DNA of 64,000 nt from Candidatus Micrarchaeota archaeon (GTDB lineage Archaea; Micrarchaeota; Micrarchaeia; Anstonellales; Bilamarchaeaceae). A program made the position numbers and the translations under genes. The notes beneath the pieces are model-generated. The model searched no databases, was not told the DNA's origin, and worked only from the letters and a program-made list of their open reading frames with translations. Positions 1 through 64,000 of this stretch are shown here, piece by piece (within the stretch, counting starts at the first letter, position 1; every line of letters starts with the position of its first letter). The stretch covers positions 519,417 to 583,416 of the forward strand of contig JBDRCX010000006.1 in NCBI GenBank assembly GCA_043821365.1, in the 5' to 3' direction.

Positions 1-651
1 AAACCAGAGCCTGGAAACTATCTTCTAGTTGTCAATACAGAAGCACTTGATGGCATATTGGATCCTTTACTATCTTCATTTTCAGGTGATTGGAAAAGAA
101 GGGGAATAACAAAAATATCAAAAACAAGAATGTTTTCTGATGTGCTTTCTATTTTTGAAGATGGAACCACATTAGCGCCCGAAGCCAGACCGTTTGATGA
201 TGAAGGGGTATGTTCAAGAAAAAATTCTCTTGTTGAAAATGGTGAAGTAAGATCATTTTTATATGATCGTGAAACTGCAGCATTGTCGAATGTTGATAAT
301 TCTGGGTTTTGCTCGCGTTCATCCTATTCATCCTCTCCTGGTATAGGCTCATCAACTATTATTGTTGATAAGGGGAAATGTAAGGATTTAGTGGAATTAG
401 GTAAACATATTGAACTTATATCTGCCCATGGTTCTCACACAGCGAATCTCACCAGTGGAGACATTGGTCTTGAAGTCAGTAATGCATTTTTAGTTGGAAA
501 CGGAGAAAGAAAACCAATAAAAGGTTTTATGATCAGTACGAATTTATTCGATTTATTTGCCAATATCAAAGCAATCGAAGCAAAGCAAAATATTCATGGT
601 TCTTTGATTGCACCGAGAATAGCATTTAAGGATGTGAAGGTCATTTCGTAA
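1..651 (+). CDS. TldD/PmbA-family metalloprotease, C-terminal part (5' end lies outside the window)
   Basis: Frame 1 is open from nt 1. The C-terminal sequence GDIGLEVSNAFLVGNGERKPIKGFMISTNLFDLFANIKAIE fits the conserved PmbA/TldD C-terminal pattern. Confidence 0.7.
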   Translation, partial: KPEPGNYLLVVNTEALDGILDPLLSSFSGDWKRRGITKISKTRMFSDVLSIFEDGTTLAPEARPFDDEGVCSRKNSLVENGEVRSFLYDRETAALSNVDNSGFCSRSSYSSSPGIGSSTIIVDKGKCKDLVELGKHIELISAHGSHTANLTSGDIGLEVSNAFLVGNGERKPIKGFMISTNLFDLFANIKAIEAKQNIHGSLIAPRIAFKDVKVIS

Positions 652-682
652 AAATTGATTAAGCTTAAATATTTCATCTTAT

Positions 683-2671
683 TTGAATTATGCGATGAAA
701 TTCAAGAGTACGGCAGAAGTCACTGTCCCAGAAAAACTTATTGACCAAATAATTGGTCAGGTTAAAGCAGTTGACATAATAAAAAAAGCTGCAAAACAAA
801 AACGAAATGTTCTACTTATCGGTCCACCTGGTACTGGGAAAAGTATGATGGCCCAGGCAATGGCAGAACTCATGCAAAAAGAAGAACTCGAGGATGTTCT
901 TGTTTATCCTAATCTAAATAATGAGAACCAACCATTAGTTCGTGTATTGAAAACCTATCCAACACACGAATATTTATCTAAGAATAAAGATTTGCTTAAA
1001 TATTACACCCCGTTGGAATTAAGCAAAATAAAAAATATCACTGATAGGCCGCGTCTTGCAAAAATTCTCAGAGCTGGTCTTGGCAGAAGACTGGTTAATC
1101 ATCAAAAACCAAAAGAAGAACAGAAAAATCCACCTTCATTACTTATTATCGGTATACTTGGTCTTATTCTTCTTGCAATAATGTTCAGTGATCAAGTTCC
1201 AGAAAATGCAAAAATGCTTATCACAATTGCTGTTCTTGGTCTTGGGCTTCTTTACATAGTATCAAATGCAACTGCAGGGTTAGGGAGACGTTTAATGGTG
1301 ACTGAGCAGGTTGGTCCAAAACTTATCATAGATAATAGTGACCGTTCTACTGCACCTTTTGTTGATGGTACTAGTTCAAGAGCAGGTTCATTGCTAGGAG
1401 ATATTAAACATGATCCGCTTCAAAGCGGTGGTCTTGGAACTCCGCCTCATCTTCGTGTTGAAGCTGGTGCAATACACCAATCCAACAAGGGTGTTTTGTT
1501 TATTGATGAAATTGCAGCTATGAAAATAAATTGGCAACAGGAAATTCTAACTGCAATGCAAGAAAAAAAATATCCAATTACTGGCCAGAGTGAAATGAGT
1601 TCTGGTGCACTTGTAAAAACACAACCAGTGCCAACTGATTTTGTTCTTGTTGCATCTGGAAATCTTCCAGATATGGCAAATATACATCCAGCATTGCGTT
1701 CAAGAATTCGTGGTGCAGGATATGAAGTTTATGTTGAAGATTCAATGGATGATAATAAGGAAAATGAAGAAGCCCTTATTTGTTTCATTGCCCAGGAAAT
1801 AAAGAAAGACGGTAAGATTCCTCACTTTGCCATAGACGCTGCCATGGAAATAGTTGAAGAAGCAAGAAGAATGTCAGGAAGAAGGAAAAAATTTACACTT
1901 AATTTGCGTGAACTTGGCGGACTTGTACGTGCAGCAGGTGATATTGCAAGGGAAAAAGAACTTCAACTTGTAACAAAAGCAGAAGTAATGGAAGCAAAAA
2001 AATTATCCTCTTCTATAGAAAGTCAGCTTGGTGCAAAACTTATTGAACACAAAAAAGAATATCAGACAATTGTTACAAAAGGAAGTGAAATTGGCAGGGT
2101 AAATGGTCTTGCAGTTCTTGGTGATTCTCGTGCTGGTCTTGTCCTTCCAATTGTTGCAGAAGCAACTCCAGCAGCGTCAAAAAGCGAAGGAAAAGTTATT
2201 GCAACAGGAAAACTTGGAGTGATAGCAAAAGAAGCAGTTGATAATGTTTCTGCAATCTTCAAAAAATATATTGGAACTACAATTGCAAAAAAAGATCTTC
2301 ACATACAGTTTCTACAAACCTATGAAGGTGTTGAGGGTGATAGCGCCTCCATATCAACAGCAGTTGCAGTTATTTCTGCTTTGGCAAGCATTCCAGTGGA
2401 ACAATCTGTTGCCATGACTGGTTCCATTGATGTACGTGGGAGAGTGTTGCCAGTTGGAGGTATAACCTCAAAGATAGAAGCGGCAATAGAGGCAGGTATA
2501 AAGAAAATCCTCATTCCAAAAGCAAATGCACGAGACGTTTATGCAAAAGTAAGAAAGAGAGGCATAGAAATTGTTGAAGTTGACAATATCACTCAAGTTC
2601 TCGAGCATGCTCTTTCAAACTGTGCAGCTAAGAAAAAACTACTTCAAAAAATCAAAAGACAATCTAATTAG
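683..2671 (+). CDS. lonB: Archaeal membrane-anchored Lon protease (LonB type)
   Basis: Walker A GPPGTGKS, an inserted hydrophobic segment ([16 protein letters not shown]...LGLGLLYIV) and a C-terminal Lon proteolytic domain (EGDSASIS...[17 protein letters not shown]). The track start is TTG at 683; ATG at 695 is an alternative. Confidence 0.9.
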
Positions 2672-2683
2672 TTTATAGAACTG

Positions 2684-2824
2684 AAAGGAGATTAGAAAAG
2701 GACCTCGCTCAAAATGCCTTGCATTTTGGGTGTACAAAACCTGCGGTTTTGAACATGGTCCTTTTCATTCTTCTGATTAAAAAAAGGAGATTGAAAGAAC
2801 CTTGGTTCTTTCATTCTTCTGATT
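2684..2824. repeat. Duplicated hairpin unit between convergent lonB and the DUF373 gene; the upstream copy carries a 52-nt double-hairpin insert in its loop
   Basis: Unit B (2783-2824) is AAAGGAGATT-GAAAGAACC-TT-GGTTCTTTC-ATTCTTCTGATT. Unit A (2684-2778) has the same flanks, with stem GAAAAGGACC/GGTCCTTTTC enclosing hairpins at 2710-2728 and 2735-2751. Confidence 0.7.
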
Positions 2825-4052
2825 TCAAAACCACATTATCATCAACAGAACTAACTGCGGACATTGGTATTGAATATCTTTTTTCAAATACATTTTGTAT
2901 GATGAGTTTTCCTTTTTTTGCATCAATGCCAACTATCTTACCCAGGTAACTGCCGTGTTCTGATATTGCTTCTTTACCCTCTATCTTCATATCAAGCAAA
3001 ACTTCTTTCCTATACCAGTTGACAAATAAAGTTACAAAATAACCAACAACCAGTGATATGCCTATACAGAGTAAAAATGTTCCAAAATCAATATATGGTT
3101 CGCTTATATTTGCCACCCACATACTACCGACGAGAAGAACAAAGCTGGTTAGGCCAGCTGCAGCTGAATAAAGCATATGCTTTGCTATTCTGTATTTTTT
3201 CTTTTCCATTAAAGCATCAATGCTTTTTGCAACTAAAATTAGCAACATACTCGTAAAAACAATCCATATAGTATTACCAACAAAAAGTGCAACTATTTTC
3301 TCATTGGCAAGACCCATGCTAATTCCATTCTGAAGTGTTTGGTATCCAACAAAAATACCAATTGTGAGAATTGCAAGTGCACCTATATATCCTATCCAGC
3401 TTGTTCGTTCAAATGAGAATCTAAAGTCTTTTATTACACCTGCAAAAATCTCTTCAAGTCCTGATATTCTGAACAAAAGAGCAAGGCCAATTATAATTCC
3501 AACTATCTGCCAACCCAAACCAAGATAACTTGAAATAGATAAAAGTATTATCAAAACAGCTGGGATTCCAATAACTATTTTTGCAAAATATGGATCACGT
3601 AATTTTTCCAATAAAACAAAATATGTTTTTTCCAGTTCCTTTGCCTGTTTAATGAATACAATCTTTGTTGAATCGACTTTTATTCTTGATTTTATGATTG
3701 GTAGGATTTCTTCATCAGAAGCACCATCAGAAACAAGAATACATGAAGTCGGATTAAATTCCATAACAATTTTTTCAAGTTGGTTACTTATTTCTTTGTC
3801 AGCCTGGTAACCAAGACTTTTGTGTCCTGTTAATGTTGCAACTACTACGTTATGTCCATCTGCTTTCATTTTGTCATGGACTTTGACTGAATAATAAATT
3901 GCATTTGAATCAGGGTCTTCTGGATCTGCCAGTGACAATGCAAGTGCCCCATCAAGGTTCTTTTCCCTTCCTATCAATGGTCCACTTACTTTTGCTTTTT
4001 CGTAAAGATCGTTATCCCGATCTATGCACAAAACCAATATCGGTCGTTTCAT
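2811..4052 (-). CDS. DUF373-family archaeal integral membrane protein
   Basis: N-terminus MKRPILVLCIDRDNDL...GREKNLDGALALSLADPEDPDSNAIY is typical of DUF373, followed by multiple TM helices. The C-terminal approx 60 aa looks PRC-barrel-like. Confidence 0.7.
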   Translation of the reverse strand: MKRPILVLCIDRDNDLYEKAKVSGPLIGREKNLDGALALSLADPEDPDSNAIYYSVKVHDKMKADGHNVVVATLTGHKSLGYQADKEISNQLEKIVMEFNPTSCILVSDGASDEEILPIIKSRIKVDSTKIVFIKQAKELEKTYFVLLEKLRDPYFAKIVIGIPAVLIILLSISSYLGLGWQIVGIIIGLALLFRISGLEEIFAGVIKDFRFSFERTSWIGYIGALAILTIGIFVGYQTLQNGISMGLANEKIVALFVGNTIWIVFTSMLLILVAKSIDALMEKKKYRIAKHMLYSAAAGLTSFVLLVGSMWVANISEPYIDFGTFLLCIGISLVVGYFVTLFVNWYRKEVLLDMKIEGKEAISEHGSYLGKIVGIDAKKGKLIIQNVFEKRYSIPMSAVSSVDDNVVLKSEE

Positions 4053-4124
4053 TGAAATTCCACTAACATTTAACTTTCCAATATCCTTTTTATATTCTTC
4101 TTTTTATTAGTCTATCCTCTTTAG

Positions 4125-4811
4125 ATGGTTAAAATGGAAAAAAAACTAGTTCTACCTGGAGATCATCTTTCAAGTGCAGAAGAAGCTGAGCCAGGAGAGA
4201 ACACATATTCGGAAAATGATGAAGTTTATTCAACTGCAGTGGGAGAGAATTTATCGTCTCCTGGTCATGCGTTAGTCAAATCCAAAGGAAGAAAGCTGAA
4301 AGTTCCTCAGATGGGGGATATTGTCTACTGTTTGATATTCAAAGCAACTGCAAACAAAGCAATAGGTACCTGTGTATCTGCAGATGAAGTTGAAGGTAAT
4401 GGTAGGGGGGTTTCATTTGATGCCGTTCTTCCAGTAACTGCAATAAGACATTCATATGTACGTGAAATAAGAGATGAAGTTCGTATCGGTGATATAGTCA
4501 AAGGCAAGATTCAAAAAATAATGAAATCAGGCATAGATATAAGCATATTGGATAATGATTGTGGTGTTGTTTGTGCATTTTGCCCACGTTGCAGGCAAAA
4601 GATGGACTTGAAAGAAAAAGTATTTATTTGCGGAAGTTGCGGATGGAAAGATTATAAAAAAACTCCACTTGCAGAAGGTGAATCGCCTCCTCCAACTCGT
4701 AGTAGACGGGAGTATGGGGATGGAGATCGCAGAGGGGGCTTTAGGCAAAACCGTGGATATAGTAACAGAAATAATAACAGGGGTTCTTATGGACGTAAAA
4801 GTTTTGGTTAA
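4125..4811 (+). CDS. csl4: Exosome RNA-binding subunit Csl4 (S1 domain plus zinc ribbon) with an R/G-rich tail
   Basis: LVLPGDHL N-terminus, S1-like core (GDIVYCLI...GDIVKGKI), CPRC...CGSC zinc ribbon and C-terminal RRGGFRQNRGYSNRNNNRGSYGRKSFG. Confidence 0.8.
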   Translation: MVKMEKKLVLPGDHLSSAEEAEPGENTYSENDEVYSTAVGENLSSPGHALVKSKGRKLKVPQMGDIVYCLIFKATANKAIGTCVSADEVEGNGRGVSFDAVLPVTAIRHSYVREIRDEVRIGDIVKGKIQKIMKSGIDISILDNDCGVVCAFCPRCRQKMDLKEKVFICGSCGWKDYKKTPLAEGESPPPTRSRREYGDGDRRGGFRQNRGYSNRNNNRGSYGRKSFG

Positions 4812-5064
4812 TGACAAGAATATTATTGAGCTTGATCTTGGTAAAACCGATCAATCTTTGGCACAACTGTTAGTTGAAAAGCTTAATGAAGATAGTGATG
4901 TTGAGTTTGCATCGTATAAAGTGGAACATCCAATTACGGCTACTCCAAAAATTTATCTTCGTACAAAAAAAGGAGATCCAAGCAAGCTTTTACTTGAAAA
5001 ACTCGATGAAATCAAAAACGAAGTATCTGACTTTAAAAAACAATTCCTCGATATTGTGAAATAA
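4789..5064 (+). CDS. rpoL: DNA-directed RNA polymerase subunit L (Rpo11)
   Basis: MDVKVLVNDKNIIELDLGKTDQSLAQLLVEKLNEDSDVEFASYKVEHPITATPKIYLRTKKGDP matches the Rpo11/RpoL pattern. ATG at 4789 overlaps the csl4 end. The track ORF start at 4669 is an upstream read-through. Confidence 0.85.
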   Translation: MDVKVLVNDKNIIELDLGKTDQSLAQLLVEKLNEDSDVEFASYKVEHPITATPKIYLRTKKGDPSKLLLEKLDEIKNEVSDFKKQFLDIVK

Positions 5065-6059
5065 TGTTTGATATCAAGGAGAATCTTAAAAAGTCGAAAT
5101 TTCAAATTGCAGTGCTGCTTGTTACTCTTGTACTTTTTCTTATTACTAATCATCTTTTGAGAGACTCTTCTCTTGGTTTCATTCCGACTATTATTGCAAT
5201 TCTTATTGTGCTCGAGATAGTTGCATTTGTTGCAATCGAAGTTAAAGATGGTGCAAAAAAACACGGCTGGCAGCATGAAATTGTAGATACTATTATTGCA
5301 CTTGCAATCGCAGTTGCAATATGGTTTGGCCTTTCTTTTGTTCTTAATACCAATTCCCCAATATCTGGAGTTGTTTCTTGCAGCATGCTTCCAAATTTAC
5401 AACGTGGTGATTTTGTTATTGTTCAAGGGGCACCAGTTGCTGCCTACGAAATCTCAATGTCTCAAAATGAAATGAATTCACTTACTCAAGATGCAATAGT
5501 CTTCTATGGGGGTAAAAATACCACTATAAAAGGTTCTATTTTTTCATATTGTGTCCAGCATGATGGTAATGAAATGTGCAATTTCTTTGTTAACTATCCA
5601 GAAAATCTTACTGAAGTAAAAGGAGTTTTTACGTATAAATATGAAACATGCGATCTCATATACTCTAATGGAATAGAAAAAACCGAACCATGTTTGAAAT
5701 CAGTTTCTTTCAAAGGTAAAGAATATCTGACAAATTTCTCGAATGATGTAATTGTCTACCAACCTGTTATTGGTGATCTTTATTCAATGATAGGTGATAT
5801 TGTACATAGGACAATGTTCAAAATAAATGTTGAAGATAAAATTTATTATCTCACACGGGGAGACAACAATCCTATTCTTGATCTTCAGGTCTATGATTAT
5901 ACAAATGAAATTGGTAATGGTCCTGTGCCATCTGAAAACGCACGTGGGAAAGTCATCCTAAGAATTCCTTATTTAGGTTATTTCAAATTATTTATCTCTG
6001 GCTATTTACAAGAAGATGCACAATGTAAGACGCAACTGGAATTTACACACACTGAGTGA
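5064..6059 (+). CDS. Signal peptidase I, archaeal/Sec11 type, with a large insertion
   Basis: N-terminal TM, catalytic-Ser box SCSMLPNLQRGDFVIV, IGDIVHR box and TRGDNNPILD box. The ATG overlaps the rpoL stop (TAATG). Confidence 0.75.
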   Translation: MFDIKENLKKSKFQIAVLLVTLVLFLITNHLLRDSSLGFIPTIIAILIVLEIVAFVAIEVKDGAKKHGWQHEIVDTIIALAIAVAIWFGLSFVLNTNSPISGVVSCSMLPNLQRGDFVIVQGAPVAAYEISMSQNEMNSLTQDAIVFYGGKNTTIKGSIFSYCVQHDGNEMCNFFVNYPENLTEVKGVFTYKYETCDLIYSNGIEKTEPCLKSVSFKGKEYLTNFSNDVIVYQPVIGDLYSMIGDIVHRTMFKINVEDKIYYLTRGDNNPILDLQVYDYTNEIGNGPVPSENARGKVILRIPYLGYFKLFISGYLQEDAQCKTQLEFTHTE

Positions 6060-6061
6060 GT

Positions 6062-6844
6062 TTACCTATAATGGTTGCTGCTTATGTCTCTGCTCATATG
6101 ATCTTTTAGACGTAGTCTGATTTCATCTTTTTCTTTGTTAGTCATTTTTGTTTTATCTAATCTTTTATCCCATTCTAAAAGAGCACTTAAAACACGGCTG
6201 AAAGTTCTATCATTGTCTGTATATTCAGCATAATCCATAAGAGCTCTAAGTGCGTATACTGATTCTGATTCTCCAAGAGCTTTTAATATCGCTGAACGAA
6301 GCATGTGGTTTGCCTCATTTTCCATCATACATAAACGGGAGAAATGGTATGTTAGTAATTTTGCCGCATCATCATTTATGTTCAATTTTCCAAGTAACCT
6401 AAAAATCTCCATTATTCCTTCCAATGATGTGTGGTAATTGAACATAGAGCGGTAAACATTCATCCTCAGCTGCCCTGGATCTTTATTGGGATTTTTTAAT
6501 TTAAAATAATCAAAAGTATGCATAAGCCTAAACTCTGAACTTGCAGTTAGGCTTTCATGAAGCATATACAGTATGAGATGGCGTACAGTCTCATTTTCTT
6601 TCCTATAAATTTCTTCTAATTTTTCTAATGAACTATTCTTTGATTCTTCAGTTACTGCAACTGGGTAAAATCGTAGTGCATATATCATTCCTTCTATTTC
6701 CTTTACTTTTGCATTCAGCCCCTCCTGTTTCTTGATTTGCTCCGGGGTTAATTGTGGTTTTTGTATTGGTACTTGCGGAGGTTGTTTTCCATGAATATTA
6801 GCCTTTTCTACTGGTTCTTTTTTTGTTGATTTATTATTTTTCAT
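6062..6844 (-). CDS. Hypothetical protein, helical-repeat (HEAT-like) C-terminal region
   Basis: Long ORF with a K/Q/P-rich N-terminus followed by repeated amphipathic helices. No recognisable catalytic motif. Confidence 0.4.
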   Translation of the reverse strand: MKNNKSTKKEPVEKANIHGKQPPQVPIQKPQLTPEQIKKQEGLNAKVKEIEGMIYALRFYPVAVTEESKNSSLEKLEEIYRKENETVRHLILYMLHESLTASSEFRLMHTFDYFKLKNPNKDPGQLRMNVYRSMFNYHTSLEGIMEIFRLLGKLNINDDAAKLLTYHFSRLCMMENEANHMLRSAILKALGESESVYALRALMDYAEYTDNDRTFSRVLSALLEWDKRLDKTKMTNKEKDEIRLRLKDHMSRDISSNHYR

Positions 6845-6942
6845 TATGCCACCATTCGTAGTCCATTGATCTCAAATATGTTTTAAATACTAAGGGACCG
6901 GTTGTTTAATATCTTCTTGTTTTATATTTCTTTGGTGATTAT

Positions 6943-7497
6943 TTGGACGTTTATTTTGCTACAAGTAATAAGCACAAAGTTGAAGAAGTAACAAAGATTC
7001 TAAAGGAATTTAAGATTACGGTGAAGCATTTCCCGTTTAATCACCGTGAGATTCGTTCAGATTCTTTGGAAGAGATATCTCGGGTGGCAACTGCTGCTGC
7101 ATATAAACAATGTCGTGAACCTGTGTTTGTTGAAGATACTGGTCTTTTCATCGAAGAATTAAACGGGTTTCCAGGTGCCTTTTCAGCATGGGCTTTAGAA
7201 AAAATAGGGTTGCAGGGCATATTAAAACTCATGGAAAACAAGACAAATCGCCATGCTTATTTTGAAACCTGTATTGGATTCAAAAGAGATGCAAGTCACA
7301 TTTCTATATTCACAGGGAAGTGTACTGGGAGAATTTCAACAGGAAAGCGTGGTAGTGGTGGGTTTGGATATGATTCTATCTTCATACCTGAAGGCGAGCA
7401 TCAGACGTTCGCTGAAAGCATAACCTTAAAAAACAAGCTATCACATAGATATAAATCTCTTTTAGAATTCTCTAAACTTTTAACTAGCAGAAGGTGA
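6943..7497 (+). CDS. Non-canonical purine NTP pyrophosphatase (HAM1/RdgB/ITPase family)
   Basis: FATSNKHKVEE...VEDTGLFIEELNGFPGAFSA...GGFGYDSIFIPEG...LSHR are family hallmarks. TTG start about 20 nt after a TTTTATATTT box. Confidence 0.85.
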   Translation: MDVYFATSNKHKVEEVTKILKEFKITVKHFPFNHREIRSDSLEEISRVATAAAYKQCREPVFVEDTGLFIEELNGFPGAFSAWALEKIGLQGILKLMENKTNRHAYFETCIGFKRDASHISIFTGKCTGRISTGKRGSGGFGYDSIFIPEGEHQTFAESITLKNKLSHRYKSLLEFSKLLTSRR

Positions 7498-7584
7498 ATT
7501 CTTTTAAGGTGATTTTTTTATGACATTGAACGGCAATTCGTTCAATAATAAAATTTCCATATAGGAAAGAGGAGATGAAATTTT

Positions 7585-8040
7585 ATGGCAAGATTACATT
7601 CAAAGAAAAAAGGAAAATCAGGTACAAAGAGACCAAAGGGCAACACTGCCCCTAGCTGGACTACTCTGAAACCAGCTGAAATCAAAGAACACATCTTGAA
7701 AATGGCACGTGAAGGTGTTCCACCAGCTAAAATAGGTATAATTTTACGTGATCACTATTCTGTTGCAAACCTAAGAGCACAGTTGGGAATGACCTTGAAA
7801 GCATTTCTGAAAAAAGAAGATGCTCTTGGTGAATACCCAGAAGATCTTTTGAATTTGATCAAAAAAGCTGTAAGAATGGCAAATCATATAAAATCCACAA
7901 AGAATGACACATCAAACAACGTTAAGCTTGTTCATGTGGAATCTAAAATTCAAAGATTGGCAAAATACTACTTATCAAAAGGAATGCTACCGTCAGGTTG
8001 GAAATACAATCGTGAGACTGCAGCATTATTAGTAAAGTAA
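7585..8040 (+). CDS. rps15: Ribosomal protein uS15 (S15P/S13e)
   Basis: MARLHSKKKGKSGTKRP... with the typical archaeal S15/S13e N- and C-terminal domains. Confidence 0.9.
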   Translation: MARLHSKKKGKSGTKRPKGNTAPSWTTLKPAEIKEHILKMAREGVPPAKIGIILRDHYSVANLRAQLGMTLKAFLKKEDALGEYPEDLLNLIKKAVRMANHIKSTKNDTSNNVKLVHVESKIQRLAKYYLSKGMLPSGWKYNRETAALLVK

Positions 8041-8050
8041 CGGTGATTAA

Positions 8051-8641
8051 TTGGCTGGCAAAAAAGTTAAAATTGTTGATAAATGGAAATCAAAGAAATG
8101 GTATTCTGTTAAAGCCCCCTCCTTATTTGAATCAAAGGAGATCTGCGAACTTGTAGCTGCAGATGAAGCAAAACTTATCAATAGGGTTGTCAAAGCAAGT
8201 TTGATGGAATTGGGTGTAAGCGGGTCTCAAATGGCAATGTTTACTGCATTGCGTTTTAGAATCAAAGAAGTCAATGGAAACGATGCAAATACAACTTTGC
8301 TTGGCCATGAAATATCTCCTTCTTTTATAAGAACCTTTGCAAGAAGAGGAAGATCTCTTATTCATCAAGTTGTTGATGGAAAAACCAAAGATAATGAGGA
8401 ACTAAGACTGAAAATTATTGCAGTAACTGGTTCAAGAGTCAGTATGAATACAAAAAAGAATCTCAGAGCTCTTGTTGTTGAAGAAGCCAAAAGTGCCATT
8501 GTTGATAAGAATTTTGATGAAGTTATTCAAGATGTTATCTATGGCAGAGTCTCATCAAAAATATTCAGCAGATTAAAACAAATTACAAAAATGAAACGTG
8601 TTGAAATTCGCAGATCAGAAAGAGGCGAAGAGTTCAAATGA
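8051..8641 (+). CDS. rps3ae: Ribosomal protein eS1 (S3Ae)
   Basis: KKVKIVDKWKSKKWYSVKAP... is the S3Ae signature. TTG start preceded by GGTGA. Confidence 0.9.
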   Translation: MAGKKVKIVDKWKSKKWYSVKAPSLFESKEICELVAADEAKLINRVVKASLMELGVSGSQMAMFTALRFRIKEVNGNDANTTLLGHEISPSFIRTFARRGRSLIHQVVDGKTKDNEELRLKIIAVTGSRVSMNTKKNLRALVVEEAKSAIVDKNFDEVIQDVIYGRVSSKIFSRLKQITKMKRVEIRRSERGEEFK

Positions 8642-8730
8642 AGCGTTGCATATGTCAATCTAACGGCAAAGTTTTATCAAAGGCAAGAAATCAACGCTTT
8701 CTTGACTGTCTTGAAAGCATAGCTTTCAAG
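8641..8730 (+). repeat. Double-hairpin element sharing a 17-nt core with 47048-47093
   Basis: AAGCGTTG...CAACGCTT stem, then TCTTGACTGTCTTGAAA (8700-8716), then the hairpin CTTGAAAGC-ATA-GCTTTCAAG. Confidence 0.65.
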
Positions 8731-8766
8731 CAAAAGATCATTAGATAATATTAGTGGGGTATTCCT

Positions 8767-9099
8767 ATGATGCCAGGTGGAATGGATCCGAAAAAAATGC
8801 AAGCTATGATGAAACAGATGGGTATTAAGAGTGAAGAAATCCCATCATCAAAAGTTGTAATTGAAACTTCTTCTGGTTCTATAGTGATAGAAGAGCCGCA
8901 GGTTGTCCAAGTAACTATGCAAGGACAAAAATCATTTCAAATAAGTGGAAATATACGTGTTGAAGAAAAAGCAAGCGGTGAAGATATAAAGATGGTTATG
9001 GAACAGTCTAATTGTTCTGAAGAAGAGGCAAAACAAGCATTAGAAAAGTCAAATGGAGATATTGCAGAGGCAATTCTCTCTCTTTCTGGAGAAAAATAA
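8767..9099 (+). CDS. nac: Nascent polypeptide-associated complex protein (NAC plus UBA domain)
   Basis: MQAMMKQMGIKSEEI..., a NAC beta-barrel region and a C-terminal UBA-like SEEEAKQALEKSNGDIAEAILSL. Confidence 0.9.
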   Translation: MMPGGMDPKKMQAMMKQMGIKSEEIPSSKVVIETSSGSIVIEEPQVVQVTMQGQKSFQISGNIRVEEKASGEDIKMVMEQSNCSEEEAKQALEKSNGDIAEAILSLSGEK

Positions 9100-9248
9100 T
9101 TAATCAGAATCATTTGTTACCTACGTAGCAGTTGTACTATATTTGTCTGCGTACATTGTAATAAACTCACTAATACGCCTGTTTTTGACTAAAGCAGAAT
9201 CTTTAGGTATACACTAAGGAATAAAAATCTTCATTGGGTTAGTGGATT

Positions 9249-9824
9249 ATGGAGATTAGGCGCGAGGTCATGCTAATCATATTCCTGCTTCTCGTAATAA
9301 TCGTACTTGTAAAGCTGATTGAATTTTTTCAAGTTAATATTGTTGAGGCAGATGCAAGCAAATTTGTAAGTGAAGATCTTGCTTCCAAATATCCAACTGC
9401 AGATATTGAAATTATGACAATTATTCCAAAAGAAGGTCCCTATGGCAAATATTTTGAAGTAAAAGCAAGAGTTACTCAAGATTTTGAATCTACTTGTCCT
9501 CTGCGTACTCATATATTTTATAATTACCCAACTCAAAACTTTGTCCCTCAACTTCCAGAAGTAATAACAAGTAATTGCGTAGTTTGTAATGTTGGTATTT
9601 GCACAATAGCATTTCCAGAAGAAGCAATTATTGCATCACATACATTTGCAGGCACTTCGGATATTAAATCATATATTCTTGCTAATCCAAATGCCACACC
9701 ACAGGTTAAAGAAAAACAAGAATCCTGGGAAGTAACCTGGAATTCACAAACATCCAGCTATTATTTTGTGATTGAGCTTCACAGAAATGGAACTATCCTT
9801 AGTATGGAGAAGATTGGCAAGTAA
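9249..9824 (+). CDS. Hypothetical membrane-anchored or secreted Cys-containing protein
   Basis: N-terminal TM (VMLIIFLLLVIIVLVKLI) followed by a soluble domain with several Cys. No family recognised. Confidence 0.4.
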   Translation: MEIRREVMLIIFLLLVIIVLVKLIEFFQVNIVEADASKFVSEDLASKYPTADIEIMTIIPKEGPYGKYFEVKARVTQDFESTCPLRTHIFYNYPTQNFVPQLPEVITSNCVVCNVGICTIAFPEEAIIASHTFAGTSDIKSYILANPNATPQVKEKQESWEVTWNSQTSSYYFVIELHRNGTILSMEKIGK

Positions 9825-10773
9825 TTGTTTTATCATCAATATCTATTTTTTTGTCTAAGAATTTTAGTATTATTTCTTTGTTTGTACTAAAGTGTTCTGT
9901 TATCCTACTTGTTTTGTATTTTGTTTTACCATCAGACAAAACAGCATAAATCAGAAGCTGGTCCGCAAGATGACAATCAACATCCTCATTTTCAGAATTT
10001 AGTATATCTAGAGCTTCTTTTGCAACTTCTTCTGCTCGTTTTCCTTTTTCACCAAGAACATATGCTCCTCTATATCCTTTCCAAGTAGTTACTGAATTCC
10101 CTGGTGAAAGTGCTGGGTTTTGCCTTATGAAAACCTTTTCAATCTCATTTTGTACAAATATTTTTTTCTCTCGAATTGCAATGGAGGATGGCAATTCCGA
10201 TACTCTTAACATGGCAAAAATTTCATTACTTTGTTGCCAGGATTCACAACCAGCAAGTTTGGATGGTTTTATTTTTACTTCTATTTCTCCACCGCCTCTT
10301 GGATAATATCCTGGTTTTACCATTTCTGATTCAACTATTGCACCGAATTTAGAAATTGCAGGTAGAAATACTTTTTCAAAATAATCATATCCTGGTGATT
10401 TTATGACATGTGTTCCACCTATTATTCTTATTTCGCTTTCCTTGTTTGCATCAAGAAGAATTGGTATTATCGTCTGTGCAACAAGAGTTACTGAACCAGC
10501 AGTTCCAATGTCAAATTGATATTTTCCACCAACAATTTCTCCAGGATTGAATCTTATTTCGCTACTTTCAAGTTCTGCTCCTTCAAGTGTTCCGCGGCAG
10601 ACACTTCGTACAGCACGTGCAGCAGTTAAATGTTGCATTTGTAATCCTGGCTTTGGTCGGTTTGCTCGTATATTAAAAATTCTCACTGGTTTTTTTGTAA
10701 TTGCTGAAAGTGTTAGAGAGGTTCGGATTACTTGACCGCCTCCCTCCCCAAAACTACCATCGATCTCAATCAT
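9799..10773 (-). CDS. rtcA: RNA 3'-terminal phosphate cyclase
   Basis: MIEIDGSFGEGGGQVIRTSLTLSAITKKPVRIFNIRANRPKPGLQMQHL is the RtcA signature, including the catalytic-His region. Confidence 0.9.
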   Translation of the reverse strand: MIEIDGSFGEGGGQVIRTSLTLSAITKKPVRIFNIRANRPKPGLQMQHLTAARAVRSVCRGTLEGAELESSEIRFNPGEIVGGKYQFDIGTAGSVTLVAQTIIPILLDANKESEIRIIGGTHVIKSPGYDYFEKVFLPAISKFGAIVESEMVKPGYYPRGGGEIEVKIKPSKLAGCESWQQSNEIFAMLRVSELPSSIAIREKKIFVQNEIEKVFIRQNPALSPGNSVTTWKGYRGAYVLGEKGKRAEEVAKEALDILNSENEDVDCHLADQLLIYAVLSDGKTKYKTSRITEHFSTNKEIILKFLDKKIDIDDKTITCQSSPY

Positions 10774-10777
10774 AAAC

Positions 10778-11245
10778 TCACTTTATCAAGTCTGTCTGTT
10801 CTGCATTATTAGACCTTATGATTTCTAAAGGAGCAATCTTTGTTAATGCGTTTTGCGATCCACCGCCACTATAAACTATTGTTTTTGTCATTACTGAAGT
10901 ATCTATGAAAAAAATCGCAGCATATCCGAATGATGGAGTGCCTCCCATCGGATAACCTGTTTTTTGAAGTATCTCTTCAGCATTGGCAAATCTTAGTTTT
11001 TTTGTTTCAATTTTGAGAGCCAACTTTTTTAGATCAAGTTTTTTGTGTCCCGGAACAATGCAAACAATAAGTGAATTGTCTGTTTCATTAATTATGCATA
11101 CATTTTTTACAAAATCTTCTGGAGTTGCATTTGCTGATGCAGCTGCTTCTTCTACACTGTGGCAGGAAGTCTGAAAAACAAGATGTTCTGCAGTTATGTT
11201 GTTATTAGTAATATAATTAACTAATTTGGATTCGTATTCATTCAT
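10778..11245 (-). CDS. YbaK/ProX-family aminoacyl-tRNA deacylase
   Basis: ...VKNVCIINETDNSLIVCIVPGHKKLDLKKLA...GYPMGGTPSFGY...VYSGGGS pattern. Likely ATG at 11245; the track start at 11308 is an upstream extension. Confidence 0.7.
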   Translation of the reverse strand: MNEYESKLVNYITNNNITAEHLVFQTSCHSVEEAAASANATPEDFVKNVCIINETDNSLIVCIVPGHKKLDLKKLALKIETKKLRFANAEEILQKTGYPMGGTPSFGYAAIFFIDTSVMTKTIVYSGGGSQNALTKIAPLEIIRSNNAEQTDLIK

Positions 11246-11308
11246 TACATATTCAAGATGCCTTTTATTTATAATTCTAATTAACAAAACCGCTGTCGCT
11301 GAAGGCAA

Positions 11309-11396
11309 TTAAAAATTAGGCCAGCGCATCGCTGCGCTGGCAAGGCGACCAGTTATCCTCCCATGCACTCAAAACGAGCGTGAGTACTTAAAAATT
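11309..11396. repeat. 70-nt GC-rich structured island flanked by 9-nt direct repeats TTAAAAATT
   Basis: TTAAAAATT at 11309-11317 and at 11388-11396. Inside, the hairpin CCAGCGCA-TCGC-TGCGCTGG (11321-11340) and a second imperfect stem. Confidence 0.6.
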
Positions 11397-11517
11397 TTAG
11401 ACCAACAATATATATAAATGTTATGGAATTTGTGTTCTTATGTTAATTTTCATGTTTTCTAGTTAAAATTGAACCGCAACCAACCACTTTTTAACATTTT
11501 CTGATTAATTCTTTACC

Positions 11518-12108
11518 GTGACCAGAGACACTAAAGAACTTGTCAGGCGTGTTCTTGATCAAAGAGCTACAGCAATACGCGATTTTGCCAGTTCTGTTAG
11601 AGATGCTGTTTTAAAAGATAAGTTAACTGCTCCATTTAACATGCGAGCAGAAGGCCTAACTGCAATGTGGAATCTTACTCAAATTCGCCGTGAAATGTCT
11701 GATGAAATTCATTCTTTGGCAATTCTATTCAAGGATAAGGAAGCTACTAAGGATGAAAAAACTACAGAAGATTGCCGCTTACGTATTGCAAGAATCTCAA
11801 TTGCAAGGTATTTTATTGATCTTGTTGAGAAGATGCAAAAAGCTTCTACAGAAAACGGAAGTCCTGCAGCCAATGCTATTTTTCAATCTGCAGTTAGTGC
11901 AATAAAGCATATCCTTGATGATAAATTTTTTACAAAAGATAAAGATCAGATTATTAATGATCATCTTGATGTTGAACCAGTTATTGCTGCAGCATGTTCT
12001 GCATTTTCCATACCAACAAGTACTCTTTATGACGCAGTGGGAAGCCATGAAGGCAAGGTTGCTCAGGATATTGATAGAGAAATCGGCAGAATCAGAGCAG
12101 AAACATAA
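11518..12108 (+). CDS. Hypothetical helical protein, paralog A of a tandem pair
   Basis: Shares collinear motifs with the next ORF (IARISIARYFIDLVE / LAISRFCLALFFIERTNE; DDKFFTKDKDQIINDHLDVEPVIAAACSAFSIP / NEKYYSASKDYILSFYLDLEPLLCASSDLCELP). Confidence 0.5.
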   Translation: MTRDTKELVRRVLDQRATAIRDFASSVRDAVLKDKLTAPFNMRAEGLTAMWNLTQIRREMSDEIHSLAILFKDKEATKDEKTTEDCRLRIARISIARYFIDLVEKMQKASTENGSPAANAIFQSAVSAIKHILDDKFFTKDKDQIINDHLDVEPVIAAACSAFSIPTSTLYDAVGSHEGKVAQDIDREIGRIRAET

Positions 12109-12149
12109 ATTTCAAAAGATTTTTATTCAACTAGGACGTTATCTTTTCT

Positions 12150-12662
12150 ATGCCAACTGATCCATCTGATATTCTAAATGCTCATCAAAAGAAAAAAACA
12201 GATGCCATTGCATTTTTCAAAGAGCTTGCCCATATGAATTCTGGTCCAATCTCTCAAAATGTGATTAATATAGATAAAAATTCAAAATCACTTGCAGAAA
12301 CAAATTTATTATTTGAAAAAAAATTGTCTGAATTTTCAAAATCAAATATGGATAGTCTTGCTATCTCTAGATTCTGTCTGGCACTTTTTTTTATTGAACG
12401 TACTAATGAAATACATAATATTGTCTTAACTAAGAATGTGGGTGGGTTATACTCTTTATATACTTCTTTAAGAAACCAAGTTTGTGATTTATTAAATGAA
12501 AAGTATTATTCAGCTTCCAAAGATTATATTCTCTCTTTTTATCTTGATCTTGAACCTTTACTGTGTGCATCTTCTGACTTGTGCGAATTGCCTGTTCCTG
12601 AGATCACAACTATCATGGAAACTTACAAATCAAAAATTGCGGATAGACTTGAGAAACTCTGA
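12150..12662 (+). CDS. Hypothetical helical protein, paralog B of a tandem pair
   Basis: See paralog A. Its stop abuts the stop of the convergent 302-aa gene (TGATCA). Confidence 0.5.
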   Translation: MPTDPSDILNAHQKKKTDAIAFFKELAHMNSGPISQNVINIDKNSKSLAETNLLFEKKLSEFSKSNMDSLAISRFCLALFFIERTNEIHNIVLTKNVGGLYSLYTSLRNQVCDLLNEKYYSASKDYILSFYLDLEPLLCASSDLCELPVPEITTIMETYKSKIADRLEKL

Positions 12663-13571
12663 TCATCTCATGTTTCTAATCCCATTCCAACCAGGACTAA
12701 AATCTACTGGGTTTCCAATTTCTCTAGTGTGAAGCCCATTTCTTCCTATAACTCTCTCATAGAATTTCAATTCATGTGAATTACTATCCATATAGAAAAA
12801 TGGCGACCTCCCACTTCTAAAAGTAGAATAACCTGTGTTTATTCCATAATCCAAGCTTAACATTGCTTCAGGCATTAATCTTACTTCAACCCCAAGTCTT
12901 TCATATTTCTTAACTAACATCCTTTGTGTTAATACGTCAATGTCGGTCATGTCTGTTTTTTTATCATAATATTTTGGTTGTATAAGTAATATTGGTCTAC
13001 TACCATCATTCACTAAAAATAATCTTCTTCTAAATACAAAATCATCAGCACTGTCTTCTCTTGCAACTATCTGTTTTATCCATGGTAGTTCTATTGTGCC
13101 TACTACTCCGCCTATATGGAAAGTTGGTTGATGTGGTTCTTGGCAATTTGGATGTCCACGTACTAATCCACCATATAATGCAGTTTCAAAATCTCCAACT
13201 TCACCAACTAACAGATTGCCTATAGTGGCAGTTGTTTCTTGTCTCCATGCTACAAAAAGGGCTTCGCCTCTTTCTCTTCCCATCAAATTATGAAGTTCTC
13301 TACGGAACTCTTCTGAGAATTTGAATTCCTGAAATTTATGTGCTAAGTATGCAGAAAATGCATCATCAAGCACAGCTATTGCTTCTTGAAATGCCTCTTT
13401 TCTTCCTCTATAATCAATTCCAACATTTTTTGGGTCATTTAATTTTGTTAAATTTGCTCTTATTATACCAACGTCTGTAGTTATCCTATCAACCACTACC
13501 TCTCTCCGAGAAAATTTATCTTGTGTATGTGAAAATTGCACTAATCTTTTTGGAGGTTGTCGTCTATCCAT
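12663..13571 (-). CDS. Stand-alone homolog of the C-terminal module of the giant protein (function unknown)
   Basis: Collinear identity blocks with giant-protein residues approx 4189-4444: FQEFKFS-EFR, WRQ, YGG-VRG, TFHI-G-VGT-ELPWIKQIV, RRR-FL, PIL--QPKY, SGRSP--YMDSN, GLH-RE. Confidence 0.6.
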   Translation of the reverse strand: MDRRQPPKRLVQFSHTQDKFSRREVVVDRITTDVGIIRANLTKLNDPKNVGIDYRGRKEAFQEAIAVLDDAFSAYLAHKFQEFKFSEEFRRELHNLMGRERGEALFVAWRQETTATIGNLLVGEVGDFETALYGGLVRGHPNCQEPHQPTFHIGGVVGTIELPWIKQIVAREDSADDFVFRRRLFLVNDGSRPILLIQPKYYDKKTDMTDIDVLTQRMLVKKYERLGVEVRLMPEAMLSLDYGINTGYSTFRSGRSPFFYMDSNSHELKFYERVIGRNGLHTREIGNPVDFSPGWNGIRNMR

Positions 13572-13611
13572 ACTATTCTCTTGTTACGTAAAGTTTAATA
13601 ATCTACCACAA

Positions 13612-14148
13612 TTAGCCTACTGCTGTCCTATTCCTTCCACCAGTTCCATACTGTCTTCTTCCGATACTTGCCCTTAGACCTAAATCTGGTTTTTTGAGTA
13701 CTCCATTCTGTCTTACTAAAAGAATTGCTTGTGCTGAAAACTCTCTATCACTAATCATCTTCAGTAGCTGTATAGTTGTTTTATTAAGGGCAAAACCAGA
13801 ACTTGTTACTTTTGATAGTAGTTCTAAACCATATTTTGTAAGTTCCTTTTTTGTTTCTTTATGTCCAACCATCTCAAGTGCTCTTGTCAATAATACCTGT
13901 CCACTAACTTCTACGAATTTCATCCAGTAATCTGTTGATGGAAATTTGTCAAACATCTCACTGATTTTACTAAGTTCTGAGGTTGAGGTTTCGCCTTTTA
14001 CTACTGCCACAATTGTTTGGCCAATAATTGCAAGTTTTTTTACATTTTCATTATGATCTCTTGACAACACTTCAACAATTTTGTTTCCATCCACTTCTCC
14101 TGAGTACCATATTAAAGTGAAAAACATTGTTCTTGTATCATCATCCAT
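13612..14148 (-). CDS. Hypothetical protein immediately downstream of the giant gene
   Basis: 178-aa ORF starting 8 nt after the giant ORF stop, on the same strand. Helical, with a G/R-rich C-terminus (GRRQYGTGGRNRTAVG). Confidence 0.5.
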   Translation of the reverse strand: MDDDTRTMFFTLIWYSGEVDGNKIVEVLSRDHNENVKKLAIIGQTIVAVVKGETSTSELSKISEMFDKFPSTDYWMKFVEVSGQVLLTRALEMVGHKETKKELTKYGLELLSKVTSSGFALNKTTIQLLKMISDREFSAQAILLVRQNGVLKKPDLGLRASIGRRQYGTGGRNRTAVG

Positions 14149-14156
14149 AAAACCAC

Positions 14157-17100
14157 CTAATCCTTAATCAGTTCCCCTGTGATGTCACGCCTTTCGTTCC
14201 AGCCTTTTTGAAATATGTCTGGCTGTCTGTATCCCTCACTTGTACCTGGTTCTCTATAATGCAATCCATGGCGTGCAAAGACTATACCTTCTCTTCCTGC
14301 TCTAACTACATAACCATTACTATCCATATAATAATATGGCGATCTACCACTTGTGAATGTTCTATATCCTGCATTTGGACCAATGTCATTTGCATATGCG
14401 TGATCAATGTCTCTTACTCCTATTCCCATCTCTTCATATCTTGTGCGGATGCTTGCCATTACTGCAGTATCTATTTCTGCCAAGCCTGGCATATCCTTTG
14501 CTCCATATTTTGGTTGTGCAACTAATATTGGATTGCCGTCGTCTCCTTGCATGAGGAATATTCTTCTTCTGTATATTATTTCCCCTGCTGGATTTTTGAT
14601 CACAATCTGTTTTATCCATGGCAATTCTACTGTTCCAACTATTCCTGCAATGTGGAATGTCTGTTGTGATATATCTTGACAGGTGCGTTCTCCTCTAACT
14701 CGTCCGCCATAAAATCCATCTTCAAAACTTCCAGTTTCAAGTATAGTGTGGGTTGCATCTCCAACTGTTACTTGATCTGCAGTATGATTCTGTCTCCAAG
14801 TTTCAAATATTCTGCTTCCTCTTTCTTCCCCAACTAAACTAATTAATTCTCCTCTAAATTCGTCGCTAAACTTAAATTCTTGGAATCTTCCTTCTGCCAT
14901 TGCCCTAATTGCTTGATCAAAAACAATAGCAGCCTCTCCGAAACCTTCTTGTGGTCCATAATAGCCAACCAAGTTTTGTGTTGATCTTGGTGCAGCTTCC
15001 GTAAGATTACCACGATATTGTGTATAATCCATTATCAAATCAATATTTTCTAATATAAATGCAGCTGGAAGTTGGACATCAGAAGGTATGAACAATTTGC
15101 CAATTTCAGAACTAACTGTTTGTGTAAAAGCATCGATTGGAAGAACCCCACCATCGGGCCCAATGAGGTTTCTGCTTATCCTTGCAAGATCTGCGGGTGA
15201 TACCTTTCCATCTAAGTATGCATTGTATATAAGGTCCATATAATCTATCTTCCCTCTTGTTCTACTACTTCCTAAAAATTCTGCTTTATCTGCTTTTGTT
15301 GCTCCATCTCTTGCAATATATTCCAATTCTGCTCCTACTAATCTTAACCATGGTTCTACTGTTGTGTTCCCACTTGAATTGAAGATATTGTCCATTAAAT
15401 CTGCAACTTGTCTGAAATTTGCATGACTTCTTAGTTCCTTTCTTATAGCATCGCTACTCAATGCACGCAATACTAAACTTCTTGGAACTGGTCCAGTTTC
15501 AGGTAGTAAATATGTTGCAAAAGGAAGCCTATTTGGTCTTACACTTAGTTGGTCTGCTCTATCTGCAGTTATATCACCAAGAAGTATTGTTTCTTGCCTT
15601 GTTTTTCTCCCAACCTTAACATCAACTCTTATAGCAAGTGCTTCACTAAGAACCCCAAAATCTAAATTGTCTAAATTGCTTCCAATCAATTGCATATATG
15701 CTTCTCTTGATTCTGCAGTTGGAAGTCTACTAACATCATCAAATAGATATTCGAAAATATGTTTTACTACAGCTCCTCTTGCATCCGGATCTGTTATCTG
15801 ATCTAGTGGAATTCTATCGAGTAGTCTTCTGCTTGTTTCTGTTGCTTGCTCAAGCATTCTGAAACTATCAACATCAGTTGGCCTGAAATTATCAAGCAGT
15901 CCATTTCTAACTCCTGGTTTGACCTCATGTGAGAGCAGGGGTACTGGATCCACTCCAAGTAAATGAAGTTTTGCTGCAAATCCAAGAACATTACCAATTT
16001 GTCCTATAGTTATAAATCCTTCAACCTGCGCATAATGCAAATGTTCATCAAGTGCTGCAACTGTTCTTGAATATGCCTCAAGCATCTGCACTCTTGTTTC
16101 TTCTGGTGCTGTTCTTCTGATTGTTTTTGCACCTGCCATGACAGCATCCCTCATCATCTCAGGACTGCTGGAAAGAGATTGGTCAAGTGTGTCTAAAATG
16201 TGTGTTTCTTTTGCACTATTAACTTCTCTACTTATTTCTCCTTCGTAATATGTGCGTAATTCTGCAGGTGTCATTCCATCGTCAGCTATTCTGACCAAGA
16301 GTATATTCTCTACGCCATCATATTCAAAATTAAACTGAACATTCCCATCTTCTCTAATTACTGCTTCATATGTTACTCTGCTTGGAAGATCACTTTCTTC
16401 CATCCCTAATATTGATCTGCTTGGTGGTTTTGTTACATCTGGTCTTTTTACTACGACTTCTCTTCCTGCATAAACATCATCTGCTGCTTGAGAAATTGGA
16501 TTTCTTAATATTGTGGTTCTGTCTCTTCCATTTGTGAAATCAGTTGGCACATGTGAATCATCAGCAACACCAATCAAGTGGGGGCTATCTTCTGGTGCTC
16601 TGCTAGTATGGAGTCTTGCAGGGGCTGTTTTTCTAAGTGGATCTATTACAACAAATCCACTTCCTCTTCCATATGCCTCACTCATGCTTGCATCTAAATT
16701 GGTAACATATCCTCCAGCTGCCCTAACTCCTTTTCCTCTGGAATGGCCAACATAAATATGATCAACACCAAGTGCTTCTCTCCATTGAGCTGCAATCTCC
16801 TGGCTCATAATTGGTGCCCATCCATGCCTTCCTTCAACATATGCAGAAGAGTAATCTCCACTTTCCATAACTCGTATGTCTCCAAATACTGTTCCCCAAT
16901 GGTTATCTGCAGTAGTAAATAATCTTTGGAAATGTGCATCCAACATTTCAGGACTTGTAATTAACTGCCCATCACTTTGCAATACTGGTCCACCATGTGT
17001 GAAATAATTATTATCTATTATTACTGCTGCTCTTGACTGTTCAATGAAATGCATGAAACTTCCTTCTATTACTCTTCCTTGCTGATCATAATTTTCATGT

Positions 17101-20100
17101 ATGAAATTTTCCCAACTTCCATATCTTTCAATAATCGATTCAAATGTTTGGTCCACACCAACACGGCTCCACTGCTTCATGGCACCCATTATGTCATCTG
17201 CATTGGCCTTCCCTTCAAATACGGCTCTAACCTCTTGATCGCTTGAACCTCTATAAAATTCTACAAATCTTCTAAACAATTCTTCATGATTGCCTCTCAA
17301 TGCATGCACCCTAGTTCCTGTTTGCCCACCATCTGATTTCATCTGGCTTACTAATTCCACAACATCTACGCTTGTTGGTCCACGATCAATATAATCTCCC
17401 ATAAAAACAATCTGGCTTCCTTCTGGTAAATCTGGGTTTAGTCTATACCTCTTGGCAGGTGGAACATATCTTGGATCAGTTTTTGGCAATGTTCTTGGTA
17501 TCCCTTCCATAGTGTCAATTAAGATTCCTTGTCTAAGGAATTGGTCAACAACACCATAAACATCTCCATGCACATCACCAATTGCTATTACCTGACGTGC
17601 ATTTTGGATTACATCAACATAAGCACCTTGTTTCATGGTTGGTGGTGAACTTTCTATTGCTTCAAGGACTGTTCCATATCTATCTGCTATTGCAATTGCT
17701 TCATCTAAACTCCCAGTTCTAATTGCTTCTTGGTACGTTGCATCACTACCAAGTTGTTCAGCAAGCATTCTTTCGTTTGCAGTTCCTAATTTACTATCTT
17801 CAGCAATTAAATGAAGGCGGCGTCCTAATTTTGTACTTTCTGGTATCCTTTTTCCAAGTTGTTGTTCTTGTACTGCTAATTCTACTTCTCTTTCTTGTTG
17901 TCTAACTCTATACCTATATGCATGGTCTGGTTCACCAGTTCTTTTTTGTACTGGTGCTAATCTCGGTGCATCATCAACTATTGCAAGTGACATTCCGTCT
18001 GGTGATCTTGTTATTGCCTGGCGCCTTATTTCAAATGTTCTACCCTCGGTTAATACAAAGTCTTGAAATGCTTCAAGCATATCAGCTCCACGTGGTTCTG
18101 GTAATCTCCTAAGTTTAATTACAAGATCCTCTACTTTCCGTAATTGTGGATTTTTTCTTATTACTTCAGTAATGTCCCTAAGTTTACCAAGCCCTAATCT
18201 TGTTAATGTATCATCATTACCTATTGCCATTGCAGCAATAATCGCATCTGCACTATCATAATTTTCTGAACCCCACAACATCCTCAAGCGTCCATTTGAT
18301 ATTGATGCCATTGCATCTGCAAAGTTTGCGTTTTCAATTGGTACTGCTCCTTGTTTTTGTACACTCATTTTTACTCCTGCACTATGTAATTGTTCATCGA
18401 TAACTCTTGCCATCACAGTTGCATCAGCAGGTGTTCCGCCTTCAATCACATATTTCATTGTTCCTAAACGTCTTACTGTGACACCGTGTTCTGTTGCATA
18501 TCTTGCAACTGCAGCTTCTACAGTACTAACAAGGTAATTTGCACCATCATGGCCAAGGAATGTATTGAATCCACGCAAACCAAATGCATTTCTTTCTACT
18601 TCTGCATATCCTTTTCCTGTTATCTCTAAGTATGGTGTTTCAACTGTTCTTTCTACTCCTGGAAGTCTTCCTCCTATATCAACATAAGCTTGATTATCAT
18701 CTATTTGGAGCCTTACTTCAAATGCAGTTCCGCTAACTGTTTCTCCATCTCCAACCTGCCCTATTGATTCTGATAGTTTCCATCCAACTCCTGTTCTTAC
18801 CCCTAATCTTTCTCTAAGTGATGGTGCAAAACTCAAAGAACCATCTTCTTCTGCTCTAGTTATTAGCCCTTCTAAAAACCCTATTCTGCTTTCAGAACGC
18901 TGCAACATGGCATCGCTTCCATCAGCATGTACTGCAACTGCTCTTCCGTCTTCTGCTCTTCCAACTGTTACTGGTCTGCTAATATCATATGATGCTTCAA
19001 TTAATCTAAGTGGGTCTGTCATTAATGAAAGTGAATATCTTAATCTTCCAGAACCATCTGATGCCGTGCTAATTCTTTGGAATTCAGCATCAGTAACTGC
19101 TCTCATTTCTTGTCCTAGTCTTGTTCTAACGTCTTCTCCTTTTCCTTTTGGTACTATTATGATTCCTACTGCTTCATCCCCACCTCCACTTGGTGGGCGT
19201 ATTATGTGTGCAGTTTGTTCTTGACTATCCCCAATGATCCTTCTTACTGCTCCTTGTATTATGTCTTGATAAACTCCAAGAGCTTGATCCCCAACTTCTT
19301 CTCCAAACATTTTATTGATCTGACTTAGTGATTTTTTATCTGGTCGTATTACGATGACATCCATTTCTTGTCCTTGCATTGCGTCCGACAGAATCACATC
19401 TTCGATTGATCTAACCATTCTTCCAATTGAAACTTCTTCGCCAGCAACAGCTTCATGTCCAATCAACCATTCGGGTTGCCCTGTTCGTACTAACTCACCA
19501 TCAATCAACTCAACTCCTGCACGTCTGAGAACATGTCCAACTACATCATCAGTTTTGAAAAGTTCGCGACTAGGTCGCAATCTTACAAATTCACCTGCTT
19601 CAATTGATTCTGGTTCAACTACTGGTGCCCTAGTTTCTGGTTCAACTACTTTTGTTTCTGGTCCTCTTGTTCTACGTCCTTTGCTAATAGGAGTAGGTTC
19701 AATACCCTCTGCTCCAACAGCAATTGGCATCGCTGTTTCAGTAACTCTTGCTTGTGCACCTACTTTTCTTGGGTGCCCAACCATAAGTTTTATCACAATT
19801 GTTGGGCTCCCTTCTATATCTTGAGATACTGCAAAACATCTTGCTTTTGCTTCTGGTGTATCTGGTATCTCACCACGTATGGCTGCTTGATCAACAAGAT
19901 CTTCAAATTTTATTTCTGCTACTGGTCTTCCTGTTCTTTTTGATGCTTCTAAAACAATTTCTGATGTTTCAAAGCCAGCCATTCTTCGTAATGCTTTCAA
20001 ATTCTTTCCTGGTTTTGTTGGGCTGAGTTCTCCTCTTTGTATCCCACTGCCCATTGCTATTTTTGCTTCTTCAAATAATGTGAATTCACCTTCATATTTT

Positions 20101-23100
20101 CTTACCAAATGAGCAGGTCTTCCTGAAACTAGTGAGTAAGTATCTTCAGATGTTGTTAATCTTCTTACTAATGAATGTATTGCAGTTCTTCCTGCTTGTC
20201 CTTCTTGAGTTGCACCAAACAATCCAATTCTTAGTTCTCCTCTTGGTGTTCTGCTTGCAGTTGCAAATGCAACTATTCTTCCACCCTCTCTTGCTACAAA
20301 CCAAATTGGTGTTACTTCTGTAAATAATTTTTCAGGATTACTATAATGTAAGTCTGCAGCACCATAAGCTTCATCATAAAGTCTTTTTATCTCAGGCCAA
20401 GCTGCTGCTCGTTCTTGTTCAGTTATTTCAGACCATGGTCTTTTACCATCAACTTCAATATCAGTAATTGCTCTTTTTCTTTCAACAAATTCCTGGCTTT
20501 CATCATGCCTAACTGGTTCAAGTGTTCGTAATTTTGCAGCCAATTTTTCAGTTCCTTGCTCAATTCTTGTTGCAAATTCCTCTAGTTGTTTTGCTCTTGC
20601 TGTTTCTCCTGCCTCGCGTAAAACCTTTGCTTCACCTCTGAATCTACTTACATTTGCTTTTCTTCTTGTTATAGTTTCTCTTAGATTCTCTACTGTTACT
20701 GGTCTTTCTAGTAATCGTTGTTCTTCAGACATTGCCCTTATTACTATAGCTTCTGGTTGCCTTGCTATTTCTGGTATTTTCATTGCTGCATCAAGACCAA
20801 ATTCCAACTGTCTTGCTCTGCTTTTTCGATTAGCTAAATATTCAGGATTTAATGCAAGTTCCATTGCATGCCTCTGAACTTTTTCAGGTTGCCCTCTAAG
20901 TGCTTCTGCCACAAATGCTCTTTTTTGTTCTGGGGGCAATGAAGCAAATTCTGGATTATTAAGAATTCTCTCTGCACTACTTACAATTCTCAGTGCAGTA
21001 TCAACATGTTCAGAAGAATAAGTTTTTTGTTCTTCTCCTCTCCCTAATCTATATGTTGTTCCATCTTCACCGGGTTCTATGAATCTACTTTTTAATTGTG
21101 CATGCAAAACTTGTTCTGCTGCTCTTTCACGACGTTCCCGCATTTCTGTTGTTCTATCTACAGGGGCATCTTGTTCTGCATCGTGGGGATGTCCTCCTGG
21201 TATCTCAGCTTCTGGAGGATTAAGGAAATATACTTCGGCTTCTGCCAAAAATTTCTCAGTTGCTGCAGCACCTAGTGGTCTAAATTCAGTTCTTCCGCCA
21301 ACTTTTCTTGTTGGTATTCTATCCATGAATACCAATCCTTCTTCTGGTGTAAGACTTCTTCCTAATCGCAATTCCATCTGGCCATACAAAGTTTTTTGTG
21401 TCTCACCAAGTTGGCCGAATCTTTTTCCATGTTGGGCTCTTAGTGCGGTTGTCTCTGCAAGGCTCATTGTATGAACGGTTTCTCCAGTCAGGCCAGTCAT
21501 CACTCCTCTGAAAATTTTTGCTCCTCTTGTGTCTTGGGATGTTCCAGCAACTCTCCATGCTCTTGCAGTTCTTGTTGGTGCAACATGCGCTCCAACTGGT
21601 GCTGTTGCTTGTACTACACCAAGTACACCAGTTGTAAAGAATTCTAATCCACCTATATCTCCATGTATCCATGCTTTTCCAGATTCATAGGCTCCATAAC
21701 CTGCCATTCCAAGGCCGCCTGCCATTAGCCCCCCACCAAGGACGGTGATTCCTCTCCCACCAGTTCCCATCATACTACTAAACATTGTCACTCTGCCAAC
21801 TGCAAGAGATTCATTTGCAATTCCACTTAAACTACCAAGTGCTGCACCACCAAAACCCAAAACAACTCCACCTACTCCAAGTACTTGTTCTGCTGTACCC
21901 ATCTGCGAAAATCCACCTGATCTTCGGCTATTTTCTGCTAGATCATGAAGTGCCTTTGTTCCAAATCCAACACCAACAACTGCTCCAAAACCAGTTGCAG
22001 TAAGTCCTAGTGCAAGAGTAAGTTCAACTCCTGCCTGTATCCCTCTTGCAGTACTTTCAGAACTCTGGCCTTCTTTTAAAAGGCGGCCATAGTCTGTATC
22101 ATATTGTCCTGCAAAATCTGATGTTTCTGCATACAATCCTTGAATGTATTCATCAGTAGCTGGTTTTCCACCTTGTAATCTATTCTGCAAAACTCCATTT
22201 ATAACTTCTAAATCATGATCTGCATAAGTAGCTACAACATCATACATTTGTTTTCTTTCACTATATGACCAAATTGTTGTAAGTCCAAGATGAACTCCGA
22301 AATAATCGCCAAGCAATTGGCTTATACCTTTTATGTCTTTTGTCCCTGTTGCATGCGCAAGAACAACTTTGTGTTCTTCTGGTGTGAGGCGTACCTGGGT
22401 CCATCCATCATCTTCGTCCCAGGCTATTCCCATTTTTGCAAATGTTGCAGTTGTGTATAAGTCAGCTAATTTTATTGGTTCGCGATGTGCTGCAAGAGCA
22501 AACCTGTCTCCTTCAACATGTTTAAATCCAACAGAATATGTTTGTAGCGAATCTAGATATCCATGCATGGCAGCGTATAATGCATGTGGAATGTCATCAT
22601 AATCAGCACCGGCACTAATTTTAGCATCATCATAAACTCCGTCTCGGTCTCTTATCTTTACCTCTATTGCCGGTAGACTGACCTGCCCCCCGCTTAATAT
22701 TTTGCGTGTGATTCCTTCAGGATCAGATGCAGCTGCTCTTCCAATTTGGAGTAAGTCTGCTGCTCTCCATCTTAGATTCATGTTAAAAGGGCTGTAACCA
22801 TGGGTTCTTACGTACTGGTCAACATTATCAAATAGCATTATTGAATCTTCCAAACAACTCATGGCAAGTTGAGCACCAGCATTGAATTGATCCACTCGTG
22901 TACTAATTCTACTAAACTCAAGATCAGCTGTTAATTGTGCATGCAATCCGGGTCTTATCTGATCATGTTCTTGAAGATAAGCCAACCCCTTTCTCATTGG
23001 TGTGCCATCTTCTACCATTTCTTCATAAACTGCCTGGCCTCCTTTTTCTATTCTTCTTTGATTATATATCCTACCATTAAATCCATTTGTGGCTTGATAT

Positions 23101-26100
23101 ATCCCCCATATCAAATCCCTACTATATTCTGGTTTGAATGTATCTGCATATCCTTCTGTTAACATTACATCAATTGATGTTCCAAGCACTCTTGAGGTTT
23201 GTACTAAATCTTCTCTGACTTCTTTTGCATTTCCTGCAAGGGCTCTTGTTATTCCTGTGGCAAGTACAGCATCCAAAACTTGCTGGTGTGCTCCTATTGC
23301 TGCATAATCTATTTTTTCATCACCTTGTGGTATCTCTTGTGGTTTTCCAAATTCGCCTAAGTTGTGTTCAAGTCTTGTAAGTTCAACTTCTCGTTGTCTT
23401 AAGTATTCCATCTGACTAAGTCTTTGCATTCCTACCTGGTAGACTGAAGCAAAACTAGCAAAACGTTGATTGGTTTCATCGATTGTTCCGTCCAGTTCTC
23501 CTGAACCTACTCCTCCACGGCTTAGTTCTGCAATATCACCATCAATTAGATGAACAACCTCAGCAGTCTGAAGTCTTAAGTGATGAGCAGTATCAGATAA
23601 TTCACTTGCGTGATGGACTATTATTTCTCCTATTTCTCCCTCTTTCATCTCACCGTGTGTTCTTTCGATTTTATCTTCCATACTAGCTAATCTTCCTGCA
23701 TTCACTTCCAAACCAGTTTTTTGATACATTCTTCTAATCATTAACGGTTGGTTTGCTGTAAATTGATCTAGTTGTATTCTAACGTATTCAAGTTGTTGAT
23801 CTATTGATTCAGGTGTACTTGTTCCGTTCACCATTCTATCAATTTCATCATCAACTTTTCCTGCAGCTGCATCAAGCTCTGCTGCTAAAGTTGCCGCACC
23901 ACTTGCAATAATTTGCCGTGATTCTTGTGTTCTCTCTTTTGTTTCTGGTTCCATTCCCTTTCCTTCGGTGGTGTCTGCATATTGTTGCATTAATGCTTCT
24001 GCCTGTCTTTCAAATGATCCTCTTTCCAACAATAACATCTGTGATTGCTGTGCAAACTCAACTCTTTTTGGGAATGTTGCAAGTCTTAGTTCAACTTCCC
24101 TAAAGTTTCCTGTGGCCCTGGTCATATCAATGCTATAAACTTCTTCCATAAGGCCACGGTAATCAAATCCCACAACTACTGGTTCACCATCATTGCCAGT
24201 TTTTATCTCAGTTCTTAATACCTCTCCATCTCTTTGGCTGTCATCAGCCATATCAAATAACATTGCATGTTGCTGGTGAATGTCTACTTTTCTCTGATCT
24301 AATTGAATTCCAAAAACCGCACTTTTCAATGTTTTCTGAGCGTGTCCAAATCTTTCTCTTCTTGCATATCTTTTCGCAAGTTCAAGTTCTTGCATTCTTG
24401 CCTGTGTATCAAGTAAAGGAGTGCCTGCTTCTATTGTTGCACCAGCATGTTCTACAGTTGCTGCTAAGGTTATCGCACCCTCTTCTCTCCCGCTTCCATG
24501 TTGCTGGTCAAGTTCTCTAAGTCTTGCTTGTTCTGCTTCTATGCTTTTTACAAAACGTGCAACAGTATGCTGTATCTGTCTTTCTCTTCCAACTTTGGCC
24601 CCTCCTTCTAACATAGTATATGATGCACCTGCAATCATCCTACGTTGAGTGTCATCAAGTTCTGGCTCTTCAATTTTGGATAACTCAAGTAATATTTGTG
24701 CAGCTTCATCATACTCTTTTCTCCCTCGGTATCTGTGTATTGTTCTTATTGTTGTTATGCTTGAATGAAGTTGCAATAATGCCTGTTGGCCTTGTTGGGA
24801 AAGATAAATCATTCTCAATCCTTTTTGTTCTAAAACATCTGCTTCTGGTGTGCCTGCTTTCCTCATTGTTCTTGCTTGTTGGACTAGTTCAAGTCCCCTT
24901 GAATAACTGGTACTAAATCCTTCTGCCATTGTTGTTATCCTTTCGTAATCTATCCTCTCAGCTTCTTGGGTCTGTATATCTGCTTCCAGTATCCTTCCTG
25001 CTTTTTCAGCAACTGTGGCTTTCCTTTCGTGGTAACCACTTTGTGCTGTATAAGTAGCACCAATCCTTGTTTGTTGTGTTGGTGTTGTTCCAATTATTTT
25101 AGAACCAGTTCGCTGGAATTCAAGTAGCATTAATCGACTATCATGTTCCTGCTGTATACTTTCAAGTGAAGCAATTCGTTTTGTATCACCAACTGGCAGA
25201 AGTGCTACTAGTTTTTCATCTTCAGAAGAATTAATTGTATTTATGAAACTATTTCCACTGATCAAAGCAGTTCCTAATGGTCCAGATAGTGTTGTTGGTA
25301 CAAACCTTTGTGGATTTCCCTCTTCTAAAAGCATATCAAGTATCCGGTGGTCACCAAGTGCAGTACTACCCCTATAATCGCCAAGAACAGTCCTTACAAA
25401 TTCTGGTATTTCCTTCTCACCTGGCTGCTTTGCTGCTCTACAATAAAGATCAGCAAGATCTCTTACTCTTTCTGCCCCTTCAACATCCCCTCTTGCAAAC
25501 AAAACCTCTGCTGCATCATAGTATGCTTGTATGTTCCTTCGTACACTAGAGCTTGGTATCCCTTCCATTCCCTTTTGTTTTCTTAGTTCTGCCTCGAGTA
25601 TCCATCTGACTTTTTCTACAGGTAGACTTTCAATTTCCATTCTTGTTATCTCATCTGCTATGGTTGCTACATCTCTGTCATTTATTGGTCTCGAGCATGC
25701 ATTTGCTCCAAGGATATATACAAGAAATTCTTCTTGCGATTTATCCCCTTCTATTGCATCCTGTGCTCTATGTAAGATGTCTATTGTTCCGTAGAAGGCC
25801 AAATCTCTTGCTTTGCCTGTGATATCAGCTACGTTGCCAAGTGTTCTCAAGGAAGGGTCCAATGTATGGATTCCATCTCCGGCTACAAATGATGCAATCT
25901 GTTCTGGCTTTCCAAGGTAAAGTATTTGCATTCTTCCATACGCTGTTCTTTCTTTATCAGTTAATTCTTCACCATTTGCAATCTTTTCAAGTAACCTGTC
26001 CATATACTCTATCGGGCGACTGTACAAATCAGTAAGATCAATCTGTTTTTTCTGTCTTGCAGTTTCATGTAACTCAAGAATTGCAAGTTGTGTTTTGGTT

Positions 26101-27491
26101 ATCTCAATATAAACAGCAGTTTCCTGAACATGTTCACCTGCTGTTAGTGATATGCCATGAAGCTGTGCTCGTTTTTCTGGTGTTGTTAATTTATTGGCAT
26201 ATAATTGGCTAAGTTCAATTTGTATTTGCATCTGAGTACTATCACTAGAAGCCATGGCAGCAAAAATTCTCTCATGAATTCCGTTGAATTGTTCTAATTG
26301 TTCTGAACTCATGGATTGATAACTTTTCAAATAAGTTTCAACTATTTTTTGTAAACCGCTTGCAGTATATACCTGTTGCAATGTTGCTTCATCTGTTTTC
26401 AAACCAACTATTGCATCATGCAGTCCACCTACTGTTGGAATTTCTTGGCTTTCAATGTCTGCAATTAGATGATCTCTGATCTCATTTCTAACTGTTGCTT
26501 CATCTTTTCTACCAGTTACTAAGTCGTCGCTCCATGTTGCTAATTTTTTCCTAAATGCACTATCAGCAGTTTCATACTGAGCTAATATGTATTCATATAA
26601 TGCAAGCTCATCTTCTTTCAGTGTTCCTTGTTCAGCAAATTCTGTTCTCAATTCTTTAACTCTTACATACATTCCTTGGATAAAACTTGGTGGGGCATCA
26701 CGCATTCCTAAATCTTGTAGGTGCTCTATCATTCCGTCTATTCCGGCAAGCTTTTGTTGCTTTAGAATCCCAACACCATCTCTGAATCTTTGCATTACTT
26801 CTTGGAGTTCTTGATTATTTTCATCAGTAAATTCTTGTCCTGCATCTATCTGTCTCTTAAGAACTTGTGACACTTGGATGATACCCTGTCCAAGGCTACT
26901 TTGCGGTGTTATATACTGTTTATTAGAAATAAAAAATTCTGATAATTCTATCAATCCCTTAATCCTTTTTTCAGATAGGCCATAGTCTTGGAAAGATGCA
27001 CGCAATGCCTCAGTCAGTTCTTGTGGTGCATCGACAAGTCTTTTTTCAAGCGCTATTATAGTTACCAATCCAGTAAGTTTTGCTTCTGCTTCATCCATCA
27101 ATTCTCTTGATTTTTCTAGCTGTCCGGTTCTCATTTCCTGTATGCTTTTATCTGCTAAACTTCTAATGCGTGCAATCTCTGGCGTATACTTGGTTAATGA
27201 TTCACCATCTAATCTTTCGGATATCTGTCCATCCAATGCTCTACGTCTTTGTTCAACAGCTTCTACAGTTGGTAATGTTGATCCAAGTGCTCCTGCAGTT
27301 TCTGCAAGTTGAGTTCTAGCATGATCAGCAGCTGCAGTAGCTTCTCTTAATTCCCGTTCTGCTCTAGCACGTGGCCCTCTTCTCGGAGTTATGCTTGCCA
27401 GTCCACCTGCAACGTCTCGTACTTCCCCTACAACTCGGTCGGCCTGTCCTACAGCAAGTTCAACATCAGTTGGTCTAACCTGTTCAGCCAA
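14157..27491 (-). CDS. Giant multidomain protein (4,444 aa): helical N-terminal region, glycine-zipper hydrophobic segment, GGDEF-like palm domains, PPP-family phosphatase domain and a novel C-terminal module
   Basis: Uninterrupted 13,335-nt ORF in an AT-rich genome with a TTG start. Motifs read directly: GDVHGD / GDYIDRG / GNHE; GGGDE; G/A-rich hydrophobic repeats. Confidence 0.9.
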   Translation of the reverse strand: MAEQVRPTDVELAVGQADRVVGEVRDVAGGLASITPRRGPRARAERELREATAAADHARTQLAETAGALGSTLPTVEAVEQRRRALDGQISERLDGESLTKYTPEIARIRSLADKSIQEMRTGQLEKSRELMDEAEAKLTGLVTIIALEKRLVDAPQELTEALRASFQDYGLSEKRIKGLIELSEFFISNKQYITPQSSLGQGIIQVSQVLKRQIDAGQEFTDENNQELQEVMQRFRDGVGILKQQKLAGIDGMIEHLQDLGMRDAPPSFIQGMYVRVKELRTEFAEQGTLKEDELALYEYILAQYETADSAFRKKLATWSDDLVTGRKDEATVRNEIRDHLIADIESQEIPTVGGLHDAIVGLKTDEATLQQVYTASGLQKIVETYLKSYQSMSSEQLEQFNGIHERIFAAMASSDSTQMQIQIELSQLYANKLTTPEKRAQLHGISLTAGEHVQETAVYIEITKTQLAILELHETARQKKQIDLTDLYSRPIEYMDRLLEKIANGEELTDKERTAYGRMQILYLGKPEQIASFVAGDGIHTLDPSLRTLGNVADITGKARDLAFYGTIDILHRAQDAIEGDKSQEEFLVYILGANACSRPINDRDVATIADEITRMEIESLPVEKVRWILEAELRKQKGMEGIPSSSVRRNIQAYYDAAEVLFARGDVEGAERVRDLADLYCRAAKQPGEKEIPEFVRTVLGDYRGSTALGDHRILDMLLEEGNPQRFVPTTLSGPLGTALISGNSFINTINSSEDEKLVALLPVGDTKRIASLESIQQEHDSRLMLLEFQRTGSKIIGTTPTQQTRIGATYTAQSGYHERKATVAEKAGRILEADIQTQEAERIDYERITTMAEGFSTSYSRGLELVQQARTMRKAGTPEADVLEQKGLRMIYLSQQGQQALLQLHSSITTIRTIHRYRGRKEYDEAAQILLELSKIEEPELDDTQRRMIAGASYTMLEGGAKVGRERQIQHTVARFVKSIEAEQARLRELDQQHGSGREEGAITLAATVEHAGATIEAGTPLLDTQARMQELELAKRYARRERFGHAQKTLKSAVFGIQLDQRKVDIHQQHAMLFDMADDSQRDGEVLRTEIKTGNDGEPVVVGFDYRGLMEEVYSIDMTRATGNFREVELRLATFPKRVEFAQQSQMLLLERGSFERQAEALMQQYADTTEGKGMEPETKERTQESRQIIASGAATLAAELDAAAGKVDDEIDRMVNGTSTPESIDQQLEYVRIQLDQFTANQPLMIRRMYQKTGLEVNAGRLASMEDKIERTHGEMKEGEIGEIIVHHASELSDTAHHLRLQTAEVVHLIDGDIAELSRGGVGSGELDGTIDETNQRFASFASVYQVGMQRLSQMEYLRQREVELTRLEHNLGEFGKPQEIPQGDEKIDYAAIGAHQQVLDAVLATGITRALAGNAKEVREDLVQTSRVLGTSIDVMLTEGYADTFKPEYSRDLIWGIYQATNGFNGRIYNQRRIEKGGQAVYEEMVEDGTPMRKGLAYLQEHDQIRPGLHAQLTADLEFSRISTRVDQFNAGAQLAMSCLEDSIMLFDNVDQYVRTHGYSPFNMNLRWRAADLLQIGRAAASDPEGITRKILSGGQVSLPAIEVKIRDRDGVYDDAKISAGADYDDIPHALYAAMHGYLDSLQTYSVGFKHVEGDRFALAAHREPIKLADLYTTATFAKMGIAWDEDDGWTQVRLTPEEHKVVLAHATGTKDIKGISQLLGDYFGVHLGLTTIWSYSERKQMYDVVATYADHDLEVINGVLQNRLQGGKPATDEYIQGLYAETSDFAGQYDTDYGRLLKEGQSSESTARGIQAGVELTLALGLTATGFGAVVGVGFGTKALHDLAENSRRSGGFSQMGTAEQVLGVGGVVLGFGGAALGSLSGIANESLAVGRVTMFSSMMGTGGRGITVLGGGLMAGGLGMAGYGAYESGKAWIHGDIGGLEFFTTGVLGVVQATAPVGAHVAPTRTARAWRVAGTSQDTRGAKIFRGVMTGLTGETVHTMSLAETTALRAQHGKRFGQLGETQKTLYGQMELRLGRSLTPEEGLVFMDRIPTRKVGGRTEFRPLGAAATEKFLAEAEVYFLNPPEAEIPGGHPHDAEQDAPVDRTTEMRERRERAAEQVLHAQLKSRFIEPGEDGTTYRLGRGEEQKTYSSEHVDTALRIVSSAERILNNPEFASLPPEQKRAFVAEALRGQPEKVQRHAMELALNPEYLANRKSRARQLEFGLDAAMKIPEIARQPEAIVIRAMSEEQRLLERPVTVENLRETITRRKANVSRFRGEAKVLREAGETARAKQLEEFATRIEQGTEKLAAKLRTLEPVRHDESQEFVERKRAITDIEVDGKRPWSEITEQERAAAWPEIKRLYDEAYGAADLHYSNPEKLFTEVTPIWFVAREGGRIVAFATASRTPRGELRIGLFGATQEGQAGRTAIHSLVRRLTTSEDTYSLVSGRPAHLVRKYEGEFTLFEEAKIAMGSGIQRGELSPTKPGKNLKALRRMAGFETSEIVLEASKRTGRPVAEIKFEDLVDQAAIRGEIPDTPEAKARCFAVSQDIEGSPTIVIKLMVGHPRKVGAQARVTETAMPIAVGAEGIEPTPISKGRRTRGPETKVVEPETRAPVVEPESIEAGEFVRLRPSRELFKTDDVVGHVLRRAGVELIDGELVRTGQPEWLIGHEAVAGEEVSIGRMVRSIEDVILSDAMQGQEMDVIVIRPDKKSLSQINKMFGEEVGDQALGVYQDIIQGAVRRIIGDSQEQTAHIIRPPSGGGDEAVGIIIVPKGKGEDVRTRLGQEMRAVTDAEFQRISTASDGSGRLRYSLSLMTDPLRLIEASYDISRPVTVGRAEDGRAVAVHADGSDAMLQRSESRIGFLEGLITRAEEDGSLSFAPSLRERLGVRTGVGWKLSESIGQVGDGETVSGTAFEVRLQIDDNQAYVDIGGRLPGVERTVETPYLEITGKGYAEVERNAFGLRGFNTFLGHDGANYLVSTVEAAVARYATEHGVTVRRLGTMKYVIEGGTPADATVMARVIDEQLHSAGVKMSVQKQGAVPIENANFADAMASISNGRLRMLWGSENYDSADAIIAAMAIGNDDTLTRLGLGKLRDITEVIRKNPQLRKVEDLVIKLRRLPEPRGADMLEAFQDFVLTEGRTFEIRRQAITRSPDGMSLAIVDDAPRLAPVQKRTGEPDHAYRYRVRQQEREVELAVQEQQLGKRIPESTKLGRRLHLIAEDSKLGTANERMLAEQLGSDATYQEAIRTGSLDEAIAIADRYGTVLEAIESSPPTMKQGAYVDVIQNARQVIAIGDVHGDVYGVVDQFLRQGILIDTMEGIPRTLPKTDPRYVPPAKRYRLNPDLPEGSQIVFMGDYIDRGPTSVDVVELVSQMKSDGGQTGTRVHALRGNHEELFRRFVEFYRGSSDQEVRAVFEGKANADDIMGAMKQWSRVGVDQTFESIIERYGSWENFIHENYDQQGRVIEGSFMHFIEQSRAAVIIDNNYFTHGGPVLQSDGQLITSPEMLDAHFQRLFTTADNHWGTVFGDIRVMESGDYSSAYVEGRHGWAPIMSQEIAAQWREALGVDHIYVGHSRGKGVRAAGGYVTNLDASMSEAYGRGSGFVVIDPLRKTAPARLHTSRAPEDSPHLIGVADDSHVPTDFTNGRDRTTILRNPISQAADDVYAGREVVVKRPDVTKPPSRSILGMEESDLPSRVTYEAVIREDGNVQFNFEYDGVENILLVRIADDGMTPAELRTYYEGEISREVNSAKETHILDTLDQSLSSSPEMMRDAVMAGAKTIRRTAPEETRVQMLEAYSRTVAALDEHLHYAQVEGFITIGQIGNVLGFAAKLHLLGVDPVPLLSHEVKPGVRNGLLDNFRPTDVDSFRMLEQATETSRRLLDRIPLDQITDPDARGAVVKHIFEYLFDDVSRLPTAESREAYMQLIGSNLDNLDFGVLSEALAIRVDVKVGRKTRQETILLGDITADRADQLSVRPNRLPFATYLLPETGPVPRSLVLRALSSDAIRKELRSHANFRQVADLMDNIFNSSGNTTVEPWLRLVGAELEYIARDGATKADKAEFLGSSRTRGKIDYMDLIYNAYLDGKVSPADLARISRNLIGPDGGVLPIDAFTQTVSSEIGKLFIPSDVQLPAAFILENIDLIMDYTQYRGNLTEAAPRSTQNLVGYYGPQEGFGEAAIVFDQAIRAMAEGRFQEFKFSDEFRGELISLVGEERGSRIFETWRQNHTADQVTVGDATHTILETGSFEDGFYGGRVRGERTCQDISQQTFHIAGIVGTVELPWIKQIVIKNPAGEIIYRRRIFLMQGDDGNPILVAQPKYGAKDMPGLAEIDTAVMASIRTRYEEMGIGVRDIDHAYANDIGPNAGYRTFTSGRSPYYYMDSNGYVVRAGREGIVFARHGLHYREPGTSEGYRQPDIFQKGWNERRDITGELIKD
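16650..17600 (-). other. PPP-family (calcineurin-like) Ser/Thr phosphatase or ApaH-like metallophosphatase domain inside the giant ORF
   Basis: IAIGDVHGD (17562-17579), MGDYIDRG (17379-17399), RGNHE (17283-17294), downstream THGG and VGHS. Confidence 0.8.
19000..19380 (-). other. GGDEF-like nucleotidyl-cyclase palm domain inside the giant ORF
   Basis: MDVIVIRPDKKSLSQINKMFGEEVGDQAL...IRPPSGGGDEAVGIIIV is collinear with the GGDEF pattern (D-x-D-x-FK-x-iND-x-GH-x-GD ... GGDEF). GGGDE lies at 19173-19187. Confidence 0.55.
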
Positions 27492-27499
27492 ATCTTCAC

Positions 27500-27814
27500 C
27501 TAATTTTTCGTATAACAGATATTTACAAATTCCTGCAGCATATTAATGCGTTCGTTGTAATCTCGTCTTCTATTTTTTGTAATTAAAACTTTCTTTTCCC
27601 ATTCACTCAAAGCAGTGTGTAATTTTTTGTACCCCGTAAATTTTGGTTCAAGGTCTTTTGGTCTTGTTTTTGCATTATCCCATTTTGCAATTGCATCTTC
27701 AAGTACAGAAATAGTGTTATTGACTTTTTCAATAACCTTCTTTTCAACAAGATCTATGTTTGATTCATTGACTGGTTGACCAAATTCAAAATCTTTATTC
27801 TTGTTGTTATCCAT
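27500..27814 (-). CDS. Hypothetical small helical protein, first gene of the giant-protein operon
   Basis: 104-aa ORF whose stop lies 8 nt upstream of the giant ORF start. An ATATATAAAAAT box sits about 35 nt upstream on the minus strand. Confidence 0.5.
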   Translation of the reverse strand: MDNNKNKDFEFGQPVNESNIDLVEKKVIEKVNNTISVLEDAIAKWDNAKTRPKDLEPKFTGYKKLHTALSEWEKKVLITKNRRRDYNERINMLQEFVNICYTKN

Positions 27815-27924
27815 GGTTCCCCTCTATACTCTTTGCTTATCTCTTATTTTTATATATTCCTCTCACGTAACCTTGTTTTCGATTCAACGCCAAGTTTTTT
27901 AACTGATCCCAACAAATAATTTTT

Positions 27925-28458
27925 ATGGCAAATACTCAGTCACGGCCTCCTAATTTGCGTCTTATCAAAGGTGATCACACCACACCATTCAATCGTTCCA
28001 GAACTGAAGTTCTATTATCTGAAATTCAAACTGGTGGCCCGTCTTATATGAAAATAAGGGAACTTTCAAAACAAATAAAATCAAAAATTGCTTTTTTGGA
28101 AGCAGAATTGGCAGATGATGGGAAGAATCTTCGTAGTGGTCTTCAAAATTTCTTAGCTGTCATGGCAAGCAGTAGAAAAGATGAACTAACTGGCAGTGGT
28201 GTTGACTTTAGGGATCCTTCTGATCCTAAAAAAGTTGCTGTTAGTCTTGTGAGTGGTGAAACAGATTCTCCTGAAGCACAACCCAAAATTGATCAAATTA
28301 TAGCTAGTTGCATAGAAGTTGCAAAATCAGATGTTGAATTTTTAAGAGAAGTTCTCATCTCAACTAGAGACAAAGGTTCGGTTACTCATGAACAATTTCC
28401 TAAATTAAAAGATATTTTAGAAAATAATAGTTATTGGCGCTTTATTGAACCAACTTAA
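27925..28458 (+). CDS. Hypothetical protein, divergent from the giant operon
   Basis: 177-aa ORF with no recognisable motif. Confidence 0.45.
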   Translation: MANTQSRPPNLRLIKGDHTTPFNRSRTEVLLSEIQTGGPSYMKIRELSKQIKSKIAFLEAELADDGKNLRSGLQNFLAVMASSRKDELTGSGVDFRDPSDPKKVAVSLVSGETDSPEAQPKIDQIIASCIEVAKSDVEFLREVLISTRDKGSVTHEQFPKLKDILENNSYWRFIEPT

Positions 28459-28459
28459 A

Positions 28460-29614
28460 TTATTCAGGATGAGCAGCAGCACTTGTAACTTTTAATTGCA
28501 CTACTTTTTTTGGATCAGACCACACTGGAGCTGTTTCATGTTGGTGCGTATTTTGATGGTTTTCATTATGCCCCATTGGTCCTTCATGTAATGGGTGATG
28601 TTCCTCATGATGTGTATTACCATGTCCACCATGCCAGAATCCACCAACTAATCTTGAATGTCCTGGGTGTAAATGTGCATCAGCTTCAAACACTGCTCCT
28701 TCATGATGCCCCCCATGTGAATGATGATCATGATGTTCTACATGTGCATGATGTCCTTCTATGTGGCGATGAGTACTATGATGTTCTCCGTGATTACCTT
28801 CATGATGATGTTCACTACGGTGTCCTTCATTGGTATGATGACTTCCATGATGTTCCTCATGATGTGTATTACCATGTCCACCATGCCAGAATCCACCAAC
28901 TAATCTTGAATGTCCTGGGTGTAAATGTGCATCAGCTTCAAACACTGTTCCTTCATGTGAATGATGTTCTTCATGTGCATGATGTGATCCATGCTCATGA
29001 TTGTCATGATGAGATTCTCCATGTTGATGCCCTTGTTCATCATGGTGATGACCTATATGCGGTTCTCTATCCTGTGCATGATGTTGTTCATTATGAGAAG
29101 AATGTTTCTCTTGATTTCCATGTTCTGCATGAGCATGTTGTCTGTTAGGACCAGCATATAAAAGTTGGATTAAGTTTCCGTGTGTTTCATAACCAACTAT
29201 TTCCACTTGTTCCTGTGCTGCTGTTTCTTTTTTTGTAGAAACACCAGTTTCGTTTTGACCTAGTTTATCAAATAGGGGAGTTGTTTTTCGTTGTTCTACA
29301 TAATAATTATGTTTCATCCCACCAGTTGCTCTGTCTGCGTAGGTCCATACTCTTGCCCGCTTTCCATATGTGTATATACCTCCGCATGCTGCACGGGGGG
29401 AAATCCAGACTGTTTTTTGTTTTTTGGGTTTTTGTAGAGTGTGGTGCCCGGGTTCAATTAATCTTGGTATTTGTACTGGGTGATGTATAAATTCAACTAA
29501 CTGTGATGGGTGATACATAGCCCCAACTAGTCTTGGTCTTCGTAGTGAAGGCGGTTCAATTTTCGGAATTGGCATTTTTCTCTGCGCAATTCCAGCACTA
29601 GTCTTAATCATCAA
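28460..29614 (-). CDS. Extremely histidine-rich protein with an internal tandem duplication (putative metal-binding)
   Basis: The C-terminal two thirds are dominated by H, with E/G/N. The motif VFEADAHLHPGHSRLVGGFWHGGHGNTHHEEHH occurs twice. TTG start. Confidence 0.75.
   Translation of the reverse strand: MMIKTSAGIAQRKMPIPKIEPPSLRRPRLVGAMYHPSQLVEFIHHPVQIPRLIEPGHHTLQKPKKQKTVWISPRAACGGIYTYGKRARVWTYADRATGGMKHNYYVEQRKTTPLFDKLGQNETGVSTKKETAAQEQVEIVGYETHGNLIQLLYAGPNRQHAHAEHGNQEKHSSHNEQHHAQDREPHIGHHHDEQGHQHGESHHDNHEHGSHHAHEEHHSHEGTVFEADAHLHPGHSRLVGGFWHGGHGNTHHEEHHGSHHTNEGHRSEHHHEGNHGEHHSTHRHIEGHHAHVEHHDHHSHGGHHEGAVFEADAHLHPGHSRLVGGFWHGGHGNTHHEEHHPLHEGPMGHNENHQNTHQHETAPVWSDPKKVVQLKVTSAAAHPE
28596..28947. 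repeat. Direct repeat: two perfect 100-bp copies (28596-28695 and 28848-28947), period 252 bp, in-frame inside the His-rich gene
   Basis: Identical strings tgatgttcctcatgatgtgtattaccatgtccaccatgccagaatccaccaactaatcttgaatgtcctgggtgtaaatgtgcatcagcttcaaacactg read at both positions. Confidence 0.9.
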
Positions 29615-29674
29615 ATGACAAGTTGTTCCTGTTGCTTTTAAAACTTAATTATTGGATTTCGTTCCTTGTCGTAT

Positions 29675-29853
29675 GCGACTTTTTAGGAAAAAGTCGCCCA
29701 AAAACTAGTTAAAAAAACTCATCCTTGAACAAAGTTCAAGGTGCAAATTGTTGCTCTGCAACAATTACGTGGCAAAAAACTAATTTGCTATTTGGAAAAA
29801 AGGTAGCACCAAAAACTCATCATTAGTAAAATTGTGCCACAAAAAACTGATTT
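29675..29853. repeat. Array of short hairpins, each associated with a CAAAA(A)CT-N-(A/G)TT motif
   Basis: Hairpins at 29675-29697 (GCGACTTTTT/AAAAAGTCGC), 29723-29741 and 29746-29766. Motifs at 29698-29710, 29773-29790, 29809-29820 and 29838-29853. Confidence 0.7.
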
Positions 29854-29870
29854 ATTATTTGGAATACCCA

Positions 29871-30269
29871 CTAATCGTCCATACATCTTTGATGTCCATT
29901 AGGGCATGTCATGCTAGTGTCATCATAGAATCCTTCATCATAATTAATGTCTATACTGGCTTCTTTTTCACAATAAAGTTTATTGCACTCGGGACAATAA
30001 TAGTCAAGACCCATTTTCTGTATCCATTTTTCTCTTATTAATTTATGGATTTTCAGATAATTTTTTTCTTCAATCCATTTTTTTACTTCTACAATATCCA
30101 CTTCATTAATGGTTATTGATCTCAATGGACTATAAATTGTAAATTCATTTTCTCCAAATTTTATTAATACAATTTCCTGGCCACAGCTATCACATTTTAG
30201 TCTGTAATCAGCTTCTATTTTTGCTAATTTTTTTCTATCCTGTGTTTCATCAAATGAAGTTACTCCCAT
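29871..30269 (-). CDS. Hypothetical zinc-ribbon protein, third gene after the RHH/RelE pair
   Basis: CDSCGQ...CPECNKLYC...CPNGHQRC cysteine pairs. ATG at 30269 is preceded by AAGGTGGA and avoids overlap with the relE-like gene; the track start is 30326. Confidence 0.5.
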   Translation of the reverse strand: MGVTSFDETQDRKKLAKIEADYRLKCDSCGQEIVLIKFGENEFTIYSPLRSITINEVDIVEVKKWIEEKNYLKIHKLIREKWIQKMGLDYYCPECNKLYCEKEASIDINYDEGFYDDTSMTCPNGHQRCMDD

Positions 30270-30279
30270 TATTCCACCT

Positions 30280-30543
30280 TTATTTGAATGAAAGATACCA
30301 CCTTTCATATTCTTTATGAGTTGCAAAACACCTTAAGATAAAAAGTCGATCATCTTCAACTTGGTAGACCAAACGCGATTGTTTGGTCACATTTACTACG
30401 TTAAAAGGCAATCCATACCGCATATGACGGCGAGTTGGCATATTAACTATCTTTTCTATGTGTTTTTTAAAATATAATCTAAGTTGCGCATCCATCTTAC
30501 TAAGTTCTTCTTCAGCTAATTCTGATATGCGCACTTCAATCAT
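30280..30543 (-). CDS. RelE/ParE-superfamily toxin
   Basis: 87 aa with the C-terminal pattern RLVYQVEDDRLFILRCFATHKEYERWY. Tightly coupled (4-nt gap) to the upstream small RHH-like gene. Confidence 0.7.
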   Translation of the reverse strand: MIEVRISELAEEELSKMDAQLRLYFKKHIEKIVNMPTRRHMRYGLPFNVVNVTKQSRLVYQVEDDRLFILRCFATHKEYERWYLSFK

Positions 30544-30547
30544 TTAA

Positions 30548-30805
30548 TCACATATGGTATTTTTTCTTTATCTCCTCAAAGCTTTTGGTTTTGATTTTAC
30601 CAGATCTAATTTTTTCCATTTCAGATTCTATGCCTTTATTGACTAGATAAACCTCTTCCTCGCTTATGGCTCTGTCATATGCAAGTAATGCTTGACGAAT
30701 CACCTCAGTCTGACTACCGGCATATCCTTTATTTATCAATTTTTTGATAATTATCTCGTATGGCTCTCCCAATATAATATTCATATCCACACCATAAACA
30801 TTCAA
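30548..30805 (-). CDS. Antitoxin, ribbon-helix-helix-like (ParD/RelB-like)
   Basis: Small acidic protein with GYAGSQTEVIRQALLAY, sitting directly upstream of the toxin. The start is uncertain (TTG 30805 or ATG 30784). Confidence 0.6.
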   Translation of the reverse strand: MNVYGVDMNIILGEPYEIIIKKLINKGYAGSQTEVIRQALLAYDRAISEEEVYLVNKGIESEMEKIRSGKIKTKSFEEIKKKYHM

Positions 30806-30846
30806 TGCACATTAGAGTTTATAAAGGATGTGTATTCACTGGTCAT

Positions 30847-32214
30847 TCAATGATCATTAAATAAATAACTTCCACAAAATTTCAAAAATTCATTTAGTTT
30901 TTCTTTTGGTATTGATGCACCTGCAGCAATTTTATGCCCACCACCAATACCACTAATTTCTAGAGTAGCTTTTTTCATCAAATCTCCAAGATTTAATCCA
31001 TTTTCAACTAAAATTTTCGATCCTCTTCCAGAAACTTTTACTGTGTTATTGTCTCCAAGTGCAATTCCAATTATTGGTGTTGACCATTTTTGCTGAAATG
31101 CCATCCCACAAACAGTTCCTATTATGCCCTCATCAATTTTTCCTCTTCCATCAAGAAAATGAAATGCACCAAAATTCTGAATGTTACCATGTGCATATTC
31201 AATTCCGCTTCTAAGCATTCTTCTATGGTGTTGTAGTAGTGCCTTTGCTTCTGCATATGCATCATGATCTCCTAAACAAACCCGTACTCCTATGTCTGGT
31301 TGGGAATGTCTGCCACATGCATTCAAAATTGTACTGAATTCGTTTGCTTCATATGTTTCATCTTTTGGTCGATTTGGAAAAATGTAACTTTCACCAACAA
31401 GTTCATTTACTTTTTTCAACTGCCCATAGTTTATCAGAATTTTTGCAAGTGCACTTATCAAATTTTTCCTTTCATTATTATTTAGATCAACATATTTCTT
31501 CCCTTCATGTTCAATTTTAAGTTCATTCAAAAGTTCAATTGCCTTATCTTCTCTATATGAAATTCCAGGTATGTAGGGGTCATCACAGTAAGATAAAAAC
31601 TGCACTAATTGTCTGCAGTATCTCCCATAAAATCTTATATCTTCTTCAATTGTAATTTCGCCTTTCTTTTTTCCATCTTCCAAAACCCACCTATTCATAC
31701 CAGAAAGCGGAGATTGCATATCACCGACTGCTCCAACAACTGCAACATCTGCCATCTCTCTAAAAACACAATAGGCAGTGGTTGCTGCACTTAATTCTGT
31801 GCCACCATCTATACCATATAATACTGGGTTAATCTGGACTTTTTCTATGCCTTCTGTTTGGTGATGGTCAATAACAATGACATCTTTCAATTCATTCACT
31901 CTTTTATTCCCGCCTCCAAGATCTACAAAAATTATTTCTTGTTCTTGTGAATAGCGCTCGATGGCAGCATCATCTAGTTTTTTTATTGCCTCTCTTCTGA
32001 ATTTTTGATTATTTTTCAAAAATGCTTTTGCAACTATTGCACCTGAACTTAATCCATCTGCATCATAGTGGTGAACAATGATCGGATCTTTGAATGAAAG
32101 AGCCAGTTTTCTAGCTTCTTCACATTTTTCTAAAAATTCAGGATGTTCCATACCTACTTTCTTGCAAGTGTCTAATTTAAAATAAATTTCATTTATCATC
32201 CATCCATGATCCAA
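30847..32214 (-). CDS. DHH/DHHA1 phosphoesterase, archaeal RecJ/Cdc45-like (GAN-like)
   Basis: VHHYDADGLSSGAIV, VIDHHQ and GGGHKIAAGASIP motifs. The start is uncertain because 32214 overlaps the divergent gene; ATG at 32199 is an alternative. Confidence 0.8.
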   Translation of the reverse strand: MDHGWMINEIYFKLDTCKKVGMEHPEFLEKCEEARKLALSFKDPIIVHHYDADGLSSGAIVAKAFLKNNQKFRREAIKKLDDAAIERYSQEQEIIFVDLGGGNKRVNELKDVIVIDHHQTEGIEKVQINPVLYGIDGGTELSAATTAYCVFREMADVAVVGAVGDMQSPLSGMNRWVLEDGKKKGEITIEEDIRFYGRYCRQLVQFLSYCDDPYIPGISYREDKAIELLNELKIEHEGKKYVDLNNNERKNLISALAKILINYGQLKKVNELVGESYIFPNRPKDETYEANEFSTILNACGRHSQPDIGVRVCLGDHDAYAEAKALLQHHRRMLRSGIEYAHGNIQNFGAFHFLDGRGKIDEGIIGTVCGMAFQQKWSTPIIGIALGDNNTVKVSGRGSKILVENGLNLGDLMKKATLEISGIGGGHKIAAGASIPKEKLNEFLKFCGSYLFNDH

Positions 32215-32724
32215 AATATTTTGTTGAATTTGATATTGGCTATAGTGAAAGTTATTGCCGGAATAACGTTGTCTATAAATGCTGCCTACATGGGTATGTC
32301 TCTTCTTGACAAAATCACTGCATCAATAGATGAATGGAAAGAAATCAAAAAAGGAAATACTGCAGTTGGTATTCTTTATGCTGGTGCCATACTTTCGGTA
32401 ATAATACTCGCAGAGCCTCAAATTTATGATTTTGTAAATGCAATACAACTTGATTTTGGAGCACAATATCTTTTGGGAAGTCTTGCATTTGGACTTGCCA
32501 ACTACCTTGTTTCAGTTCTTCTAGGAATAATAGTAGTCTATCTTTCTATTCATGCAATTGATAGACTTTCAGGAGATCTTGAAGAACTCAAAGAACTAAA
32601 AAAGGGCAATGTTGCAATTGCAGTAATCATGGCAGTCATACTAGTTGCAATTGCATTTTCACTAAGAGCACCATTTGAATCAATATTTGAAACAATAAAG
32701 TCAATGGAGTCGTTAATTCTATGA
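32206..32724 (+). CDS. Membrane protein with two DUF350-like repeats
   Basis: Two copies of the pattern D-x-W/L-KE-I/L-KKGN-x-A-V/I-x-I followed by TM helices. Confidence 0.55.
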   Translation: MIQNILLNLILAIVKVIAGITLSINAAYMGMSLLDKITASIDEWKEIKKGNTAVGILYAGAILSVIILAEPQIYDFVNAIQLDFGAQYLLGSLAFGLANYLVSVLLGIIVVYLSIHAIDRLSGDLEELKELKKGNVAIAVIMAVILVAIAFSLRAPFESIFETIKSMESLIL

Positions 32725-34160
32725 AAATTCAAAAGTCAAATTTTTCTGAATGGTATAATACCATAATCAAAGAAGCACAACTTTGTGATCTGCGCTATGG
32801 CATCAAAGGCTTTGTAGTGTTCATGCCTTGGGCAGTCATGTCAATGAATAGAATGTATTCCATGTATGAAACTGCATTGGAATCCCGTGATCATGTGCCT
32901 GCTCTTTTTCCTGCACTAATTCCAGAACAATATTTTACTCGAGAAAGTGAACATGTGAAAGGTTTTATACCAGAAGTATTTTGGGTTACTGAAGCAGGCG
33001 GAAGTAAAACTGAAGAAAAGTATGCAATGCGACCAACTTCAGAAACTGCAATGTATACCATGTATGCTTTGTGGATTCATGGCAAAACTGATCTCCCACT
33101 AAAATTATATCAAAGATGTCAAGTCTGGAGACACGAAACCAAAGCAACCAAACCATTTATTCGTTCAAGAGAATTCCATTGGATAGAAGCACACAATTGT
33201 TTTGCAACACGTGAAGAAGCAATGGCACAAGTTAGGGAAGATATGGGAGTTGCAGAAGAGGTTATTCATAATCAATTTGGTGTTCCATTTTTGTTTTTCA
33301 AAAGACCACAGTGGGACAAATTTGCAGGTGCTGAAGATACTTATGCAGCAGATACTTTGATGCCAGATGGCCGTGCGTTGCAGTTGCCATCAACACACAT
33401 GCTTGGTCAGCATTTTTCAAAAGCATTTGGAATAAAATATGCAGATGAAAAAGGAATTGATCAGTATGTTTGGCAAACATGTTATGGTCCGTGTATTTCG
33501 CGAATTTATGCTGCAGTAATTGCAACTCATGGTGATGATAAAGGACTTGTACTTCCAATTAGGTTAGCCCCTGTTCAAGTTGTAATCATTCCAATTATCA
33601 AAGAAGGAACAAGTGAAGTTATAATGGCAAAATGTCATGAAGTGAAAAATAAAATTGAATGTTGTTTTGTTGTTAAAATTGATGATTCTGAAAAAACACC
33701 TGGATTCAAATTTAATGAATGGGAAATGAAAGGAGTTCCATTGCGTATAGAAATTGGAATGCGTGATCTTGAATCAGAAAGTGTTGTTGTTGTGCGGAGA
33801 GATAGTGGTGAAAAACAATCTGTAAAAATAGAAGAACTTGAAGAAACTCTGCACAAACTTGCTGAATCTATGGAAATAAATCTGAGAGAAAAATCAGACA
33901 AATTCTTTTCTGATAAACTTTCATCTGCTGCAACATTGGAAGAGCTTGGTAAGAAATTAGAAAGTGGCCATGGTTTTGTTCGTGTGCCATTTTGTTCTGA
34001 TCAAATGTCTGCAGAAAGCTGTGCTAACATTGTGAAAGATAAATGCCAGGCAAATGTCAGGGGATCACTTTTTGGTTCTGATGAAAAACCAGAAAAAGAA
34101 AAATGTCTTGGTTGCGGTGCCCCCGCAACAATTTATCTTTATGTTGCAAGACAATATTAA
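32721..34160 (+). CDS. proS: Prolyl-tRNA synthetase (archaeal/eukaryotic type)
   Basis: FSEWYNTIIKEAQLCDLRYGIKGFVVFMPWA..., class II core motifs, anticodon-binding region and a C-terminal Zn-type domain ending in Y. Confidence 0.9.
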   Translation: MKIQKSNFSEWYNTIIKEAQLCDLRYGIKGFVVFMPWAVMSMNRMYSMYETALESRDHVPALFPALIPEQYFTRESEHVKGFIPEVFWVTEAGGSKTEEKYAMRPTSETAMYTMYALWIHGKTDLPLKLYQRCQVWRHETKATKPFIRSREFHWIEAHNCFATREEAMAQVREDMGVAEEVIHNQFGVPFLFFKRPQWDKFAGAEDTYAADTLMPDGRALQLPSTHMLGQHFSKAFGIKYADEKGIDQYVWQTCYGPCISRIYAAVIATHGDDKGLVLPIRLAPVQVVIIPIIKEGTSEVIMAKCHEVKNKIECCFVVKIDDSEKTPGFKFNEWEMKGVPLRIEIGMRDLESESVVVVRRDSGEKQSVKIEELEETLHKLAESMEINLREKSDKFFSDKLSSAATLEELGKKLESGHGFVRVPFCSDQMSAESCANIVKDKCQANVRGSLFGSDEKPEKEKCLGCGAPATIYLYVARQY

Positions 34161-34178
34161 TTTTTTTATTTAAAAAAG

Positions 34179-34251
34179 TAGCCCCGAGCGGATTCGAACC
34201 GCTGTCAATGGATCCAAAGTCCACTATCCTTGACCGCTAGACGACGGGGCT
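34179..34251 (-). tRNA. tRNA-Gln (anticodon UUG), 73 nt, intron-less, no encoded CCA
   Basis: Reverse complement AGCCCCG-TC-GTCT-AGCGGTCAA-GGAT-A-GTGGA-CTTTGGA-TCCAT-TGAC-AGCGG-TTCGAAT-CCGCT-CGGGGCT-A folds as a cloverleaf. Confidence 0.9.
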
Positions 34252-34317
34252 AGTTAAATCTTAATCGCTTTGTTATGCAAAATGATTATTACAAAGCACA
34301 GAACAGATTTTAATTGA

Positions 34318-34731
34318 TATAGGCTCGAGAAATCCGCAGCAGTAACCGCAGAAGAACATGGCAAAGGAGTTTCTGATGCAGGATGGAAAATATTCACGAA
34401 TATCCTAAGCTACAAAGCGGCAGAAGCTGGTTGTGAAGTAATATTTGTGAATCCAAAAAATACGTCTAAAGTTTGCAACAGGTGTGGTTCATCTGTGCCA
34501 AAGAGGCTATGGGAAAGACAACATATTTGTCCTTCATGTGGTTTGAGCATGGATAGAGACCTCAATGCTGCGATAAATATACTCGAAAAAGCTACTGTTG
34601 GAATGGCAGGAAGTAACGCTTGTGTTGGAGAGCAACGCTCTTCGACAGCTAAAGGTTCAAAGCCTTTAGATGGAGATGTTTCAAAAGAAACGTCAATGAA
34701 GCAGGAAGCTCACATCCCTAGATGTGGGTAG
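34318..34731 (+). pseudogene. Remnant of an IS200/IS605-family TnpB (OrfB) gene; only the C-terminal approx 137 codons remain
   Basis: The open frame from 34318 encodes ...GVSDAGWKIFTNILSYKAAEAGCEVIFVNPKNTSKVCNRCGS...CPSCGLSMDRDLNAAINI...SMKQEAHIPRCG (RuvC-II/Zn-ribbon/RuvC-III end). The N-terminal two thirds are missing. Confidence 0.75.
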
Positions 34732-34740
34732 TTCACGAAG

Positions 34741-34751
34741 ATTATAAAAAG
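34741..34751 (+). promoter_or_regulatory. TATA-like box upstream of tRNA-Val
   Basis: ATTATAAAAAG lies about 26-36 nt upstream of the tRNA 5' end at 34777, the usual archaeal spacing. Confidence 0.5.
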
Positions 34752-34776
34752 CCTTTCACAATCATAAGAAACACAT

Positions 34777-35017
34777 GGGCTCGTAGTCGAATGGTTATGA
34801 CGTCCGCCTCACAGAAACTTTTTGGAAAAAAGTTTCACAAAAACCCGTTCAAAAAGTTTTGGGAGCGCGGAAGATTCGCGGTTCGATCGTTCTTTTTTAG
34901 TAAAACATTCGTGAACGTATTGCGTTCACGGTGCCCCATAAAAACGAATTCTCGTTTTTATAGGGAAGAACCAAAAAACTAGTTCCTAAAAAGCGCACGA
35001 AAATCCGCGCGGGCCCA
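34777..35017 (+). tRNA. tRNA-Val (anticodon CAC) with two introns: approx 52 nt at the canonical 37/38 site and approx 116 nt in the T-loop
   Basis: Exons GGGCTCG-TA-GTCG-AATGGTTA-TGAC-G-TCCGC-CTCACA / (N)GCGGA-AGATT-CGCGG-TTCGA / AT-CCGCG-CGGGCCC-A assemble into a 73-nt cloverleaf. The anticodon is at 34810-34812. Confidence 0.8.
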
Positions 35018-35151
35018 TTTTTTCATTTTAGTTTAAGTAATACTCAGGATAAAATGGAAGCTAAGTGAAATCTCAATTTCACAATTTTTGCTAATATAAG
35101 ATTCTTGTGGAGCAGGAGAATGTTTTAATTTCTTAACTTTGTTGTGCTATT

Positions 35152-36174
35152 ATGGCAAAAGCTAAAAAGAAAAAACATTTATCAAAAAAACATACAAAAA
35201 AATCTCCAAAAGTAAAACATAAAAAATCTCATAAAACTGTCAAAAAATCAAAACACACTATAAAAAAGAAAAAACAACACAAAACAAAAAAATCAATTAA
35301 GAAACCAAAAAAAATTGTTATAAAACCAATTAAATTCAAAAAATCAAAACAACCAACTGAAATTGTAATGCAGCCTATTGTATTGAAAGTAGTGTTGCCA
35401 AAAGAAATTTGCGATAGTTATCAAGAATTCGTTCCTAATCTAAGTAAATTGCCTCCATGGGAAAGCAGGCAGGCATTGAAAAATTTTATTTTTAGTAAGA
35501 ATCTAAAATTCTATTGCGTAAGTCGTGCATCGCCTGATTTCCAAACTGTGATGGGATTTTTTAACGAGTCTCCATATCAAGATGTTTCTGGACATTTTGT
35601 TATTTGTGTAAAAAGTTCAAGCAAAATTGTTGGTGCTTTGGATGGTTACATTGTTGATAATGTTCTTGTTCTTGGGAATAGTTATGTAAAATCAGATAAA
35701 AGGATTTTACATTTGCTTTTGTATGCTGCTGCATTGACAAGAAGAGAATCAAATTATGTCGTATGTTCAACAAGAGTTGACAAACCTTCTATTGATTTTG
35801 TTGGTATGCTTAATCTTCTCGGCAGAGGATTTGGGATGTATGCTGTCCCCTATCTTAAATCAACTTTTGTTTTTGTCAGAAGAATAAAAAAAGAAGGTCC
35901 TGTTACCAATGGGCAGGAAATTGCACATATCCTACGATCATTAAGACTTTCTGGGGATCATGAAATCCGTTCTGCAGTTTTTGAATTTAACAAAAGAAGT
36001 CTTGTTTCTTTGATACCTTTGCCAATGTCATTAGATAGAAAGGAAAATCTCTATGAACTAAAAGACAGCGGATCTTCACTTGGCTTTTCTACTGAGTCTT
36101 TAGATAGGTTGATTGGGTTGCTTAAACAATCAAAACTCAGTTACAAAGATCTAACTCCCGAGACTCTTTTCTAA
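35152..36174 (+). CDS. Hypothetical protein with a K/H-rich N-terminal tail of approx 60 aa
   Basis: MAKAKKKKHLSKKHTKKSPKVKHKKSHKTVKKSKHTIKKKKQHKTKKSIKKPKK followed by a globular region with no clear motif. Confidence 0.5.
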   Translation: MAKAKKKKHLSKKHTKKSPKVKHKKSHKTVKKSKHTIKKKKQHKTKKSIKKPKKIVIKPIKFKKSKQPTEIVMQPIVLKVVLPKEICDSYQEFVPNLSKLPPWESRQALKNFIFSKNLKFYCVSRASPDFQTVMGFFNESPYQDVSGHFVICVKSSSKIVGALDGYIVDNVLVLGNSYVKSDKRILHLLLYAAALTRRESNYVVCSTRVDKPSIDFVGMLNLLGRGFGMYAVPYLKSTFVFVRRIKKEGPVTNGQEIAHILRSLRLSGDHEIRSAVFEFNKRSLVSLIPLPMSLDRKENLYELKDSGSSLGFSTESLDRLIGLLKQSKLSYKDLTPETLF

Positions 36175-36216
36175 AAAACAAATAGTTAATTAATATCTTC
36201 CTAACCTCTTACATTT

Positions 36217-37077
36217 ATGTTTCGAATTGTTTTTCTTGGAACTTCTGCCAGTGCTCCAACTGTAGAAAGGGGCATGCCTTCAATTGCAATAAAATATGAA
36301 AGCGAACTTATTCTTTGGGATTGTGGTGAGGGAACACAAAGACAGCTTATGAAATACAAAGTTGGCTATGGGAGCATTGACCATATTATGATCTCCCATC
36401 CGCATCTTGATCATTATCTTGGTTTATTTGGTTTATTGGAAACATTGAGATTATCTTCTCCGGCTCCCCGTCCAGTTAATTTATTTGTTCCAAAACAACT
36501 TGATCTTCAAGATTATAAATTTGCAAAACTTTCAAAATTAAAAAATGGATTAATATATCGCGGAAAAAATTTTACAATAAGTGCATTTCCAGTCAAGCAT
36601 ACTAAAAATTCATTTGGTTTAGTTTTCCAAGAAGATGATAAAATAAAATTTCACGAGGAAAAAGCACATTCATTGGGAGTTCATGGAAAATTATTCAAAG
36701 AAATTCAGAAGAAAGGAAAAATCAAAACTGACAAAGGCGAAATAAAATTACAAGACATTACATGGAAAAATCCAGGGAAGAAAATTGTTTACAGTGGCGA
36801 TTGTTCATTCGATGATAATGTTCTTGAAGCAGCACGTGGTGCAGATATTCTAATTCACGAGGCAACATTTGATTCGTCGAAAAAACAAGAAGCAACAGAA
36901 AGATCTCATAGCACTGCAGAGGATGCAGCAATGGTTGCAAAGAAAGCAAAAGTAAAACAACTAATTCTGACTCACATCAGTCCTAGGTATTCTAATAGTA
37001 ATATATTACTAGAGCAGGCAAAGGCAATATTTGAAAATACGACGGTAGCCAAGGATGGATTTACTGTGGATTTGTAA
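36217..37077 (+). CDS. rnz: Ribonuclease Z (tRNA 3' endonuclease, metallo-beta-lactamase fold)
   Basis: MFRIVFLGTSASAPTVERGMPSIAI...WDCGEGTQRQL...SHPHLDHYLGL...THISPRY. Confidence 0.9.
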   Translation: MFRIVFLGTSASAPTVERGMPSIAIKYESELILWDCGEGTQRQLMKYKVGYGSIDHIMISHPHLDHYLGLFGLLETLRLSSPAPRPVNLFVPKQLDLQDYKFAKLSKLKNGLIYRGKNFTISAFPVKHTKNSFGLVFQEDDKIKFHEEKAHSLGVHGKLFKEIQKKGKIKTDKGEIKLQDITWKNPGKKIVYSGDCSFDDNVLEAARGADILIHEATFDSSKKQEATERSHSTAEDAAMVAKKAKVKQLILTHISPRYSNSNILLEQAKAIFENTTVAKDGFTVDL

Positions 37078-37126
37078 TTTTACTTCAACTCATCTATTTT
37101 TATATTATATTCATTTAATTGAATTC

Positions 37127-37690
37127 ATGTTCAAAAAATTGAATTTGTTTTCAAAAACTGAAATTAAACTCCTTTCTTTTATCTCATTCCAGGACAGGGA
37201 ATTATATGAACGTGAAATTGCAATTGGGGCAAAGATAAGTGTTGGGTCGGTAAATTCAATTCTAAAAAAATTAAGTTCTCTAGGTCTTGTGATCAAATCA
37301 AAAAAAGGGAAAATGCTTTTTTACAGGAGGAATGATTCAAACCCAGTTTTACGTCAATTCAAAATTTTTGTAAATGTGTCGCTCTTATTTCCGTTGGTAA
37401 AAAAATTAGTACCAATATCAAAGAGAATAGTGCTTTTCGGCAGCTGTGCAGAAGGTAGGAATGGTGAAACCAGCGATATTGATCTATTTATTCTTACTTC
37501 TGAAAAAGACAGGGTGAAAAAAATACTTAGAACATATAATGAAATTCAAGGGATAGTTATGAATTCAGTTGAATATTCAAATTTACGAGATAAAGATAGG
37601 GTTTTTTATGATAATATAAACAAAGGAATAGAATTGGGGGATGAAATATGGATGAGCGATTTAGGAGATGTATCGAAGAAAGGAAGTTAG
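37127..37690 (+). CDS. Minimal nucleotidyltransferase (MNT) with an N-terminal wHTH; antitoxin-like partner of HEPN
   Basis: VLFGSCAEGRNGETSDIDLFILT (the G-S-x(n)-D-x-D NTase motif). ATG at 37127 follows a TTTTTATATTATAT box; the track start at 37055 overlaps rnz. Confidence 0.75.
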   Translation: MFKKLNLFSKTEIKLLSFISFQDRELYEREIAIGAKISVGSVNSILKKLSSLGLVIKSKKGKMLFYRRNDSNPVLRQFKIFVNVSLLFPLVKKLVPISKRIVLFGSCAEGRNGETSDIDLFILTSEKDRVKKILRTYNEIQGIVMNSVEYSNLRDKDRVFYDNINKGIELGDEIWMSDLGDVSKKGS

Positions 37691-38064
37691 TAAAAATTAG
37701 AATTGAAAAGGAACTAGTTGTTAAGGAACTTAAAGCAGCCGAAGAGGATTTGATCAGTGCAGAAAATTCCATCAGGAAAGGGGATTACAAATGGGCCACT
37801 ATTCAATCCTATTATTCCATGTTCCATACTGCACGTTCTCTTGTTCTTAGTCGTGGTTATCGTGAAAAAAGCCATCTTTGTTTATCAGTTGCCTTGAGAA
37901 ATCTTTTTGCAAACAGGTTGGAAGAAAAATATTTTAACAATCTGAGGGACTGCATGGCACTTCGAGAAGATGCTGATTATGGTTTAATTTATTCAGAGCT
38001 CTCGTCTAAACAGGCGTTGACATGGGCAAGGGATTTTATCCATGTAGCTCGCCTTTTAATATAA
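37648..38064 (+). CDS. HEPN-domain protein
   Basis: Four-helix pattern with ALREDADYG near the C-terminus. It overlaps the MNT gene by 43 nt, the typical MNT-HEPN pair arrangement. Confidence 0.7.
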   Translation: MDERFRRCIEERKLVKIRIEKELVVKELKAAEEDLISAENSIRKGDYKWATIQSYYSMFHTARSLVLSRGYREKSHLCLSVALRNLFANRLEEKYFNNLRDCMALREDADYGLIYSELSSKQALTWARDFIHVARLLI

Positions 38065-38230
38065 TAGTAATAATATACTCTCGACATCATCACTATCTAT
38101 AAACCCCGTAAACGTACGGGAGACGTATGTATACTGCGTCTATTGTCTAAATTAAAACTGCAGTTTATAAACTGGAGTTTATGTTTGAGGCCAATGTTTA
38201 TAAAGATTTTGAAAGACAGTCTCTCAAAGA

Positions 38231-38347
38231 GATAGGGTAGCCCCTATCCTGGAACTCAGGGGAGAATCTCTTCTGAGCTTTGTGGGCCGCGCAGGGAAAA
38301 AAAACACCGCCGTTAATTGTTTTAGGCGGCCCTATAGTTGGGCGGTG
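38231..38347 (+). promoter_or_regulatory. Structured GC-rich 5' leader of the S-layer gene (hairpins plus interleaved 7-bp stems)
   Basis: GATAGGG/CCCTATC (38231-38248); GGGCCGC (38284-90) pairs with GCGGCCC (38326-32); CACCGCC (38305-11) pairs with GGCGGTG (38341-47). The SD GAGGTGA is at 38358-64. Confidence 0.5.
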
Positions 38348-38368
38348 AAAAAAAATTGAGGTGAAAAA

Positions 38369-41251
38369 ATGAAAGTAAACCTAAAGAAAATCGGCGCAGT
38401 TGTTGCGGGTGCAACAATTCTAGCCAGCTCAGCCGCGTTTGCCGGACTTATGTTCGGATCAACAACGTTGGTTGATGACAACGGTGCCCCAGTGGCAAAG
38501 GTTGTCGTGGGCAGCAATGCTATGCCAAGCGACGGTGTCGCAGCAGCATTGATTGCAGGAAAAATGGTAAGCGAAGCATACAAGTCAGCCACCTTGACCG
38601 CTCAAGTGTCTGGTACTGCAACTTGTTCAGGAGATGCAAATGCAACAGGAACCTGTGCAATTAGCAATGAGAAAGCAAAATTGGAAATTACAGTTCCAGA
38701 CTCAGTTGCAACAGGAACATGGACTGGAGCAAGCCTTATCGGTGATTTTATCAACAGAGATTTGAACGACCGAGTTCATAACGATGTTGCTGATAATGAT
38801 GTGTTGTATCCATTAACTGCATCTGAAACATCTGAAAGTGCAAACCCATTTACAGATAATACTGGTGCAGGTACTGATTTGGCATCTTCACCATCTGATG
38901 ATGAGGTTTTCTACAAAGTAGATGGCAGTGATTTTACTCCATTTGCTGATGCTGACTTATCGGATGATGATGCAGGTGATTCATATACAGAATCTCAAGC
39001 ATTGTGGATTCAAGGTGATGGTGAATATAATACTGGAGAAGAAGAACTTGTAGGACATGTTGATCTTTTGGTTTATTCAATAAGATTTGATGGTCCAGGT
39101 GGAGATGAAGCAGGTATTCCTGTTTGTACGAGCCCAGAAAATACAGACTACACATTCTGTAAGACTGGAGATGGCAACTTGGATTACGCAACAGAAACCC
39201 ATAAAGTTAATGTTTACTTCTTGGGTGAAAGTTGGGTTATTAGTGAAATGAACCCACCAACAGATGCAACTGCTGATGAGGATCTTGTCCAGAGCGGTGG
39301 TTCAATTAAACTTGCAAAAGAAGCAGTTTCTGGTATCTTAAACCAAGGTGAATCACTTCCAGTTGATGGATACAAATTCCAATTGGATGATCTTGAAGCA
39401 CATGGTGATCAAACATCTGCAATTTTGTCTGTTCTAGATGCTAACGGTAACATTCTCAAAAAAGACAAAGTTGAACCAGGTGAAACAAAAGAATTCAATA
39501 TTGAAGGACAAACATACAGATTCCACGTATACAAAGTTGCCCCAGGTTATACCTTCGGTGCAAAATGGGCAGATGTGGCTATCTTCTCTGAAGAATTAGA
39601 ATTAGAAGATGGTGAAGAGCTCAACAAAGAAGAAGGAGATAACGAAGGGTATTATGTAACTCTTGGTTGGAAGAACTATGATGCAGAAGCTGATGATGGT
39701 GATGCAGACAATGGTGAAGAAGAACAACCAGATGCATTGAGAACAATTATTCTCTATGCAGAAACACCAGAAGATGTTATCAGCAGCGGTGAAGATTTCT
39801 TGCTTGCAGGAGATTATATCCCAATTGTTCAAGATCCAGTTGCATGGAAACTAACTTTCCAAGGTTTGGACTTGACAACTGATGACTACTTTGGCCTTAG
39901 TTTCTCATTAGAGACAGGTGATAAGACCATTTCTGCAAATAAGATGGCAGATAATCTTGACTGTACCATAGCTGGTCCATATGTCGAAGTATCATCTGAT
40001 GCAGATGGTGGTATATTCGAAGTTAGTACTTTCTCTGACAATGAATTTTATGTCACACTAGGTAACGACTTTACCGACAATCTTGGAGGAGGTCTCTGTG
40101 ATGCATTAGCTGGAGGAGCTACTGGTATCGGTGCAATTGTTATGCAAGAATCTTCATCCTCTGGAGCTGACTACAACGTAGTACCATATGTTGTTGGTTC
40201 TGAAACAGAAGTTGGTTATTCACAAGTTGGTGATGGTGAAGATACATTTACCACAGGCGGTTCAATTTTGATTGAACAAGGCACAACTGTTAATGCCGAA
40301 TTACTTGCATCAACTATAGGTCCACCAATTGCACTATCTGATGATGAGATTGGTGCGTTGTTCGAAACTGTCCATGCGGCAGAGGACACTACAGTTACTG
40401 GTGGTGCTGGTTTGTACTTTGCAGTTTCAGAACATGCAGGTAATGACTACGTAAACTACTGGATATTCGGTGTTGATGACTATACTGACACAACAGATGT
40501 TGAATTCCAGTTCGATACTGATGCAATATTGAACATTGGCGGTACAACAGTCTTGTCAGATGATAGGTTACTGTACGGCCATGCAACTCCAAATGGAGAT
40601 GACTTCTATGTTGATGGTGCAGCAGCAACGGTATCTGGTCCAGTTGATTCTGGCGTAGAAATGGTTGAAGAAGGGTATGTATCAGAAAGAGGAACAGTTC
40701 TAAAATCATTTGACAGTGATGAAGTTAAATTCGATATGACTCATACACTTGGTCATCTTGAATGGTTCCTTGCTTCATCTGCAACTTCAGCAGACGATGC
40801 CTCAACAACCATTTGGACTGGTGGTGAAGGTGAATCAACCACTGTAAGCGGCGTAACAGTTAAAGTTCTCGAAATAACTGAAACTGTAGGCGCATGCAGC
40901 GCAGCAGGTGGTGCACCAGCATGTACAGCAGACATGACCGGCGTTACAGCAGTCATTATGCCAAACAATGCAGCATCAGTAACCGTTGCAATGCCATACA
41001 CTGGCAGCTATGGTAACTTGGTCGTACTCGACACAGATGCCGTAGGTGTAAACACCTTAGTATCAGTTGGTGGTGACAAAGTTAACTCTGTTACTGCAGG
41101 CTTGTTACAAGGTACACCAGTAGATTGGACAGCAGAGACAAAGGTTGTAAGAGAAGTCGTACAGGGATCAAAGATTGTGGTCGCTGGTAAAGACGCATCA
41201 GACACACTCGAAGCAGCCTCAGACTTTGTAGCACAAGTCCAAAAAGTCTAA
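38369..41251 (+). CDS. S-layer (surface-layer) protein
   Basis: Signal peptide MKVNLKKIGAVVAGATILASSAAFAG, a very acidic T/S/D/G-rich body and a C-terminal ...LVVLDTDAVGVNTLVSVGGDKVNSVTAGLL... typical of euryarchaeal-type S-layer C-terminal domains. Strong SD and a T-rich terminator. Confidence 0.7.
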   Translation: MKVNLKKIGAVVAGATILASSAAFAGLMFGSTTLVDDNGAPVAKVVVGSNAMPSDGVAAALIAGKMVSEAYKSATLTAQVSGTATCSGDANATGTCAISNEKAKLEITVPDSVATGTWTGASLIGDFINRDLNDRVHNDVADNDVLYPLTASETSESANPFTDNTGAGTDLASSPSDDEVFYKVDGSDFTPFADADLSDDDAGDSYTESQALWIQGDGEYNTGEEELVGHVDLLVYSIRFDGPGGDEAGIPVCTSPENTDYTFCKTGDGNLDYATETHKVNVYFLGESWVISEMNPPTDATADEDLVQSGGSIKLAKEAVSGILNQGESLPVDGYKFQLDDLEAHGDQTSAILSVLDANGNILKKDKVEPGETKEFNIEGQTYRFHVYKVAPGYTFGAKWADVAIFSEELELEDGEELNKEEGDNEGYYVTLGWKNYDAEADDGDADNGEEEQPDALRTIILYAETPEDVISSGEDFLLAGDYIPIVQDPVAWKLTFQGLDLTTDDYFGLSFSLETGDKTISANKMADNLDCTIAGPYVEVSSDADGGIFEVSTFSDNEFYVTLGNDFTDNLGGGLCDALAGGATGIGAIVMQESSSSGADYNVVPYVVGSETEVGYSQVGDGEDTFTTGGSILIEQGTTVNAELLASTIGPPIALSDDEIGALFETVHAAEDTTVTGGAGLYFAVSEHAGNDYVNYWIFGVDDYTDTTDVEFQFDTDAILNIGGTTVLSDDRLLYGHATPNGDDFYVDGAAATVSGPVDSGVEMVEEGYVSERGTVLKSFDSDEVKFDMTHTLGHLEWFLASSATSADDASTTIWTGGEGESTTVSGVTVKVLEITETVGACSAAGGAPACTADMTGVTAVIMPNNAASVTVAMPYTGSYGNLVVLDTDAVGVNTLVSVGGDKVNSVTAGLLQGTPVDWTAETKVVREVVQGSKIVVAGKDASDTLEAASDFVAQVQKV

Positions 41252-41257
41252 TTTGAC

Positions 41258-41285
41258 TTTTTTTATTTTTTCTTTTTATTTTATT
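41258..41285 (+). terminator. Oligo-T terminator region after the S-layer gene
   Basis: CTTTTTTTATTTTTTCTTTTTATTTTA immediately after the stop codon. Oligo-T tracts are the archaeal termination signal. Confidence 0.55.
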
Positions 41286-41384
41286 TATCTACTTCTAGAT
41301 GAAAAAATAGATCTTGTTGTTCATAATTTGTAGTGGCGAATTAAAATCAAAAAGCTTAAATAATCGTAGGCACTACATATTAAC

Positions 41385-42302
41385 ATGGTTTTTATAAGAA
41401 AAAAGAGTAAGAGTAACACCTACTACTATGAACTTGTTGAGAATAAGCGTATTGGTGGAAAAGTAGTTCAAAAAGTTCTTGAATATTTTCCTACAATTAC
41501 AGATGCTACAGAATATGCAAAAAAACATGGGCTCAAATTACCAAAAGATGATGGGGAATGGATAAATGAACATCTAAGAAAGTCCTTGAATGAAAAGTTT
41601 GCTAAATTAAATTCTATAAGGCCTCTTCCAAAGAATGTTCTTGAAAGATTACGTGATAAATTTGAAGTAGATATGACATACAATTCAAATGCTATAGAAG
41701 GGAATCGTCTTACTCTCAGAGAAACTTGGATGGTTTTAAGAAAAGGAATAACAGTACGTGGTAAATCTATGAAAGAGCATTTGGAGGCTACAAATCATGC
41801 TGAAGCAATAGAGTTGTTGGAAAATTTAGCAAATTCAAAAAATGAAATCAAAGAATCAGATGTTCTAAGTATACATGCGATAATACTCGACAAAATCGAT
41901 TCACAGAATGCTGGATTCTATCGCCATGAACAAGTGTATATAGAAGGTTCCACAGTCCAACTTGCAAAATGGAAAGAAGTACCTCGTCTAATGCAGGAAG
42001 TTTACAAAGAACTGAATAATTTAGATAAGGGCATATCTGCTATCTATTCTGCGGTAAAAATCCATCATAAAACTGTCAAAATACATCCTTTTGTGGATGG
42101 TAATGGGCGACTAGCACGTCTTCTTATGAATTTAAGGCTTATACGTGCAGGTTTTCCACCAACAATACTAAGAAAAGAAGAAAGACGATCATATTACTCT
42201 GCTTTGGAAAAAGCAGACTCTGGAGACTTTAGGTCTTTGTCTATGTTGATTGCAAATGACGTTCGAAAAGCACTTGATTTGTATACAGAAGCTGTGGAAT
42301 AA
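41385..42302 (+). CDS. Fic/DOC-family protein (AMPylase-type Fido domain) with an intramolecular inhibitory motif
   Basis: HPFVDGNGRLARLL matches HxFx(D/E)GNGRxxR. The upstream SNAIEGN matches the (S/T)xxxE(G/N) autoinhibitory helix. Confidence 0.85.
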   Translation: MVFIRKKSKSNTYYYELVENKRIGGKVVQKVLEYFPTITDATEYAKKHGLKLPKDDGEWINEHLRKSLNEKFAKLNSIRPLPKNVLERLRDKFEVDMTYNSNAIEGNRLTLRETWMVLRKGITVRGKSMKEHLEATNHAEAIELLENLANSKNEIKESDVLSIHAIILDKIDSQNAGFYRHEQVYIEGSTVQLAKWKEVPRLMQEVYKELNNLDKGISAIYSAVKIHHKTVKIHPFVDGNGRLARLLMNLRLIRAGFPPTILRKEERRSYYSALEKADSGDFRSLSMLIANDVRKALDLYTEAVE

Positions 42303-42380
42303 GTCATTGTATAATACACATCAAAATCCACTCTCTAGCGAACTGTAATCCTTTATATTTTTTCTCTTAGTATCACTCAC

Positions 42381-43160
42381 ATGGCAGCTCCAACCGTAGA
42401 ACACAAAATCATCCCCCCAGGAAAGAAACTTCCTCAGAATGTAGAAATCCTTGCTGGAAAAGTAAAATCAATTACACTTGTTCTTCCGTTGTTAAATGAA
42501 AAAAACGCATACTTAGTAATAAAACTTCCCGAATCAGTTCTAAAAGATGTTTTAGAGCATGCAGCAAAACTTCCAGAAGCACAAAGAACACAATTTGTTC
42601 AAGATTGGCTTATGAAAAACCAAGACGTTGCGTTGCAACAATATATCAAAAGCAAAGCAAAAGTATTCACTCTTGATGTTGTACCAGTTAGAGTTGCAGA
42701 ACCAAGTAGGTTGGGTACAATTCATCTTGAAAAAGCACCACACCGAATTGGTCTTGAAAGAGGAGAGACAAGAATTCTATCAGGTTCAGGTACAACTGGA
42801 GACCCCTACCAAGCAACAATCGCAGTTTCTCCTTTTGTTAGATTGGAGGGAGTTGGTAAAAAAGCAGTTAAGCTACCCTTAATAATTGATTTGGAATCAT
42901 TTGGACAATTTCACTTTAAAATTACATTAAAATTAGGGCAGTTAGCTGAAGACAATATTTCAGTAACAAGTGGCAGTATTTCGTTCTTATTACGACAACA
43001 AATAACTAAATTAGCTTCAACGCAATTTGATACTGAAACAAGGGATTTTAGGGAAGCACTTCGTGATGCAATGTCAAATATTGCACCGAATTTGCGTGAA
43101 CAAGTCAAAAGGATGAAAGTCAAACACCCAGAATGGACTGATTGTCTAGAAGGAAATTAA
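42381..43160 (+). CDS. Hypothetical protein
   Basis: 259-aa ORF; no motif recognised. Confidence 0.4.
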   Translation: MAAPTVEHKIIPPGKKLPQNVEILAGKVKSITLVLPLLNEKNAYLVIKLPESVLKDVLEHAAKLPEAQRTQFVQDWLMKNQDVALQQYIKSKAKVFTLDVVPVRVAEPSRLGTIHLEKAPHRIGLERGETRILSGSGTTGDPYQATIAVSPFVRLEGVGKKAVKLPLIIDLESFGQFHFKITLKLGQLAEDNISVTSGSISFLLRQQITKLASTQFDTETRDFREALRDAMSNIAPNLREQVKRMKVKHPEWTDCLEGN

Positions 43161-43195
43161 CAACAGTTTTAAATCTGCACAAGCTTATCACTTCT

Positions 43196-43867
43196 ATGGG
43201 TAATTGTTCTAGATGCGGCCGCAGCGGAGAGATAGAATATGGTTCTGACGGTCTATCCTATTGTTCTGCATGCATATTCTATGGTCTAAATAAACCATGC
43301 TGGAGATGCCGTATGTATCTTCCTGCTTCTGAACTTCAACAATACAAAGGCCAGTTCACCTGCCCATATTGTATAATGGATATGCGTGATGAAGATAGAA
43401 GGATAGAACAATCAGTAACAAAAAAGCCAAAAGTAGAAATACTAGCATATAATGAAAGATGCGAAAGATGCGGACGTGATCTTGAAGCAAGAGTTTACAT
43501 TGTAAATGGAAAAAAACTCTGTAAAAGTTGCGTTGATGCAGAAAAAAACACCTGGGAATTAGTAAGTGGTTCTCCTATGGGTGCAGGACAAAAAATATCA
43601 GTAAAACCAATAATACAAAAGAAAAAAATGGGTCTTCTATCTGCCTTTATCTCTGAAGCATTATATGCACTAAAACTGAAGAGGAAACCAGTAGAGGAAA
43701 TAGTTGTTTATGATACAAAAATGCCAATACAGTATGCAAAACCAATGACAGAAAAACCAATGCAAAAAGATGAAAAGAAACCAGAGACAGAAGGACTTAT
43801 GGTAATAAAGCCAGAAGTCAAAAAAGCCAAGAAAAGAAGAAAAAAGAAGAAAGGTCAGAACAAATAA
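43196..43867 (+). CDS. Hypothetical multi-zinc-ribbon protein with a K-rich C-terminal tail
   Basis: CSRCG...CSAC, CWRC...CPYC and CERCG...CKSC pairs, ending KKAKKRRKKKKGQNK. ATG at 43196; the track TTG at 43142 overlaps the upstream gene. Confidence 0.45.
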   Translation: MGNCSRCGRSGEIEYGSDGLSYCSACIFYGLNKPCWRCRMYLPASELQQYKGQFTCPYCIMDMRDEDRRIEQSVTKKPKVEILAYNERCERCGRDLEARVYIVNGKKLCKSCVDAEKNTWELVSGSPMGAGQKISVKPIIQKKKMGLLSAFISEALYALKLKRKPVEEIVVYDTKMPIQYAKPMTEKPMQKDEKKPETEGLMVIKPEVKKAKKRRKKKKGQNK

Positions 43868-43901
43868 AAACCCAACGTCATATTTTATCCTAGCGGGTTT
43901 A

Positions 43902-44417
43902 ATGGTACTTAATTATTCTGAACTTAGAGATATTCAAAAGCGCGAGATGGATTCATCAGCAATAGTTAAGTTGCCAGAAGATTTCTACCAGGAAGTTTCA
44001 AAACTTCTTGCAAAAAAAAATTCTGATGCCGTATCGTCAAAATTGCTTCTTGCAATAAAAGAATACGAGAATATAAAGAAAATCATTGTTTCAATATCTA
44101 GTAAACGAGAAGAAAAGATAGTTTTAATGGCAGTTAGGGGGGAAAGAGAAGGTCTTGGCCTTACTTTAGAGGAAAGGGAAATGTTAAAAGAGCTATCCTC
44201 AATAATTAAGAAAGCAAGGTCCAAAACTCAGTCTGTATGGGCTGCAGAGGATCCCAAAGCAGGCAATTCAAGAAAAGTAAAAGTGCTGAAAGATATCTCT
44301 CAGTATCGTGGTCTTGATAATGAGATATATGGTCCGTTTAAGGAAGGTGAAGAAAAATCCCTTCCGAAAGCTGAGGCAGAATGGTTATTAAAAGCTGGAA
44401 TGGCTGAAATTCTATAG
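43902..44417 (+). CDS. GINS complex subunit (Gins51-like)
   Basis: N-terminal LRDIQKREMDSSAIVKLPEDFYQEVSKLL and C-terminal VKVLKDISQYRGLDNEIYGPFKEGEEKSLPKAEAEWLLKAGMAEIL fit the archaeal Gins51 A and B domains. Confidence 0.7.
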   Translation: MVLNYSELRDIQKREMDSSAIVKLPEDFYQEVSKLLAKKNSDAVSSKLLLAIKEYENIKKIIVSISSKREEKIVLMAVRGEREGLGLTLEEREMLKELSSIIKKARSKTQSVWAAEDPKAGNSRKVKVLKDISQYRGLDNEIYGPFKEGEEKSLPKAEAEWLLKAGMAEIL

Positions 44418-44419
44418 GT

Positions 44420-44442
44420 GTAAAAATGCAATGCATTTTTAC
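44420..44442 (+). terminator. Hairpin with a T5 run after the GINS gene
   Basis: GTAAAAATGC-AAT-GCATTTTTAC, a perfect 10-bp stem starting 3 nt after the stop. Confidence 0.45.
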
Positions 44443-44475
44443 TTAATAAATGTAATTTTTACAGGGTGATTAAGA

Positions 44476-44754
44476 ATGAAATTTCCAAAGGAAATAAATG
44501 CATATTGTCCTTATTGCAAATCTCACAAAGTGCATAAGGTTAAGGCTGCAAGTAAAGGCAGAGCCAGAACAATGGCAAAGGGAAACAGAGCACACAACAG
44601 AAGCCTTATGGGGCACGGCAGTAAAAGAGCTGGTGAAAAAACAGTGAGAAAGCAAGGAAAAAAGCAAAAATTAGCATTACAATGCAGTGCATGCAAGAAA
44701 AAACAAGAAAGAATTGTTGGTGGAAGAACAACAAAGAAAATCGAATTCAAGTGA
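44476..44754 (+). CDS. rpl44e: Ribosomal protein eL42 (L44e)
   Basis: MKFPKEINAYCPYCKSHKVHKV...CSACKKK zinc-ribbon L44e pattern. Confidence 0.9.
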   Translation: MKFPKEINAYCPYCKSHKVHKVKAASKGRARTMAKGNRAHNRSLMGHGSKRAGEKTVRKQGKKQKLALQCSACKKKQERIVGGRTTKKIEFK

Positions 44755-44770
44755 TTATGAGGTTATATTT

Positions 44771-44938
44771 ATGGCTGGCAAATATTTGAAAGTAAAATGT
44801 AAATGTGGAAATGAGCAAGTTGTTTTTAGTCATACTACTTCGGTGGTAAACTGCAGCGGATGCAAAGAACCGTTGGCACACCCATCTGGAGGAACAGCAG
44901 TTATCCATGGGGAAGTTTTGGGTGATTTAGATAGTTGA
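44771..44938 (+). CDS. rps27e: Ribosomal protein eS27 (S27e)
   Basis: MAGKYLKVKCKCGNEQVVFSHTTSVVNCSGCKEPLAHPSGG. ATG at 44771; the track ORF start at 44687 is an upstream extension. Confidence 0.9.
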   Translation: MAGKYLKVKCKCGNEQVVFSHTTSVVNCSGCKEPLAHPSGGTAVIHGEVLGDLDS

Positions 44939-45677
44939 ACTCCCAGAAGAAGATGAATTAGTTCTTGCAACTATTAAAAAAATCCAGCCCTATGGTGCAT
45001 TTTGTACTCTTACTGAATATAATAATATAGATGCATTCTTGCATGTTTCAGAAGTTGCACCTCGTTGGATAAAAAATATCCATGAATTTATCTCTGAAGG
45101 CCAAAGATATGTGGTTAAAGTTCACCATGTTGACAAGGAGAAAAATCAAGTTGATATATCCATAAAAAGAGTGAGTGAAGAAGAAAAGAAACAAAAACTC
45201 GAATTAGTCCAAAACGAAAAAAGAGGTTCAAAACTTCTTGAGATTGCAATCAAAGCAACAAAAACAACAATTGATCTGCCAACTGCTAAAAAAGAAATTG
45301 AAAATTATTTTGATGATGTTTATGCCTGCTTTAAGGAAGTCAATGCCGATGGCGAAGATGTATTAAAAAAATTAGATCTTCCAAAACCACTTAAAACAAA
45401 AATATTTGAAATAGCAAAAAAGAACATAAAGAAGCCAGTTGTAACTGTGGATGCAATAATGACCATTGTCTGTTATTCTCAAAACGGTGTTGAAACAATA
45501 CAAAATGCATTGAAAGTTGATGGTGCCGATATTCACTATCTTGGTGCTCCAAAATACAAAATCTCGTTGACTGCTCCTGATTACAAATCTGGAGAGAAAA
45601 AACTTCTCAGTATGTTGGAACATATAAAAACCTACGCTCAGAAGAATAATTGTGATTTTAAAGTCCACAGGGATTAG
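44931..45677 (+). CDS. eif2a: Translation initiation factor aIF2 alpha subunit; the start codon is unclear
   Basis: The S1 domain LPEEDELVLATIKKIQPYGAFCTLTEYNNIDAFLHVSEVAPRWIKNI... begins upstream of the first canonical start (TTG 45039). The frame opens at 44931 (ATA) right after an in-frame TAG. Confidence 0.8.
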   Translation: MVELPEEDELVLATIKKIQPYGAFCTLTEYNNIDAFLHVSEVAPRWIKNIHEFISEGQRYVVKVHHVDKEKNQVDISIKRVSEEEKKQKLELVQNEKRGSKLLEIAIKATKTTIDLPTAKKEIENYFDDVYACFKEVNADGEDVLKKLDLPKPLKTKIFEIAKKNIKKPVVTVDAIMTIVCYSQNGVETIQNALKVDGADIHYLGAPKYKISLTAPDYKSGEKKLLSMLEHIKTYAQKNNCDFKVHRD

Positions 45678-45706
45678 TGCGACTGGAGCTGGTTTTATTG
45701 TTTAAG

Positions 45707-45847
45707 ATGAGATTTTGTAAAGTTTGCGAAAGTTATACTCTAACTAACGAACATTGTAGTCTTCAGACGTTATCAGCTCACCCTGCGAATTTTAATCCAA
45801 ATGATCCCTATGGAACTTATCGCAGAAAAGTAAAATTTGGTGCTTAA
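45707..45847 (+). CDS. nop10: H/ACA RNP component Nop10 (46 aa; absent from the ORF track)
   Basis: MRFCKVCESYTLTNEHCSLQTLSAHPANFNPNDPYGTYRRKVKFGA: zinc-ribbon-like CxxC...C plus the AHPxxFxPxDxYxxYRR signature. The L44e-S27e-aIF2alpha-Nop10 order is conserved in archaea. Confidence 0.85.
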   Translation: MRFCKVCESYTLTNEHCSLQTLSAHPANFNPNDPYGTYRRKVKFGA

Positions 45848-45848
45848 T

Positions 45849-46613
45849 ATGGAAAAAACAACTATTATCGAAAAAGTCCAAGTGAAGAAACTTCGTAAAG
45901 CAGTACTTATAACCGGACTTCCTGGCATTGGACTCATTGGTCAAGTTGTTGGAAGATATCTTGTTGATGAGCTAAAAGCAAAAAGAATTGCAAACTTATA
46001 TTCACCACATTTTCCCCATCAGGTTTTCATGACCAAAAGAGGTGGAATGAGACTAATAAAAAACAGTTTCTATTTTCACAAAGGCAAAAAAAGAGACATA
46101 CTGATTCTGGTGGGAGATATTCAGGCCATGAGTTCAGTTGGTCAGTATGAAGTTGCAAGCAGAACACTTGATTACTGCCAGAAAATAGGGGTTACTGAAA
46201 TTCTTACTGTTGGTGGTTATAGCACTGGTAAAATCTCAGAAAATAGGAAGATTTTCTGTGTAGCAACATCAGATGGTTTAAGGGAACGATTGAAAAAATT
46301 CCATGTTATCTTTGGAGAAGCAAGAGGCTCAATTGTTGGTGCAGCAGGGCTTTTACCTTCATTGTGTAAATTCAGAGGTATGGAAGGAGCCTGTGTCATG
46401 GGCGAAACCCATGGTGGCTATATAGATACTGCTTCAGCAAGACAAATAACAATAATGCTTTCCAAATATCTTGATATCAAACTTAATTTGAAAAAGCTTG
46501 ATGAAAGGGCAGCAGAAAGCCAGAAGGTCTTGAAAAAAGTACAGGACGAAGTTCAGAAAACAATGGAAGCCCAAAATGAAGCTTTGAACAGAAATGTCAC
46601 ATACATAAGATAA
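45849..46613 (+). CDS. PAC2-family proteasome assembly chaperone (PbaA/B-like)
   Basis: LITGLPGIGLIGQVVGRYLVDEL...LVGDIQA...TVGGY pattern. ATG at 45849. Confidence 0.75.
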   Translation: MEKTTIIEKVQVKKLRKAVLITGLPGIGLIGQVVGRYLVDELKAKRIANLYSPHFPHQVFMTKRGGMRLIKNSFYFHKGKKRDILILVGDIQAMSSVGQYEVASRTLDYCQKIGVTEILTVGGYSTGKISENRKIFCVATSDGLRERLKKFHVIFGEARGSIVGAAGLLPSLCKFRGMEGACVMGETHGGYIDTASARQITIMLSKYLDIKLNLKKLDERAAESQKVLKKVQDEVQKTMEAQNEALNRNVTYIR

Positions 46614-46648
46614 TTAAATTTTCCTCCATTATTATTTTGGGGGATGAT

Positions 46649-47020
46649 ATGCGTGGGCAAATCAGTCTAGAATATCTTTTCATATCTGTTATTTCTCTTT
46701 GTTTGATCTCAATATCTCTATTTTCCTTAATGGCAATCAGAGATTTTTCTATGAAGGCCATAGAGATCCTAACGTTCAAATTTTCTGTCTCAACACTTAG
46801 CAATATGATTGGTGAAGTATGTGTTATGGGAAACGGAAATTCACAATATCTTTATTTGAATAATCTGTCTGTTGAATCAGTAAAAGATGATTTTTGGATA
46901 GTGAGATTTAGTTCTGGCAACATGTCTATTGTGAAAAAAGCACTCTGCCAAGTAGAAGGAAAAGCAAATGGAGAAACACAAATTAAGAATGAAAATGGAA
47001 TAATTATCCTATCAAACTAA
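46649..47020 (+). CDS. Type IV pilin-like protein with an archaeal class III signal peptide
   Basis: MRGQISLEYLFISVISLCLISISLFSL has the RGQ-S-x-E-Y/L prepilin-peptidase site followed by a hydrophobic helix. Confidence 0.6.
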   Translation: MRGQISLEYLFISVISLCLISISLFSLMAIRDFSMKAIEILTFKFSVSTLSNMIGEVCVMGNGNSQYLYLNNLSVESVKDDFWIVRFSSGNMSIVKKALCQVEGKANGETQIKNENGIIILSN

Positions 47021-47047
47021 ATAACAAAGGAGATTCAAAAAGATGGC

Positions 47048-47093
47048 AAGAACGTTGCGACGTTCTTGACTGTCTTGAAATAGGAATTTCAAG
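47048..47093 (+). repeat. Double-hairpin element sharing a 17-nt core with 8641-8730
   Basis: AAGAACGT-TGCG-ACGTTCTT, then TCTTGACTGTCTTGAAA (47064-47080), then the hairpin CTTGAAAT-AGGA-ATTTCAAG. Confidence 0.65.
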
Positions 47094-47111
47094 TACAACC
47101 GTAGGTTCTTT

Positions 47112-47429
47112 TTATATTACAGTAAGCTTTCCAAATTTTCCTAATGTTAATTGGGCAGCTCCTTGCCATTCATTTACATAACCATTTTCTATCTTTATCT
47201 TGTCTCCAGTTTTTACAGAATCTATCTGTTCATTCCATAGAACAAGAGTAACAGTTCCACTGTCATCCTTTATTGTTGCATTTCCAACTCTTAATTTTCT
47301 CCCGTATTTGTTAATTTCGCGTTCACTGTCCATAGAGACAACTTCGGCTTCGATATTAACACTGCCAGTTCCTGCCTTCAAATCTTTAATCTTCATACCA
47401 CTACCTTCAGTTTCTTTCTTTTTTGCCAT
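47112..47429 (-). CDS. OB-fold nucleic-acid-binding protein (SSB/RPA-like single OB)
   Basis: IKDLKAGTGSVNIEAEVVS...GNATIKDDSGTVTLVLWNEQID...GDKIKIENGYVNEWQG..QLTLGKFGKL. Confidence 0.65.
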   Translation of the reverse strand: MAKKKETEGSGMKIKDLKAGTGSVNIEAEVVSMDSEREINKYGRKLRVGNATIKDDSGTVTLVLWNEQIDSVKTGDKIKIENGYVNEWQGAAQLTLGKFGKLTVI

Positions 47430-47493
47430 TTTAATACTCTCCTTTTTTTGTTTGATGTGTGGGTCTAAGGGGGCGTGCCCCTTAAATAAACAA

Positions 47494-47741
47494 AGCCTCC
47501 GGAGGGGATTGAACCCCCGACTTCCTCCTTTCCCGCTTTTCGTAAAAGCGGGACCAAAACTAATTTGCTAATTTTTGCCCAAGGCAAAAATGGTAAACCA
47601 AAAAACCCTGGAGGGTTTTTAAACAATCAGTTTTGATCCAACTTTTTCTAAAAGTTGGTTACAAGAGAGGCGCTCTACCGTTGCACGCCTTGCGGACAAA
47701 TCTTTTACAGATCGCCGTGCAAGACTCTGAGCTACAGAGGC
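47494..47741 (-). tRNA. tRNA-Thr (anticodon UGU) with two introns: approx 45 nt in the D-loop and approx 130 nt at the canonical 37/38 site
   Basis: Minus-strand exons GCCTCTG-TA-GCTC-AGA / CGGTA-GAGC-G-CCTCT-CTTGTA / A-GGAGG-AAGTC-GGGGG-TTCAATC-CCCTC-CGGAGGC-T assemble into a 73-nt cloverleaf. The anticodon is at 47661-47663. Confidence 0.8.
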
Positions 47742-47856
47742 ATGTGCTCAACATATAGCCGATGACATACAGGCCAGATTCATCTGGTGCGGACATATTA
47801 GAAGCACTAATATGTTATCTACTCCATTCGACAGTTTTGGTATTTGACTGATAAAG

Positions 47857-47864
47857 TTTAAATA
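47857..47864 (+). promoter_or_regulatory. TATA box for tyrS (leaderless spacing)
   Basis: TTTAAATA lies about 23-30 nt upstream of the ATG at 47887. Confidence 0.45.
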
Positions 47865-47886
47865 ACAACTTCCTAAACCATCATGT

Positions 47887-48981
47887 ATGGATGTTGAAAC
47901 AAAAATCGACTTAGTGAAGAAAAAACCAACTGAAGAAGTTGTGACTGAAGATGATCTCAGGTCAATCTTTGAAAATTATGCTCACCCTAGACATTATATT
48001 GGGTATGAGATATCCGGAATGGTTCATATTGGTTCTGGACTGGCAGTTGGACTTAAGATAAAAGATTTTCTCAAAGCAGGTATAAAACCAACAATTTGGC
48101 TTGCAGATTACCATGCATGGATAAACGGAAAGTTCGGTGGCGATCTTAAAAAAATCCAAAAAATAGGCGAAGGATATTTCAAGCATGCATTGATTAGTGC
48201 AGGTATTGATGATGAAAAAGTTGATTTTCTCTTAGCAAGTAAAACATATCAAGAAAAACCAGAATTTTGGGCAGACATGCTAAAAATTTCTAAGGATACC
48301 ACACTCAATCGTATGCTTCGATGCGTTACTATTATGGGGAGAAAAGAATCTGATAATCTTTACAGTTCAGCTATTGTTTATCCTGCAATGCAGGCAGCAG
48401 ATATTTTTCTACTTGATGTACAAATTGCACATGCTGGTATGGATCAAAGAAAAGTGCATATGCTTGCCCATGAACTTGCACCAAAATTCAATAAAAAAAT
48501 ATGTGCAGTGCATGGCCATCTTCTTCCAGGTTTGCAAGGGCCAGGAAGAATGAATGCACCTGGAGTTGAAACTGGAGTTGATTCAAAAGTTGATGGTGAG
48601 ATGGATGCTAAAATGAGCAAATCAAAACCTGATTCAGCAATTTTTGTTCATGATTCAGAAGAAGAAATTGCAAGAAAAATCAAAAAAGCATATTGTCCTG
48701 AAAAAATAATCAAAGGAAATCCAGTAATAGAATATGCCGAATATTTAGTTCTAAGGGACAAACCGTTAAAAGTTGAAAGACCTGAGAAATTTGGTGGAGA
48801 TATTGAATTCATAACCTCGGAGGAACTAAAGAAAATCTATACTGATGGGAAACTTCATCCAATGGATCTTAAGGCTGCAGTTACCAGAGAAGTTTCTGCT
48901 ATGCTAAAACCAAGCAGGGATTATTTCAACAAAAATAAAGAATATTTAGACCAACTAAAAGTGGATGATATTACGAGGTAG
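47887..48981 (+). CDS. tyrS: Tyrosyl-tRNA synthetase (archaeal type)
   Basis: YIGYEISGMVHIGS, KMSKSKP, RPEKFGGD and LHPMDLK are collinear with the archaeal TyrRS pattern. Confidence 0.9.
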   Translation: MDVETKIDLVKKKPTEEVVTEDDLRSIFENYAHPRHYIGYEISGMVHIGSGLAVGLKIKDFLKAGIKPTIWLADYHAWINGKFGGDLKKIQKIGEGYFKHALISAGIDDEKVDFLLASKTYQEKPEFWADMLKISKDTTLNRMLRCVTIMGRKESDNLYSSAIVYPAMQAADIFLLDVQIAHAGMDQRKVHMLAHELAPKFNKKICAVHGHLLPGLQGPGRMNAPGVETGVDSKVDGEMDAKMSKSKPDSAIFVHDSEEEIARKIKKAYCPEKIIKGNPVIEYAEYLVLRDKPLKVERPEKFGGDIEFITSEELKKIYTDGKLHPMDLKAAVTREVSAMLKPSRDYFNKNKEYLDQLKVDDITR

Positions 48982-48986
48982 GGGTC

Positions 48987-49409
48987 GTGTCTTCTCTCTC
49001 CAAGGCAATAAAGTTGGCAAGAAAAGTTCATCTCGATCAGTTTCGAAGGGATGGTAAAACACCTTATTTTATCCATCCAAAAAGAGTTGCAAAGCTTGTG
49101 AAGTTGATGGGTGGGTCGGAAGAACAGATCATACTTGCCTATCTTCATGATGTTATTGAAAATTTCAATGGCGATAAAAATTTTTTATTATCAGAGATAA
49201 AAACTATTTTTGGTGAAAAAATATCCAAACTTCTTCTTCTTTTAACAAGGGAAAAAAACCAATCATATGGAGTTTATCTGAGAAAAATCAGACGTAATAA
49301 AACAGTTCTCCTTGTAAAACTATGTGATATGATCGATAATCTTTCAGATGATCCAACGGAAAAACAAAAGATAAAATATTTGTCCGTGTTTATTGAGCTG
49401 GTGGAGTAA
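48987..49409 (+). CDS. HD-domain phosphohydrolase (RelA/SpoT-type HD_4-like)
   Basis: KAIKLARKVHLDQFRRDGKTPYFIHPKRVA...AYLHDVIEN; GTG start. Confidence 0.65.
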   Translation: MSSLSKAIKLARKVHLDQFRRDGKTPYFIHPKRVAKLVKLMGGSEEQIILAYLHDVIENFNGDKNFLLSEIKTIFGEKISKLLLLLTREKNQSYGVYLRKIRRNKTVLLVKLCDMIDNLSDDPTEKQKIKYLSVFIELVE

Positions 49410-49544
49410 TCACATTGGTCTAATATCGCTGTAGTTGCATTTTTTACAAAACGAACCCCAGCAATTTTTGCATCCTATCGCCTTACACTTGTAGCATTGT
49501 AAAAGCTGATATCCGCTTTTCTTACAACTTGGACATGTGGCCAT
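49410..49544 (-). CDS. Small Cys-rich zinc-ribbon protein (44 aa)
   Basis: MATCPSCKKSGYQLLQCYKCKAIGCKNCWGSFCKKCNYSDIRPM. Starting at the internal ATG avoids overlap with the divergent gene at 49596. Confidence 0.4.
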   Translation of the reverse strand: MATCPSCKKSGYQLLQCYKCKAIGCKNCWGSFCKKCNYSDIRPM

Positions 49545-49595
49545 GTTATTCACATACCCTGTAAGGCTTATAAACATCAACTCTGTGAAAATTTC

Positions 49596-50189
49596 ATGGA
49601 TGAAGTGAAAACAGTTTCTGATGCAATGCAAACAACTCAAATTGCTTTAGATGATTATGAAGATCTTTTTTCTGACTTTGATCCATCACCATATGGGAAG
49701 AGAATACTCTCCACAGATTTTCTCCAAGAGCTTCATAGGCGCTATTCAGAAGATAAAAAAGGAACATTTTGTGTTAATTTCACATTGCCAAAAAGTATCC
49801 GTTCAGAAAAAATAGAGTCACTTGTCAAAAAAAGATTTAAGGAATATTTTAGAAAAGAATTAAAAACTCTTGAAAAAACAAAAAAAGAGCAGACAAAAAA
49901 TGGTCTAATCCGTATTTTTGCCGGTGCAATTCTTGCGATATTTTTAGTTATAATTCCAGAACTTGATTCTGAACCATTTCTGACAATTTTCTCAGTTCTT
50001 ATCTGGTACACTTTATGGTCTGGTTTTGAAAAACTTTTCGAGTCCTCAAAATTACTTACTAATGAAATAATCTTTACTGAAAAATTCCTAAAAGCAGATT
50101 ACAAATTTGTTTCTGAAGAAGAGGTTGTTGAAGTTATACAAAAGATTCAGGAGACTCCAAAGGAGCAGAAACCTCCAGAAAGTTCTTGA
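49596..50189 (+). CDS. Hypothetical membrane protein
   Basis: 197-aa ORF with two central TM helices (IRIFAGAILAIFLVIIP, FLTIFSVLIWYTLWSGF). Confidence 0.45.
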   Translation: MDEVKTVSDAMQTTQIALDDYEDLFSDFDPSPYGKRILSTDFLQELHRRYSEDKKGTFCVNFTLPKSIRSEKIESLVKKRFKEYFRKELKTLEKTKKEQTKNGLIRIFAGAILAIFLVIIPELDSEPFLTIFSVLIWYTLWSGFEKLFESSKLLTNEIIFTEKFLKADYKFVSEEEVVEVIQKIQETPKEQKPPESS

Positions 50190-50745
50190 TCATATTTTCC
50201 CCGTACTCACTGTGCCAGACTTCAGGATGGAATTGCACACCAAATATTGGTAATGCCCTATGTCTCATTGCTTCTATCCCACAATTAGTTGAATGTGCAA
50301 GCTTTACAAAATTTTCCGGAAGTTTTTTAACTTCGTCAAAGTGTGATACCCAAACACGTAATTTTGGTGGCGCTCCATTGAATATAATATCATTATCATC
50401 AATTTTTATACTTCCCATACCATACTCTGCACTTTCTCCTTTTGCCACTTCCCCTCCCCATACTTGTGCAATCATCTGATGTCCATAACAAACTCCAAAT
50501 AAAGGAAGTTTTATATGTTCATCTCTGACTTTTTCACAAATCATTGAACTTAGATTCGGAGGATCTTCGTAGACAGAGTTTGGACCACCAGAAAGAATAA
50601 TTTTTGCAACTCCTGATTTCAAGAATTCATCTACTTTATCATATGTTGCTCTATTATACAACATCTCGGCCTCGTAGCCAAGTTCCCTACAATTTCTTTT
50701 TATCAAATGGGTGTATTGGGATCCATTATCAATGATAAGAATCAT
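50134..50745 (-). CDS. guaAA: GMP synthase, glutamine amidotransferase subunit A
   Basis: MILIIDNGSQYTHLIKR...GVCYGHQMIA...FGVQFHPEV (class I GATase Cys-His-Glu). ATG at 50745. Confidence 0.9.
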   Translation of the reverse strand: MILIIDNGSQYTHLIKRNCRELGYEAEMLYNRATYDKVDEFLKSGVAKIILSGGPNSVYEDPPNLSSMICEKVRDEHIKLPLFGVCYGHQMIAQVWGGEVAKGESAEYGMGSIKIDDNDIIFNGAPPKLRVWVSHFDEVKKLPENFVKLAHSTNCGIEAMRHRALPIFGVQFHPEVWHSEYGENMIKNFLEVSAPLESPESFV

Positions 50746-50860
50746 GCTATGAATAAGTTTGGAATAGTTTATATTTTTTAAGTTACCTACCTCAAAAAAA
50801 AACAGCAATATTTATAAATAAGAAAGCGCCTTTAATGTAAGGTATGCCGAGGCGGAGTAT

Positions 50861-53800
50861 ATGAGATTAATTATCATTTTTGCGTTGTTGGGTATAATTG
50901 GATTAAGTTTTGCTGGTACAATTGGATCTCCAGATCCTATAAATAATTGTCAGGAAATGGATACTTCAGGTTATTACTACCTAAATACTAATCTTGTTGG
51001 TGCTCCAATAGCTGTTACGGGTGGGAACACCTGCCTCCACATCATCAATTCAAGTATTGTTATTGATGGTAGGGGATACAATATAACTAATGACGGAACT
51101 GCAAATGCCTCTGCAATTTATGGTAATGGAATTAGTAATTTTACATTTTTCAATTCATCTGTTTCTCAGTACCAAGATGATAATTATGGCGGAGGTCAAA
51201 TAGAGTTTGATCATTCTTCAGACCTTTCTTTCTATGACCTTGTAGTCTACAACGGTAGTGGTGTATCTGGTTTTGATTTTTACAATGTTACAGATTTGGA
51301 AATTTACAATACTGAGGTGTTCGATCACAATAGGTCTGCAATCAGGGTTGATCTAAGTCAGGATATAGAATTTTATAATCTAGAGGTTCATGATATTTTT
51401 TCTTTCTATCATTGTGACTGGATGATGAACTGTCATTATGATTCTGATCCTGCCATCCGTATAATAAATTCAAATAATCTTGAATTTTATGATTCACAAG
51501 TATATGATCTTGAAACTGAAGGGGTTGATATTCAGAACCTGACAGGTGCAGACATTTATAGAATTGAAGTTTTCAATTTATCAGATATTCCTGATGAAGG
51601 TGATGCATCACTCTTAATTCTAGAAACAGTCCGATATGTCTATCTTGAAGATAGTCTGTTTCATGATTCTGAATATTCCTGTGTCGAAATTCACGAAAGT
51701 CAGGAAGATGAAATCGCTGTTGAGAACAGTGTTTTTGATAATTTAACTATCTATAATTGTGCTATTGGTTTGTCTTCAGGCGACAATCCTTTTGATTATG
51801 AAGAGTATTCTACTAATAATAGTTATACCAACCTTCACATATTCAATAATACACTTGGTATGATTTTATCTGCACACAATGACACTATATTGTCAAACCT
51901 TAATATTTCTGATAATATAATTTCTGGTTTGACTATGGCTTCATCATCCCATACAAATATAAGTAACAGTAATTTTACTGAAAATGGAGTTGTTGACCTT
52001 ATTGATGCTCCACTTTCAGCACTTATGATCGTTGGTCTTGTTGAATTTGTCCCGCCATTATTACAAGCAGTTCTAGGTCCACTTGGTTCTGGAGAATTAA
52101 ATATGAGCGCCATGATGTCCCAGATGCCTGATGGTGGTGCACCAGATTGTTCTACTACTCTTACAAACGTTACTGGTTCTGGCGGCAGACCAATACTATA
52201 TCTTAGGAATAATGAAAGCGTTGATGGCGGAGTTTATTCAGAAATACTTGTTTGCGCAGGTAATAACTCTTACATTAACAGTTCAACAGTCCTTGGATCA
52301 GATACCTTACACAATAACGGTCTTTTTGTTATGGGCGGAAGCAAAATGACTATAAAGAATTATACCTCAAATGGAAATGCCTTTGGTATGGTCCTTGTTT
52401 CTGTTGCTGACAGCCTGATAATTAATAATACAATTAATGATTCAACTGTTATTTTTGAATCACAATTAGAGGAATTTGACGTTAATATATCTGAATTCAT
52501 TGACATGGCTGGTCTTAATTCAAGTGATTACATGGATGTTGGTGAATTCACTCTTGCATGGAAGGTACTTGGACTTGCCTATGGTAGTGTTACAACATTC
52601 GGTACAATTAACACTACATTCTCAAACAATCTGATACAAAACAATGATTATTCTGGTTTTATCTCGTTTTTATCTTTCTGGAACACTTATGATGGTAATC
52701 TGATAAGATCCAACAATCAACATGCCATCGGAGATTTAGAATTTTCAATTCCAGTTAAAGCTCAAACTGTAGGTCCTGTTGAATTTGATCCAAATTCTTC
52801 TACTGACATAACTCTAACTGGGTTAGACACCATAAGATCTGGGTTTATATCTATAGCAGGATTCGGGGATAGTTATTCTGGTAATATTTTCTATAATAAT
52901 ACTGGGGCTGGTTTCACAAGTGTATTGACCTATGGAAATTCTTTCAATGAAAATCAAGCATACAATAACAGTGTATCTGGTTATGTTACTGTTCTTGGTG
53001 CACATAATACTTTTGTCGGAGACCAAGCATATCAAAACAATCCAGAAGATCTTAAAAATTCATTTGATTTATCACTATCAACACCAGCATCTTCATTTGA
53101 AGACCTACTAAACTATACTCCTGCAAATGCAACTGATGATGCATTATTGATGATACCAGCTTTTGTGGTTGGGGATATCACTATCAATGCACCAAAGAAT
53201 CTTTCGCACAATGTTGAAATTGTTATTTATTCCCCAGTTGCAAATCTGTCTTATTACCATACCCCTAACATCACTTCAAGTGCTAATTTCTCTCCAAACC
53301 TTTCTCTGAATTCAACATACTGGATTGAGGATTCACTTGGTGAAAATATTACTATTCATCTTAATGGGAATATGCCATTTTCTTTTACAATCAACATTCA
53401 TGAAAATGCTTCTGAAAACGCAACTTTCAGCAAATTAAAAATGGATATTATGGAAGTTGCTCCAGCCTCAGGTGGATTTGTTAATCACCTATCAATAGCA
53501 ACAAGGTTGCTAGGCGTTCAATCATATGAGAATAATGGTTATGGTGTTGCTGATTTTGCAATCCCACCAATATCTGTTGATCTAAATGTTGGTGAAAGTG
53601 TTGAGCTTATTGATGGGCCAGATATATTCTTGCTTGCATCTCTTCAACTTTTATTGAACCTTGTTTCAACTAATATCCCTGGGACACTTATCATAGCATC
53701 AACTGTTTCAAACAACAGTATGGATGACGTAAATACAGGATCGCTAATCCTTCCTTATGCAAAAACTTCAAAAGTAGTTTTCAATGATGCAGTTGGAGTT

Positions 53801-56101
53801 AGCTTAGAAACTGGAAGAGGTAGTTTATTCCAGCAATTCATGGATACAATGCCAATGGACTATTTTGCAACTATGACGTTTATTCAAGAAGATGAAGAAG
53901 GGGATTTTGATATACAGATGAGAGTAGGTAATATTTGGGAAGAAGATAGCAGTTATTTAAATGGTCTGCCACTCGCAATGAATAATTCTCCAACTCTAGA
54001 AACTTTTGTATATAATAATAACATTGTTCTTCTTATCTCAAATTCAACTAATGTAAGTGCTTATACGTGGAACGGGTCAATATGGCAGCCAAATGCATCC
54101 TGGGCAAGTGGTTTGAATGGTATGCCAGTCGCATATCCGATCTATCCAGCAGTATTCGAAATGGATGGATATTTGCATATGATCTATGGTACTTCTCCAG
54201 GAAATCTGTTTGGTTTAACTTGGACTGGATCAACATGGACAATTAATGCATCACTTACAAATGGTATTACCGGGGCTCCAGCTGCATTATCTGCATCTCC
54301 AACAGTTTTCTATGACAGAGAAAACTACAAGTTTGTTCTTGTTGTAGGTTATGAACTTAATAATAATTTATTTGTTTGGACAAGAAGCAATGGAAGCTCT
54401 AGTTGGTTTGAACCGTCGTGGAATGAATTCGGAGATGATGCTTGGAATTCAAGCCATGGTGCTCTTAGGCCAAGAGCTTATTACAGTGAAAAGTTCAATG
54501 AAGAAATTATAATTATTGGAATGAGCGATGGTACTTTTGCATGCACATACTGGGATGATGAGCATGAAGAAATAGATGATGGTGATATAATAAGATGTCC
54601 CCCAGACATAACTCAAAGGTACTATAATCTGACTTGGGTTTCTCCATCAACACCAGTTAGAATTGATGATACATTGATGTTTTTAGTAAGCAATAAAACC
54701 GTAGGTGGAGGAAATTTCACAGCATTTGTCTCTGATGATTCTGATATAGAAATTGGGCTTTATTTACACCCATTGGGTTATAGACTTTCAGGAATTGAAG
54801 CACCGTCAGCTACAACACCACCTGATTTGATTCCTTTCCATAATGAATATTTCTCATTAATAAGAAGTGCAGATCTGTTTGAAACATCTGTGCTTGGTTT
54901 ACAACTCAATGACTCTTTAGGTAAGAATTATGACCCTCTTATAATTACCATTGCGACTTTCGAATGGGCAAGAGCAAATATGAGTGGGTATGATGAAGAC
55001 ACAGTTGGCTTATATTGGTGGAATGGAACTGATTGGTTCCTAGTTCCAAATCAATATGTCATACCTTCAAAATACAGATTAGTAGTACTCAATTTACAAT
55101 CATATAATGAAACTGAAATCTATGGTTTATTTGCAGATGAAGGTCCAGACCTTAATTGTACTGGTTCATCAAATACTGAGTATAATTACATAGATCCAGA
55201 TGTTGATGTTTCTCATGATTGTGTTGACGGTCTTGAAGTTTCTACTCACACTGCAAGCGGAGATCCATGGGTAAATATCAATGTTGGATTTGGTTATACT
55301 GACCAGAATGGTATCTTTACATATGGACCATTACTATGTGCAGTTGATTGTACGACTGATCTTGACTGTCCAACATATCAAGAATGTGTTGGTGGACAAT
55401 GTGAACCTATAGAATGTTCATGTGGGCAAATTGTTGAACATACTTGCCAGGAATATGATTGTTGTACAAACAATGACTGCGGTTCAGGTTCAAGTTGTAT
55501 CAACCACAATTGTGTTTCAGTAGAAACCTGCACTTCTGATGGCCAATGTCTCTCAAGTGAATATTGTGATCTTTCATTGGGAGTTGGAATCTGCAAACCA
55601 GTTTCAAGTACTTGCGGTTATGCAGCAAACCACCAATGGACAGCATATGATTGTGGGGATTCTCCAGATTGTCCAAGCTGTGCTCCAGGATTTGTTTGTG
55701 AAGTTCACGAGTGTGTTGCATTACCATCTGACCTTACTGGTCCAGATTCAGGATTTGTTGGTGATGATGTTAATTTCCATGCAGTGAACTGCCCACAATG
55801 CCAAGTTCAAATCACTGATCCAAGAGGAAAGAACATGTCTGCTTTAACAAGCAGTTCAGGTAACCTTACATTGCCATTATCATACAATGGTACATACACA
55901 TTAACTCTGGTTAAAGGTTCAGTACCTATAAAAACAGCTTCTGTTAGAGCATTGTCAAAGAGTCCAGGCGTTGAGCCTGGTGGACCAAGCTTTATCAATG
56001 ATGTTGCACTCCCAGGGGCATTGATGGCATTATTACTTGCGTTAATTATTGTTTTCTTGTACTCAATTTTTACGAGGAACAAGCCAAAGATAAATGAATG
56101 A
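50861..56101 (+). CDS. Giant surface protein 1 (1,746 aa): signal/anchor, parallel beta-helix (PbH1/NosD-like) repeats, W-rich repeats, Cys-rich modules and a C-terminal TM anchor
   Basis: MRLIIIFALLGIIGLSFAG; periodic N-x-(S/T)-rich approx 22-aa beta-helix repeats; four DC..C..C modules; C-terminal PGALMALLLALIIVFLYSIFTRNKPK. Confidence 0.8.
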   Translation: MRLIIIFALLGIIGLSFAGTIGSPDPINNCQEMDTSGYYYLNTNLVGAPIAVTGGNTCLHIINSSIVIDGRGYNITNDGTANASAIYGNGISNFTFFNSSVSQYQDDNYGGGQIEFDHSSDLSFYDLVVYNGSGVSGFDFYNVTDLEIYNTEVFDHNRSAIRVDLSQDIEFYNLEVHDIFSFYHCDWMMNCHYDSDPAIRIINSNNLEFYDSQVYDLETEGVDIQNLTGADIYRIEVFNLSDIPDEGDASLLILETVRYVYLEDSLFHDSEYSCVEIHESQEDEIAVENSVFDNLTIYNCAIGLSSGDNPFDYEEYSTNNSYTNLHIFNNTLGMILSAHNDTILSNLNISDNIISGLTMASSSHTNISNSNFTENGVVDLIDAPLSALMIVGLVEFVPPLLQAVLGPLGSGELNMSAMMSQMPDGGAPDCSTTLTNVTGSGGRPILYLRNNESVDGGVYSEILVCAGNNSYINSSTVLGSDTLHNNGLFVMGGSKMTIKNYTSNGNAFGMVLVSVADSLIINNTINDSTVIFESQLEEFDVNISEFIDMAGLNSSDYMDVGEFTLAWKVLGLAYGSVTTFGTINTTFSNNLIQNNDYSGFISFLSFWNTYDGNLIRSNNQHAIGDLEFSIPVKAQTVGPVEFDPNSSTDITLTGLDTIRSGFISIAGFGDSYSGNIFYNNTGAGFTSVLTYGNSFNENQAYNNSVSGYVTVLGAHNTFVGDQAYQNNPEDLKNSFDLSLSTPASSFEDLLNYTPANATDDALLMIPAFVVGDITINAPKNLSHNVEIVIYSPVANLSYYHTPNITSSANFSPNLSLNSTYWIEDSLGENITIHLNGNMPFSFTINIHENASENATFSKLKMDIMEVAPASGGFVNHLSIATRLLGVQSYENNGYGVADFAIPPISVDLNVGESVELIDGPDIFLLASLQLLLNLVSTNIPGTLIIASTVSNNSMDDVNTGSLILPYAKTSKVVFNDAVGVSLETGRGSLFQQFMDTMPMDYFATMTFIQEDEEGDFDIQMRVGNIWEEDSSYLNGLPLAMNNSPTLETFVYNNNIVLLISNSTNVSAYTWNGSIWQPNASWASGLNGMPVAYPIYPAVFEMDGYLHMIYGTSPGNLFGLTWTGSTWTINASLTNGITGAPAALSASPTVFYDRENYKFVLVVGYELNNNLFVWTRSNGSSSWFEPSWNEFGDDAWNSSHGALRPRAYYSEKFNEEIIIIGMSDGTFACTYWDDEHEEIDDGDIIRCPPDITQRYYNLTWVSPSTPVRIDDTLMFLVSNKTVGGGNFTAFVSDDSDIEIGLYLHPLGYRLSGIEAPSATTPPDLIPFHNEYFSLIRSADLFETSVLGLQLNDSLGKNYDPLIITIATFEWARANMSGYDEDTVGLYWWNGTDWFLVPNQYVIPSKYRLVVLNLQSYNETEIYGLFADEGPDLNCTGSSNTEYNYIDPDVDVSHDCVDGLEVSTHTASGDPWVNINVGFGYTDQNGIFTYGPLLCAVDCTTDLDCPTYQECVGGQCEPIECSCGQIVEHTCQEYDCCTNNDCGSGSSCINHNCVSVETCTSDGQCLSSEYCDLSLGVGICKPVSSTCGYAANHQWTAYDCGDSPDCPSCAPGFVCEVHECVALPSDLTGPDSGFVGDDVNFHAVNCPQCQVQITDPRGKNMSALTSSSGNLTLPLSYNGTYTLTLVKGSVPIKTASVRALSKSPGVEPGGPSFINDVALPGALMALLLALIIVFLYSIFTRNKPKINE

Positions 56102-56111
56102 GGCGGAATAC

Positions 56112-59100
56112 ATGAGATTAATTATTATTTTTGCATTGTTGGGTTTGGTTGGATTAGTTACTGCAGCAGGTGATATTAGTTCAGGTCCCATCACAGATTG
56201 TGGTACCATACAGGCACCAGGATATTACTCCCTGGCTAACGATCTGTTGGGTGCAGATGTACCTTTCCTTAGTGGGACCCAAGTCTGTCTTTTGATTAAT
56301 TCATCAGATGTTGCAATAGATTGTGGTTCTTATACTATGTTTGATGATACTGGCACTAATCAAACTATTGCAATAGCAAACAATGCTAGTGCTATACTCA
56401 ATAATCTCACTATAAAAAATTGTGAAATATCAGGTTATAATGCTGATGGTGAAGATGGCCCCCCATCTTATCCACCAAGAGGCCAAATTCACATCTACGA
56501 TGTTGAAAACCTTTCATTATCTGGGCTTGAAGTTCATAATAGTACTTATTCAGTTGGTATTTCTCTTGAGAATGTTAACAATATTACAATGTCTGATCTT
56601 GAAGTTTATGATTTGAATCGATCAGCTATTATGGTCAAAGATAGTAAAAAACTCAACATAAGCAACATTTTTGTTCACGAAATATATTATTTCGATTCTT
56701 ATTATCATGACCACAACTATGCTGTTGACCTTAGAGATGTTTCGCGAGTTGATTTTAAAAATTCAGCTATCGGTTATAACCAAAGGCCATCAGTTAGACT
56801 TGAGGATGTTCAAAATGTAAAACTAGATGGTCTTGAAATTGCAAATAGTACTGTTCCTATGGACTGCGATTTTAATCCTAGTGACGATAGCTGTATGGAT
56901 CTTGCAAATCTTCTGAGAATTGAAGATGCGACTAATTTCTCCATTAAATCAAGTAATTTGTATAATACAGTTGGAGACTGTTTTGATATAGAAGAAAATG
57001 TAACTAACTTCGAACTAGATAATGTTGAAATTTATAATTGTATGGGGTCAGGGATAATGGCGCTTGGCGATGATCCTTTTAGCGATGAATATGACAATAA
57101 AAACCATAGCTTTTCATCTTTACATATATATAACACATCTCTTGCTATGGTGGTTGGGGCTTCAAATATCACAAAAATAAATAATTCTAATATCTCGAAT
57201 AATATCATTGGTTTAGTTTCCTTGTCAAACCATGATTTGTATATACTTAACAGTTTGATAAGTGAAAATATGCTTCTTGATTTCCTGGATATTAATCTAA
57301 TGTCACTTGAATCAGTTGGGGTGAGCAACTTCCTTGAACCTCTTCTAAATGAAACAATTGGTGAATTAGTTAACGAATCACTTGATCTTGGAGAACCTCA
57401 TGTTGATTGTTCAGTTTATCTTACAAACGTTACTGGTTCTGGCGGCAGGCCAATTCTTTATTTGAATGACACTACAAGTGTTGATGGTGGAGTTTATTCA
57501 GAAATAATCATGTGCGCAGGTAATAATACACACATAAATGGAACAACAGTTAGGGGTTCAGATAGTTTCTATAATAATGGTATTTTCATTATGGGTGGAA
57601 ACAATATTACAATTTCAAATTCTCTTTCTGAAGGAAATGCATTTGGTATGATGCTTTTTGCTGTTAGTAATAGTAATATTAGTAATAATGTAATACGCGA
57701 CTCAACAATGACACTTGAGGCACAAACTGCAGCATTAGGAATGAATGTAACTAGTTTCATGGAACAATTTGGCTTGAATATGTCTGAGGATGGCAACGAA
57801 TTAATTATGTACTGGAAAGGTCTTGGTTTGCTTTATGGCAGTGTAACATCATTTATCACAACAAATACATTATTTTCAAATAATCTTATAGAAGACAGCC
57901 AGTATCTAGGTATGATATCTATAATCTCTCTCGACAACACATATCAAGAAAATATAATAAGAAATAATAATTTATACGATCTTCAGGAATTTAACTTATC
58001 TCTTAGTTCTGGCGGTGGTAACACAACAAACTTCTCTGTCTATGGTCTTGATACATTTAGAGCTGGGTTTGTATCTTTAGGTGGAATTGGAGATACTTAC
58101 ATAGAAAATGAGTTCTACAATAATACAGGTTCTGGTTATCTTGGTTTATTACTATTAGAGAATGAATTTTACAGAAACAAAGCATATGATAATACGGTTT
58201 CTGGATTTGTTGCAGTATTAGGTGGTTACAATCAATTCATTGAAGATGAAGCTTACAACAACAATCCAGCTAATGATCTTGTTGGATTAAGCTTTACGAT
58301 ATACAATCCTGATAATCTTTCCGAGACAATCGAACCTCAGGTAAATATCTCATCTGGTGGTTTTGTAACTATCCTTGCTTTTGATACAATCATGCTTGGC
58401 ATAGAATCCCATGATAATAATGGGTATGGGGTTGTTGATTTCCCTATTCCACCAGTATCATTTTCAATGATTGATCCACTTAGTCTTGGGGAAGAAAACA
58501 TGTTTGAGGAAGGCATTCAAGGTATCTTAGTGAATGCAGGTCTCCAGGTTTTAATTAACCTTATCTCTGCTGATATTCCAACCACTACTATAGTTTCATC
58601 AACTTTTGCAGGAAATTCACTAGGTGGAGTTAATTCAGGTTCATTATTTTTGCCTCCAGCACAGCTATCTGATGTGAATCTTGGAGATACAATAAGTGTA
58701 AGTATAGAAACAACAAGAACTACAAGTTTAATTTCAGATTTCTATGATTCAATACCAGAAGAACTTTATGGAGTATTTGAATTTGGTGGTGAAGACTATT
58801 TCTCTTTCAATATGGGTAATGTTTGGGAAGAGAATAGCAGCTACTTAAATGGTCTGTCACTTCCTATGGCAGGTTCTCCAAATTTAGAAACATTTGTCTA
58901 TGATGACACTCTTGTTCTTCTTGTTTCAAATTCATCAAATGTCAGTTCATACGAATGGTCTGGTTCAACATGGCAGCTTAATAATTCTTGGGCAAATGGT
59001 TTGAATGGATATCCTTCTGAAATTTATCCAACCTACCCAGCAGTATTTGAAATGGATGGATTACATATGCTTTTGGGAACTGCAAATGGTTCAATTCTTG

Positions 59101-61064
59101 GTTTCAGTTGGAATGGTTCACAATGGGTATACAATACGTCTGTTGCTAACGGAATAGATTTACTAGCAGAGACTCCTCCATTATCACCTAAAAACATCTC
59201 ACCAACTGTTTTCTATGATGATATAGAAGGTAACTATATCCTTGTTGTTGGCTATTCAGGAAGTTATAATGGAAATAATAGAATACTTACATGGTCACGG
59301 GATAATGAGTCAACTCCATGGACTTGGGCAACCTATTATGAAGAAGATGAATGGGATGCAGATCATGGCCATGGTAATTCTACCAAGCCAAGAGCGTATT
59401 ACAGTGAAAGATATAATGCTGAAGTAATAATAATTGCTTTAGAAGATGGCACATTTGCTTGTAATTATTGGGATTCAGAACACAATCCAAATGGTATTGA
59501 AAGCGAGACTAGGTGCCCGCCAGATATTCCTGCAGGTAATCTTTCAGGTGCAACACCAGTAAGAATTGATGATGTGTTGCTATTTTTGGTAAGCAGCAAA
59601 TCATCAGGAAATTTCACAGCATTTGTTTCTAATGATTCTGATATAGAAATTGATTTACATGTTAATCCAACTGGTTATATCATTTCAGATGCTGCTGCTC
59701 CATCAGCTACTCCACCTACTGGTTTAATGTCTTTCAGAGGTCAATACATATCACTTGTGAGGAAGGCAAAGATGCTTGAAGCATCATTAGCACTGACTGC
59801 ATCTAACATCAGCTTAGGTAATGGTACAGTTGTTGATTTTGAAAATTATACTATTAATCTAAGTACAACTATTGATTTTGGTTATATTGAACTTGGCGGA
59901 ATCTATGATCCATTCGTAGTTTCTGTTGCAGTATTTGAATGGCCAAGGTCTGCAATAAGTGGCTACAGCCCAACTGCAATGAGATTATATGCTTGGGATG
60001 GTAGCAATTGGTCTTTAGTTCCGAATCAATATCCAGTTCCAGAAAGAAACATGCTCTTAGTATTTGATATTGCAAGCCAAGAAGATCAAGAAATTTATGG
60101 TTTATTTACAACAAGCGGACCGTCAATTGATGATTGCAGTGATGAAACCAACACTGTGAATGTTGACCTTCAACCAGATATATCTATGGAGTATGATTGT
60201 TACGATGGTCTTTACATTGAAGTTCTTGGTGCCAATGGTCCTATGGAATACTTAAACATTGGAATTGGAACCACAAATGCACAAGGTCAAGTTACTGTTG
60301 ATCCATTTGACTGTCAGGTAGAGGAGTGTACAACTGATCTTGACTGTCCATCTACTCAGGAATGTGTTAATGGCGAATGCAGGTCAGTTCAGTGTGATTG
60401 TGGACAAATTATTGATCATGTTTGCAATGACTATGAATGTTGTACTGACTTTGATTGCGAATCTGGTTCAACATGCATAAGCAATGAATGTGTGGAAGTA
60501 TCTTCATGTACCTATGATTACGAATGTCTATCAAGTGAATACTGCAGCAATGGTGTCTGTGTTCCAGTTACAAGTACTTGTGGATATGCAGCAAACCATG
60601 AATGGATACCGTACGAATGTGGTTCACAATCTGATTGTCCAAGCTGTGCTCCAGGATTTGTTTGCGAAGGCTACCAGTGTGTTGCACTACCCTCTGACCT
60701 TACTGGTCCAGATTCAGGATTTGTTGGTGATGATGCCACTTTCCATGCAATAAACTGCCCACTTTGTGAAGTTCAGATTTCAGACCCACTTGGTAGGAAC
60801 ATGTCTGCATTGACATCTGAAGCAGGTGATCTTGCTCTTCCACTGGCATACAATGGTACATACACATTAACCCTAGTGAAAGGTTCAGTACCAGTAAAAA
60901 CAGCTTCTGTTAGAGCATTATCAAGAAGCCCAGGTGTTGGTCCAGTTGGTCCAAGCTTCATCAGTGATGTGGCAGTTCCAGGTGCAATATTGGCACTATT
61001 GCTTGCTTTGATTGTGGTTTTCATGTATACTATCATGACAAGAGGCAAACCAAGAGTAAAATAA
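56112..61064 (+). CDS. Giant surface protein 2 (approx 1,650 aa), tandem paralog of protein 1
   Basis: Same architecture and same leader (GAGGCGGA-N4-ATGAGATTAATTAT...). ATG at 56112; the track start at 56094 overlaps the stop of gene 1. Confidence 0.8.
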   Translation: MRLIIIFALLGLVGLVTAAGDISSGPITDCGTIQAPGYYSLANDLLGADVPFLSGTQVCLLINSSDVAIDCGSYTMFDDTGTNQTIAIANNASAILNNLTIKNCEISGYNADGEDGPPSYPPRGQIHIYDVENLSLSGLEVHNSTYSVGISLENVNNITMSDLEVYDLNRSAIMVKDSKKLNISNIFVHEIYYFDSYYHDHNYAVDLRDVSRVDFKNSAIGYNQRPSVRLEDVQNVKLDGLEIANSTVPMDCDFNPSDDSCMDLANLLRIEDATNFSIKSSNLYNTVGDCFDIEENVTNFELDNVEIYNCMGSGIMALGDDPFSDEYDNKNHSFSSLHIYNTSLAMVVGASNITKINNSNISNNIIGLVSLSNHDLYILNSLISENMLLDFLDINLMSLESVGVSNFLEPLLNETIGELVNESLDLGEPHVDCSVYLTNVTGSGGRPILYLNDTTSVDGGVYSEIIMCAGNNTHINGTTVRGSDSFYNNGIFIMGGNNITISNSLSEGNAFGMMLFAVSNSNISNNVIRDSTMTLEAQTAALGMNVTSFMEQFGLNMSEDGNELIMYWKGLGLLYGSVTSFITTNTLFSNNLIEDSQYLGMISIISLDNTYQENIIRNNNLYDLQEFNLSLSSGGGNTTNFSVYGLDTFRAGFVSLGGIGDTYIENEFYNNTGSGYLGLLLLENEFYRNKAYDNTVSGFVAVLGGYNQFIEDEAYNNNPANDLVGLSFTIYNPDNLSETIEPQVNISSGGFVTILAFDTIMLGIESHDNNGYGVVDFPIPPVSFSMIDPLSLGEENMFEEGIQGILVNAGLQVLINLISADIPTTTIVSSTFAGNSLGGVNSGSLFLPPAQLSDVNLGDTISVSIETTRTTSLISDFYDSIPEELYGVFEFGGEDYFSFNMGNVWEENSSYLNGLSLPMAGSPNLETFVYDDTLVLLVSNSSNVSSYEWSGSTWQLNNSWANGLNGYPSEIYPTYPAVFEMDGLHMLLGTANGSILGFSWNGSQWVYNTSVANGIDLLAETPPLSPKNISPTVFYDDIEGNYILVVGYSGSYNGNNRILTWSRDNESTPWTWATYYEEDEWDADHGHGNSTKPRAYYSERYNAEVIIIALEDGTFACNYWDSEHNPNGIESETRCPPDIPAGNLSGATPVRIDDVLLFLVSSKSSGNFTAFVSNDSDIEIDLHVNPTGYIISDAAAPSATPPTGLMSFRGQYISLVRKAKMLEASLALTASNISLGNGTVVDFENYTINLSTTIDFGYIELGGIYDPFVVSVAVFEWPRSAISGYSPTAMRLYAWDGSNWSLVPNQYPVPERNMLLVFDIASQEDQEIYGLFTTSGPSIDDCSDETNTVNVDLQPDISMEYDCYDGLYIEVLGANGPMEYLNIGIGTTNAQGQVTVDPFDCQVEECTTDLDCPSTQECVNGECRSVQCDCGQIIDHVCNDYECCTDFDCESGSTCISNECVEVSSCTYDYECLSSEYCSNGVCVPVTSTCGYAANHEWIPYECGSQSDCPSCAPGFVCEGYQCVALPSDLTGPDSGFVGDDATFHAINCPLCEVQISDPLGRNMSALTSEAGDLALPLAYNGTYTLTLVKGSVPVKTASVRALSRSPGVGPVGPSFISDVAVPGAILALLLALIVVFMYTIMTRGKPRVK

Positions 61065-61206
61065 TTTTTTTTCTTTTCTTATCATTTTTAATCAAATATG
61101 GCCATGTTTAGAGCAAAACCAACGTTTATAAATACTTCTCTCATAAATCTTCCTACAAGGAAGCTAGTACAATTGCTAGCCCTGCTCTTTTGTTGGGTGA
61201 TTCTGC

Positions 61207-61458
61207 TTGAAGAAGAAAAAAAGTAGTACTACAATAGATGTTTTATCGCATGATCTTGTTCCTGAAATGAAAGTTTTATCTGATAATGAAAAGTCAAAAG
61301 TTCTCTCTAAATACCAGATTGATGAAGATCAATTTCCTAAAGTTTCTTCTAAAGATTCTGCAGTTGTTGCACTAAAAGCAACTGTTGGAAATGTTCTTGA
61401 AATCAAGAGAGATGATGGAACTGGGAAGTACACCACATACAGGATAGTGGTTGAATAA
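61207..61458 (+). CDS. rpoH: DNA-directed RNA polymerase subunit H (Rpo5)
   Basis: DVLSHDLVPEMKVLSDNEKSKVLSKYQIDEDQFPKV...DSAVVALKATVGNVLEIKRDDGTGKYTTYRIVV. Confidence 0.9.
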   Translation: MKKKKSSTTIDVLSHDLVPEMKVLSDNEKSKVLSKYQIDEDQFPKVSSKDSAVVALKATVGNVLEIKRDDGTGKYTTYRIVVE

Positions 61459-61503
61459 TTTTTCTGGTCTGGTCAGCTGATCGGCCAATTGAGGTGTTGC
61501 TAG

Positions 61504-62964
61504 ATGGTTGAAGGTCTAATGGAATCTTATTTCAGAGTTAACACTCTTGTTAACCAGCAACTTTTGTCCTATAATAAATTTTTGGACACTGGGCTACAAC
61601 AAGTTGTCGATAGAATTGGGAAAATTCAAACAAATGTTGAAGGTTTTGAACTTAAACTTGGTAAAGTTAGGATTGAACAACCTAGGTACTATGAAGTTAA
61701 AGGTGGATACAGGCAGGTTTTGCCTAATGAAGCAAGATTAAGGAACCTAAGTTATTCTGCACCAATTTTCCTTGAAATTATACCTGTTTTTAATGGAGTT
61801 GAAAGACCTGTTTATTCAGATGTTTTCATCGGCGAATTACCAGTTATGTTGAAATCAAAACTTTGTTATCTTTCTCAGATGAGAAAAGATGAACTTATTG
61901 AAAATGGAGAAGATCCTGATGATCCAGGAGGCTACTTTATTATTAATGGTAGTGAGCGTGTTTTGACTTCAATCGAAGACCTTGTACCAAACAAATTAAT
62001 GGTCACAAAAGAAAGAAATGGAGTTGTTTCAAAAATATTCTCAACCCATTATGGTTTCAGAGCAAGATGTGTTGTTGAAAGAAATGCAGATGGAGTCTAT
62101 ACTGCCGAATTCCCTTCAACCCCAACAGGAATTCCACTTCTCCAGCTTTTGAGGGTTCTAGGTCTTGAAACAAATCCACAGATTCTTTCTGCATTTACAG
62201 ATGAAAAACACATTAGAAACGATGTCATTCTTAATCTTGAATCAGAACAGTCAAATAACAAAGAAGAGTCAGTTGATATGCTGAGCAGGCGTCTTTCGCC
62301 AGGCCAACCGCCTGAATTTAGATTAAATAGGATGGAAAATCTGCTTGATAATTATCTGCTTCCACATATTGGTGTGACAAAGGCAGCAAGAATTGACAAG
62401 GCAGTCTATCTTATAAGAATGGCTGAAAGAGCAACAAGAATTTCATACGGTGAATTTGCTCCTGATGATAAAGATCATTATGCAAATAAACGTGTGAAGC
62501 TTGCAGGAGACATGATGGAAGAACTTTTCAGATATGCTTTCCAATTTTTAATCAAAGATCTTGTTTATCAAGCTTCAAGAGCCGATGCACGTGGAAGAAG
62601 ATTGCAGGTGCACACTTTGATAAGACAAGATGTTATGGGTGACAGGATCAAATACGCAATGGCAACTGGAAACTGGATTGCAGGACAAACTGGTGTTTCC
62701 CAGTTGCTTGATCGTGTCAGTTCTCTATCTACAATTTCACATTTGAGGAGAGTTATTTCTCCACTTAGTAAAAAACATCCACACTTTAAGGCAAGAGACC
62801 TTCATGGTACACACATTGGAAAACTGTGTCCAAATGAAACTCCAGAAGGTCCAAGTTGTTCTCTTGTGAAGAACCTTTCGGTTATGGCAGAGGTTTCTAT
62901 AGGTGTCGAAGAAGAAGACATCAACAGAATTCTCAAGGCCTATGATGTAAAAGATCATGCTTAA
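61504..62964 (+). CDS. rpoB2: DNA-directed RNA polymerase subunit B'' (Rpo2 N-terminal half)
   Basis: Typical Rpo2N sequence (...NQQLLSYNKFL...PNEARLRNLSYSAPIFL...GYFIINGSERV...LCPNETPEGPSCSLVKNL). Confidence 0.95.
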   Translation: MVEGLMESYFRVNTLVNQQLLSYNKFLDTGLQQVVDRIGKIQTNVEGFELKLGKVRIEQPRYYEVKGGYRQVLPNEARLRNLSYSAPIFLEIIPVFNGVERPVYSDVFIGELPVMLKSKLCYLSQMRKDELIENGEDPDDPGGYFIINGSERVLTSIEDLVPNKLMVTKERNGVVSKIFSTHYGFRARCVVERNADGVYTAEFPSTPTGIPLLQLLRVLGLETNPQILSAFTDEKHIRNDVILNLESEQSNNKEESVDMLSRRLSPGQPPEFRLNRMENLLDNYLLPHIGVTKAARIDKAVYLIRMAERATRISYGEFAPDDKDHYANKRVKLAGDMMEELFRYAFQFLIKDLVYQASRADARGRRLQVHTLIRQDVMGDRIKYAMATGNWIAGQTGVSQLLDRVSSLSTISHLRRVISPLSKKHPHFKARDLHGTHIGKLCPNETPEGPSCSLVKNLSVMAEVSIGVEEEDINRILKAYDVKDHA

Positions 62965-63012
62965 TCTGATGTAATTTTTATAGTTTGACTTCTGGTCAAA
63001 TATAAAAATCAA

Positions 63013-64000
63013 ATGGTGATTTTTATGGTTAAAAAAAGAAAGAAAAAAACTCCAGACAAGACAACTATATTTTTGAATGGTAGGATTGTCGGTAATCATC
63101 CAGATGGAAAAAGTCTTTCCAATCGTCTTCGTGAAAGGAGAAGGATGAATGAATTAAGTAATCAAGTAAACATCTATTACAATAACAAACTAAATGAGCT
63201 TCACATACTCACTGATAAGGGGAGAGTAAGAAGACCATACATAGTAGTTGAAAACGGAAAGTCAAGACTTACAAGCGAAATACTCATAAGAATAAAAAAC
63301 AATGAACTCAATTGGAATCATCTCGTGAAAATGGGCATCATAGAATACTTAGATGCACAAGAAGAAGAAAATTCTTTAATTGCAATAAATGAAGCAGATA
63401 TTACTTCAGACCATACTCATCTTGAAGTTGATCCATCAAATATCTTTGGTGTTGTTGCAGGTGTACTACCATTTTCTGAGCATAATTCTTCACCAAGAAT
63501 TACCATGGCCTGTGCTATGGCTAAACAATCACTTGGTATTTACGCAACTAACTTCGGTGCAAGGTATGATACTAGAGCATACATCATGTATTACCCACAA
63601 CAACCTCTTGTCCAAACAAGCATTTACAAAGCTTTGAATTTGAAAAACAAAGCTGCTGGGCAAAACTGCGTTGTTGCACTTACAAGCTATCATGGATACA
63701 ATATGGCAGATGCAATTGTTGTTAATCGTTCATCTATAGACAGGGGTCTCCATAGGGTTACTATGTTTAAGACATATGAAACCGAAGAAAGAATGTATCC
63801 AGGTGGACAAAAAGATAAAATTGAACTTCCAACTCCAGAAGTTGTAGGGTATAGGGGAGAGGAAGCTTACAGATATCTTGGTGAAGATGGAATCATAATG
63901 CCAGAGAGCGAAGTTGGTGGTAAAGATGTTCTTGTTGGAAAAACATCACCTCCAAGATTCCTTGAAGAAATTTCTGTTTTCGGTGCAGTTGAAGAAAAGA
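63013..64000 (+). CDS. rpoB1: DNA-directed RNA polymerase subunit B' (Rpo2 C-terminal half); 3' end outside the window
   Basis: Open frame to the window end encoding ...PFSEHNSSPRITMACAMAKQSLG...GQNCVVALTSYHGYNMADAIVVNRSSIDRG.... Not in the ORF track because no stop is reached. Start is ATG 63013 or 63025. Confidence 0.9.
   Translation, partial: MVIFMVKKRKKKTPDKTTIFLNGRIVGNHPDGKSLSNRLRERRRMNELSNQVNIYYNNKLNELHILTDKGRVRRPYIVVENGKSRLTSEILIRIKNNELNWNHLVKMGIIEYLDAQEEENSLIAINEADITSDHTHLEVDPSNIFGVVAGVLPFSEHNSSPRITMACAMAKQSLGIYATNFGARYDTRAYIMYYPQQPLVQTSIYKALNLKNKAAGQNCVVALTSYHGYNMADAIVVNRSSIDRGLHRVTMFKTYETEERMYPGGQKDKIELPTPEVVGYRGEEAYRYLGEDGIIMPESEVGGKDVLVGKTSPPRFLEEISVFGAVEEK

What the first reader, a model, noticed from the sequence alone, without database searches (positions are those of the whole stretch)
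12663..27814. Four-gene operon built around a 4,444-aa multidomain protein with no architecture I recognise
Four co-directional minus-strand genes are packed with spacers of only 8, 8 and 40 nt: a 104-aa ORF (27814-27500), the 13,335-nt ORF (27491-14157), a 178-aa ORF (14148-13612) and a 302-aa ORF (13571-12663). Positions below are computed from the nucleotide coordinates. The giant protein has about 1,800 aa of E/Q/R/L/A-rich helical sequence, then a glycine-zipper hydrophobic block (aa approx 1816-1971) and a weak GNAT-like stretch (aa approx 2350-2468, low confidence). Two GGDEF-like palm domains follow (aa approx 2704-3037), then a PPP-type phosphatase (aa approx 3297-3614) and a C-terminal module of about 255 aa that is duplicated as the last gene of the operon. 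Its amino-acid composition is R/A/E/G/Q-rich and K-poor, which differs visibly from the K/N/I-rich neighbouring proteins. Codons are nevertheless A/T-ending like the rest of the genome. The concept resembles giant host-interaction proteins reported in DPANN archaea (for example the SPEARE protein of Nanohaloarchaeum) and multi-effector or polymorphic toxin loci. The domain combination itself is not one I can assign to a described system.
Basis: partly seen in the sequence, partly recalled or inferred. Interest (0 to 1): 0.88.

Follow-up and report, generated by a model that had tools for sequence, protein, structure and literature searches.

The report
Giant modular enzyme-array protein operon, Micrarchaeota
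A tiny symbiotic archaeon (Micrarchaeota, DPANN) carries a conserved four-gene operon built around a 4,444-residue membrane-inserting protein that strings together swappable enzyme modules, belongs to an undescribed family whose members are often almost lysine-free, and is a strong candidate for a tool that manipulates another cell.

Summary
The four minus-strand ORFs, the 8/8/40-nt spacers, the composition bias with host-like codons and the duplicated C-terminal module are all real.

The window comes from a Candidatus Micrarchaeota MAG. The giant belongs to a rare, unannotated family: 38 representatives among 1.84 billion, and every one that carries an organism name is Micrarchaeota or a close DPANN relative. 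About 20 are giants of 2,900-7,252 aa.

All complete giants share one plan:
- a long N-terminal region;
- a glycine-zipper hydrophobic block;
- an array of enzyme modules whose content and order differ between genomes;
- an invariant C-terminal region of about 660 aa, ending in a module with a GNAT-like fold.

In the window giant the array holds a lambda-phosphatase-like PPP domain (solid), a tandem GGDEF-like palm pair (sub-threshold but convergent evidence) and a weak GNAT-like module.

The gene order p104, giant, p178, (p302) is conserved in independent assemblies, usually beside the same housekeeping genes. The locus is therefore native, not a chimera or an island.

An unexpected extra: about 12 relatives are nearly lysine-free (5-14 Lys in 2,980-6,948 aa) in Lys-rich genomes.

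Best reading (confidence about 0.45): a MARTX-like effector array that acts in another cell's cytoplasm. It is not homologous to any described system. Function is inferred, not shown.

The parts
27500..27814 (-). p104: small K-rich (14% Lys) protein encoded immediately upstream of the giant. Candidate chaperone or adaptor (inferred).
   Evidence: ORF. Homologues lie directly upstream of giants in L007 (143 aa, 40% identity over 88 aa, E 2e-18) and L012 (117 aa, E 1e-15). Invariant W45 and P52. No family match apart from weak coiled-coil noise.
14157..27491 (-). Giant gene: 4,444 aa, TTG start preceded by GGTGA.
   Evidence: Family membership through the C-terminal 667 aa.
22047..27491 (-). N-terminal region, aa 1-1815. 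E/Q/R/L/A-rich, with no hydrophobic N-terminal segment that would suggest a Sec-type signal.
   Evidence: Composition. Weak colinear similarity to the N-termini of other giants: aa 56-237 and 426-946 against P0009, P0010, P0018, P0021, P0022 and P0031. Helicity not tested.
21579..22046 (-). Glycine-zipper hydrophobic block, aa 1816-1971, with about four Gly-rich hydrophobic segments.
   Evidence: Kyte-Doolittle peaks at aa 1821-1845 and 1867-1892, plus further Gly-rich stretches read in the sequence. A hydrophobic block was detected in most N-terminally complete giants, about 1,370-2,900 aa from the N-terminus, but the scan found none in P0018 or P0034. BLAST similarity to P0009, P0026, P0031, P0034 and P0010.
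20532..21107 (-). Conserved post-membrane module, aa 2129-2320. Function unknown.
   Evidence: Shared with P0021 (E 4e-15), P0033 and P0010.
19722..20522 (-). Module of about 265 aa, aa 2324-2590, with a weak GNAT-like core. Shared by five giants at different positions.
   Evidence: 29-39% identity to P0023, P0036, P0020 and P0018. Pfam Acetyltransf_1 only E 0.056. PDB profile hit to NatA/Ard1 only E 1.4. The GNAT assignment is unproven.
18000..19598 (-). Double-palm module, aa 2632-3164. Palm 1 (about aa 2689-2809) carries D-x6-DK...N...GD...GGGDEA. Palm 2 (about aa 2919-3055) is degenerate (FNTFLGHDGAN...RRLGTMKY). A helical tail follows.
   Evidence: Alignment A2 has invariant D80, D87, K88, N95, G103, D104, D141 and E142. 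Pfam GGDEF is sub-threshold in 3 of 5 members (best E 2.4e-4) and reaches E 1.2e-4, 22.4 bits against a cut-off of 23.8, in the L014 giant. AF2 model pLDDT 70. Foldseek finds no hit below 1e-3, but the list is enriched in Cas10/Cmr2, RT/Abi polymerases and GGDEF domains (probability 0.96-0.98, TMt 0.27-0.50).
16422..17843 (-). PPP-type (lambda/NinI-like) metallophosphatase module, aa 3217-3690.
   Evidence: Pfam PF00149 E 1e-8, above cut-off. PHROG 246 E 3e-12. The five catalytic motifs are conserved in seven of the eight giants aligned; P0015 has GDSFDGD for GDxxDRG, and P0014 has HAG for HGG. 37-53% identity to P0028, P0023, P0036, P0020, P0017 and P0014.
16227..16418 (-). Junction domain of about 65 aa, aa 3692-3755.
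   Evidence: An iterated HMM finds 24 copies, one to four per protein, in 15 family proteins including the window giant. They lie before the conserved C-terminal region and before the phosphatase module in relatives.
15012..16160 (-). Conserved C-terminal domain, aa 3778-4160. No known relative.
   Evidence: Conserved in the giants compared, except that the detectable match is shorter in the most divergent ones (P0031, P0034, P0035, P0036). Alignment A8. The PDB profile search found nothing better than E 0.034, and that hit is unrelated.
14160..15014 (-). Terminal module, aa 4160-4444, with a GNAT-like fold and the invariant C4271 (CQDP), ELPWIKQ and SGRSPYYYMD motifs.
   Evidence: Paralogue of p302. 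The fold is inferred from the AF2 model of p302. Invariant columns.
13612..14148 (-). p178: K-rich protein, probably a helical repeat, encoded 8 nt after the giant. Candidate adaptor, regulator or immunity protein (inferred).
   Evidence: A homologue lies directly downstream of the giant in L001, L003, L006, L007, L008, L009, L011 and L012 (E 1e-10 to 1e-30); none was detected after the giants of L014 or L016. The profile matches only designed helical-repeat and PPR proteins (E 2e-9 to 1e-5).
12663..13571 (-). p302: free-standing paralogue of the giant's terminal module, R-rich and K-poor like the giant.
   Evidence: 44% identity to giant aa 4160-4437. AF2 pLDDT 80, pTM 0.82. The top 50 Foldseek PDB hits are all GNAT acetyltransferases (best E 7.5e-4, TMt about 0.5), and the viral library gives the same result. 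Stand-alone copies form one clade apart from the giant C-termini.

Best explanation
This is a native, vertically inherited operon of a Micrarchaeota (DPANN) archaeon. It encodes a member of an undescribed family of giant modular proteins together with three dedicated small partners.

Shown:
- The giant has a long N-terminal region and a glycine-zipper hydrophobic block.
- It then carries an array of enzyme modules. Here these are a weak GNAT-like module, a tandem GGDEF-like palm pair with one apparently intact and one degenerate catalytic motif, and a lambda-phosphatase-like PPP domain with all catalytic motifs.
- A short junction domain follows, and then a family-invariant C-terminal region of about 660 aa whose last 280 aa have a GNAT-like fold.
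- Relatives keep the two ends but swap and reorder the middle modules.

Inferred:
- The recognisable enzymes use cytoplasmic substrates (phospho-substrates, and, if the GGDEF-like and GNAT-like assignments hold, NTPs and acyl-CoA), so they must act inside a cytoplasm.
- The cassette shuffling, the strong selection against lysine and the host-dependent lifestyle of the lineage point to the cytoplasm of another cell.
- The most likely mechanism is therefore MARTX-like in logic. The conserved N-terminal region and glycine-zipper block would anchor or insert into a membrane at the cell-cell contact. The enzyme array would then rewire nucleotide signalling, phosphorylation and acylation in the partner cell.
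- p104 and p178, which are K-rich like the rest of the proteome, would stay in the producer as chaperone/adaptor or protective partners.
- p302 would act as a free copy of the terminal GNAT-fold module.
For: Rare, coherent family. A search with giant aa 3778-4444 finds only 38 representatives in 1.84e9. About 20 of them are 2,917-7,252 aa, always with the match at the extreme C-terminus. All named members are Micrarchaeota or close DPANN relatives.

Modularity. The same modules occur in a different order and number in P0020, P0023, P0028, P0036, P0014 and P0018. A syntenic relative carries a RelA/SpoT domain instead (Pfam E 3e-16).

Enzymes look active. The PPP motifs are conserved in seven of the eight giants aligned; P0015 has a degenerate GDxxDRG motif. 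Palm 1 keeps the acidic, Asn and GD residues.

Conserved operon:
- p178 homologues follow the giant in eight of the ten relatives where the downstream region is available (none detected in L014 or L016).
- p104 homologues precede a giant in all three loci where the upstream region is available.
- p302-type genes form an old separate clade.
- SD-like motifs overlap the stop codons.

Native locus. GC3 and codon use match the host. In five other loci from four assemblies, plus the window, the RTC gene lies near the operon; the wider NAC, S3Ae, S15, Ham1, RNAP-L, ECR1_N, DUF373 and LonB run is fully seen in L003 and L005, and the window itself shows RTC, ECR1_N, DUF373 and LonB.

Lysine avoidance is specific to the giant and p302 and extreme in relatives. 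One has 5 Lys in 4,507 aa beside genes with 5-22% Lys (apart from one other Lys-free gene). AB-toxin A chains and 'lysine deserts' show the same signature, interpreted as escape from Lys-directed tagging (PMC10665810).

The gene takes 13.3 kb of a contig of about 0.8 Mb, which implies strong selection.
Against: - No export signal, secretion machinery or adhesion domain was found in the protein or the window.
- About four hydrophobic segments would leave both large parts on the same side of the membrane. That fits a producer-cytoplasmic protein equally well.
- No expression, localisation or host information is available.
- The GGDEF-like and first GNAT-like assignments are sub-threshold.
- The GNAT-fold call for the terminal module rests on a 9-sequence AF2 model and Foldseek E-values around 1e-3. 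No acetyl-CoA motif was identified.
- Several family members have normal lysine content (P0010, P0015, P0018, P0022, P0024), so lysine avoidance is not universal.
- The resemblance to MARTX is architectural only.
Confidence: 0.45

Rival explanations
1. Self-directed signalling hub. The giant is anchored in the Micrarchaeon's own membrane by the glycine-zipper block, with both arms in its own cytoplasm. It works as a scaffold that concentrates second-messenger, phosphatase, kinase and acyltransferase activities for the cell's own regulation.
For: There is no signal peptide, and the number of hydrophobic segments is roughly even. All recognisable modules are classic intracellular signalling enzymes: PPP phosphatase, GGDEF-like, and RelA/SpoT in a relative. 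The locus sits at a core-genome, syntenic position and has host-like codon usage.
Against: Housekeeping regulators do not normally reshuffle their catalytic modules between close relatives. This reading gives no reason for near-total lysine avoidance in the giant while its operon partners stay Lys-rich. The exception would be self-protection from its own acyltransferase modules.
Confidence: 0.3
2. Contact-dependent competition toxin with immunity, following polymorphic-toxin logic. The conserved terminal GNAT-fold module would be a toxin aimed at rival archaea. p178 would be its cognate immunity protein and p302 a spare toxin copy.
For: A small conserved gene lies immediately downstream of the giant in eight of the ten relatives checked, and a paralogue of the terminal module follows. 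GNAT-fold toxins are known in bacterial toxin-antitoxin systems (own knowledge). Polymorphic toxin loci have this toxin, immunity, cassette layout (PMC3482391).
Against: In polymorphic toxins the C-terminal tip is the variable part. Here it is the most conserved part, and the variable region is internal. p302-type genes are one ancient clade with their own start codons, not recent orphan cassettes, and no p178-like gene follows them. PADLOC and Pfam find no toxin, immunity or pre-toxin domains.
Confidence: 0.15
3. Mobile-element or viral cargo, for example a tape-measure-like or injected virion protein of an integrated element.
For: A long region followed by hydrophobic Gly-rich segments and enzyme domains recalls phage tape-measure proteins (own knowledge). 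The phosphatase's best viral match is the NinI/lambda phosphatase family.
Against: There are no other PHROG hits in the operon or in the four nearest flanking genes, and no integrase, capsid or terminase nearby. The chromosomal neighbourhood is the same in several genomes. GC3 is identical to that of the host genes.
Confidence: 0.03
4. Artefact: an assembly chimera, or a decayed gene read as a single ORF.
For: The source is a MAG. The exact product could not be found in the gene-position collection, so no independent assembly of this particular gene was seen. The junctions module X to GNAT-like to palm are unique to this giant.
Against: The frame is open for 4,444 codons (P about 1e-140). GC, GC skew and GC3 are uniform along the gene. 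The N-terminus, membrane block, palm, phosphatase and C-terminus are colinear with giants from independent assemblies. Catalytic motifs are intact.
Confidence: 0.02

Closest known systems
MARTX toxins of Vibrio and relatives (PMC5218395, PMC6315884)
   Same: Single polypeptides of about 3,500-5,200 aa with conserved terminal regions. They carry a central array of interchangeable enzymatic effector domains whose content differs between strains. The effectors include nucleotidyl cyclases and act in the target cytoplasm.
   Different: There is no sequence or domain homology. Pfam detects no glycine-rich RTX A/B/C repeats, no inositol-phosphate-activated cysteine protease domain and no adjacent type I secretion genes. 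The host is an archaeon, the membrane element is an internal glycine-zipper block, and the dedicated small partners p104 and p178 have no MARTX counterpart.
Polymorphic toxin systems (PMC3482391), including T7SS LXG-type loci (the LXG layout is from own knowledge)
   Same: A large protein followed by a small conserved gene and a further copy of the terminal module. A helical protein of about 100 aa upstream recalls the small helical partners of LXG toxins.
   Different: The C-terminal module is conserved rather than hypervariable, and the variability is internal. No trafficking, pre-toxin or immunity domains were detected. The stand-alone copies form an old orthologous clade.
SPEARE and other giant surface proteins of Nanohaloarchaeota (PMC10266531)
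   Same: A giant protein in a host-dependent DPANN archaeon, occupying a large share of a tiny genome and proposed to mediate host interaction.
   Different: Those proteins have a Sec signal peptide, Ig-like, beta-propeller or adhesion ectodomains and a VirB4/TraG-like ATPase. None of these is present here. The Micrarchaeota family instead carries cytoplasm-type enzymes and shows lysine avoidance.
GGDEF diguanylate cyclases and Cas10 tandem palm domains
   Same: Palm 1 keeps the D...D-K/N/GD/GGDE-type motif pattern and gives sub-threshold Pfam GGDEF hits. The arrangement of one intact and one degenerate palm recalls Cas10 and pseudo-heterodimeric cyclases. Foldseek lists Cas10/Cmr2 and GGDEF domains.
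   Different: The match is below Pfam's gathering score. Foldseek E-values are 7e-3 or worse and the global TM-score is low. The product and substrate are unknown.
Lysine-poor AB-toxin A chains and 'lysine deserts' (PMC10665810, PMC10169902)
   Same: Strong, protein-specific depletion of Lys with Arg retained. In those cases it is interpreted as escape from Lys-directed conjugation and proteasomal degradation.
   Different: Here the depletion spans whole proteins of about 3,000-7,000 aa in archaea. No link to an archaeal Ubl/SAMP system has been shown. The window's own giant is only moderately depleted (3.6% Lys).

Membership tests
MARTX toxins | Glycine-rich RTX-type repeat regions at the N- and C-termini | tested here: not met
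   Pfam and NCBIfam scans of the whole giant give no RTX or RtxA repeat hits. A self-BLAST finds no internal repeats.
MARTX toxins | Autoprocessing cysteine protease domain (CPD) | tested here: not met
   No peptidase family hit at E <= 0.1. The protein has only 5 Cys.
MARTX toxins | Central array of interchangeable effector domains between conserved ends | tested here: met
   Module content and order differ between giants, while the C-terminal region and the membrane block are kept. This is an analogy of architecture only.
MARTX toxins | Dedicated type I secretion genes next to the toxin gene | tested here: not met
   The neighbours are RTC, a tRNA-editing domain protein, GAN/DHH, ProRS, LonB, DUF373 and unknowns.
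Polymorphic toxin systems | Conserved N-terminal and central trafficking part with a hypervariable C-terminal toxin tip | tested here: not met
   The C-terminal 660 aa are the most conserved part of the family.
Polymorphic toxin systems | Cognate immunity gene immediately downstream | tested here: inconclusive
   p178 is conserved 8 nt downstream in eight of the ten relatives checked. Its role is unknown and it matches no immunity family.
Polymorphic toxin systems | Downstream orphan toxin cassettes generated by recombination | tested here: not met
   p302-type genes are full genes that form a single old clade across genomes.
SPEARE-type nanohaloarchaeal giants | Sec signal peptide plus Ig-like, beta-propeller or adhesion ectodomains | tested here: not met
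   The N-terminus MAEQVRPTDVELAVGQADR has no hydrophobic segment. There are no such Pfam domains. Features as described in PMC10266531.
SPEARE-type nanohaloarchaeal giants | VirB4/TraG-like ATPase domain and an adjacent secretion ATPase gene | tested here: not met
   No P-loop or VirB4 hit in the giant or in the neighbours scanned by Pfam.
Metallophosphoesterase / PPP phosphatases (PF00149) | Profile match above the curated cut-off and the GDxHG, GDxxDRG, GNHE, HGG and GH motifs | tested here: met
   36.2 bits against a cut-off of 21.5. PHROG NinI-like E 3e-12. All five motifs are present, and seven of the eight giants aligned keep them; P0015 has a degenerate GDxxDRG motif.
GGDEF diguanylate cyclases (PF00990) | Profile match above the curated cut-off | tested here: not met
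   Window module: 16 bits, E 0.011. Best relative: 22.4 bits against a cut-off of 23.8.
GGDEF diguanylate cyclases (PF00990) | Palm fold with the metal-binding Asp, the Asn/Asp base contacts and a GG[DE]EF loop | tested here: inconclusive
   Palm 1 has D2711, D2718-K, N2726, GD2735 and GGGDEA2769, invariant in 5 sequences. Foldseek gives GGDEF domains at probability 0.96-0.98 but E >= 0.04, from a model with pLDDT 70. Palm 2 lacks the acidic loop (RRLGTMKY).
GNAT acyl-CoA N-acyltransferase fold (terminal module and p302) | GNAT beta-alpha core | tested here: inconclusive
   The top 50 PDB hits and most of the viral-library hits that carry a name are GNATs, at probability about 1.0 and TMt about 0.5 over about 130 columns, with best E 7.5e-4. 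The model has pLDDT 80 from only 9 sequences. There are no sequence-level hits.
GNAT acyl-CoA N-acyltransferase fold (terminal module and p302) | Acetyl-CoA pyrophosphate-binding motif Q/R-x-x-G-x-G/A after beta-4 | tested here: not met
   The corresponding loop carries an invariant QPxY instead (alignment A1; secondary structure).

The most novel reading that the evidence does not exclude
The family would be a previously unknown archaeal effector-delivery platform. A single self-inserting polypeptide would carry a swappable enzyme array into the cytoplasm of the host archaeon. It would have evolved to be essentially lysine-free in order to escape the host's ubiquitin-like (SAMP/Urm1-type) proteasome tagging. 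If so, it would be the first candidate translocated multi-effector toxin of Archaea and the first sign of an effector-versus-Ubl arms race between two archaea.
Probability: 0.2. Interest if true: 0.95.

Novelty: new variant of a known kind. Interest (0 to 1): 0.8.

Why it matters
How DPANN archaea exploit or control their hosts is an open question, and almost no molecular effectors are known. This locus provides a concrete, conserved candidate:
- a family of the largest proteins in these tiny genomes;
- recognisable and probably active signalling enzymes;
- a modular architecture that evolves by cassette exchange;
- dedicated partner proteins;
- a striking lysine-avoidance signature, which makes a specific and testable prediction (escape from Lys-directed modification).

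The work also defines several new conserved domains that could be added to family databases and used to find the system in new genomes: the C-terminal domain of about 380 aa, the divergent GNAT-fold terminal module with an invariant Cys, the 65-aa junction domain, p104 and p178.

Tried and rejected
Searches that failed or gave nothing useful:
- The search for homologous proteins with the whole giant timed out. With the C-terminal 758 aa it returned 8,000 word-sharing candidates and no significant hit. The word-index search never returned giants even though they exist, so the exhaustive representative search was needed.
- Exact look-ups of the window's own giant and of p302 in the gene-position collection found nothing. 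I could therefore not see how the source record annotates the gene, nor find an independent assembly of it.
- PDB sequence searches gave only PP2A/PPP hits for the whole giant. Searches with profiles of the palm module, the GNAT-like module, p302 and the C-terminal conserved domain gave nothing usable.
- The p178 profile hits only designed helical-repeat and PPR proteins. I read these as compositional and fold-class matches, not homology.
- PADLOC found no defence-system match, apart from a weak NsnC hit for p104 that I treat as noise.
- PHROGs matched only the phosphatase.
- A Pfam scan of 12 family members below 5,000 aa recognised only Metallophos.
- The kinase-like, HD and HExxH modules that I saw by eye in relatives were not confirmed by any profile, so they are not used as evidence.
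- The Lys-free 542-aa neighbour in L007 has no similarity to the giants.

Ideas rejected: horizontal transfer as the cause of the odd composition (GC3 and codon choice are host-like), and internal repeats in the N-terminal region (self-BLAST finds none).


Full report

The ORF list reproduces the four minus-strand genes exactly: 27814-27500 (104 aa), 27491-14157 (4,444 aa), 14148-13612 (178 aa) and 13571-12663 (302 aa). The spacers are 8, 8 and 40 nt. With this base composition, a frame open for 4,444 codons has a probability of about 1e-140.

The giant starts at TTG, 5 nt after GGTGA. Both 8-nt junctions read TTAGGTG, so the stop codon is embedded in a Shine-Dalgarno-like motif. This is what translationally coupled genes look like. 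An A/T-rich element, AATATATAAAAATAAG, lies about 40-50 nt upstream of the p104 ATG, in a 110-nt divergent intergenic region. Calling it an archaeal TATA box is my inference.

The region's higher GC (0.38-0.41, against roughly 0.34-0.37 in most flanking windows) and its steady negative GC skew run uniformly through the gene.

2. Organism and context.

The 302-aa protein is identical to a protein annotated 'hypothetical protein ABH842_04975 [Candidatus Micrarchaeota archaeon]', on a contig of 798 kb. Neighbouring genes are archaeal housekeeping genes:
- RNA 3'-phosphate cyclase (RTC), a tRNA-editing domain protein, a GAN/DHH nuclease, archaeal ProRS and an S-layer protein;
- LonB, DUF373, an exosome Rrp4-like protein, a PAC2 proteasome chaperone and tRNase Z.

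In related Micrarchaeota contigs the same neighbourhood flanks the homologous operon: RTC, NAC, S3Ae, S15, Ham1, RNAP subunit L, ECR1_N, DUF373 and LonB. The locus is therefore an old, vertically inherited part of the chromosome, not an island.

3. Composition.

The giant has 3.6% Lys and 8.3% Arg, giving R/(K+R) = 0.70. p302 gives 0.68. The window's other ORFs give 0.13-0.62, most of them 0.2-0.45. p104 and p178 are Lys-rich like the rest of the proteome (14.4% and 9.0%). GC3 of the giant is 0.20, within the genome range of 0.18-0.31, and synonymous codon preferences are largely the same; the Gly GGA/GGT ratio and the share of Arg CGT differ somewhat. The bias is therefore selected at the protein level and is not a trace of foreign DNA.

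4. What profile methods recognise.

Over the whole 4,444 aa, Pfam finds only Metallophos (aa 3301-3462, E 1e-8, above cut-off). NCBIfam adds weak Pnkp, PrpE and ApaH-type phosphatase hits. PDB sequences give PP2A-type hits at E about 0.01. PHROGs gives the NinI/lambda Ser/Thr phosphatase family at E 3e-12. PADLOC gives nothing. The five PPP motifs are present (GDVHG 3305, GDYIDRG 3365, GNHE 3400, HGG 3498, GH 3581), and seven of the eight family members that carry the module keep them; P0015 has GDSFDGD for GDxxDRG and P0014 has HAG for HGG. The phosphatase call is solid and the enzyme is probably active.

5. The family.

An exhaustive HMMER search of 1.84 billion representative proteins with aa 3778-4444 found only 38 proteins. 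About 20 of them are giants of 2,917-7,252 aa, with the match always at the extreme C-terminus. The rest are stand-alone proteins of about 310 aa or fragments, plus one or more false positives (certainly P0041; the three weakest hits were not examined). Where a source gives a name, it is 'hypothetical protein' or 'metallophosphoesterase' of Candidatus Micrarchaeota. A scan of species-representative genomes found eight loci, all in Micrarchaeota, 'ainarchaeum', Bilamarchaeum or unclassified DPANN-type MAGs. One MAG (DeMMO3_13) has three giants, two of them in tandem operons on one contig.

I found no paper describing the family. A survey of huge proteins reports that archaeal ones are dominated by Laminin_G_3 architectures, which is not this one (PMC11573180).

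6. Architecture and modularity.

BLAST of the window giant against the family shows the following:
- weak colinear similarity in the N-terminal 950 aa;
- the glycine-zipper block, found about 1,370-2,900 aa from the N-terminus in most N-terminally complete giants, although the scan detected none in P0018 or P0034;
- a post-membrane module (aa 2129-2320) shared with three giants;
- a 265-aa module (aa 2324-2590) shared with four;
- the double-palm module (aa 2632-3164) shared with four;
- the phosphatase module (aa 3217-3690) shared with seven;
- the C-terminal 660 aa, shared with all giants in full or in part.

The order differs between giants. Here it is GNAT-like, then palm, then phosphatase. 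In P0020 and P0023 it is palm, phosphatase, GNAT-like. In P0036 it is phosphatase, then GNAT-like. Other giants lack these modules altogether. The partial giant of the syntenic locus L003 carries a RelA/SpoT nucleotidyltransferase domain (Pfam E 3e-16).

A short domain of about 65 aa (aa 3692-3755 here) recurs one to four times per protein, before the C-terminal region and before phosphatase modules. The plan is therefore conserved ends with an exchangeable enzyme array in the middle.

7. The palm pair.

In the five-sequence alignment A2, the first unit has invariant D, D-K, N, G, G-D, R and D-E positions. In the window protein these read DVIVIRPDKKSLSQINKMFGEEVGDQAL ... GGGDEA (aa 2711-2774). 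This is the pattern of GGDEF domains as I know them from PleD-type cyclases (own knowledge).

The supporting evidence is convergent but sub-threshold:
- Pfam GGDEF matches 3 of the 5 members at sub-threshold scores (best E 2.4e-4). In another giant (L014) it reaches 22.4 bits against a cut-off of 23.8.
- The AF2 model has moderate confidence (pLDDT 70, pTM 0.52).
- Foldseek gives no hit below E 1e-3. Even so, its list is dominated by palm-domain proteins: Cas10/Cmr2 at rank 1, reverse transcriptases and Abi polymerases, and GGDEF domains at probability 0.96-0.98 and TMt 0.27-0.50.

The second unit keeps FNTFLGHDGAN but has RRLGTMKY where the acidic loop should be, so it is probably non-catalytic. 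One intact and one degenerate palm recalls Cas10 and pseudo-heterodimeric cyclases. The product cannot be predicted.

8. The first GNAT-like module is unproven.

Pfam Acetyltransf_1 gives only E 0.056, and the PDB profile hit to NatA is only E 1.4. It is nonetheless a real, conserved module.

9. The terminal module and p302.

p302 is 44% identical to giant aa 4160-4437. An AF2 model from nine family sequences is good (pLDDT 80, pTM 0.82). All of its top 50 PDB matches are GNAT acetyltransferases (probability about 1.0, TMt about 0.5 over about 130 columns, best E 7.5e-4). In the viral library, most of the matches that carry a name are also GNAT acetyltransferases.

There is no sequence-level match, and the canonical acetyl-CoA loop is replaced by an invariant QPxY. 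An invariant Cys (CQ[DE]P; C143 in p302, C4271 in the giant) stands out in a protein with only 5 Cys. The module is best described as a divergent GNAT-fold domain of unknown chemistry.

A neighbour-joining tree puts the stand-alone proteins of about 310 aa in one clade, separate from the giant C-termini. This points to one old duplication that has been kept since. The 380 aa before the module are conserved across the family and match nothing known.

10. The small partners.

p178 homologues lie directly after the giant in eight other loci: L001, L003, L006, L007, L008, L009, L011 and L012; none was detected after the giants of L014 and L016. Their profile resembles only designed helical-repeat and PPR proteins, which suggests a helical repeat fold.

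p104 homologues lie directly before a giant in both other loci where the upstream region is available, L007 and L012.

p302-type genes follow in most loci, though none was found after the giant in L007, L014 or L016.

The operon is a conserved unit.

11. Lysine avoidance.

This is the most unexpected result. Across the family the moderate bias seen in the window becomes extreme:

| Giant | Lys count | Length (aa) |
|---|---|---|
| P0026 | 5 | 4,507 |
| P0031 | 5 | 5,122 |
| P0009 | 8 | 5,179 |
| P0034 | 8 | 4,191 |
| P0035 | 8 | 4,493 |
| P0036 | 8 | 4,755 |
| P0014 | 8 | 2,980 |
| P0023 | 14 | 6,948 |

Arg stays at 9-13% in all of them. P0026 sits in a 41%-GC locus with GC3 0.24, between a p104 homologue with 19.6% Lys and a p178 homologue with 11.2% Lys.

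The bias is protein-specific. On contig JAGVNI010000010.1 a Lys-free giant and a Lys-normal giant lie in tandem. Five giants have normal Lys content. The Lys-free state is scattered over the tree, which suggests repeated gain or loss.

Comparable signatures are known for AB-toxin A chains and 'lysine deserts', where they are interpreted as escape from Lys-directed conjugation (PMC10665810; PMC10169902). Archaea do have Ubl-proteasome pathways (PMC4895103 and PMC4569737, listed). An alternative is self-protection from the family's own acyltransferase-fold modules. Both remain hypotheses.

12. Mechanism.

Shown: the architecture, the modularity, the conserved operon, the native status, the intact phosphatase motifs and the composition bias.

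Inferred:
- The recognisable enzymes need cytoplasmic substrates: phospho-substrates for the phosphatase, and NTPs and acyl-CoA if the GGDEF-like and GNAT-like assignments hold. The array therefore works in a cytoplasm.
- Cassette exchange and lysine avoidance are hallmarks of proteins in inter-organism conflict or manipulation.
- Micrarchaeota are host-dependent episymbionts (PMC5498576, PMC8975820).

I therefore favour a membrane-inserting effector array that acts on the partner cell. This is MARTX-like in logic (PMC5218395), with p104 and p178 as producer-side helpers. My confidence is about 0.45.

The main rival (0.3) is a self-directed, membrane-anchored signalling scaffold. It is supported by the absence of any export signal or secretion genes, and by the roughly even number of hydrophobic segments. 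A toxin-immunity reading (0.15) fits the gene layout but not the conserved C-terminus. Mobile-element and artefact readings are unlikely.

13. Comparison with known systems and novelty.

The family fails the defining features of MARTX toxins (repeats, CPD, T1SS), of polymorphic toxins (variable C-terminal tip, orphan cassettes) and of SPEARE-type giants (signal peptide, adhesion domains, VirB4-like ATPase; PMC10266531). It shares with them only a design principle.

I rate it as a new variant of a known kind, namely giant modular multi-enzyme proteins of host-dependent prokaryotes. It is built entirely from a lineage-specific scaffold, and there is a real chance (about 0.2) that it represents something categorically new: an archaeal effector-delivery platform shaped by a host tagging system.

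Interest is 0.8. The family is real, conserved, undescribed and rich in testable predictions, but its function is still inferred.

Noticed in passing
Relatives: P0026 (L007 6001-19524), P0009 (L001/L010), P0031, P0034, P0035, P0036 (L006), P0023, P0014: About 12 of the roughly 20 giants in the family are almost lysine-free (5-14 Lys in 2,980-6,948 aa, Arg 9-13%). Their genomes are AT-rich and Lys-rich, and their GC3 is host-like. Their p104 and p178 partners stay Lys-rich.
   Followed up: partly
L012 (contig JAGVNI010000010.1), 1-17139: Two giant operons lie in tandem in one MAG: a Lys-free giant A, a p178-like gene, a p302-like gene, a p104-like gene (9837-10190), then a Lys-normal giant B (P0024/P0050). 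The same MAG has a third giant on another contig (L016).
   Followed up: partly
L007 20160-21788 (-): A 542-aa protein convergent to the giant operon is also lysine-free (1 Lys, 10.9% Arg). It has no similarity to the giants or to anything in the window. It may be a co-functional partner or a second secreted factor.
   Followed up: partly
L003 151-7068 (partial giant, open to the contig end): The syntenic giant of another Micrarchaeote carries a RelA/SpoT (alarmone synthetase-type) domain at aa 1261-1374 (Pfam E 3e-16), in place of the modules seen in the window.
   Followed up: partly
window 50861-56101 and 56094-61064 (+): Two further large genes in tandem (1,746 and 1,656 aa, overlapping by 8 nt) carry right-handed beta-helix repeats and very low Lys and Arg (about 1-2% each). 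They are probably surface adhesin-like proteins, unrelated to the giant.
   Followed up: partly
window 41385-42302 (+): A 305-aa Fic/DOC-domain protein (Pfam E 2e-19) is encoded just after the 960-aa S-layer-like protein (38369-41251). It is a possible AMPylating enzyme of unknown role in this reduced genome.
   Followed up: no
window 27492-27499 and 14149-14156: The same TTAGGTG motif, with the stop codon embedded in an SD-like GGTG, occurs at both 8-nt gene junctions of the operon.
   Followed up: partly
window 16227-16418 (giant aa 3692-3755) and relatives: A recurring 'junction' domain of about 65 aa (24 copies in 15 family proteins, including the window giant) marks module boundaries. It lies before phosphatase modules and before the conserved C-terminal region. 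It could be a linker or a processing site.
   Followed up: partly
window 12662/12663: The stop codons of p302 (minus strand) and of the convergent 170-aa ORF 12150-12662 (plus strand) abut with no intergenic base. There is no room for a separate terminator between them.
   Followed up: no
window 28460-29614 (-): A 384-aa ORF with no family match, unusually high GC at codon position 1 (0.67) and low Lys (4.4%) lies just upstream of the operon's divergent neighbour. It was not examined further.
   Followed up: no

Follow-up and report, generated by a model that had tools for sequence, protein, structure and literature searches.

The free-standing 302-aa gene found downstream of a giant protein gene in Candidatus Micrarchaeota is probably, though by no means certainly, an ancient paralog of the constant domain at the C-terminus of the Micrarchaeota giants that has been passed on vertically, and not a swappable toxin cassette. 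Our best guess for the locus as a whole is an enzyme-like C-terminal module accompanied by an obligate small partner and a trans-acting paralog. The module and its small partner are two protein families without database annotation, the module being previously undescribed.

Results

The window, a stretch of 64,000 nucleotides of contig JBDRCX010000006.1 from a Candidatus Micrarchaeota MAG, carries a giant ORF of 4,444 aa (14157..27491; the listed start is a TTG and the true start is uncertain), a small partner gene of 178 aa (13612..14148) and the free-standing module paralog of 302 aa (12663..13571), all, like every feature given below, on the minus strand. The small gene starts 8 nt past the giant's stop codon with a GGTG motif upstream, and encodes a protein of pI 9.4 with a basic C-terminal tail; the free copy has its own ATG, 40 nt past the small gene. 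The positions given for these ORFs in the first-pass annotation are exact. It had also proposed that the giant's C-terminal module is duplicated in the free gene, which BLASTP bore out when the 302-aa ORF was compared with the final 447 aa of the giant (124/281 identical residues, 44%, E 1e-67; free copy aa 38-301, giant aa 4160-4437), and all the identical blocks that it had quoted (FQEFKFS, WRQ, YGG-VRG, TFHI-G-VGT-ELPWIKQIV, RRR-FL, PIL--QPKY, SGRSP--YMDSN and GLH-RE) lie in the alignment. The free copy carries an N-terminal extension of ~37 aa that is missing in the giant. At 100% identity, it matches an NCBI protein encoded on a 798-kb contig of a Candidatus Micrarchaeota MAG. On the evidence of BLASTP, AlphaFold and Foldseek GNAT matches, the giant's module comprises aa 4151-4444 (14160..15041); the limit given earlier, nt 14925, was set too short, similarity beginning ~30 residues (~90 nt) upstream, at ~nt 15012. 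The DNA of the two copies is diverged, as had been noted, with 56% nucleotide identity over 262 aligned codons, 45% identity at third positions and a dS of ~1.6, which indicates saturation. In agreement with the earlier view, the duplication is not an assembly artefact: 7 further independent assemblies (8 with the truncated L005 contig) show the same order of giant, small gene and free copy.

A profile search returned 43 representatives of the module family, mostly the C-termini of proteins of 3,000-7,252 aa, and the module forms the end of nearly every member whose C-terminus is complete. Every named giant comes from Micrarchaeota; the giant family is specific to this DPANN lineage and the module is its constant C-terminal hallmark, with no relatives found in the viral contigs searched for it. 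In pairwise BLASTP comparisons the only region common to all eight giants compared was C-terminal, while the middle blocks differed and were re-ordered. This constant region (aa ~3784-4444, 14160..16142), which exceeds the part duplicated in the free gene by ~350 aa, was mostly covered by the alignments to 6 of the 8 full-length giants compared, whereas those to P0029 and P0038, which are the most divergent, start only at aa 4011 and 4114, respectively. In outline, some 1,800 hydrophilic residues at the N-terminus of the giant are followed by a Gly-rich hydrophobic cluster, then by enzyme modules in a variable array, and finally by the ~650 aa of the constant C-terminal part. Kyte-Doolittle scans found hydrophilic N-termini across the family, and most members have a mid-protein hydrophobic cluster similar to the Gly-rich segments at aa 1824-1891 of the window giant (21819..22022), which, judging from their sequence, probably form a membrane-inserting region. 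Pfam searches of the whole giant and of 500-aa chunks recognised Metallophos alone, namely a calcineurin-like metallophosphoesterase module (aa 3301-3463, 17103..17591) with intact GDVHGD, GDYIDRG and GNHE motifs, which is variable cargo present in only some giants. Further cargo includes a weak GGDEF-like stretch (GGDEA at aa 2770; 19122..19382; Pfam E 0.014, below threshold) within a variable block, aa 2639-3164, common to P0024, P0027 and P0030, and a second variable block, aa 2341-2575 (19767..20471), common to P0020 and P0030 at differing relative positions and with a sub-threshold Acetyltransf_1 hint (E 0.14). Another giant has a precomputed RelA/SpoT Pfam match.

The first-pass annotation had raised the question of whether module homologs occur at the C-termini of other large proteins next to a small gene that co-varies with them, and the survey answered it in the affirmative: a homolog of the ~180-aa small gene directly follows the module in 16/16 independent loci examined, with a gap of 1-10 nt where gene calls exist. 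No locus has a second small-gene homolog, including those with two copies of the module. The free copy follows the small gene in 8 of the 16 loci (9 counting the truncated L005 contig) and is missing from roughly one locus in three, so the giant can function without it. The small protein matched no immunity family, RHH or other Pfam family, and weak PDB profile matches (E 0.014) hint at a helical-repeat character. The cassette is core-genomic, vertically inherited and embedded in housekeeping synteny, with RtcA, NAC, S3Ae, S15, Ham1, RNAP subunit L, Csl4-like, DUF373 and LonB genes as shared neighbours in the window, L001, L003 and L005. A sporadic, laterally transferred distribution was considered and rejected on the basis of these same neighbours, the parallel branching described below and the lack of viral relatives.

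As had been suggested, the duplication is old, and selection acts on both copies. All three genes are under purifying selection, with ω values of 0.17 for the free copy, 0.13 for the giant C-terminus, 0.13 for the small gene and 0.20 for the rest of the giant (ortholog ω 0.13-0.17 for the two copies), and between the window and L006 the C-terminal module is 77% identical compared with 72% for the rest of the giant. Orthologs of the free copy, 302-333 aa long, are known from at least 8 assemblies that are independent and derive from different samples. The free copies were monophyletic in both neighbour-joining (NJ) trees, with a bootstrap of only 45-50% for monophyly, and the free clade branches in an order parallel to that of the giants; for none of the 7 genomes was the free copy sister to its own giant in any bootstrap replicate (0/200 in each). 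The free copy retains every family-conserved residue, and the free and giant classes keep the same conserved residues with no columns that discriminate between them. One sub-lineage gained a full-length free copy of the module downstream and has retained it since.

The earlier statement that the domain is unrecognisable is fair at the sequence level, because 30 module members had no Pfam or NCBIfam match even at E up to 10 and the module had no sequence match in the PDB; it does not extend to structure prediction, which places the core in the GNAT fold. AlphaFold models of the two module copies had pLDDT values of 79 and 94 (giant module model: pLDDT 93.9, pTM 0.91) and predicted a 5-helix bundle (~nt 14793-15038) followed by a GNAT-like α/β domain (~nt 14172-14786). 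In Foldseek searches of the PDB with both predicted structures, the best 25 matches were all GNAT acetyltransferases, as were nearly all of the best 50, with probability ~1.0, E ~1e-3, TM (target) ~0.5 and rmsd 4-5 Å over ~125 columns. The scores are weak and the matches consistent, which suggests that the α/β core is a highly divergent GNAT-like fold. The predicted core β1-α1-α2-β2-β3-β4-α3-β5 resembles that of RimI (7n1l), SSAT (3bj8) and AAC(3)-I (4yfj), and its β4-loop-α3-β5 pattern (ILLxQPxY...helix...GxExR) is GNAT-like. Unlike GNATs, however, the module has no sequence or profile similarity to the superfamily (a comparison by hhalign with two bona fide GNATs of related loci reached a probability of 0.1%, the GNAT profile being very small), measures ~290 aa instead of the usual ~150 aa, adds the N-terminal 5-helix bundle and carries an invariant Cys. 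GNAT motif A (Q/R-x-x-G-x-G/A), which binds the CoA pyrophosphate, is missing from the β4-α3 loop in 30/30 sequences, all of which have Q-P-x-Y followed by variable residues without the Gly signature, and helix α4 is not predicted, a conserved loop and β region standing in its place. Against the GNAT assignment, which comes from structure prediction only, stand the modest Foldseek scores, the missing α4 and motif A and the lack of a sequence signal.

The module has 15 invariant and ~27 near-invariant positions. The invariant Cys (Cys4271, codon TGT at 14679..14681 in the giant; Cys143, codon TGC at 13143..13145 in the free copy) is present in 30/30 module sequences, where it lies in the α1-α2 loop; it is retained in a distant clade of ~20-30% identity, in which an Arg, the Gln/Glu and one Tyr also persist. 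The giant has 5 Cys in 4,444 aa, and Cys143 is the sole Cys of the free copy. Other conserved motifs are Q/E-P-x-Y at the end of β4 and R-S-P-x-x-Y-x-D-x-N. Judged by topology rather than by measurement in 3D, the conserved residues would line the usual GNAT active-site cleft. Of the Cys-His catalytic pair suggested earlier, the Cys stands, whereas the TFHI His is present in 17/30 sequences and is replaced by Val, Thr or Ala in 13/21 giant copies, which makes a family-wide Cys-His dyad unlikely.

Discussion

In the mechanism that we tentatively propose for an ancient paralog of a constant domain, the C-terminal domain would be an enzyme-like (acyl/aminoacyl-transferase-type) or ligand-binding unit complexed with the small protein, and the free paralog might, by analogy, serve that complex as an additional soluble subunit or isoform. 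That the module interacts with the small protein and the free paralog is purely inferential. NatA/NatE bring together a catalytic GNAT, a helical auxiliary subunit that is not catalytic and a further GNAT paralog; for our three components this is a functional analogy only, with no homology. A small gene directly past an enzyme-like C-terminal domain is also how a toxin-immunity or effector-inhibitor pair looks.

It is conceivable, if unlikely, that the locus encodes a non-polymorphic effector-inhibitor pair. The GNAT-like domain would then be a host-directed enzyme that the giant delivers or releases, with the small protein inhibiting or chaperoning it in the producer cell, and the free copy would supply more of this effector in soluble form, dependent on the same inhibitor. 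The placement of an enzyme-like domain at the extreme C-terminus of a giant in an obligate symbiont, the presence of the small gene in all 16 loci, within 1-10 nt where gene calls exist, its single copy beside two modules and the other enzyme cargo of the giant would all fit, and GNAT-fold toxins neutralised by small partners are known (TacT/AtaT). GNAT toxin-antitoxin modules of the TacT/AtaT/KacT type consist of a ~170-aa toxin with an acetyl-CoA motif and an upstream RHH-type antitoxin, whereas the present module is larger, giant-fused and devoid of motif A, and its partner lies downstream and matches neither RHH nor other Pfam families. Moreover, Pfam and motif scans recognised no secretion or processing signal in the giant, nothing in the family is more conserved than the module, which evolves under strong purifying selection and does not bear the marks of an arms race, no immunity family accounts for the small protein, and a single invariant free Cys with basic partners would suit a cytoplasmic housekeeping-like complex equally well.

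Rather unlikely, in our judgement, is a non-catalytic role, with the module as a GNAT-like pseudo-enzyme that oligomerises or docks the giant to the small protein and cell components, and the free copy as a competitor or cap regulating assembly. The missing CoA-binding motif and α4, the lack of a sequence relation to active GNATs and the location at the extreme C-terminus of the giants speak for it, and GNAT domains commonly dimerise. However, the invariant and near-invariant positions include active-site-type polar residues (Cys, Gln/Glu, Tyr, Asp, Arg and Asn), the Cys, Arg, Gln/Glu and one Tyr survive in the distant clade, and the Cys has been retained in otherwise Cys-depleted proteins.

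A broader and more speculative reading, to which we give little probability, makes the Micrarchaeota giants modular enzyme-cargo carriers that would act on the host archaeon or where the symbiont meets it, much as multi-effector toxins do, with the Cys-containing GNAT-like domain, the small partner and the free paralog as a new activation, modification or delivery unit common to the family. The cargo seen so far comprises the metallophosphoesterase, the sub-threshold GGDEF-like and GNAT-like hints and the RelA/SpoT match in another giant. MARTX toxins, which are characterised by RTX glycine-rich repeats and a C80 cysteine-protease domain, likewise have constant ends and a variable, re-ordered central array of enzyme modules, and by analogy the Gly-rich segments of the giants could insert in membranes. 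Pfam detected neither RTX repeats nor a C80 domain in the giant, release and delivery of the cargo are hypothetical, and archaea are not known to offer a type I secretion context. The SPEARE giants of Nanohaloarchaeota (Hamm et al. 2019, PMC6642349) are likewise specific to DPANN; they measure 3,000-8,500 aa, span the membrane and have a presumed role in host interaction, containing laminin-G/adhesion, serine protease and type III restriction-enzyme domains and a transmembrane segment near the C-terminus. As in the Micrarchaeota giants, the C-terminal part of SPEARE is the most conserved and the rest is variable; in contrast, the hydrophobic cluster of the Micrarchaeota giant lies mid-protein and its conserved end is the GNAT-like module, and no partner gene or paralog cassette is mentioned in the SPEARE passages considered (PMC6642349). 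None of the SPEARE-type laminin-G/adhesion, serine protease or type III restriction domains was found by Pfam in the window giant and four other members.

The first-pass annotation had likened the locus to a polymorphic toxin/immunity locus, that is, one where a large protein delivers the toxin at its C-terminus, an immunity gene follows and an orphan cassette is available for recombination, and this we now regard as highly improbable. The gene order fits superficially, and the resemblance to CDI/Rhs orphan-cassette systems extends to a large protein, a small gene that always accompanies the module and a stand-alone copy of the C-terminal module. Variable C-termini, however, define polymorphic toxin systems, of which classical ones are rare in archaea (Zhang et al. 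2012, PMC3482391), and the family-wide constant C-terminus with variation in the middle is the inverse of that arrangement. Pfam searches of the whole giant and its chunks and a motif scan revealed no RHS/YD, VENN, DPxGL, LXG, WXG, HINT, secretion or pre-toxin features; the trafficking, repeat and pre-toxin domains of CDI/Rhs proteins are lacking. The orphans of polymorphic toxins are promoter-less or truncated tips with their own immunity gene and a homology handle, a description that the free copy does not fit: it is a complete gene that starts at its own ATG, is extended at the N-terminus, has orthologs and is under purifying selection, there is no second small gene, and 56% nucleotide identity to the giant provides no recombination handle. 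Together with synteny beside ribosomal-protein genes in distant Micrarchaeota, this means that the defining features of such a locus are already contradicted. As for the free copy having been duplicated in assembly, or being what is left, as a pseudogene, of the tail of a second giant since lost, the presence of two giants in one MAG (L011 and L015) makes such a loss conceivable as its historical origin, but the intact ORF, the ω of 0.17 and the orthologs in at least 8 independent assemblies, with all family-conserved residues retained, refute this for its present state and leave it a negligible probability.

The "toxin plus orphan cassette" label, though intuitive, would therefore be wrong here, which is relevant to the automated annotation of such loci. 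Micrarchaeota genomes measure only ~0.8-1 Mb, yet this one giant gene takes up ~1.7% of the 798-kb contig. Retained across the phylum with a fixed C-terminal domain, a fixed partner gene and a long-kept paralog, the giant is a strong candidate for a role that is central to the cell biology of DPANN archaea or to their interaction with hosts and that has yet to be described. The Cys, Q/E-P-x-Y and Y-x-D residues are candidates for mutation. Upstream of the giant, a 104-aa coiled-coil-like ORF (27500..27814) ends 8 nt before the listed start and, as judged in the window, may be a fourth gene of the operon.

Duplication of the giant's C-terminal module

On the minus strand of the window, the giant ORF (14157..27491; 4,444 codons counted from the first TTG) is followed by a small ORF of 178 aa (13612..14148) and a free-standing ORF of 302 aa (12663..13571), an arrangement that the first-pass annotation had placed correctly, with the small gene between two copies of one module. 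When the 302-aa protein was aligned by BLASTP with the giant's final 447 residues, 124/281 positions were identical (44%, E = 1e-67) across free residues 38-301 and giant residues 4160-4437, and all of the identical blocks quoted in that annotation were recovered in this alignment. The module duplication is confirmed, far beyond chance, with homology starting near nt 15012, ~30 residues upstream of the limit set earlier. The DNA of the two copies is diverged, as had been noted, with nucleotide identity of 56% across the 262 codons aligned (45% at the third positions) and a saturated dS of ~1.6. This saturation made the dN/dS ratio between the paralogs uninformative, so ortholog pairs were used instead. 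NCBI proteins ABH842_04975 and ABH842_04980 match the 302-aa and 178-aa proteins, respectively, at 100% identity and come from a Candidatus Micrarchaeota archaeon MAG, and the giant gene alone occupies ~1.7% of its 798-kb contig. Neighbouring genes in the window are of the archaeal housekeeping type, encoding LonB, DUF373, a Csl4-like exosome subunit, Ham1, ribosomal proteins S15 and S3Ae, NAC, RNA 3'-phosphate cyclase, a tRNA-editing domain protein and ProRS.

A small gene accompanies the module at every locus compared

We compared 16 independent loci carrying a giant C-terminus (the window, L001, L003, L006-L008, L010, L011 and L013-L020), drawn from NCBI MAGs, JGI metagenomes and Logan assemblies, whose six-frame ORFs were scanned by HMM. 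In 16/16 loci the gene immediately 3' of the module encoded a homolog of the 178-aa protein, with exactly one per locus, which bears out the expectation that the small gene co-varies with the module. The gap between them was 1-10 nt where gene calls exist, a GGTG motif lies just 5' of the small gene's ATG in the window, and no fusion of the small protein to a giant was seen. The small proteins have in common the motifs FFTLIW, P-TDYW-F-E-SGQV and GFP-L-ET and a basic tail, with a pI of 9.4 for the window protein. The main rival reading of this pairing, an effector-inhibitor (immunity-like) relation between module and small protein, is in our estimation unlikely; searches of the small protein against Pfam and PDB profiles returned only noise (a designed helical repeat, E = 0.014; Imm3 for 1/10 members, E = 0.12). 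We favor a partnership in which the small protein would bind physically to the module domain.

The free copy comes next in eight loci (the window, L001, L003, L006, L008, L010, L011 and L016) and is also present in L005, whose contig begins within the small gene, while none occurs within at least 1.3 kb downstream in L013, L014, L015, L019 and L020; the three remaining contigs were too short to score. At L001, an AP-endonuclease gene on the opposite strand (AP_endonuc_2, xylose isomerase-like TIM barrel; 8651-9943, minus strand) sits between the small gene and the free copy, indicating that the free copy is not obligatorily co-transcribed and that the cassette tolerates a break at this point. 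The MAG DeMMO3_13 (JAGVNI01) contains two paralogous giants (L011 and L015), each followed by a small gene and only one of them with a free copy. At L010 (2-4100), the giant's module is split over overlapping frames (ORFs 2..3799 and 3522..4100), a split that could stem from misassembly or from a frameshift, the latter making it a possible pseudogene; the downstream small gene and free copy are intact. RtcA, NAC, S3Ae, S15 and Ham1 are the cassette's neighbours in the window and at L001, L003 and L005.

Age of the duplication and selection on the cassette

Two NJ trees, built from 36 and 42 modules, each placed the free copies in one clade nested among giant C-termini (bootstrap 50% and 45%, respectively), with a branching order paralleling that of the neighbouring giants, and in each of seven genomes the free copy was sister to its own-genome giant in 0/200 bootstraps. 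Mean identity was 52% among free copies and 54% among their giants, compared to 45% between the two classes. For ortholog pairs between the window and L006 (dS ~1), the NG86 omega was lowest, at 0.13, in both the small gene and the giant C-terminus, against 0.17 in the free copy and 0.20 in the giant's remaining 1,800 aa. Collectively, the tree, identity and omega data indicate that the duplication predates the divergence of these lineages, in agreement with the earlier proposal of an old duplication kept under selection. By the same data, there has been no gene conversion between the copies, and all three genes are functional. The cassette is conserved and vertically inherited, and comprises a giant with a constant C-terminal domain, predicted to be GNAT-like, an obligatory small gene and an ancient free paralog, limited to one sub-lineage and with all conserved residues kept, which may work in trans as a second subunit or a soluble isoform.

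A giant-protein family with a constant end and a variable middle

A word-indexed search with the free ORF found only eight relatives, all of ~300-377 aa and all from Micrarchaeota. An exhaustive profile search of 1.84 billion representatives detected the module in 43 proteins, usually as the C-terminus of a 3,000-7,252-aa protein and less often as a free-standing protein of ~310 aa; every giant with a source name was from Micrarchaeota, one of them labelled only 'metallophosphoesterase'. A scan of viral contigs gave no module relatives, and no published account of this Micrarchaeota family turned up in our literature search. The finding leads to a giant-protein system of DPANN archaea that is phylum-wide and has not been described before.

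When the window giant was compared pairwise with eight full-length giants, only the C-terminal region was common to all eight, where it could be aligned from ~aa 3784 onward in six giants and from aa 4011-4114 in P0029 and P0038, the two that diverge most. N-terminal and mid-protein likeness was weak and patchy, and the enzyme blocks of the middle were present in some giants, missing from others and arranged in a different order. The window giant has three variable cargo blocks: aa 2341-2575; aa 2639-3164, which contains a GGDEA motif; and aa 3186-3677, which contains a metallophosphoesterase whose GDVHGD, GDYIDRG and GNHE motifs are intact. The GGDEF-like match at the GGDEA motif (19122-19382, minus strand) is sub-threshold, and the PrpE/Pnkp-like metallophosphoesterase (17103-17591, minus strand) is a solid match; a precomputed Pfam match to RelA/SpoT exists in the family giant of L003 (151-7068), and Pfam searches of four other giants found no match. 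The recognisable blocks resemble nucleotide-metabolism or signalling enzymes, which could hint at nucleotide second-messenger chemistry. Most giants have a hydrophilic N-terminus, a Gly-rich hydrophobic cluster at ~aa 1,400-2,400 and only 3-13 Cys in total. The first ~100 residues of the window giant, as listed from the TTG, are rich in Ala, Arg and Gly and unlike the remainder, so its true start codon is uncertain. Eight nucleotides separate this listed start from the end of a 104-aa coiled-coil-like ORF (27500-27814, minus strand), a candidate fourth gene of the operon.

In polymorphic toxin systems, which are rare in archaea, variable C-terminal toxins are swapped by recombination with stand-alone cassettes (PMC3482391). 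With its variable middle and constant C-terminus, the giant family is the opposite of a polymorphic toxin; only a superficial gene order is common to the two, and a varying C-terminus, secretion or processing domains, orphan cassettes with immunity genes of their own and a sporadic distribution were all looked for and not found, leaving the classical orphan-cassette model advanced in the first-pass annotation highly improbable. The nearest described concept is that of the SPEARE proteins of Nanohaloarchaeota, DPANN giants in which the C-terminal part is conserved and the rest varies (PMC6642349); their domains differ from those of the window giant. MARTX-type toxins resemble the giants in their layout of constant ends and variable cargo, but none of the MARTX signature domains is present in the giants.

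Predicted structure and conserved residues of the module

Neither single module sequences nor any of the 30 aligned members matched Pfam, NCBIfam, PHROGs or PDB sequences. AlphaFold2 models of the free ORF (9 sequences; pLDDT 79, pTM 0.81) and of the giant's last 294 aa (30 sequences; pLDDT 93.9, pTM 0.91) both displayed a bundle of five helices and, after it, an alpha/beta domain. With either model as query, the top 25 Foldseek matches in the PDB were all GNAT acetyltransferases, as were nearly all of the top 50, including RimI, SSAT and AAC(3)/AAC(6'), with a probability of ~1.0 but an E value of only ~1e-3, a target TM of ~0.5 and an rmsd of 4-5 A over ~125 columns. The modelled order of elements fits beta1-alpha1-alpha2-beta2-beta3-beta4-alpha3-beta5, with a conserved loop and beta region predicted in place of alpha4, and the beta4-alpha3 loop reads Q-P-x-Y, without the CoA-binding Q/RxxGxG/A motif; hhalign detected no relation between the module and either two genuine GNATs or the GNAT-like block inside the giant. 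Given the modest Foldseek scores, the replaced alpha4 and the absent CoA motif, we term the module a predicted divergent GNAT-like domain rather than a demonstrated acetyltransferase. Among viral structures (BFVD), the model of giant aa 4151-4444 matched several uncharacterised phage proteins and three 'PcfJ-like' proteins, the latter over long alignments (200-315 columns) but with an rmsd >13 A. A helical-bundle-plus-GNAT-like architecture common to the module and PcfJ-like proteins is possible but unproven, with sequence-level support absent; a search of the literature on PcfJ brought up nothing but unrelated plasmid names from C. elegans.

Fifteen columns were invariant over 30 sequences, including a Cys (C143 in the free copy, where it is the sole Cys, and C4271 in the giant, one of five), P-W, a Tyr, the Y-x-D motif (Y260, D262) and a Gln (Q198/Q4326) replaced by Glu in a distant clade (P0044-P0052). 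R181 and Y201 were near-invariant (28-29/30) and invariant in that clade. No column discriminated free from giant copies, so neither class has lost the conserved site. The module domain may be an enzyme-like or ligand-binding unit, with a putative pocket formed by the Cys, Q/E-P-x-Y and Y-x-D. The Cys-His catalytic pair suggested earlier was rejected on conservation: its His is found in 9/9 free copies and in only 8/21 giant copies, the other 13 having another residue there, Val in 11.

The distant clade was related to the main family at an hhalign probability of 99.5%, and a word-indexed search with it found one 236-aa fragment. Its module core mostly forms the C-terminal end of proteins of 750-1,457 aa, and P0051 (3,777 aa) has two internal copies. 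These 750-1,457-aa proteins carry 'SNPxFxPxxHL'-type repeats and come from low-GC organisms.

Other features of the window

Two tandem large ORFs on the plus strand, of 1,746 and 1,656 aa (50861-56101 and 56094-61064), both contain repeats of the right-handed beta-helix type (Pfam Beta_helix; E = 4e-8 and 8e-13, respectively) and probably encode symbiont surface or adhesin-like proteins. A 960-aa protein with an S_layer_C domain (38369-41251, plus strand; E = 4e-14) is the likely S-layer protein.

Follow-up and report, generated by a model that had tools for sequence, protein, structure and literature searches.

A conserved two-palm module with GGDEF-like folds in giant proteins of Micrarchaeota

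Does a giant archaeal protein carry a nucleotide cyclase of the GGDEF type? The question is raised by a minus-strand ORF in a 64,000-nucleotide stretch of DNA from a Candidatus Micrarchaeota archaeon, which we call the window. GGDEF enzymes are described as almost exclusively bacterial, c-di-GMP and GGDEF cyclases have not been detected in archaea, and such signaling is regarded as essentially bacterial (PMC10249747). The original prediction placed tandem GGDEF-like palms in this ORF, one of active type and one degenerate, and took the giant protein to be archaeal. Its origin is indeed archaeal: the window also codes for LonB, a DUF373 protein, an S-layer protein, and a split RpoB, and its ProRS shares 85% identity with the enzyme from Ca. 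Bilamarchaeum dharawalense (Micrarchaeota). The four peptides quoted for the two palms all lie in one minus-strand frame of a single ORF, and the second copy begins about 260 aa after the first, as claimed.

14157..27491, minus strand: giant ORF of 4,444 aa (ORF list)
19332-19364, minus strand: peptide MDVIVIRPDKK, aa 2710-2720
19152-19190, minus strand: peptide SGGGDEAVGIIIV, aa 2768-2780
18528-18584, minus strand: peptide FGLRGFNTFLGHDGANYLV, aa 2970-2988
18438-18473, minus strand: peptide RRLGTMKYVIEG, aa 3007-3018

The earliest possible start of the ORF is the TTG at 27491, and the real start may be downstream. A palm module and one other domain, a metallophosphoesterase, are all that can be recognized in the giant protein; domains of the protease, adhesin, or restriction-endonuclease kind were not found in it. 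The palm module is made up of the following parts.

18012..19514, minus strand: conserved two-palm module, aa 2660-3160 (~500 aa), from the AF2 model and homologue comparison
19065..19427, minus strand: palm 1, aa 2689-2809, GGDEF-like with catalytic residues kept (profiles, hhalign, AF2)
18750..19064, minus strand: beta-rich middle domain and linker between the palms, aa 2810-2914 (AF2 model, homologues)
18279..18749, minus strand: palm 2, aa 2915-3071 (AF2, Foldseek, hhalign, conservation)
18012..18278, minus strand: C-terminal helical bundle of the module, aa 3072-3160 (AF2 model, conservation)

The AF2 model of the module has a pLDDT of 92.1 and a pTM of 0.90, and it contains the β-α-α-β-β-α-β order twice. 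Along the model, palm 1 covers 30-150, the β domain 150-255, palm 2 256-412, and the helices 413-500. Palm 2 modeled alone gave a pLDDT of 92.9. Foldseek with the whole module against the PDB listed GGDEF domains, class III cyclases, Cas10/Csm1/Cmr2, Abi-P2, and reverse transcriptases (RTs). GGDEF domains (SadC, WspR, DosC, and an Idiomarina cyclase) matched with a prob of 0.99 and TM-scores of 0.43 to 0.54 on the target. The palm fold is superposable on these solved domains, though no match reached E <= 1e-3 and no TM-score exceeded 0.54. With palm 2 as the query, WspR-type GGDEF domains and mycobacterial adenylyl cyclases headed the list (prob 0.85-0.97, E = 0.02-0.3 for GGDEF and class III cyclases). 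In BFVD, a phage GGDEF domain matched with a prob of 1.00 and 27% identity, at 4.0 Å over 110 columns. The tandem palms of the original prediction were thus recovered at the level of predicted fold, with profile and structure matches that go mostly to GGDEF domains, cyclases, Cas10, and RTs.

In palm 1, the elements run α0-β1-α1-α2-β2-hairpin-β3-α3 in the AF2 secondary structure. Three stretches carry the residues that pair with those of GGDEF domains.

19338..19340, minus strand: Asp2718, last residue of β1 (alignment to 4urq and DosC)
19287..19316, minus strand: Asn2726 ... Gly2734-Asp2735 (INKMFGEEVGD; profile and hhalign register)
19173..19178, minus strand: Asp2772-Glu2773, in the β2-β3 hairpin (alignment to GGDEF)

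The counterpart of Asp2718 in GGDEF is the D of 'DxxGFK', its first metal-binding Asp; the position is D in 41/42 homologues, and Lys2719, directly after it, is K in 40/42. Asn2726 and Asp2735 fall opposite the two GGDEF residues that contact the base, an Asn and an Asp within IND-x-YGH-xx-GD. Asn2726 and Gly2734 are each kept in 39/42 homologues, and position 2735 is D in 31/42 and N in 7. We take N335 and D344 of PleD to be the guanine-contacting residues of GGDEF, and it is from these that a role for N2726 and D2735 is proposed. R2765 is kept in 38 of 43 homologues. Asp2772 and Glu2773 pair with the D/E-E of GG(D/E)EF and are nearly or fully invariant (D in 42/43, E in 43/43). The GGGDE of the window had been read as a GGDEF loop. 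This holds for the D-E pair; however, the GG is peculiar to the window copy. The hairpin is GGGDEA there, and the family consensus is x-[S/G]-D-E, with S/T/R/G and then S (25) or G (17) before D-E and with T, G, V, or A, never Phe, after it. The full GG(D/E)EF signature is therefore absent.

Profile searches point the same way from below their cutoffs. Pfam GGDEF (PF00990), one of the profiles proposed as a check, was the only Pfam family to match the excised region (E = 0.0046-0.0095), and it scored 16.2 to 17.2 bits against a gathering threshold of 23.8 bits. Weak matches to it occurred in 9 of 38 family members (best E = 2e-4), and no other family was matched by more than one of the 38. NCBIfam gave weak matches to DgcS, DgcJ, and the GGDEF model over the same residues; the GGDEF model, TIGR00254, scored 11.6 bits against a cutoff of 37.4. 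When a profile of the 38 sequences was searched against PDB sequences, 9 of the 11 matches at E <= 10 were GGDEF cyclases (best E 0.013). The alignment spans α0 to β3 and sets D2718, N2726, G-D, and D-E opposite their GGDEF equivalents. By hhalign, palm 1 matched the T. maritima GGDEF domain with a probability of 66% and E = 5.6e-5. A single-sequence phmmer search of PDB sequences gave noise only.

The other profiles proposed as checks found nothing. Class III cyclase PF00211 had no match at E <= 10 in the excised regions or at E <= 1 in the 38 members, and neither did Cas10 or CD-NTase profiles match. A CD-NTase or SMODS identity was ruled out, since the predicted fold is a palm and not Pol-β and neither Pfam nor PADLOC gave a match. 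Assignment to the Y-family polymerases or RTs was rejected because sequence support was absent. Matches to BMC domains, obtained with a four-sequence profile against the PDB, were spurious; they lie within an insertion and include the target's His-tag. The support for palm 1 is thus sub-threshold in every line but consistent.

Could this resemblance have arisen by chance, as a motif match on a generic ferredoxin-like (RRM) fold with no specific relation to nucleotide cyclases? Every score falls below its family threshold, and Foldseek lists unrelated α/β proteins (M16 peptidases, AcrB, and cytochrome bc1 core proteins) at similar E-values. However, those matches have a prob of at most 0.25 and an rmsd above 20 Å. 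Several independent methods agree on GGDEF in the same register, and the critical GGDEF positions coincide exactly with invariant positions of the module family. The pattern D-x6-[ILVFM]N-x3-G-x3-GD-x2-[LIVM], defined after the fact, occurs once in the giant protein, where about 1.8e-4 occurrences are expected from composition. Because of this expectation, and because the key residues are near-invariant across 43 homologues, the motif match is more than chance. A chance match is disfavored, and we regard it as highly improbable.

We gathered homologues by an exhaustive search of representative proteins and a scan of genome contigs. The two-palm module is present in 46 proteins, all annotated "hypothetical." It occurs within dark giant proteins, which reach 7,300 aa, and also as free-standing proteins of about 550 aa. 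The segment aa 2660-3160 is the sole part common to all 46, and the rest of the giants is shuffled. Since the module is shared by otherwise shuffled giants and also stands alone, it behaves like an autonomous functional unit. Overall identity among 43 homologues is 17-54%, and the key residues are nearly invariant. Several homologues have an insertion of 70-100 aa in the middle domain, and the helical bundle carries a near-invariant pair, R3118 ... D3122 ('IRNVEDL'). Homology, fold, residue conservation, and distribution of the module are shown here. Six homologous giants had no Pfam match, PADLOC (PADLOC-DB 2.0, which predates Panoptes) and PHROGs returned nothing for the module, and the literature on giant proteins of Micrarchaeota or Bilamarchaeum describes neither the giant protein nor the module. 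A word-index protein search with the 501-aa region and with the 38-sequence alignment found none, though the collection searched does include family members; a word index is evidently blind to this family.

Palm 2 has the fold and register of palm 1, with Met/Leu-Lys ('GTMKY') in place of the acidic pair. The metal Asp and D-E kept in palm 1 are lost here, as the pairing of an active-type with a degenerate palm had foreseen. Palm 2 has near-invariant residues of its own: K2960 (42/43), G2961, E2964 (40/43), N2976 (42/43), G2980, N/D2985, and Y3014. It matched the T. maritima GGDEF domain in the expected register by hhalign (E = 1.4e-3). The palm 1 profile aligned with the palm 2 profile in the correct register at E = 0.045. 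This is weakly suggestive, so we do not claim an internal duplication detectable by sequence.

The clear degeneracy of palm 2 raises the possibility that the whole module is catalytically silent, a nucleotide-binding sensor or scaffold comparable to the degenerate GGDEF receptors of c-di-GMP or GTP, such as LapD and PelD. LapD-type degenerate domains (3pjw, 6pwj) are among the Foldseek matches of palm 2, most family members lack the GG of the signature, and a free-standing paralogue (P0044) lacks both the β1 Asp and the first residue of the D-E pair. However, the three metal-binding acids of palm 1 are kept in 41 to 43 of 43 sequences at 17-54% identity. That pattern is expected for catalysis and is unneeded for binding alone. 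We therefore consider a pseudo-enzyme quite unlikely.

Among known systems, GGDEF diguanylate cyclases (PF00990; PleD, WspR, DosC, T. maritima TM1788) are the best sequence and structure matches of the module. They share its palm topology. In palm 1 as in these enzymes, the metal Asp, the hydrophobic-Asn in α1, and the G-x3-G-D in α2 stand at the same spacing, an Arg precedes the hairpin, and the hairpin holds D-E. However, palm 1 has x-[S/G]-D-E-x in place of GG(D/E)EF, lacks the His of 'GH', and scores below the family threshold. The module is archaeal (Micrarchaeota), unlike nearly all GGDEF enzymes. GGDEF forms a homodimer of single domains, whereas in the module one chain joins palm 1 to a degenerate palm, a β domain, and a helical bundle. 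This fusion suggests a stoichiometry other than the GGDEF dimer of two GTP-loaded domains. Class III cyclases (Ma1120, Rv1900c, CyaC, and the mammalian C1-C2 pseudo-heterodimer) also share the palm fold and build an active site from one catalytic and one degenerate palm. The likeness is at the fold level only, and the motif register of the module follows GGDEF, not the class III motifs.

Cas10 (Csm1/Cmr2), the cyclic-oligoadenylate synthase of type III CRISPR, likewise has two palms in one polypeptide, one of them catalytic. The Cas10 likeness noted in the original prediction stands for the order of palm, insert, palm, and helical domain, which the AF2 model reproduces. It does not extend to the position of the active palm or to the genomic setting. 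The catalytic GGDD of Cas10 is in the second palm and the first is degenerate, whereas the intact palm of the module comes first, with SDE/GDE, and palm 2 has L/M-K. Unlike Cas10, the module has no recognized HD or Zn-finger domain. The Csm/Cmr subunits of Cas10 systems are absent from the window, no Cas family was found among 20 neighboring proteins, and the window contains no CRISPR or repeat array. Foldseek aligned Cas10 chains (6ifn_A, 9g9h_A, 3ung, 4doz) over the full module length, with poor global superposition (TM 0.14-0.21, prob 0.33-0.47). Cas10 membership was rejected because the palm order is reversed and Cas context is absent. The module is a member of neither Pfam GGDEF nor Cas10.

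We lean toward reading aa 2660-3160 as a single rigid enzyme unit from a family not described before, within the GGDEF/Cas10/class III cyclase palm superfamily. It would act as a single-chain nucleotidyl cyclase or oligonucleotide synthase. Because one palm keeps its catalytic residues and the other has lost them, the module probably makes a nucleotide-derived product. The predicted catalytic half is palm 1, where Asp2718 and Asp2772-Glu2773 would hold two Mg2+/Mn2+ ions. Asn2726 and Asp2735 may contact the base of the bound NTP; a purine nucleotide is most likely here, and it could be GTP. Palm 2 would be a duplicated palm that lost its acidic residues and kept its own invariant Lys, Glu, Asn, and Tyr. 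By analogy with Cas10 and heterodimeric class III cyclases, it most likely gives a second nucleotide site, acceptor or regulatory. The predicted chemistry is nucleotidyl transfer from an NTP, and the product could be a cyclic or linear mono-, di-, or oligonucleotide. The synthesis of cyclic nucleotides by the giant protein, raised in the original prediction, is an inference, and c-di-GMP especially so.

A further domain lies next to the module.

16692..17624, minus strand: calcineurin-like metallophosphoesterase (GDVHGD / GDYIDRG / GNHE), 3' of the module (Pfam)

The domain matches Pfam Metallophos at E = 1e-10. Palm modules are often joined to such a domain, and five homologous giant proteins repeat the order of palm module then metallophosphoesterase. 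It is a plausible partner that would hydrolyze the product or its pyrophosphate or phosphate ends. Its NCBIfam matches are of Pnkp, PrpE, and ApaH types, the best being the phosphatase domain of bacterial polynucleotide kinase-phosphatase. In PHROGs, it matches a NinI-like phosphatase (E = 3e-12), and another match there is an RNA ligase.

The Pnkp and RNA ligase matches fit another reading, in which the module, instead of making a signal nucleotide as a cyclase, would be a nucleic-acid polymerase or a nucleotidyltransferase, either template-independent or protein-primed, of the kind of Abi-P2/AbiK, Thg1, or further palm polymerases. Palm 1 would then extend a primer, protein, or RNA end, and a Pnkp/λ-phosphatase-like metallophosphoesterase would process nucleic-acid ends. 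Polymerases and RTs have the palm fold too. One three-acid catalytic site serves polymerases and cyclases alike (PMC2904730). For the whole module, Foldseek ranked Abi-P2 first, with E = 8e-3 and a prob of 0.92 across ~280 columns. Its listings also contain group II intron RTs, DRT4/DRT9, and AbiA, and a maturase RT aligned over palm 2 in the PDB profile search (E = 0.48). However, the Abi-P2 superpositions have an rmsd of 14-17 Å, against 6-8 Å for GGDEF domains. Pfam and NCBIfam family matches go to GGDEF and none to RT, Thg1, or polymerase families. No fingers, thumb, or other nucleic-acid-binding domain was recognized, and the N ... GD base-contact pair is a GGDEF feature. We judge a polymerase unlikely.

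The preferred reading, a nucleotidyl cyclase or oligonucleotide synthase, has a precedent outside CRISPR. The minimal CRISPR polymerase mCpol of the Panoptes anti-phage system is a stand-alone GGDEF/Cas10-like palm that makes cyclic nucleotides (PMC12657218, PMC12657230). Divergent, unannotated palm domains of this clade can thus be active signal synthases. However, mCpol is bacterial and small, has one palm, and is paired with an effector in the membrane (2TM/CARF-type). None of our searches returned an mCpol profile or structure. No receptor or effector of cyclic nucleotides of known kind was found in the neighborhood of the giant gene, and no EAL, HD-GYP, or PilZ partner was seen.

A broader proposal, which we consider doubtful, is that Micrarchaeota and perhaps other DPANN archaea have their own GGDEF-type lineage. 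In it, one chain with an active and a degenerate palm would synthesize a cyclic or linear nucleotide signal based on guanine or another purine, from within membrane-anchored giant proteins. The neighboring metallophosphoesterase would turn the signal over, and the system would act at the symbiont-host interface. If true, it would be the first nucleotide signaling of the GGDEF class that is native to Archaea, and in architecture it would have converged on Cas10. The module itself is a further independent example of pairing an active palm with a degenerate one, as Cas10 and mammalian adenylyl cyclases do, which is of interest for how the GGDEF/Cas10/Thg1 clade evolved (PMC2904730). In DPANN symbionts, giant proteins are 'dark' nearly throughout, and the module is their one conserved, confidently folded part. 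Its intact catalytic constellation gives a concrete enzymatic hypothesis for what these giants do, and the free-standing ~550-aa versions should express easily.

As a whole, the giant protein resembles other DPANN giants (nanohaloarchaeal SPEARE-type, PMC10266531) and 'polyvalent' conflict proteins. All are very large, membrane-associated, modular products of a reduced symbiont genome, and modules are shuffled among the homologues of the giant protein; however, its domain content differs from theirs. Two further features of the locus are listed here.

21816..22031, minus strand: Gly-rich hydrophobic segments, aa 1821-1892 (Kyte-Doolittle scan)
27500..27814, minus strand: 104-aa ORF, 8 bp upstream of the giant ORF

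The Gly-rich segments are probably transmembrane helices, with ~1,800 aa on their N-terminal side and the enzymatic half on their C-terminal side. The GC content of the giant gene is 40%, against about 35% in its flanks. The 104-aa ORF has a counterpart in the equivalent position preceding the giant genes of three other Micrarchaeota.

The palm-like segments lie in one giant gene, and the four peptides quoted in the original prediction are all in the frame of its ORF, confirming the sequence observation as stated.

14157-27491, minus strand: giant ORF, 13.3 kb, 4,444 aa
19332-19364, minus strand: peptide MDVIVIRPDKK, aa 2710 to 2720
19152-19190, minus strand: peptide SGGGDEAVGIIIV, aa 2768 to 2780
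18528-18584, minus strand: peptide FGLRGFNTFLGHDGANYLV, aa 2970 to 2988
18438-18473, minus strand: peptide RRLGTMKYVIEG, aa 3007 to 3018

The source organism is an archaeon by its gene content: LonB, DUF373, an S-layer protein, an archaeal-type ProRS and a split RpoB are all encoded in the window. This ProRS shares 85% identity with its counterpart in Candidatus Bilamarchaeum dharawalense, and every named relative belongs to the Micrarchaeota.

GGDEF (PF00990) was the sole Pfam match on the excised region (E = 0.0046-0.0095, 16-17 bits), which scores under the family cut-off of 23.8 bits. When 38 family members were scanned singly, nine matched GGDEF (best E = 2e-4), and no other family was matched by more than one. 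NCBIfam gave weak DgcS, DgcJ and GGDEF matches on the same residues. A 38-sequence profile run against all PDB sequences found 11 chains at E ≤ 10, of which nine are GGDEF cyclases (best 0.013), and hhalign aligned the family profile with the T. maritima GGDEF domain across 75 columns (66% probability, E = 5.6e-5). The alignments concur: the metal Asp of the GGDEF 'D-x-x-G-F-K' falls on D2718, the Asn of 'IND' on N2726, 'GD' on G2734-D2735, the Arg preceding the hairpin on R2765, and the D/E-E of GG(D/E)EF on D2772-E2773. The paired positions coincide exactly with the invariant positions of the family (D2718 in 41/42, K2719 in 40/42, N2726 in 39/42, G2734 in 39/42, D2735 in 31/42, R2765 in 38/43, D2772 in 42/43 and E2773 in 43/43). 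A GGGDE motif had been read here; its D-E is kept across the family, but its two glycines are not, and the signature is x-[S/G]-D-E. Palm 1 (aa 2689 to 2809) is thus GGDEF-like at the sequence level.

Using a 38-sequence alignment, AlphaFold2 modeled aa 2660 to 3160 as one confident body (pLDDT 92.1, pTM 0.90). Its elements, in module numbering from aa 2660, are as follows.

α0, β1 51-60, α1 63-70, α2 72-94, β2 101-106, β3 116-122, α3 126-150: palm 1
Between palm 1 and palm 2: β-rich middle domain
β 260-266, insertion, α 313-343, β 346-351, β 354-358, α 362-378, more strands: palm 2
416-500: helical bundle

The module is predicted to adopt the palm fold, and the original structural reading was essentially right. 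Foldseek against the PDB returned no match at E ≤ 1e-3. The list consisted mostly of palm enzymes, and included Abi-P2 (E = 8e-3), Cas10/Csm1/Cmr2 spanning the whole module (E ≈ 1e-2, TM 0.14-0.21), GGDEF domains (probability 0.99, target TM 0.43-0.54, rmsd 6-8 Å), one class III cyclase, group II intron reverse transcriptases, DRT4 and DRT9. In BFVD, a phage GGDEF domain was matched with probability 1.00 (27% identity, 4.0 Å, 110 columns). Each homology score, taken singly, falls below threshold. Independent methods concur, and a chance likeness to palm cyclases is highly improbable.

Modeled by itself, palm 2 (aa 2915 to 3071) reached a pLDDT of 92.9. Foldseek matched it to WspR and V. cholerae GGDEF domains (probability 0.85-0.97, ~4-5 Å, ~110 columns) and further to mycobacterial and cyanobacterial class III adenylyl cyclases, a herpesvirus primase and reverse transcriptases, with E-values spanning 0.02 to 0.3. 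The register proposed for this copy was reproduced by hhalign to GGDEF (E = 1.4e-3, probability 18%), which pairs NTFLGH-xx-AN with INDTYGH-xx-GD and R-L-G-T-M-K-Y with R-Y-G-G-D-E-F. It is degenerate, as had been proposed, with Leu/Met and Lys/Arg at the acidic-pair positions. Palm 2 has its own near-invariant residues, K2960 (42/43), G2961, E2964 (40/43), N2976 (42/43), G2980 (41/43), N/D2985 (43/43) and Y3014 (37/43), and R3118 (42/43) and D3122 are conserved in the helical bundle. This pattern suggests that palm 2 is a conserved second binding or regulatory site, not a relic.

When 1.84 billion representatives were searched exhaustively with HMMER, module homologues turned up in 46 proteins, all 'hypothetical' and in clusters of just 1-3 members. 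Among them are giants as long as 7,300 aa, with the module at widely differing positions, and free-standing 480-680-aa proteins made up almost wholly of it. In a genome-contig scan, giant ORFs at four Micrarchaeota loci matched aa ~2643-3195 at 29-49% identity, and at one of them this was the sole matching region. Further pieces, the metallophosphoesterase, weakly GNAT-like and C-terminal modules, recur reordered in homologues. Because of these free-standing forms, varied positions and shuffled companions, the two-palm module is, by its distribution, an autonomous, mobile unit. Two companions in the giant protein, which also has Gly-rich hydrophobic segments at aa 1821-1892, are as follows.

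16692-17624, minus strand: calcineurin-like metallophosphoesterase, aa ~3290-3600, with GDVHGD, GDYIDRG and GNHE motifs
19692-20504, minus strand: weak GNAT acetyltransferase signal, aa 2330-2600, Pfam E = 0.059

The GNAT-like segment is a conserved module that stands before the palm module in the window and after it in four homologues (P0005, P0009, P0013 and P0021). A 524-kb Micrarchaeota-like contig (JGI 3300018080) carries a cluster:

L005 1826-9716: three free-standing two-palm paralogues (676, 541 and 571 aa)

Small unannotated opposite-strand genes lie between them, and P0044, one of the three, no longer has the catalytic Asp residues. In the Candidatus Bilamarchaeum dharawalense LFW-283_2 locus (L003, CABMJJ010000011.1), a single in-frame TGA (10310-10312) breaks the giant orthologue into 2,699-aa and 3,193-aa halves. 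It falls within palm 1 helix α2, where homologues have Gln or Arg. Possible causes are an error in sequencing, a nonsense mutation of recent origin and read-through.

The module is homologous to, and predicted to work like, the GGDEF/Cas10 palm clade, and lies outside every curated family. It falls under the Pfam and NCBIfam GGDEF cut-offs without the full signature, and it shares the domain order of Cas10, but its intact palm stands first. The module has no recognizable HD or Zn domain; Cas families are absent among the neighboring proteins, and the window contains no CRISPR array. Profiles of class III cyclases and CD-NTases, also raised in the original prediction, did not match it, nor did PADLOC or PHROGs, and we found no description of it in the literature. 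It is a new family and architecture inside a known superfamily. The lineage is one where GGDEF-type enzymes are unexpected (PMC10249747), and the module sits within giant proteins that otherwise defy interpretation; six homologous large proteins (1,015-4,529 aa, four >3,600 aa) had zero Pfam matches. The recently characterized mCpol enzymes show that divergent palms of the GGDEF/Cas10 clade can be active signal synthases (PMC12657218, PMC12657230).

The palm 1 residues would form a two-metal nucleotidyl transfer constellation, which is common to GGDEF, Cas10, class III cyclases and Thg1 (PMC2904730). A pseudo-enzyme or receptor is hard to reconcile with three near-perfectly conserved acids, and we consider this reading improbable. 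In GGDEF enzymes such as PleD, the Asn and Gly-Asp pair touch the guanine base. Cas10 holds a nucleotide in both palms and does chemistry in one, and heterodimeric class III cyclases have one active site and one pseudo-site. Because of the two-metal constellation, the retained Asn and Gly-Asp, and an intact and a degenerate palm in cis as in these parallels, we favor, by a little better than even odds, a single-chain nucleotide cyclase or oligonucleotide synthase. The function extrapolated in the original prediction, synthesis of cyclic nucleotides and possibly of c-di-GMP, is still hypothetical. The adjacent phosphoesterase could hydrolyze the product; class III cNMP phosphodiesterases belong to the calcineurin-like superfamily. 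It could instead process nucleic-acid ends beside a polymerase, a rather unlikely identity for the module. The phosphoesterase is most similar to λ/NinI phosphatase, PrpE/ApaH and the phosphatase domain of Pnkp, and five other giants have it together with the two-palm module. Across the broader phosphoesterase module (aa 3177-3694), identity with the L003 orthologue reaches 56%, and no better-conserved stretch emerged when the two were compared.

GC content is 38-41% in the giant gene, versus ~34-37% across most of the remaining window. GC and AT skew are both strongly negative on the plus strand, so the coding strand is rich in purines. Either a bias in the gene's composition or a foreign origin may be the cause. 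Other genes in the window are as follows.

11518-12108 and 12150-12662, plus strand: two adjacent unannotated ORFs, 196 and 170 aa
12663-13571, minus strand: 302-aa ORF, ~0.6 kb past the giant gene's 3' end and separated from it by one ORF of 178 aa
27500-27814, minus strand: 104-aa ORF, 8 bp upstream of the giant ORF
28460-29614, minus strand: extremely His-rich 384-aa protein with internal repeats (HHEEHH..., FEADAHLHPGHSRLVGGFWHGGHGNTHHEEHH twice)
41385-42302, plus strand: Fic/DOC-domain protein, 305 aa, directly downstream of a 960-aa S-layer-like protein
50861-56101 and 56094-61064, plus strand: large adjacent ORFs, 1,746 and 1,656 aa, with right-handed β-helix repeats

The 104-aa ORF has no Pfam match. 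Its counterparts precede giants in three other Micrarchaeota (L003 1943-2197, L004 1576-1824 and L001 1197-1457; tblastn E = 1e-16 to 1e-21), and it is probably a conserved operon partner. The 302-aa ORF shares 44% identity with the final ~280 residues of the giant protein (aa 4160-4437; blastp E = 5e-64), which makes it a free-standing paralogue of that protein's C-terminal domain. The 196-aa and 170-aa ORFs match one common L001 stretch (about 404-700) and may share ancestry; in L001, L003 and L004 the giants are flanked by homologues of either or both, a conserved neighborhood. The His-rich protein, which may bind metal, has a homologue upstream of the L003 giant gene (614-1768). The two β-helix-repeat ORFs probably encode surface proteins.
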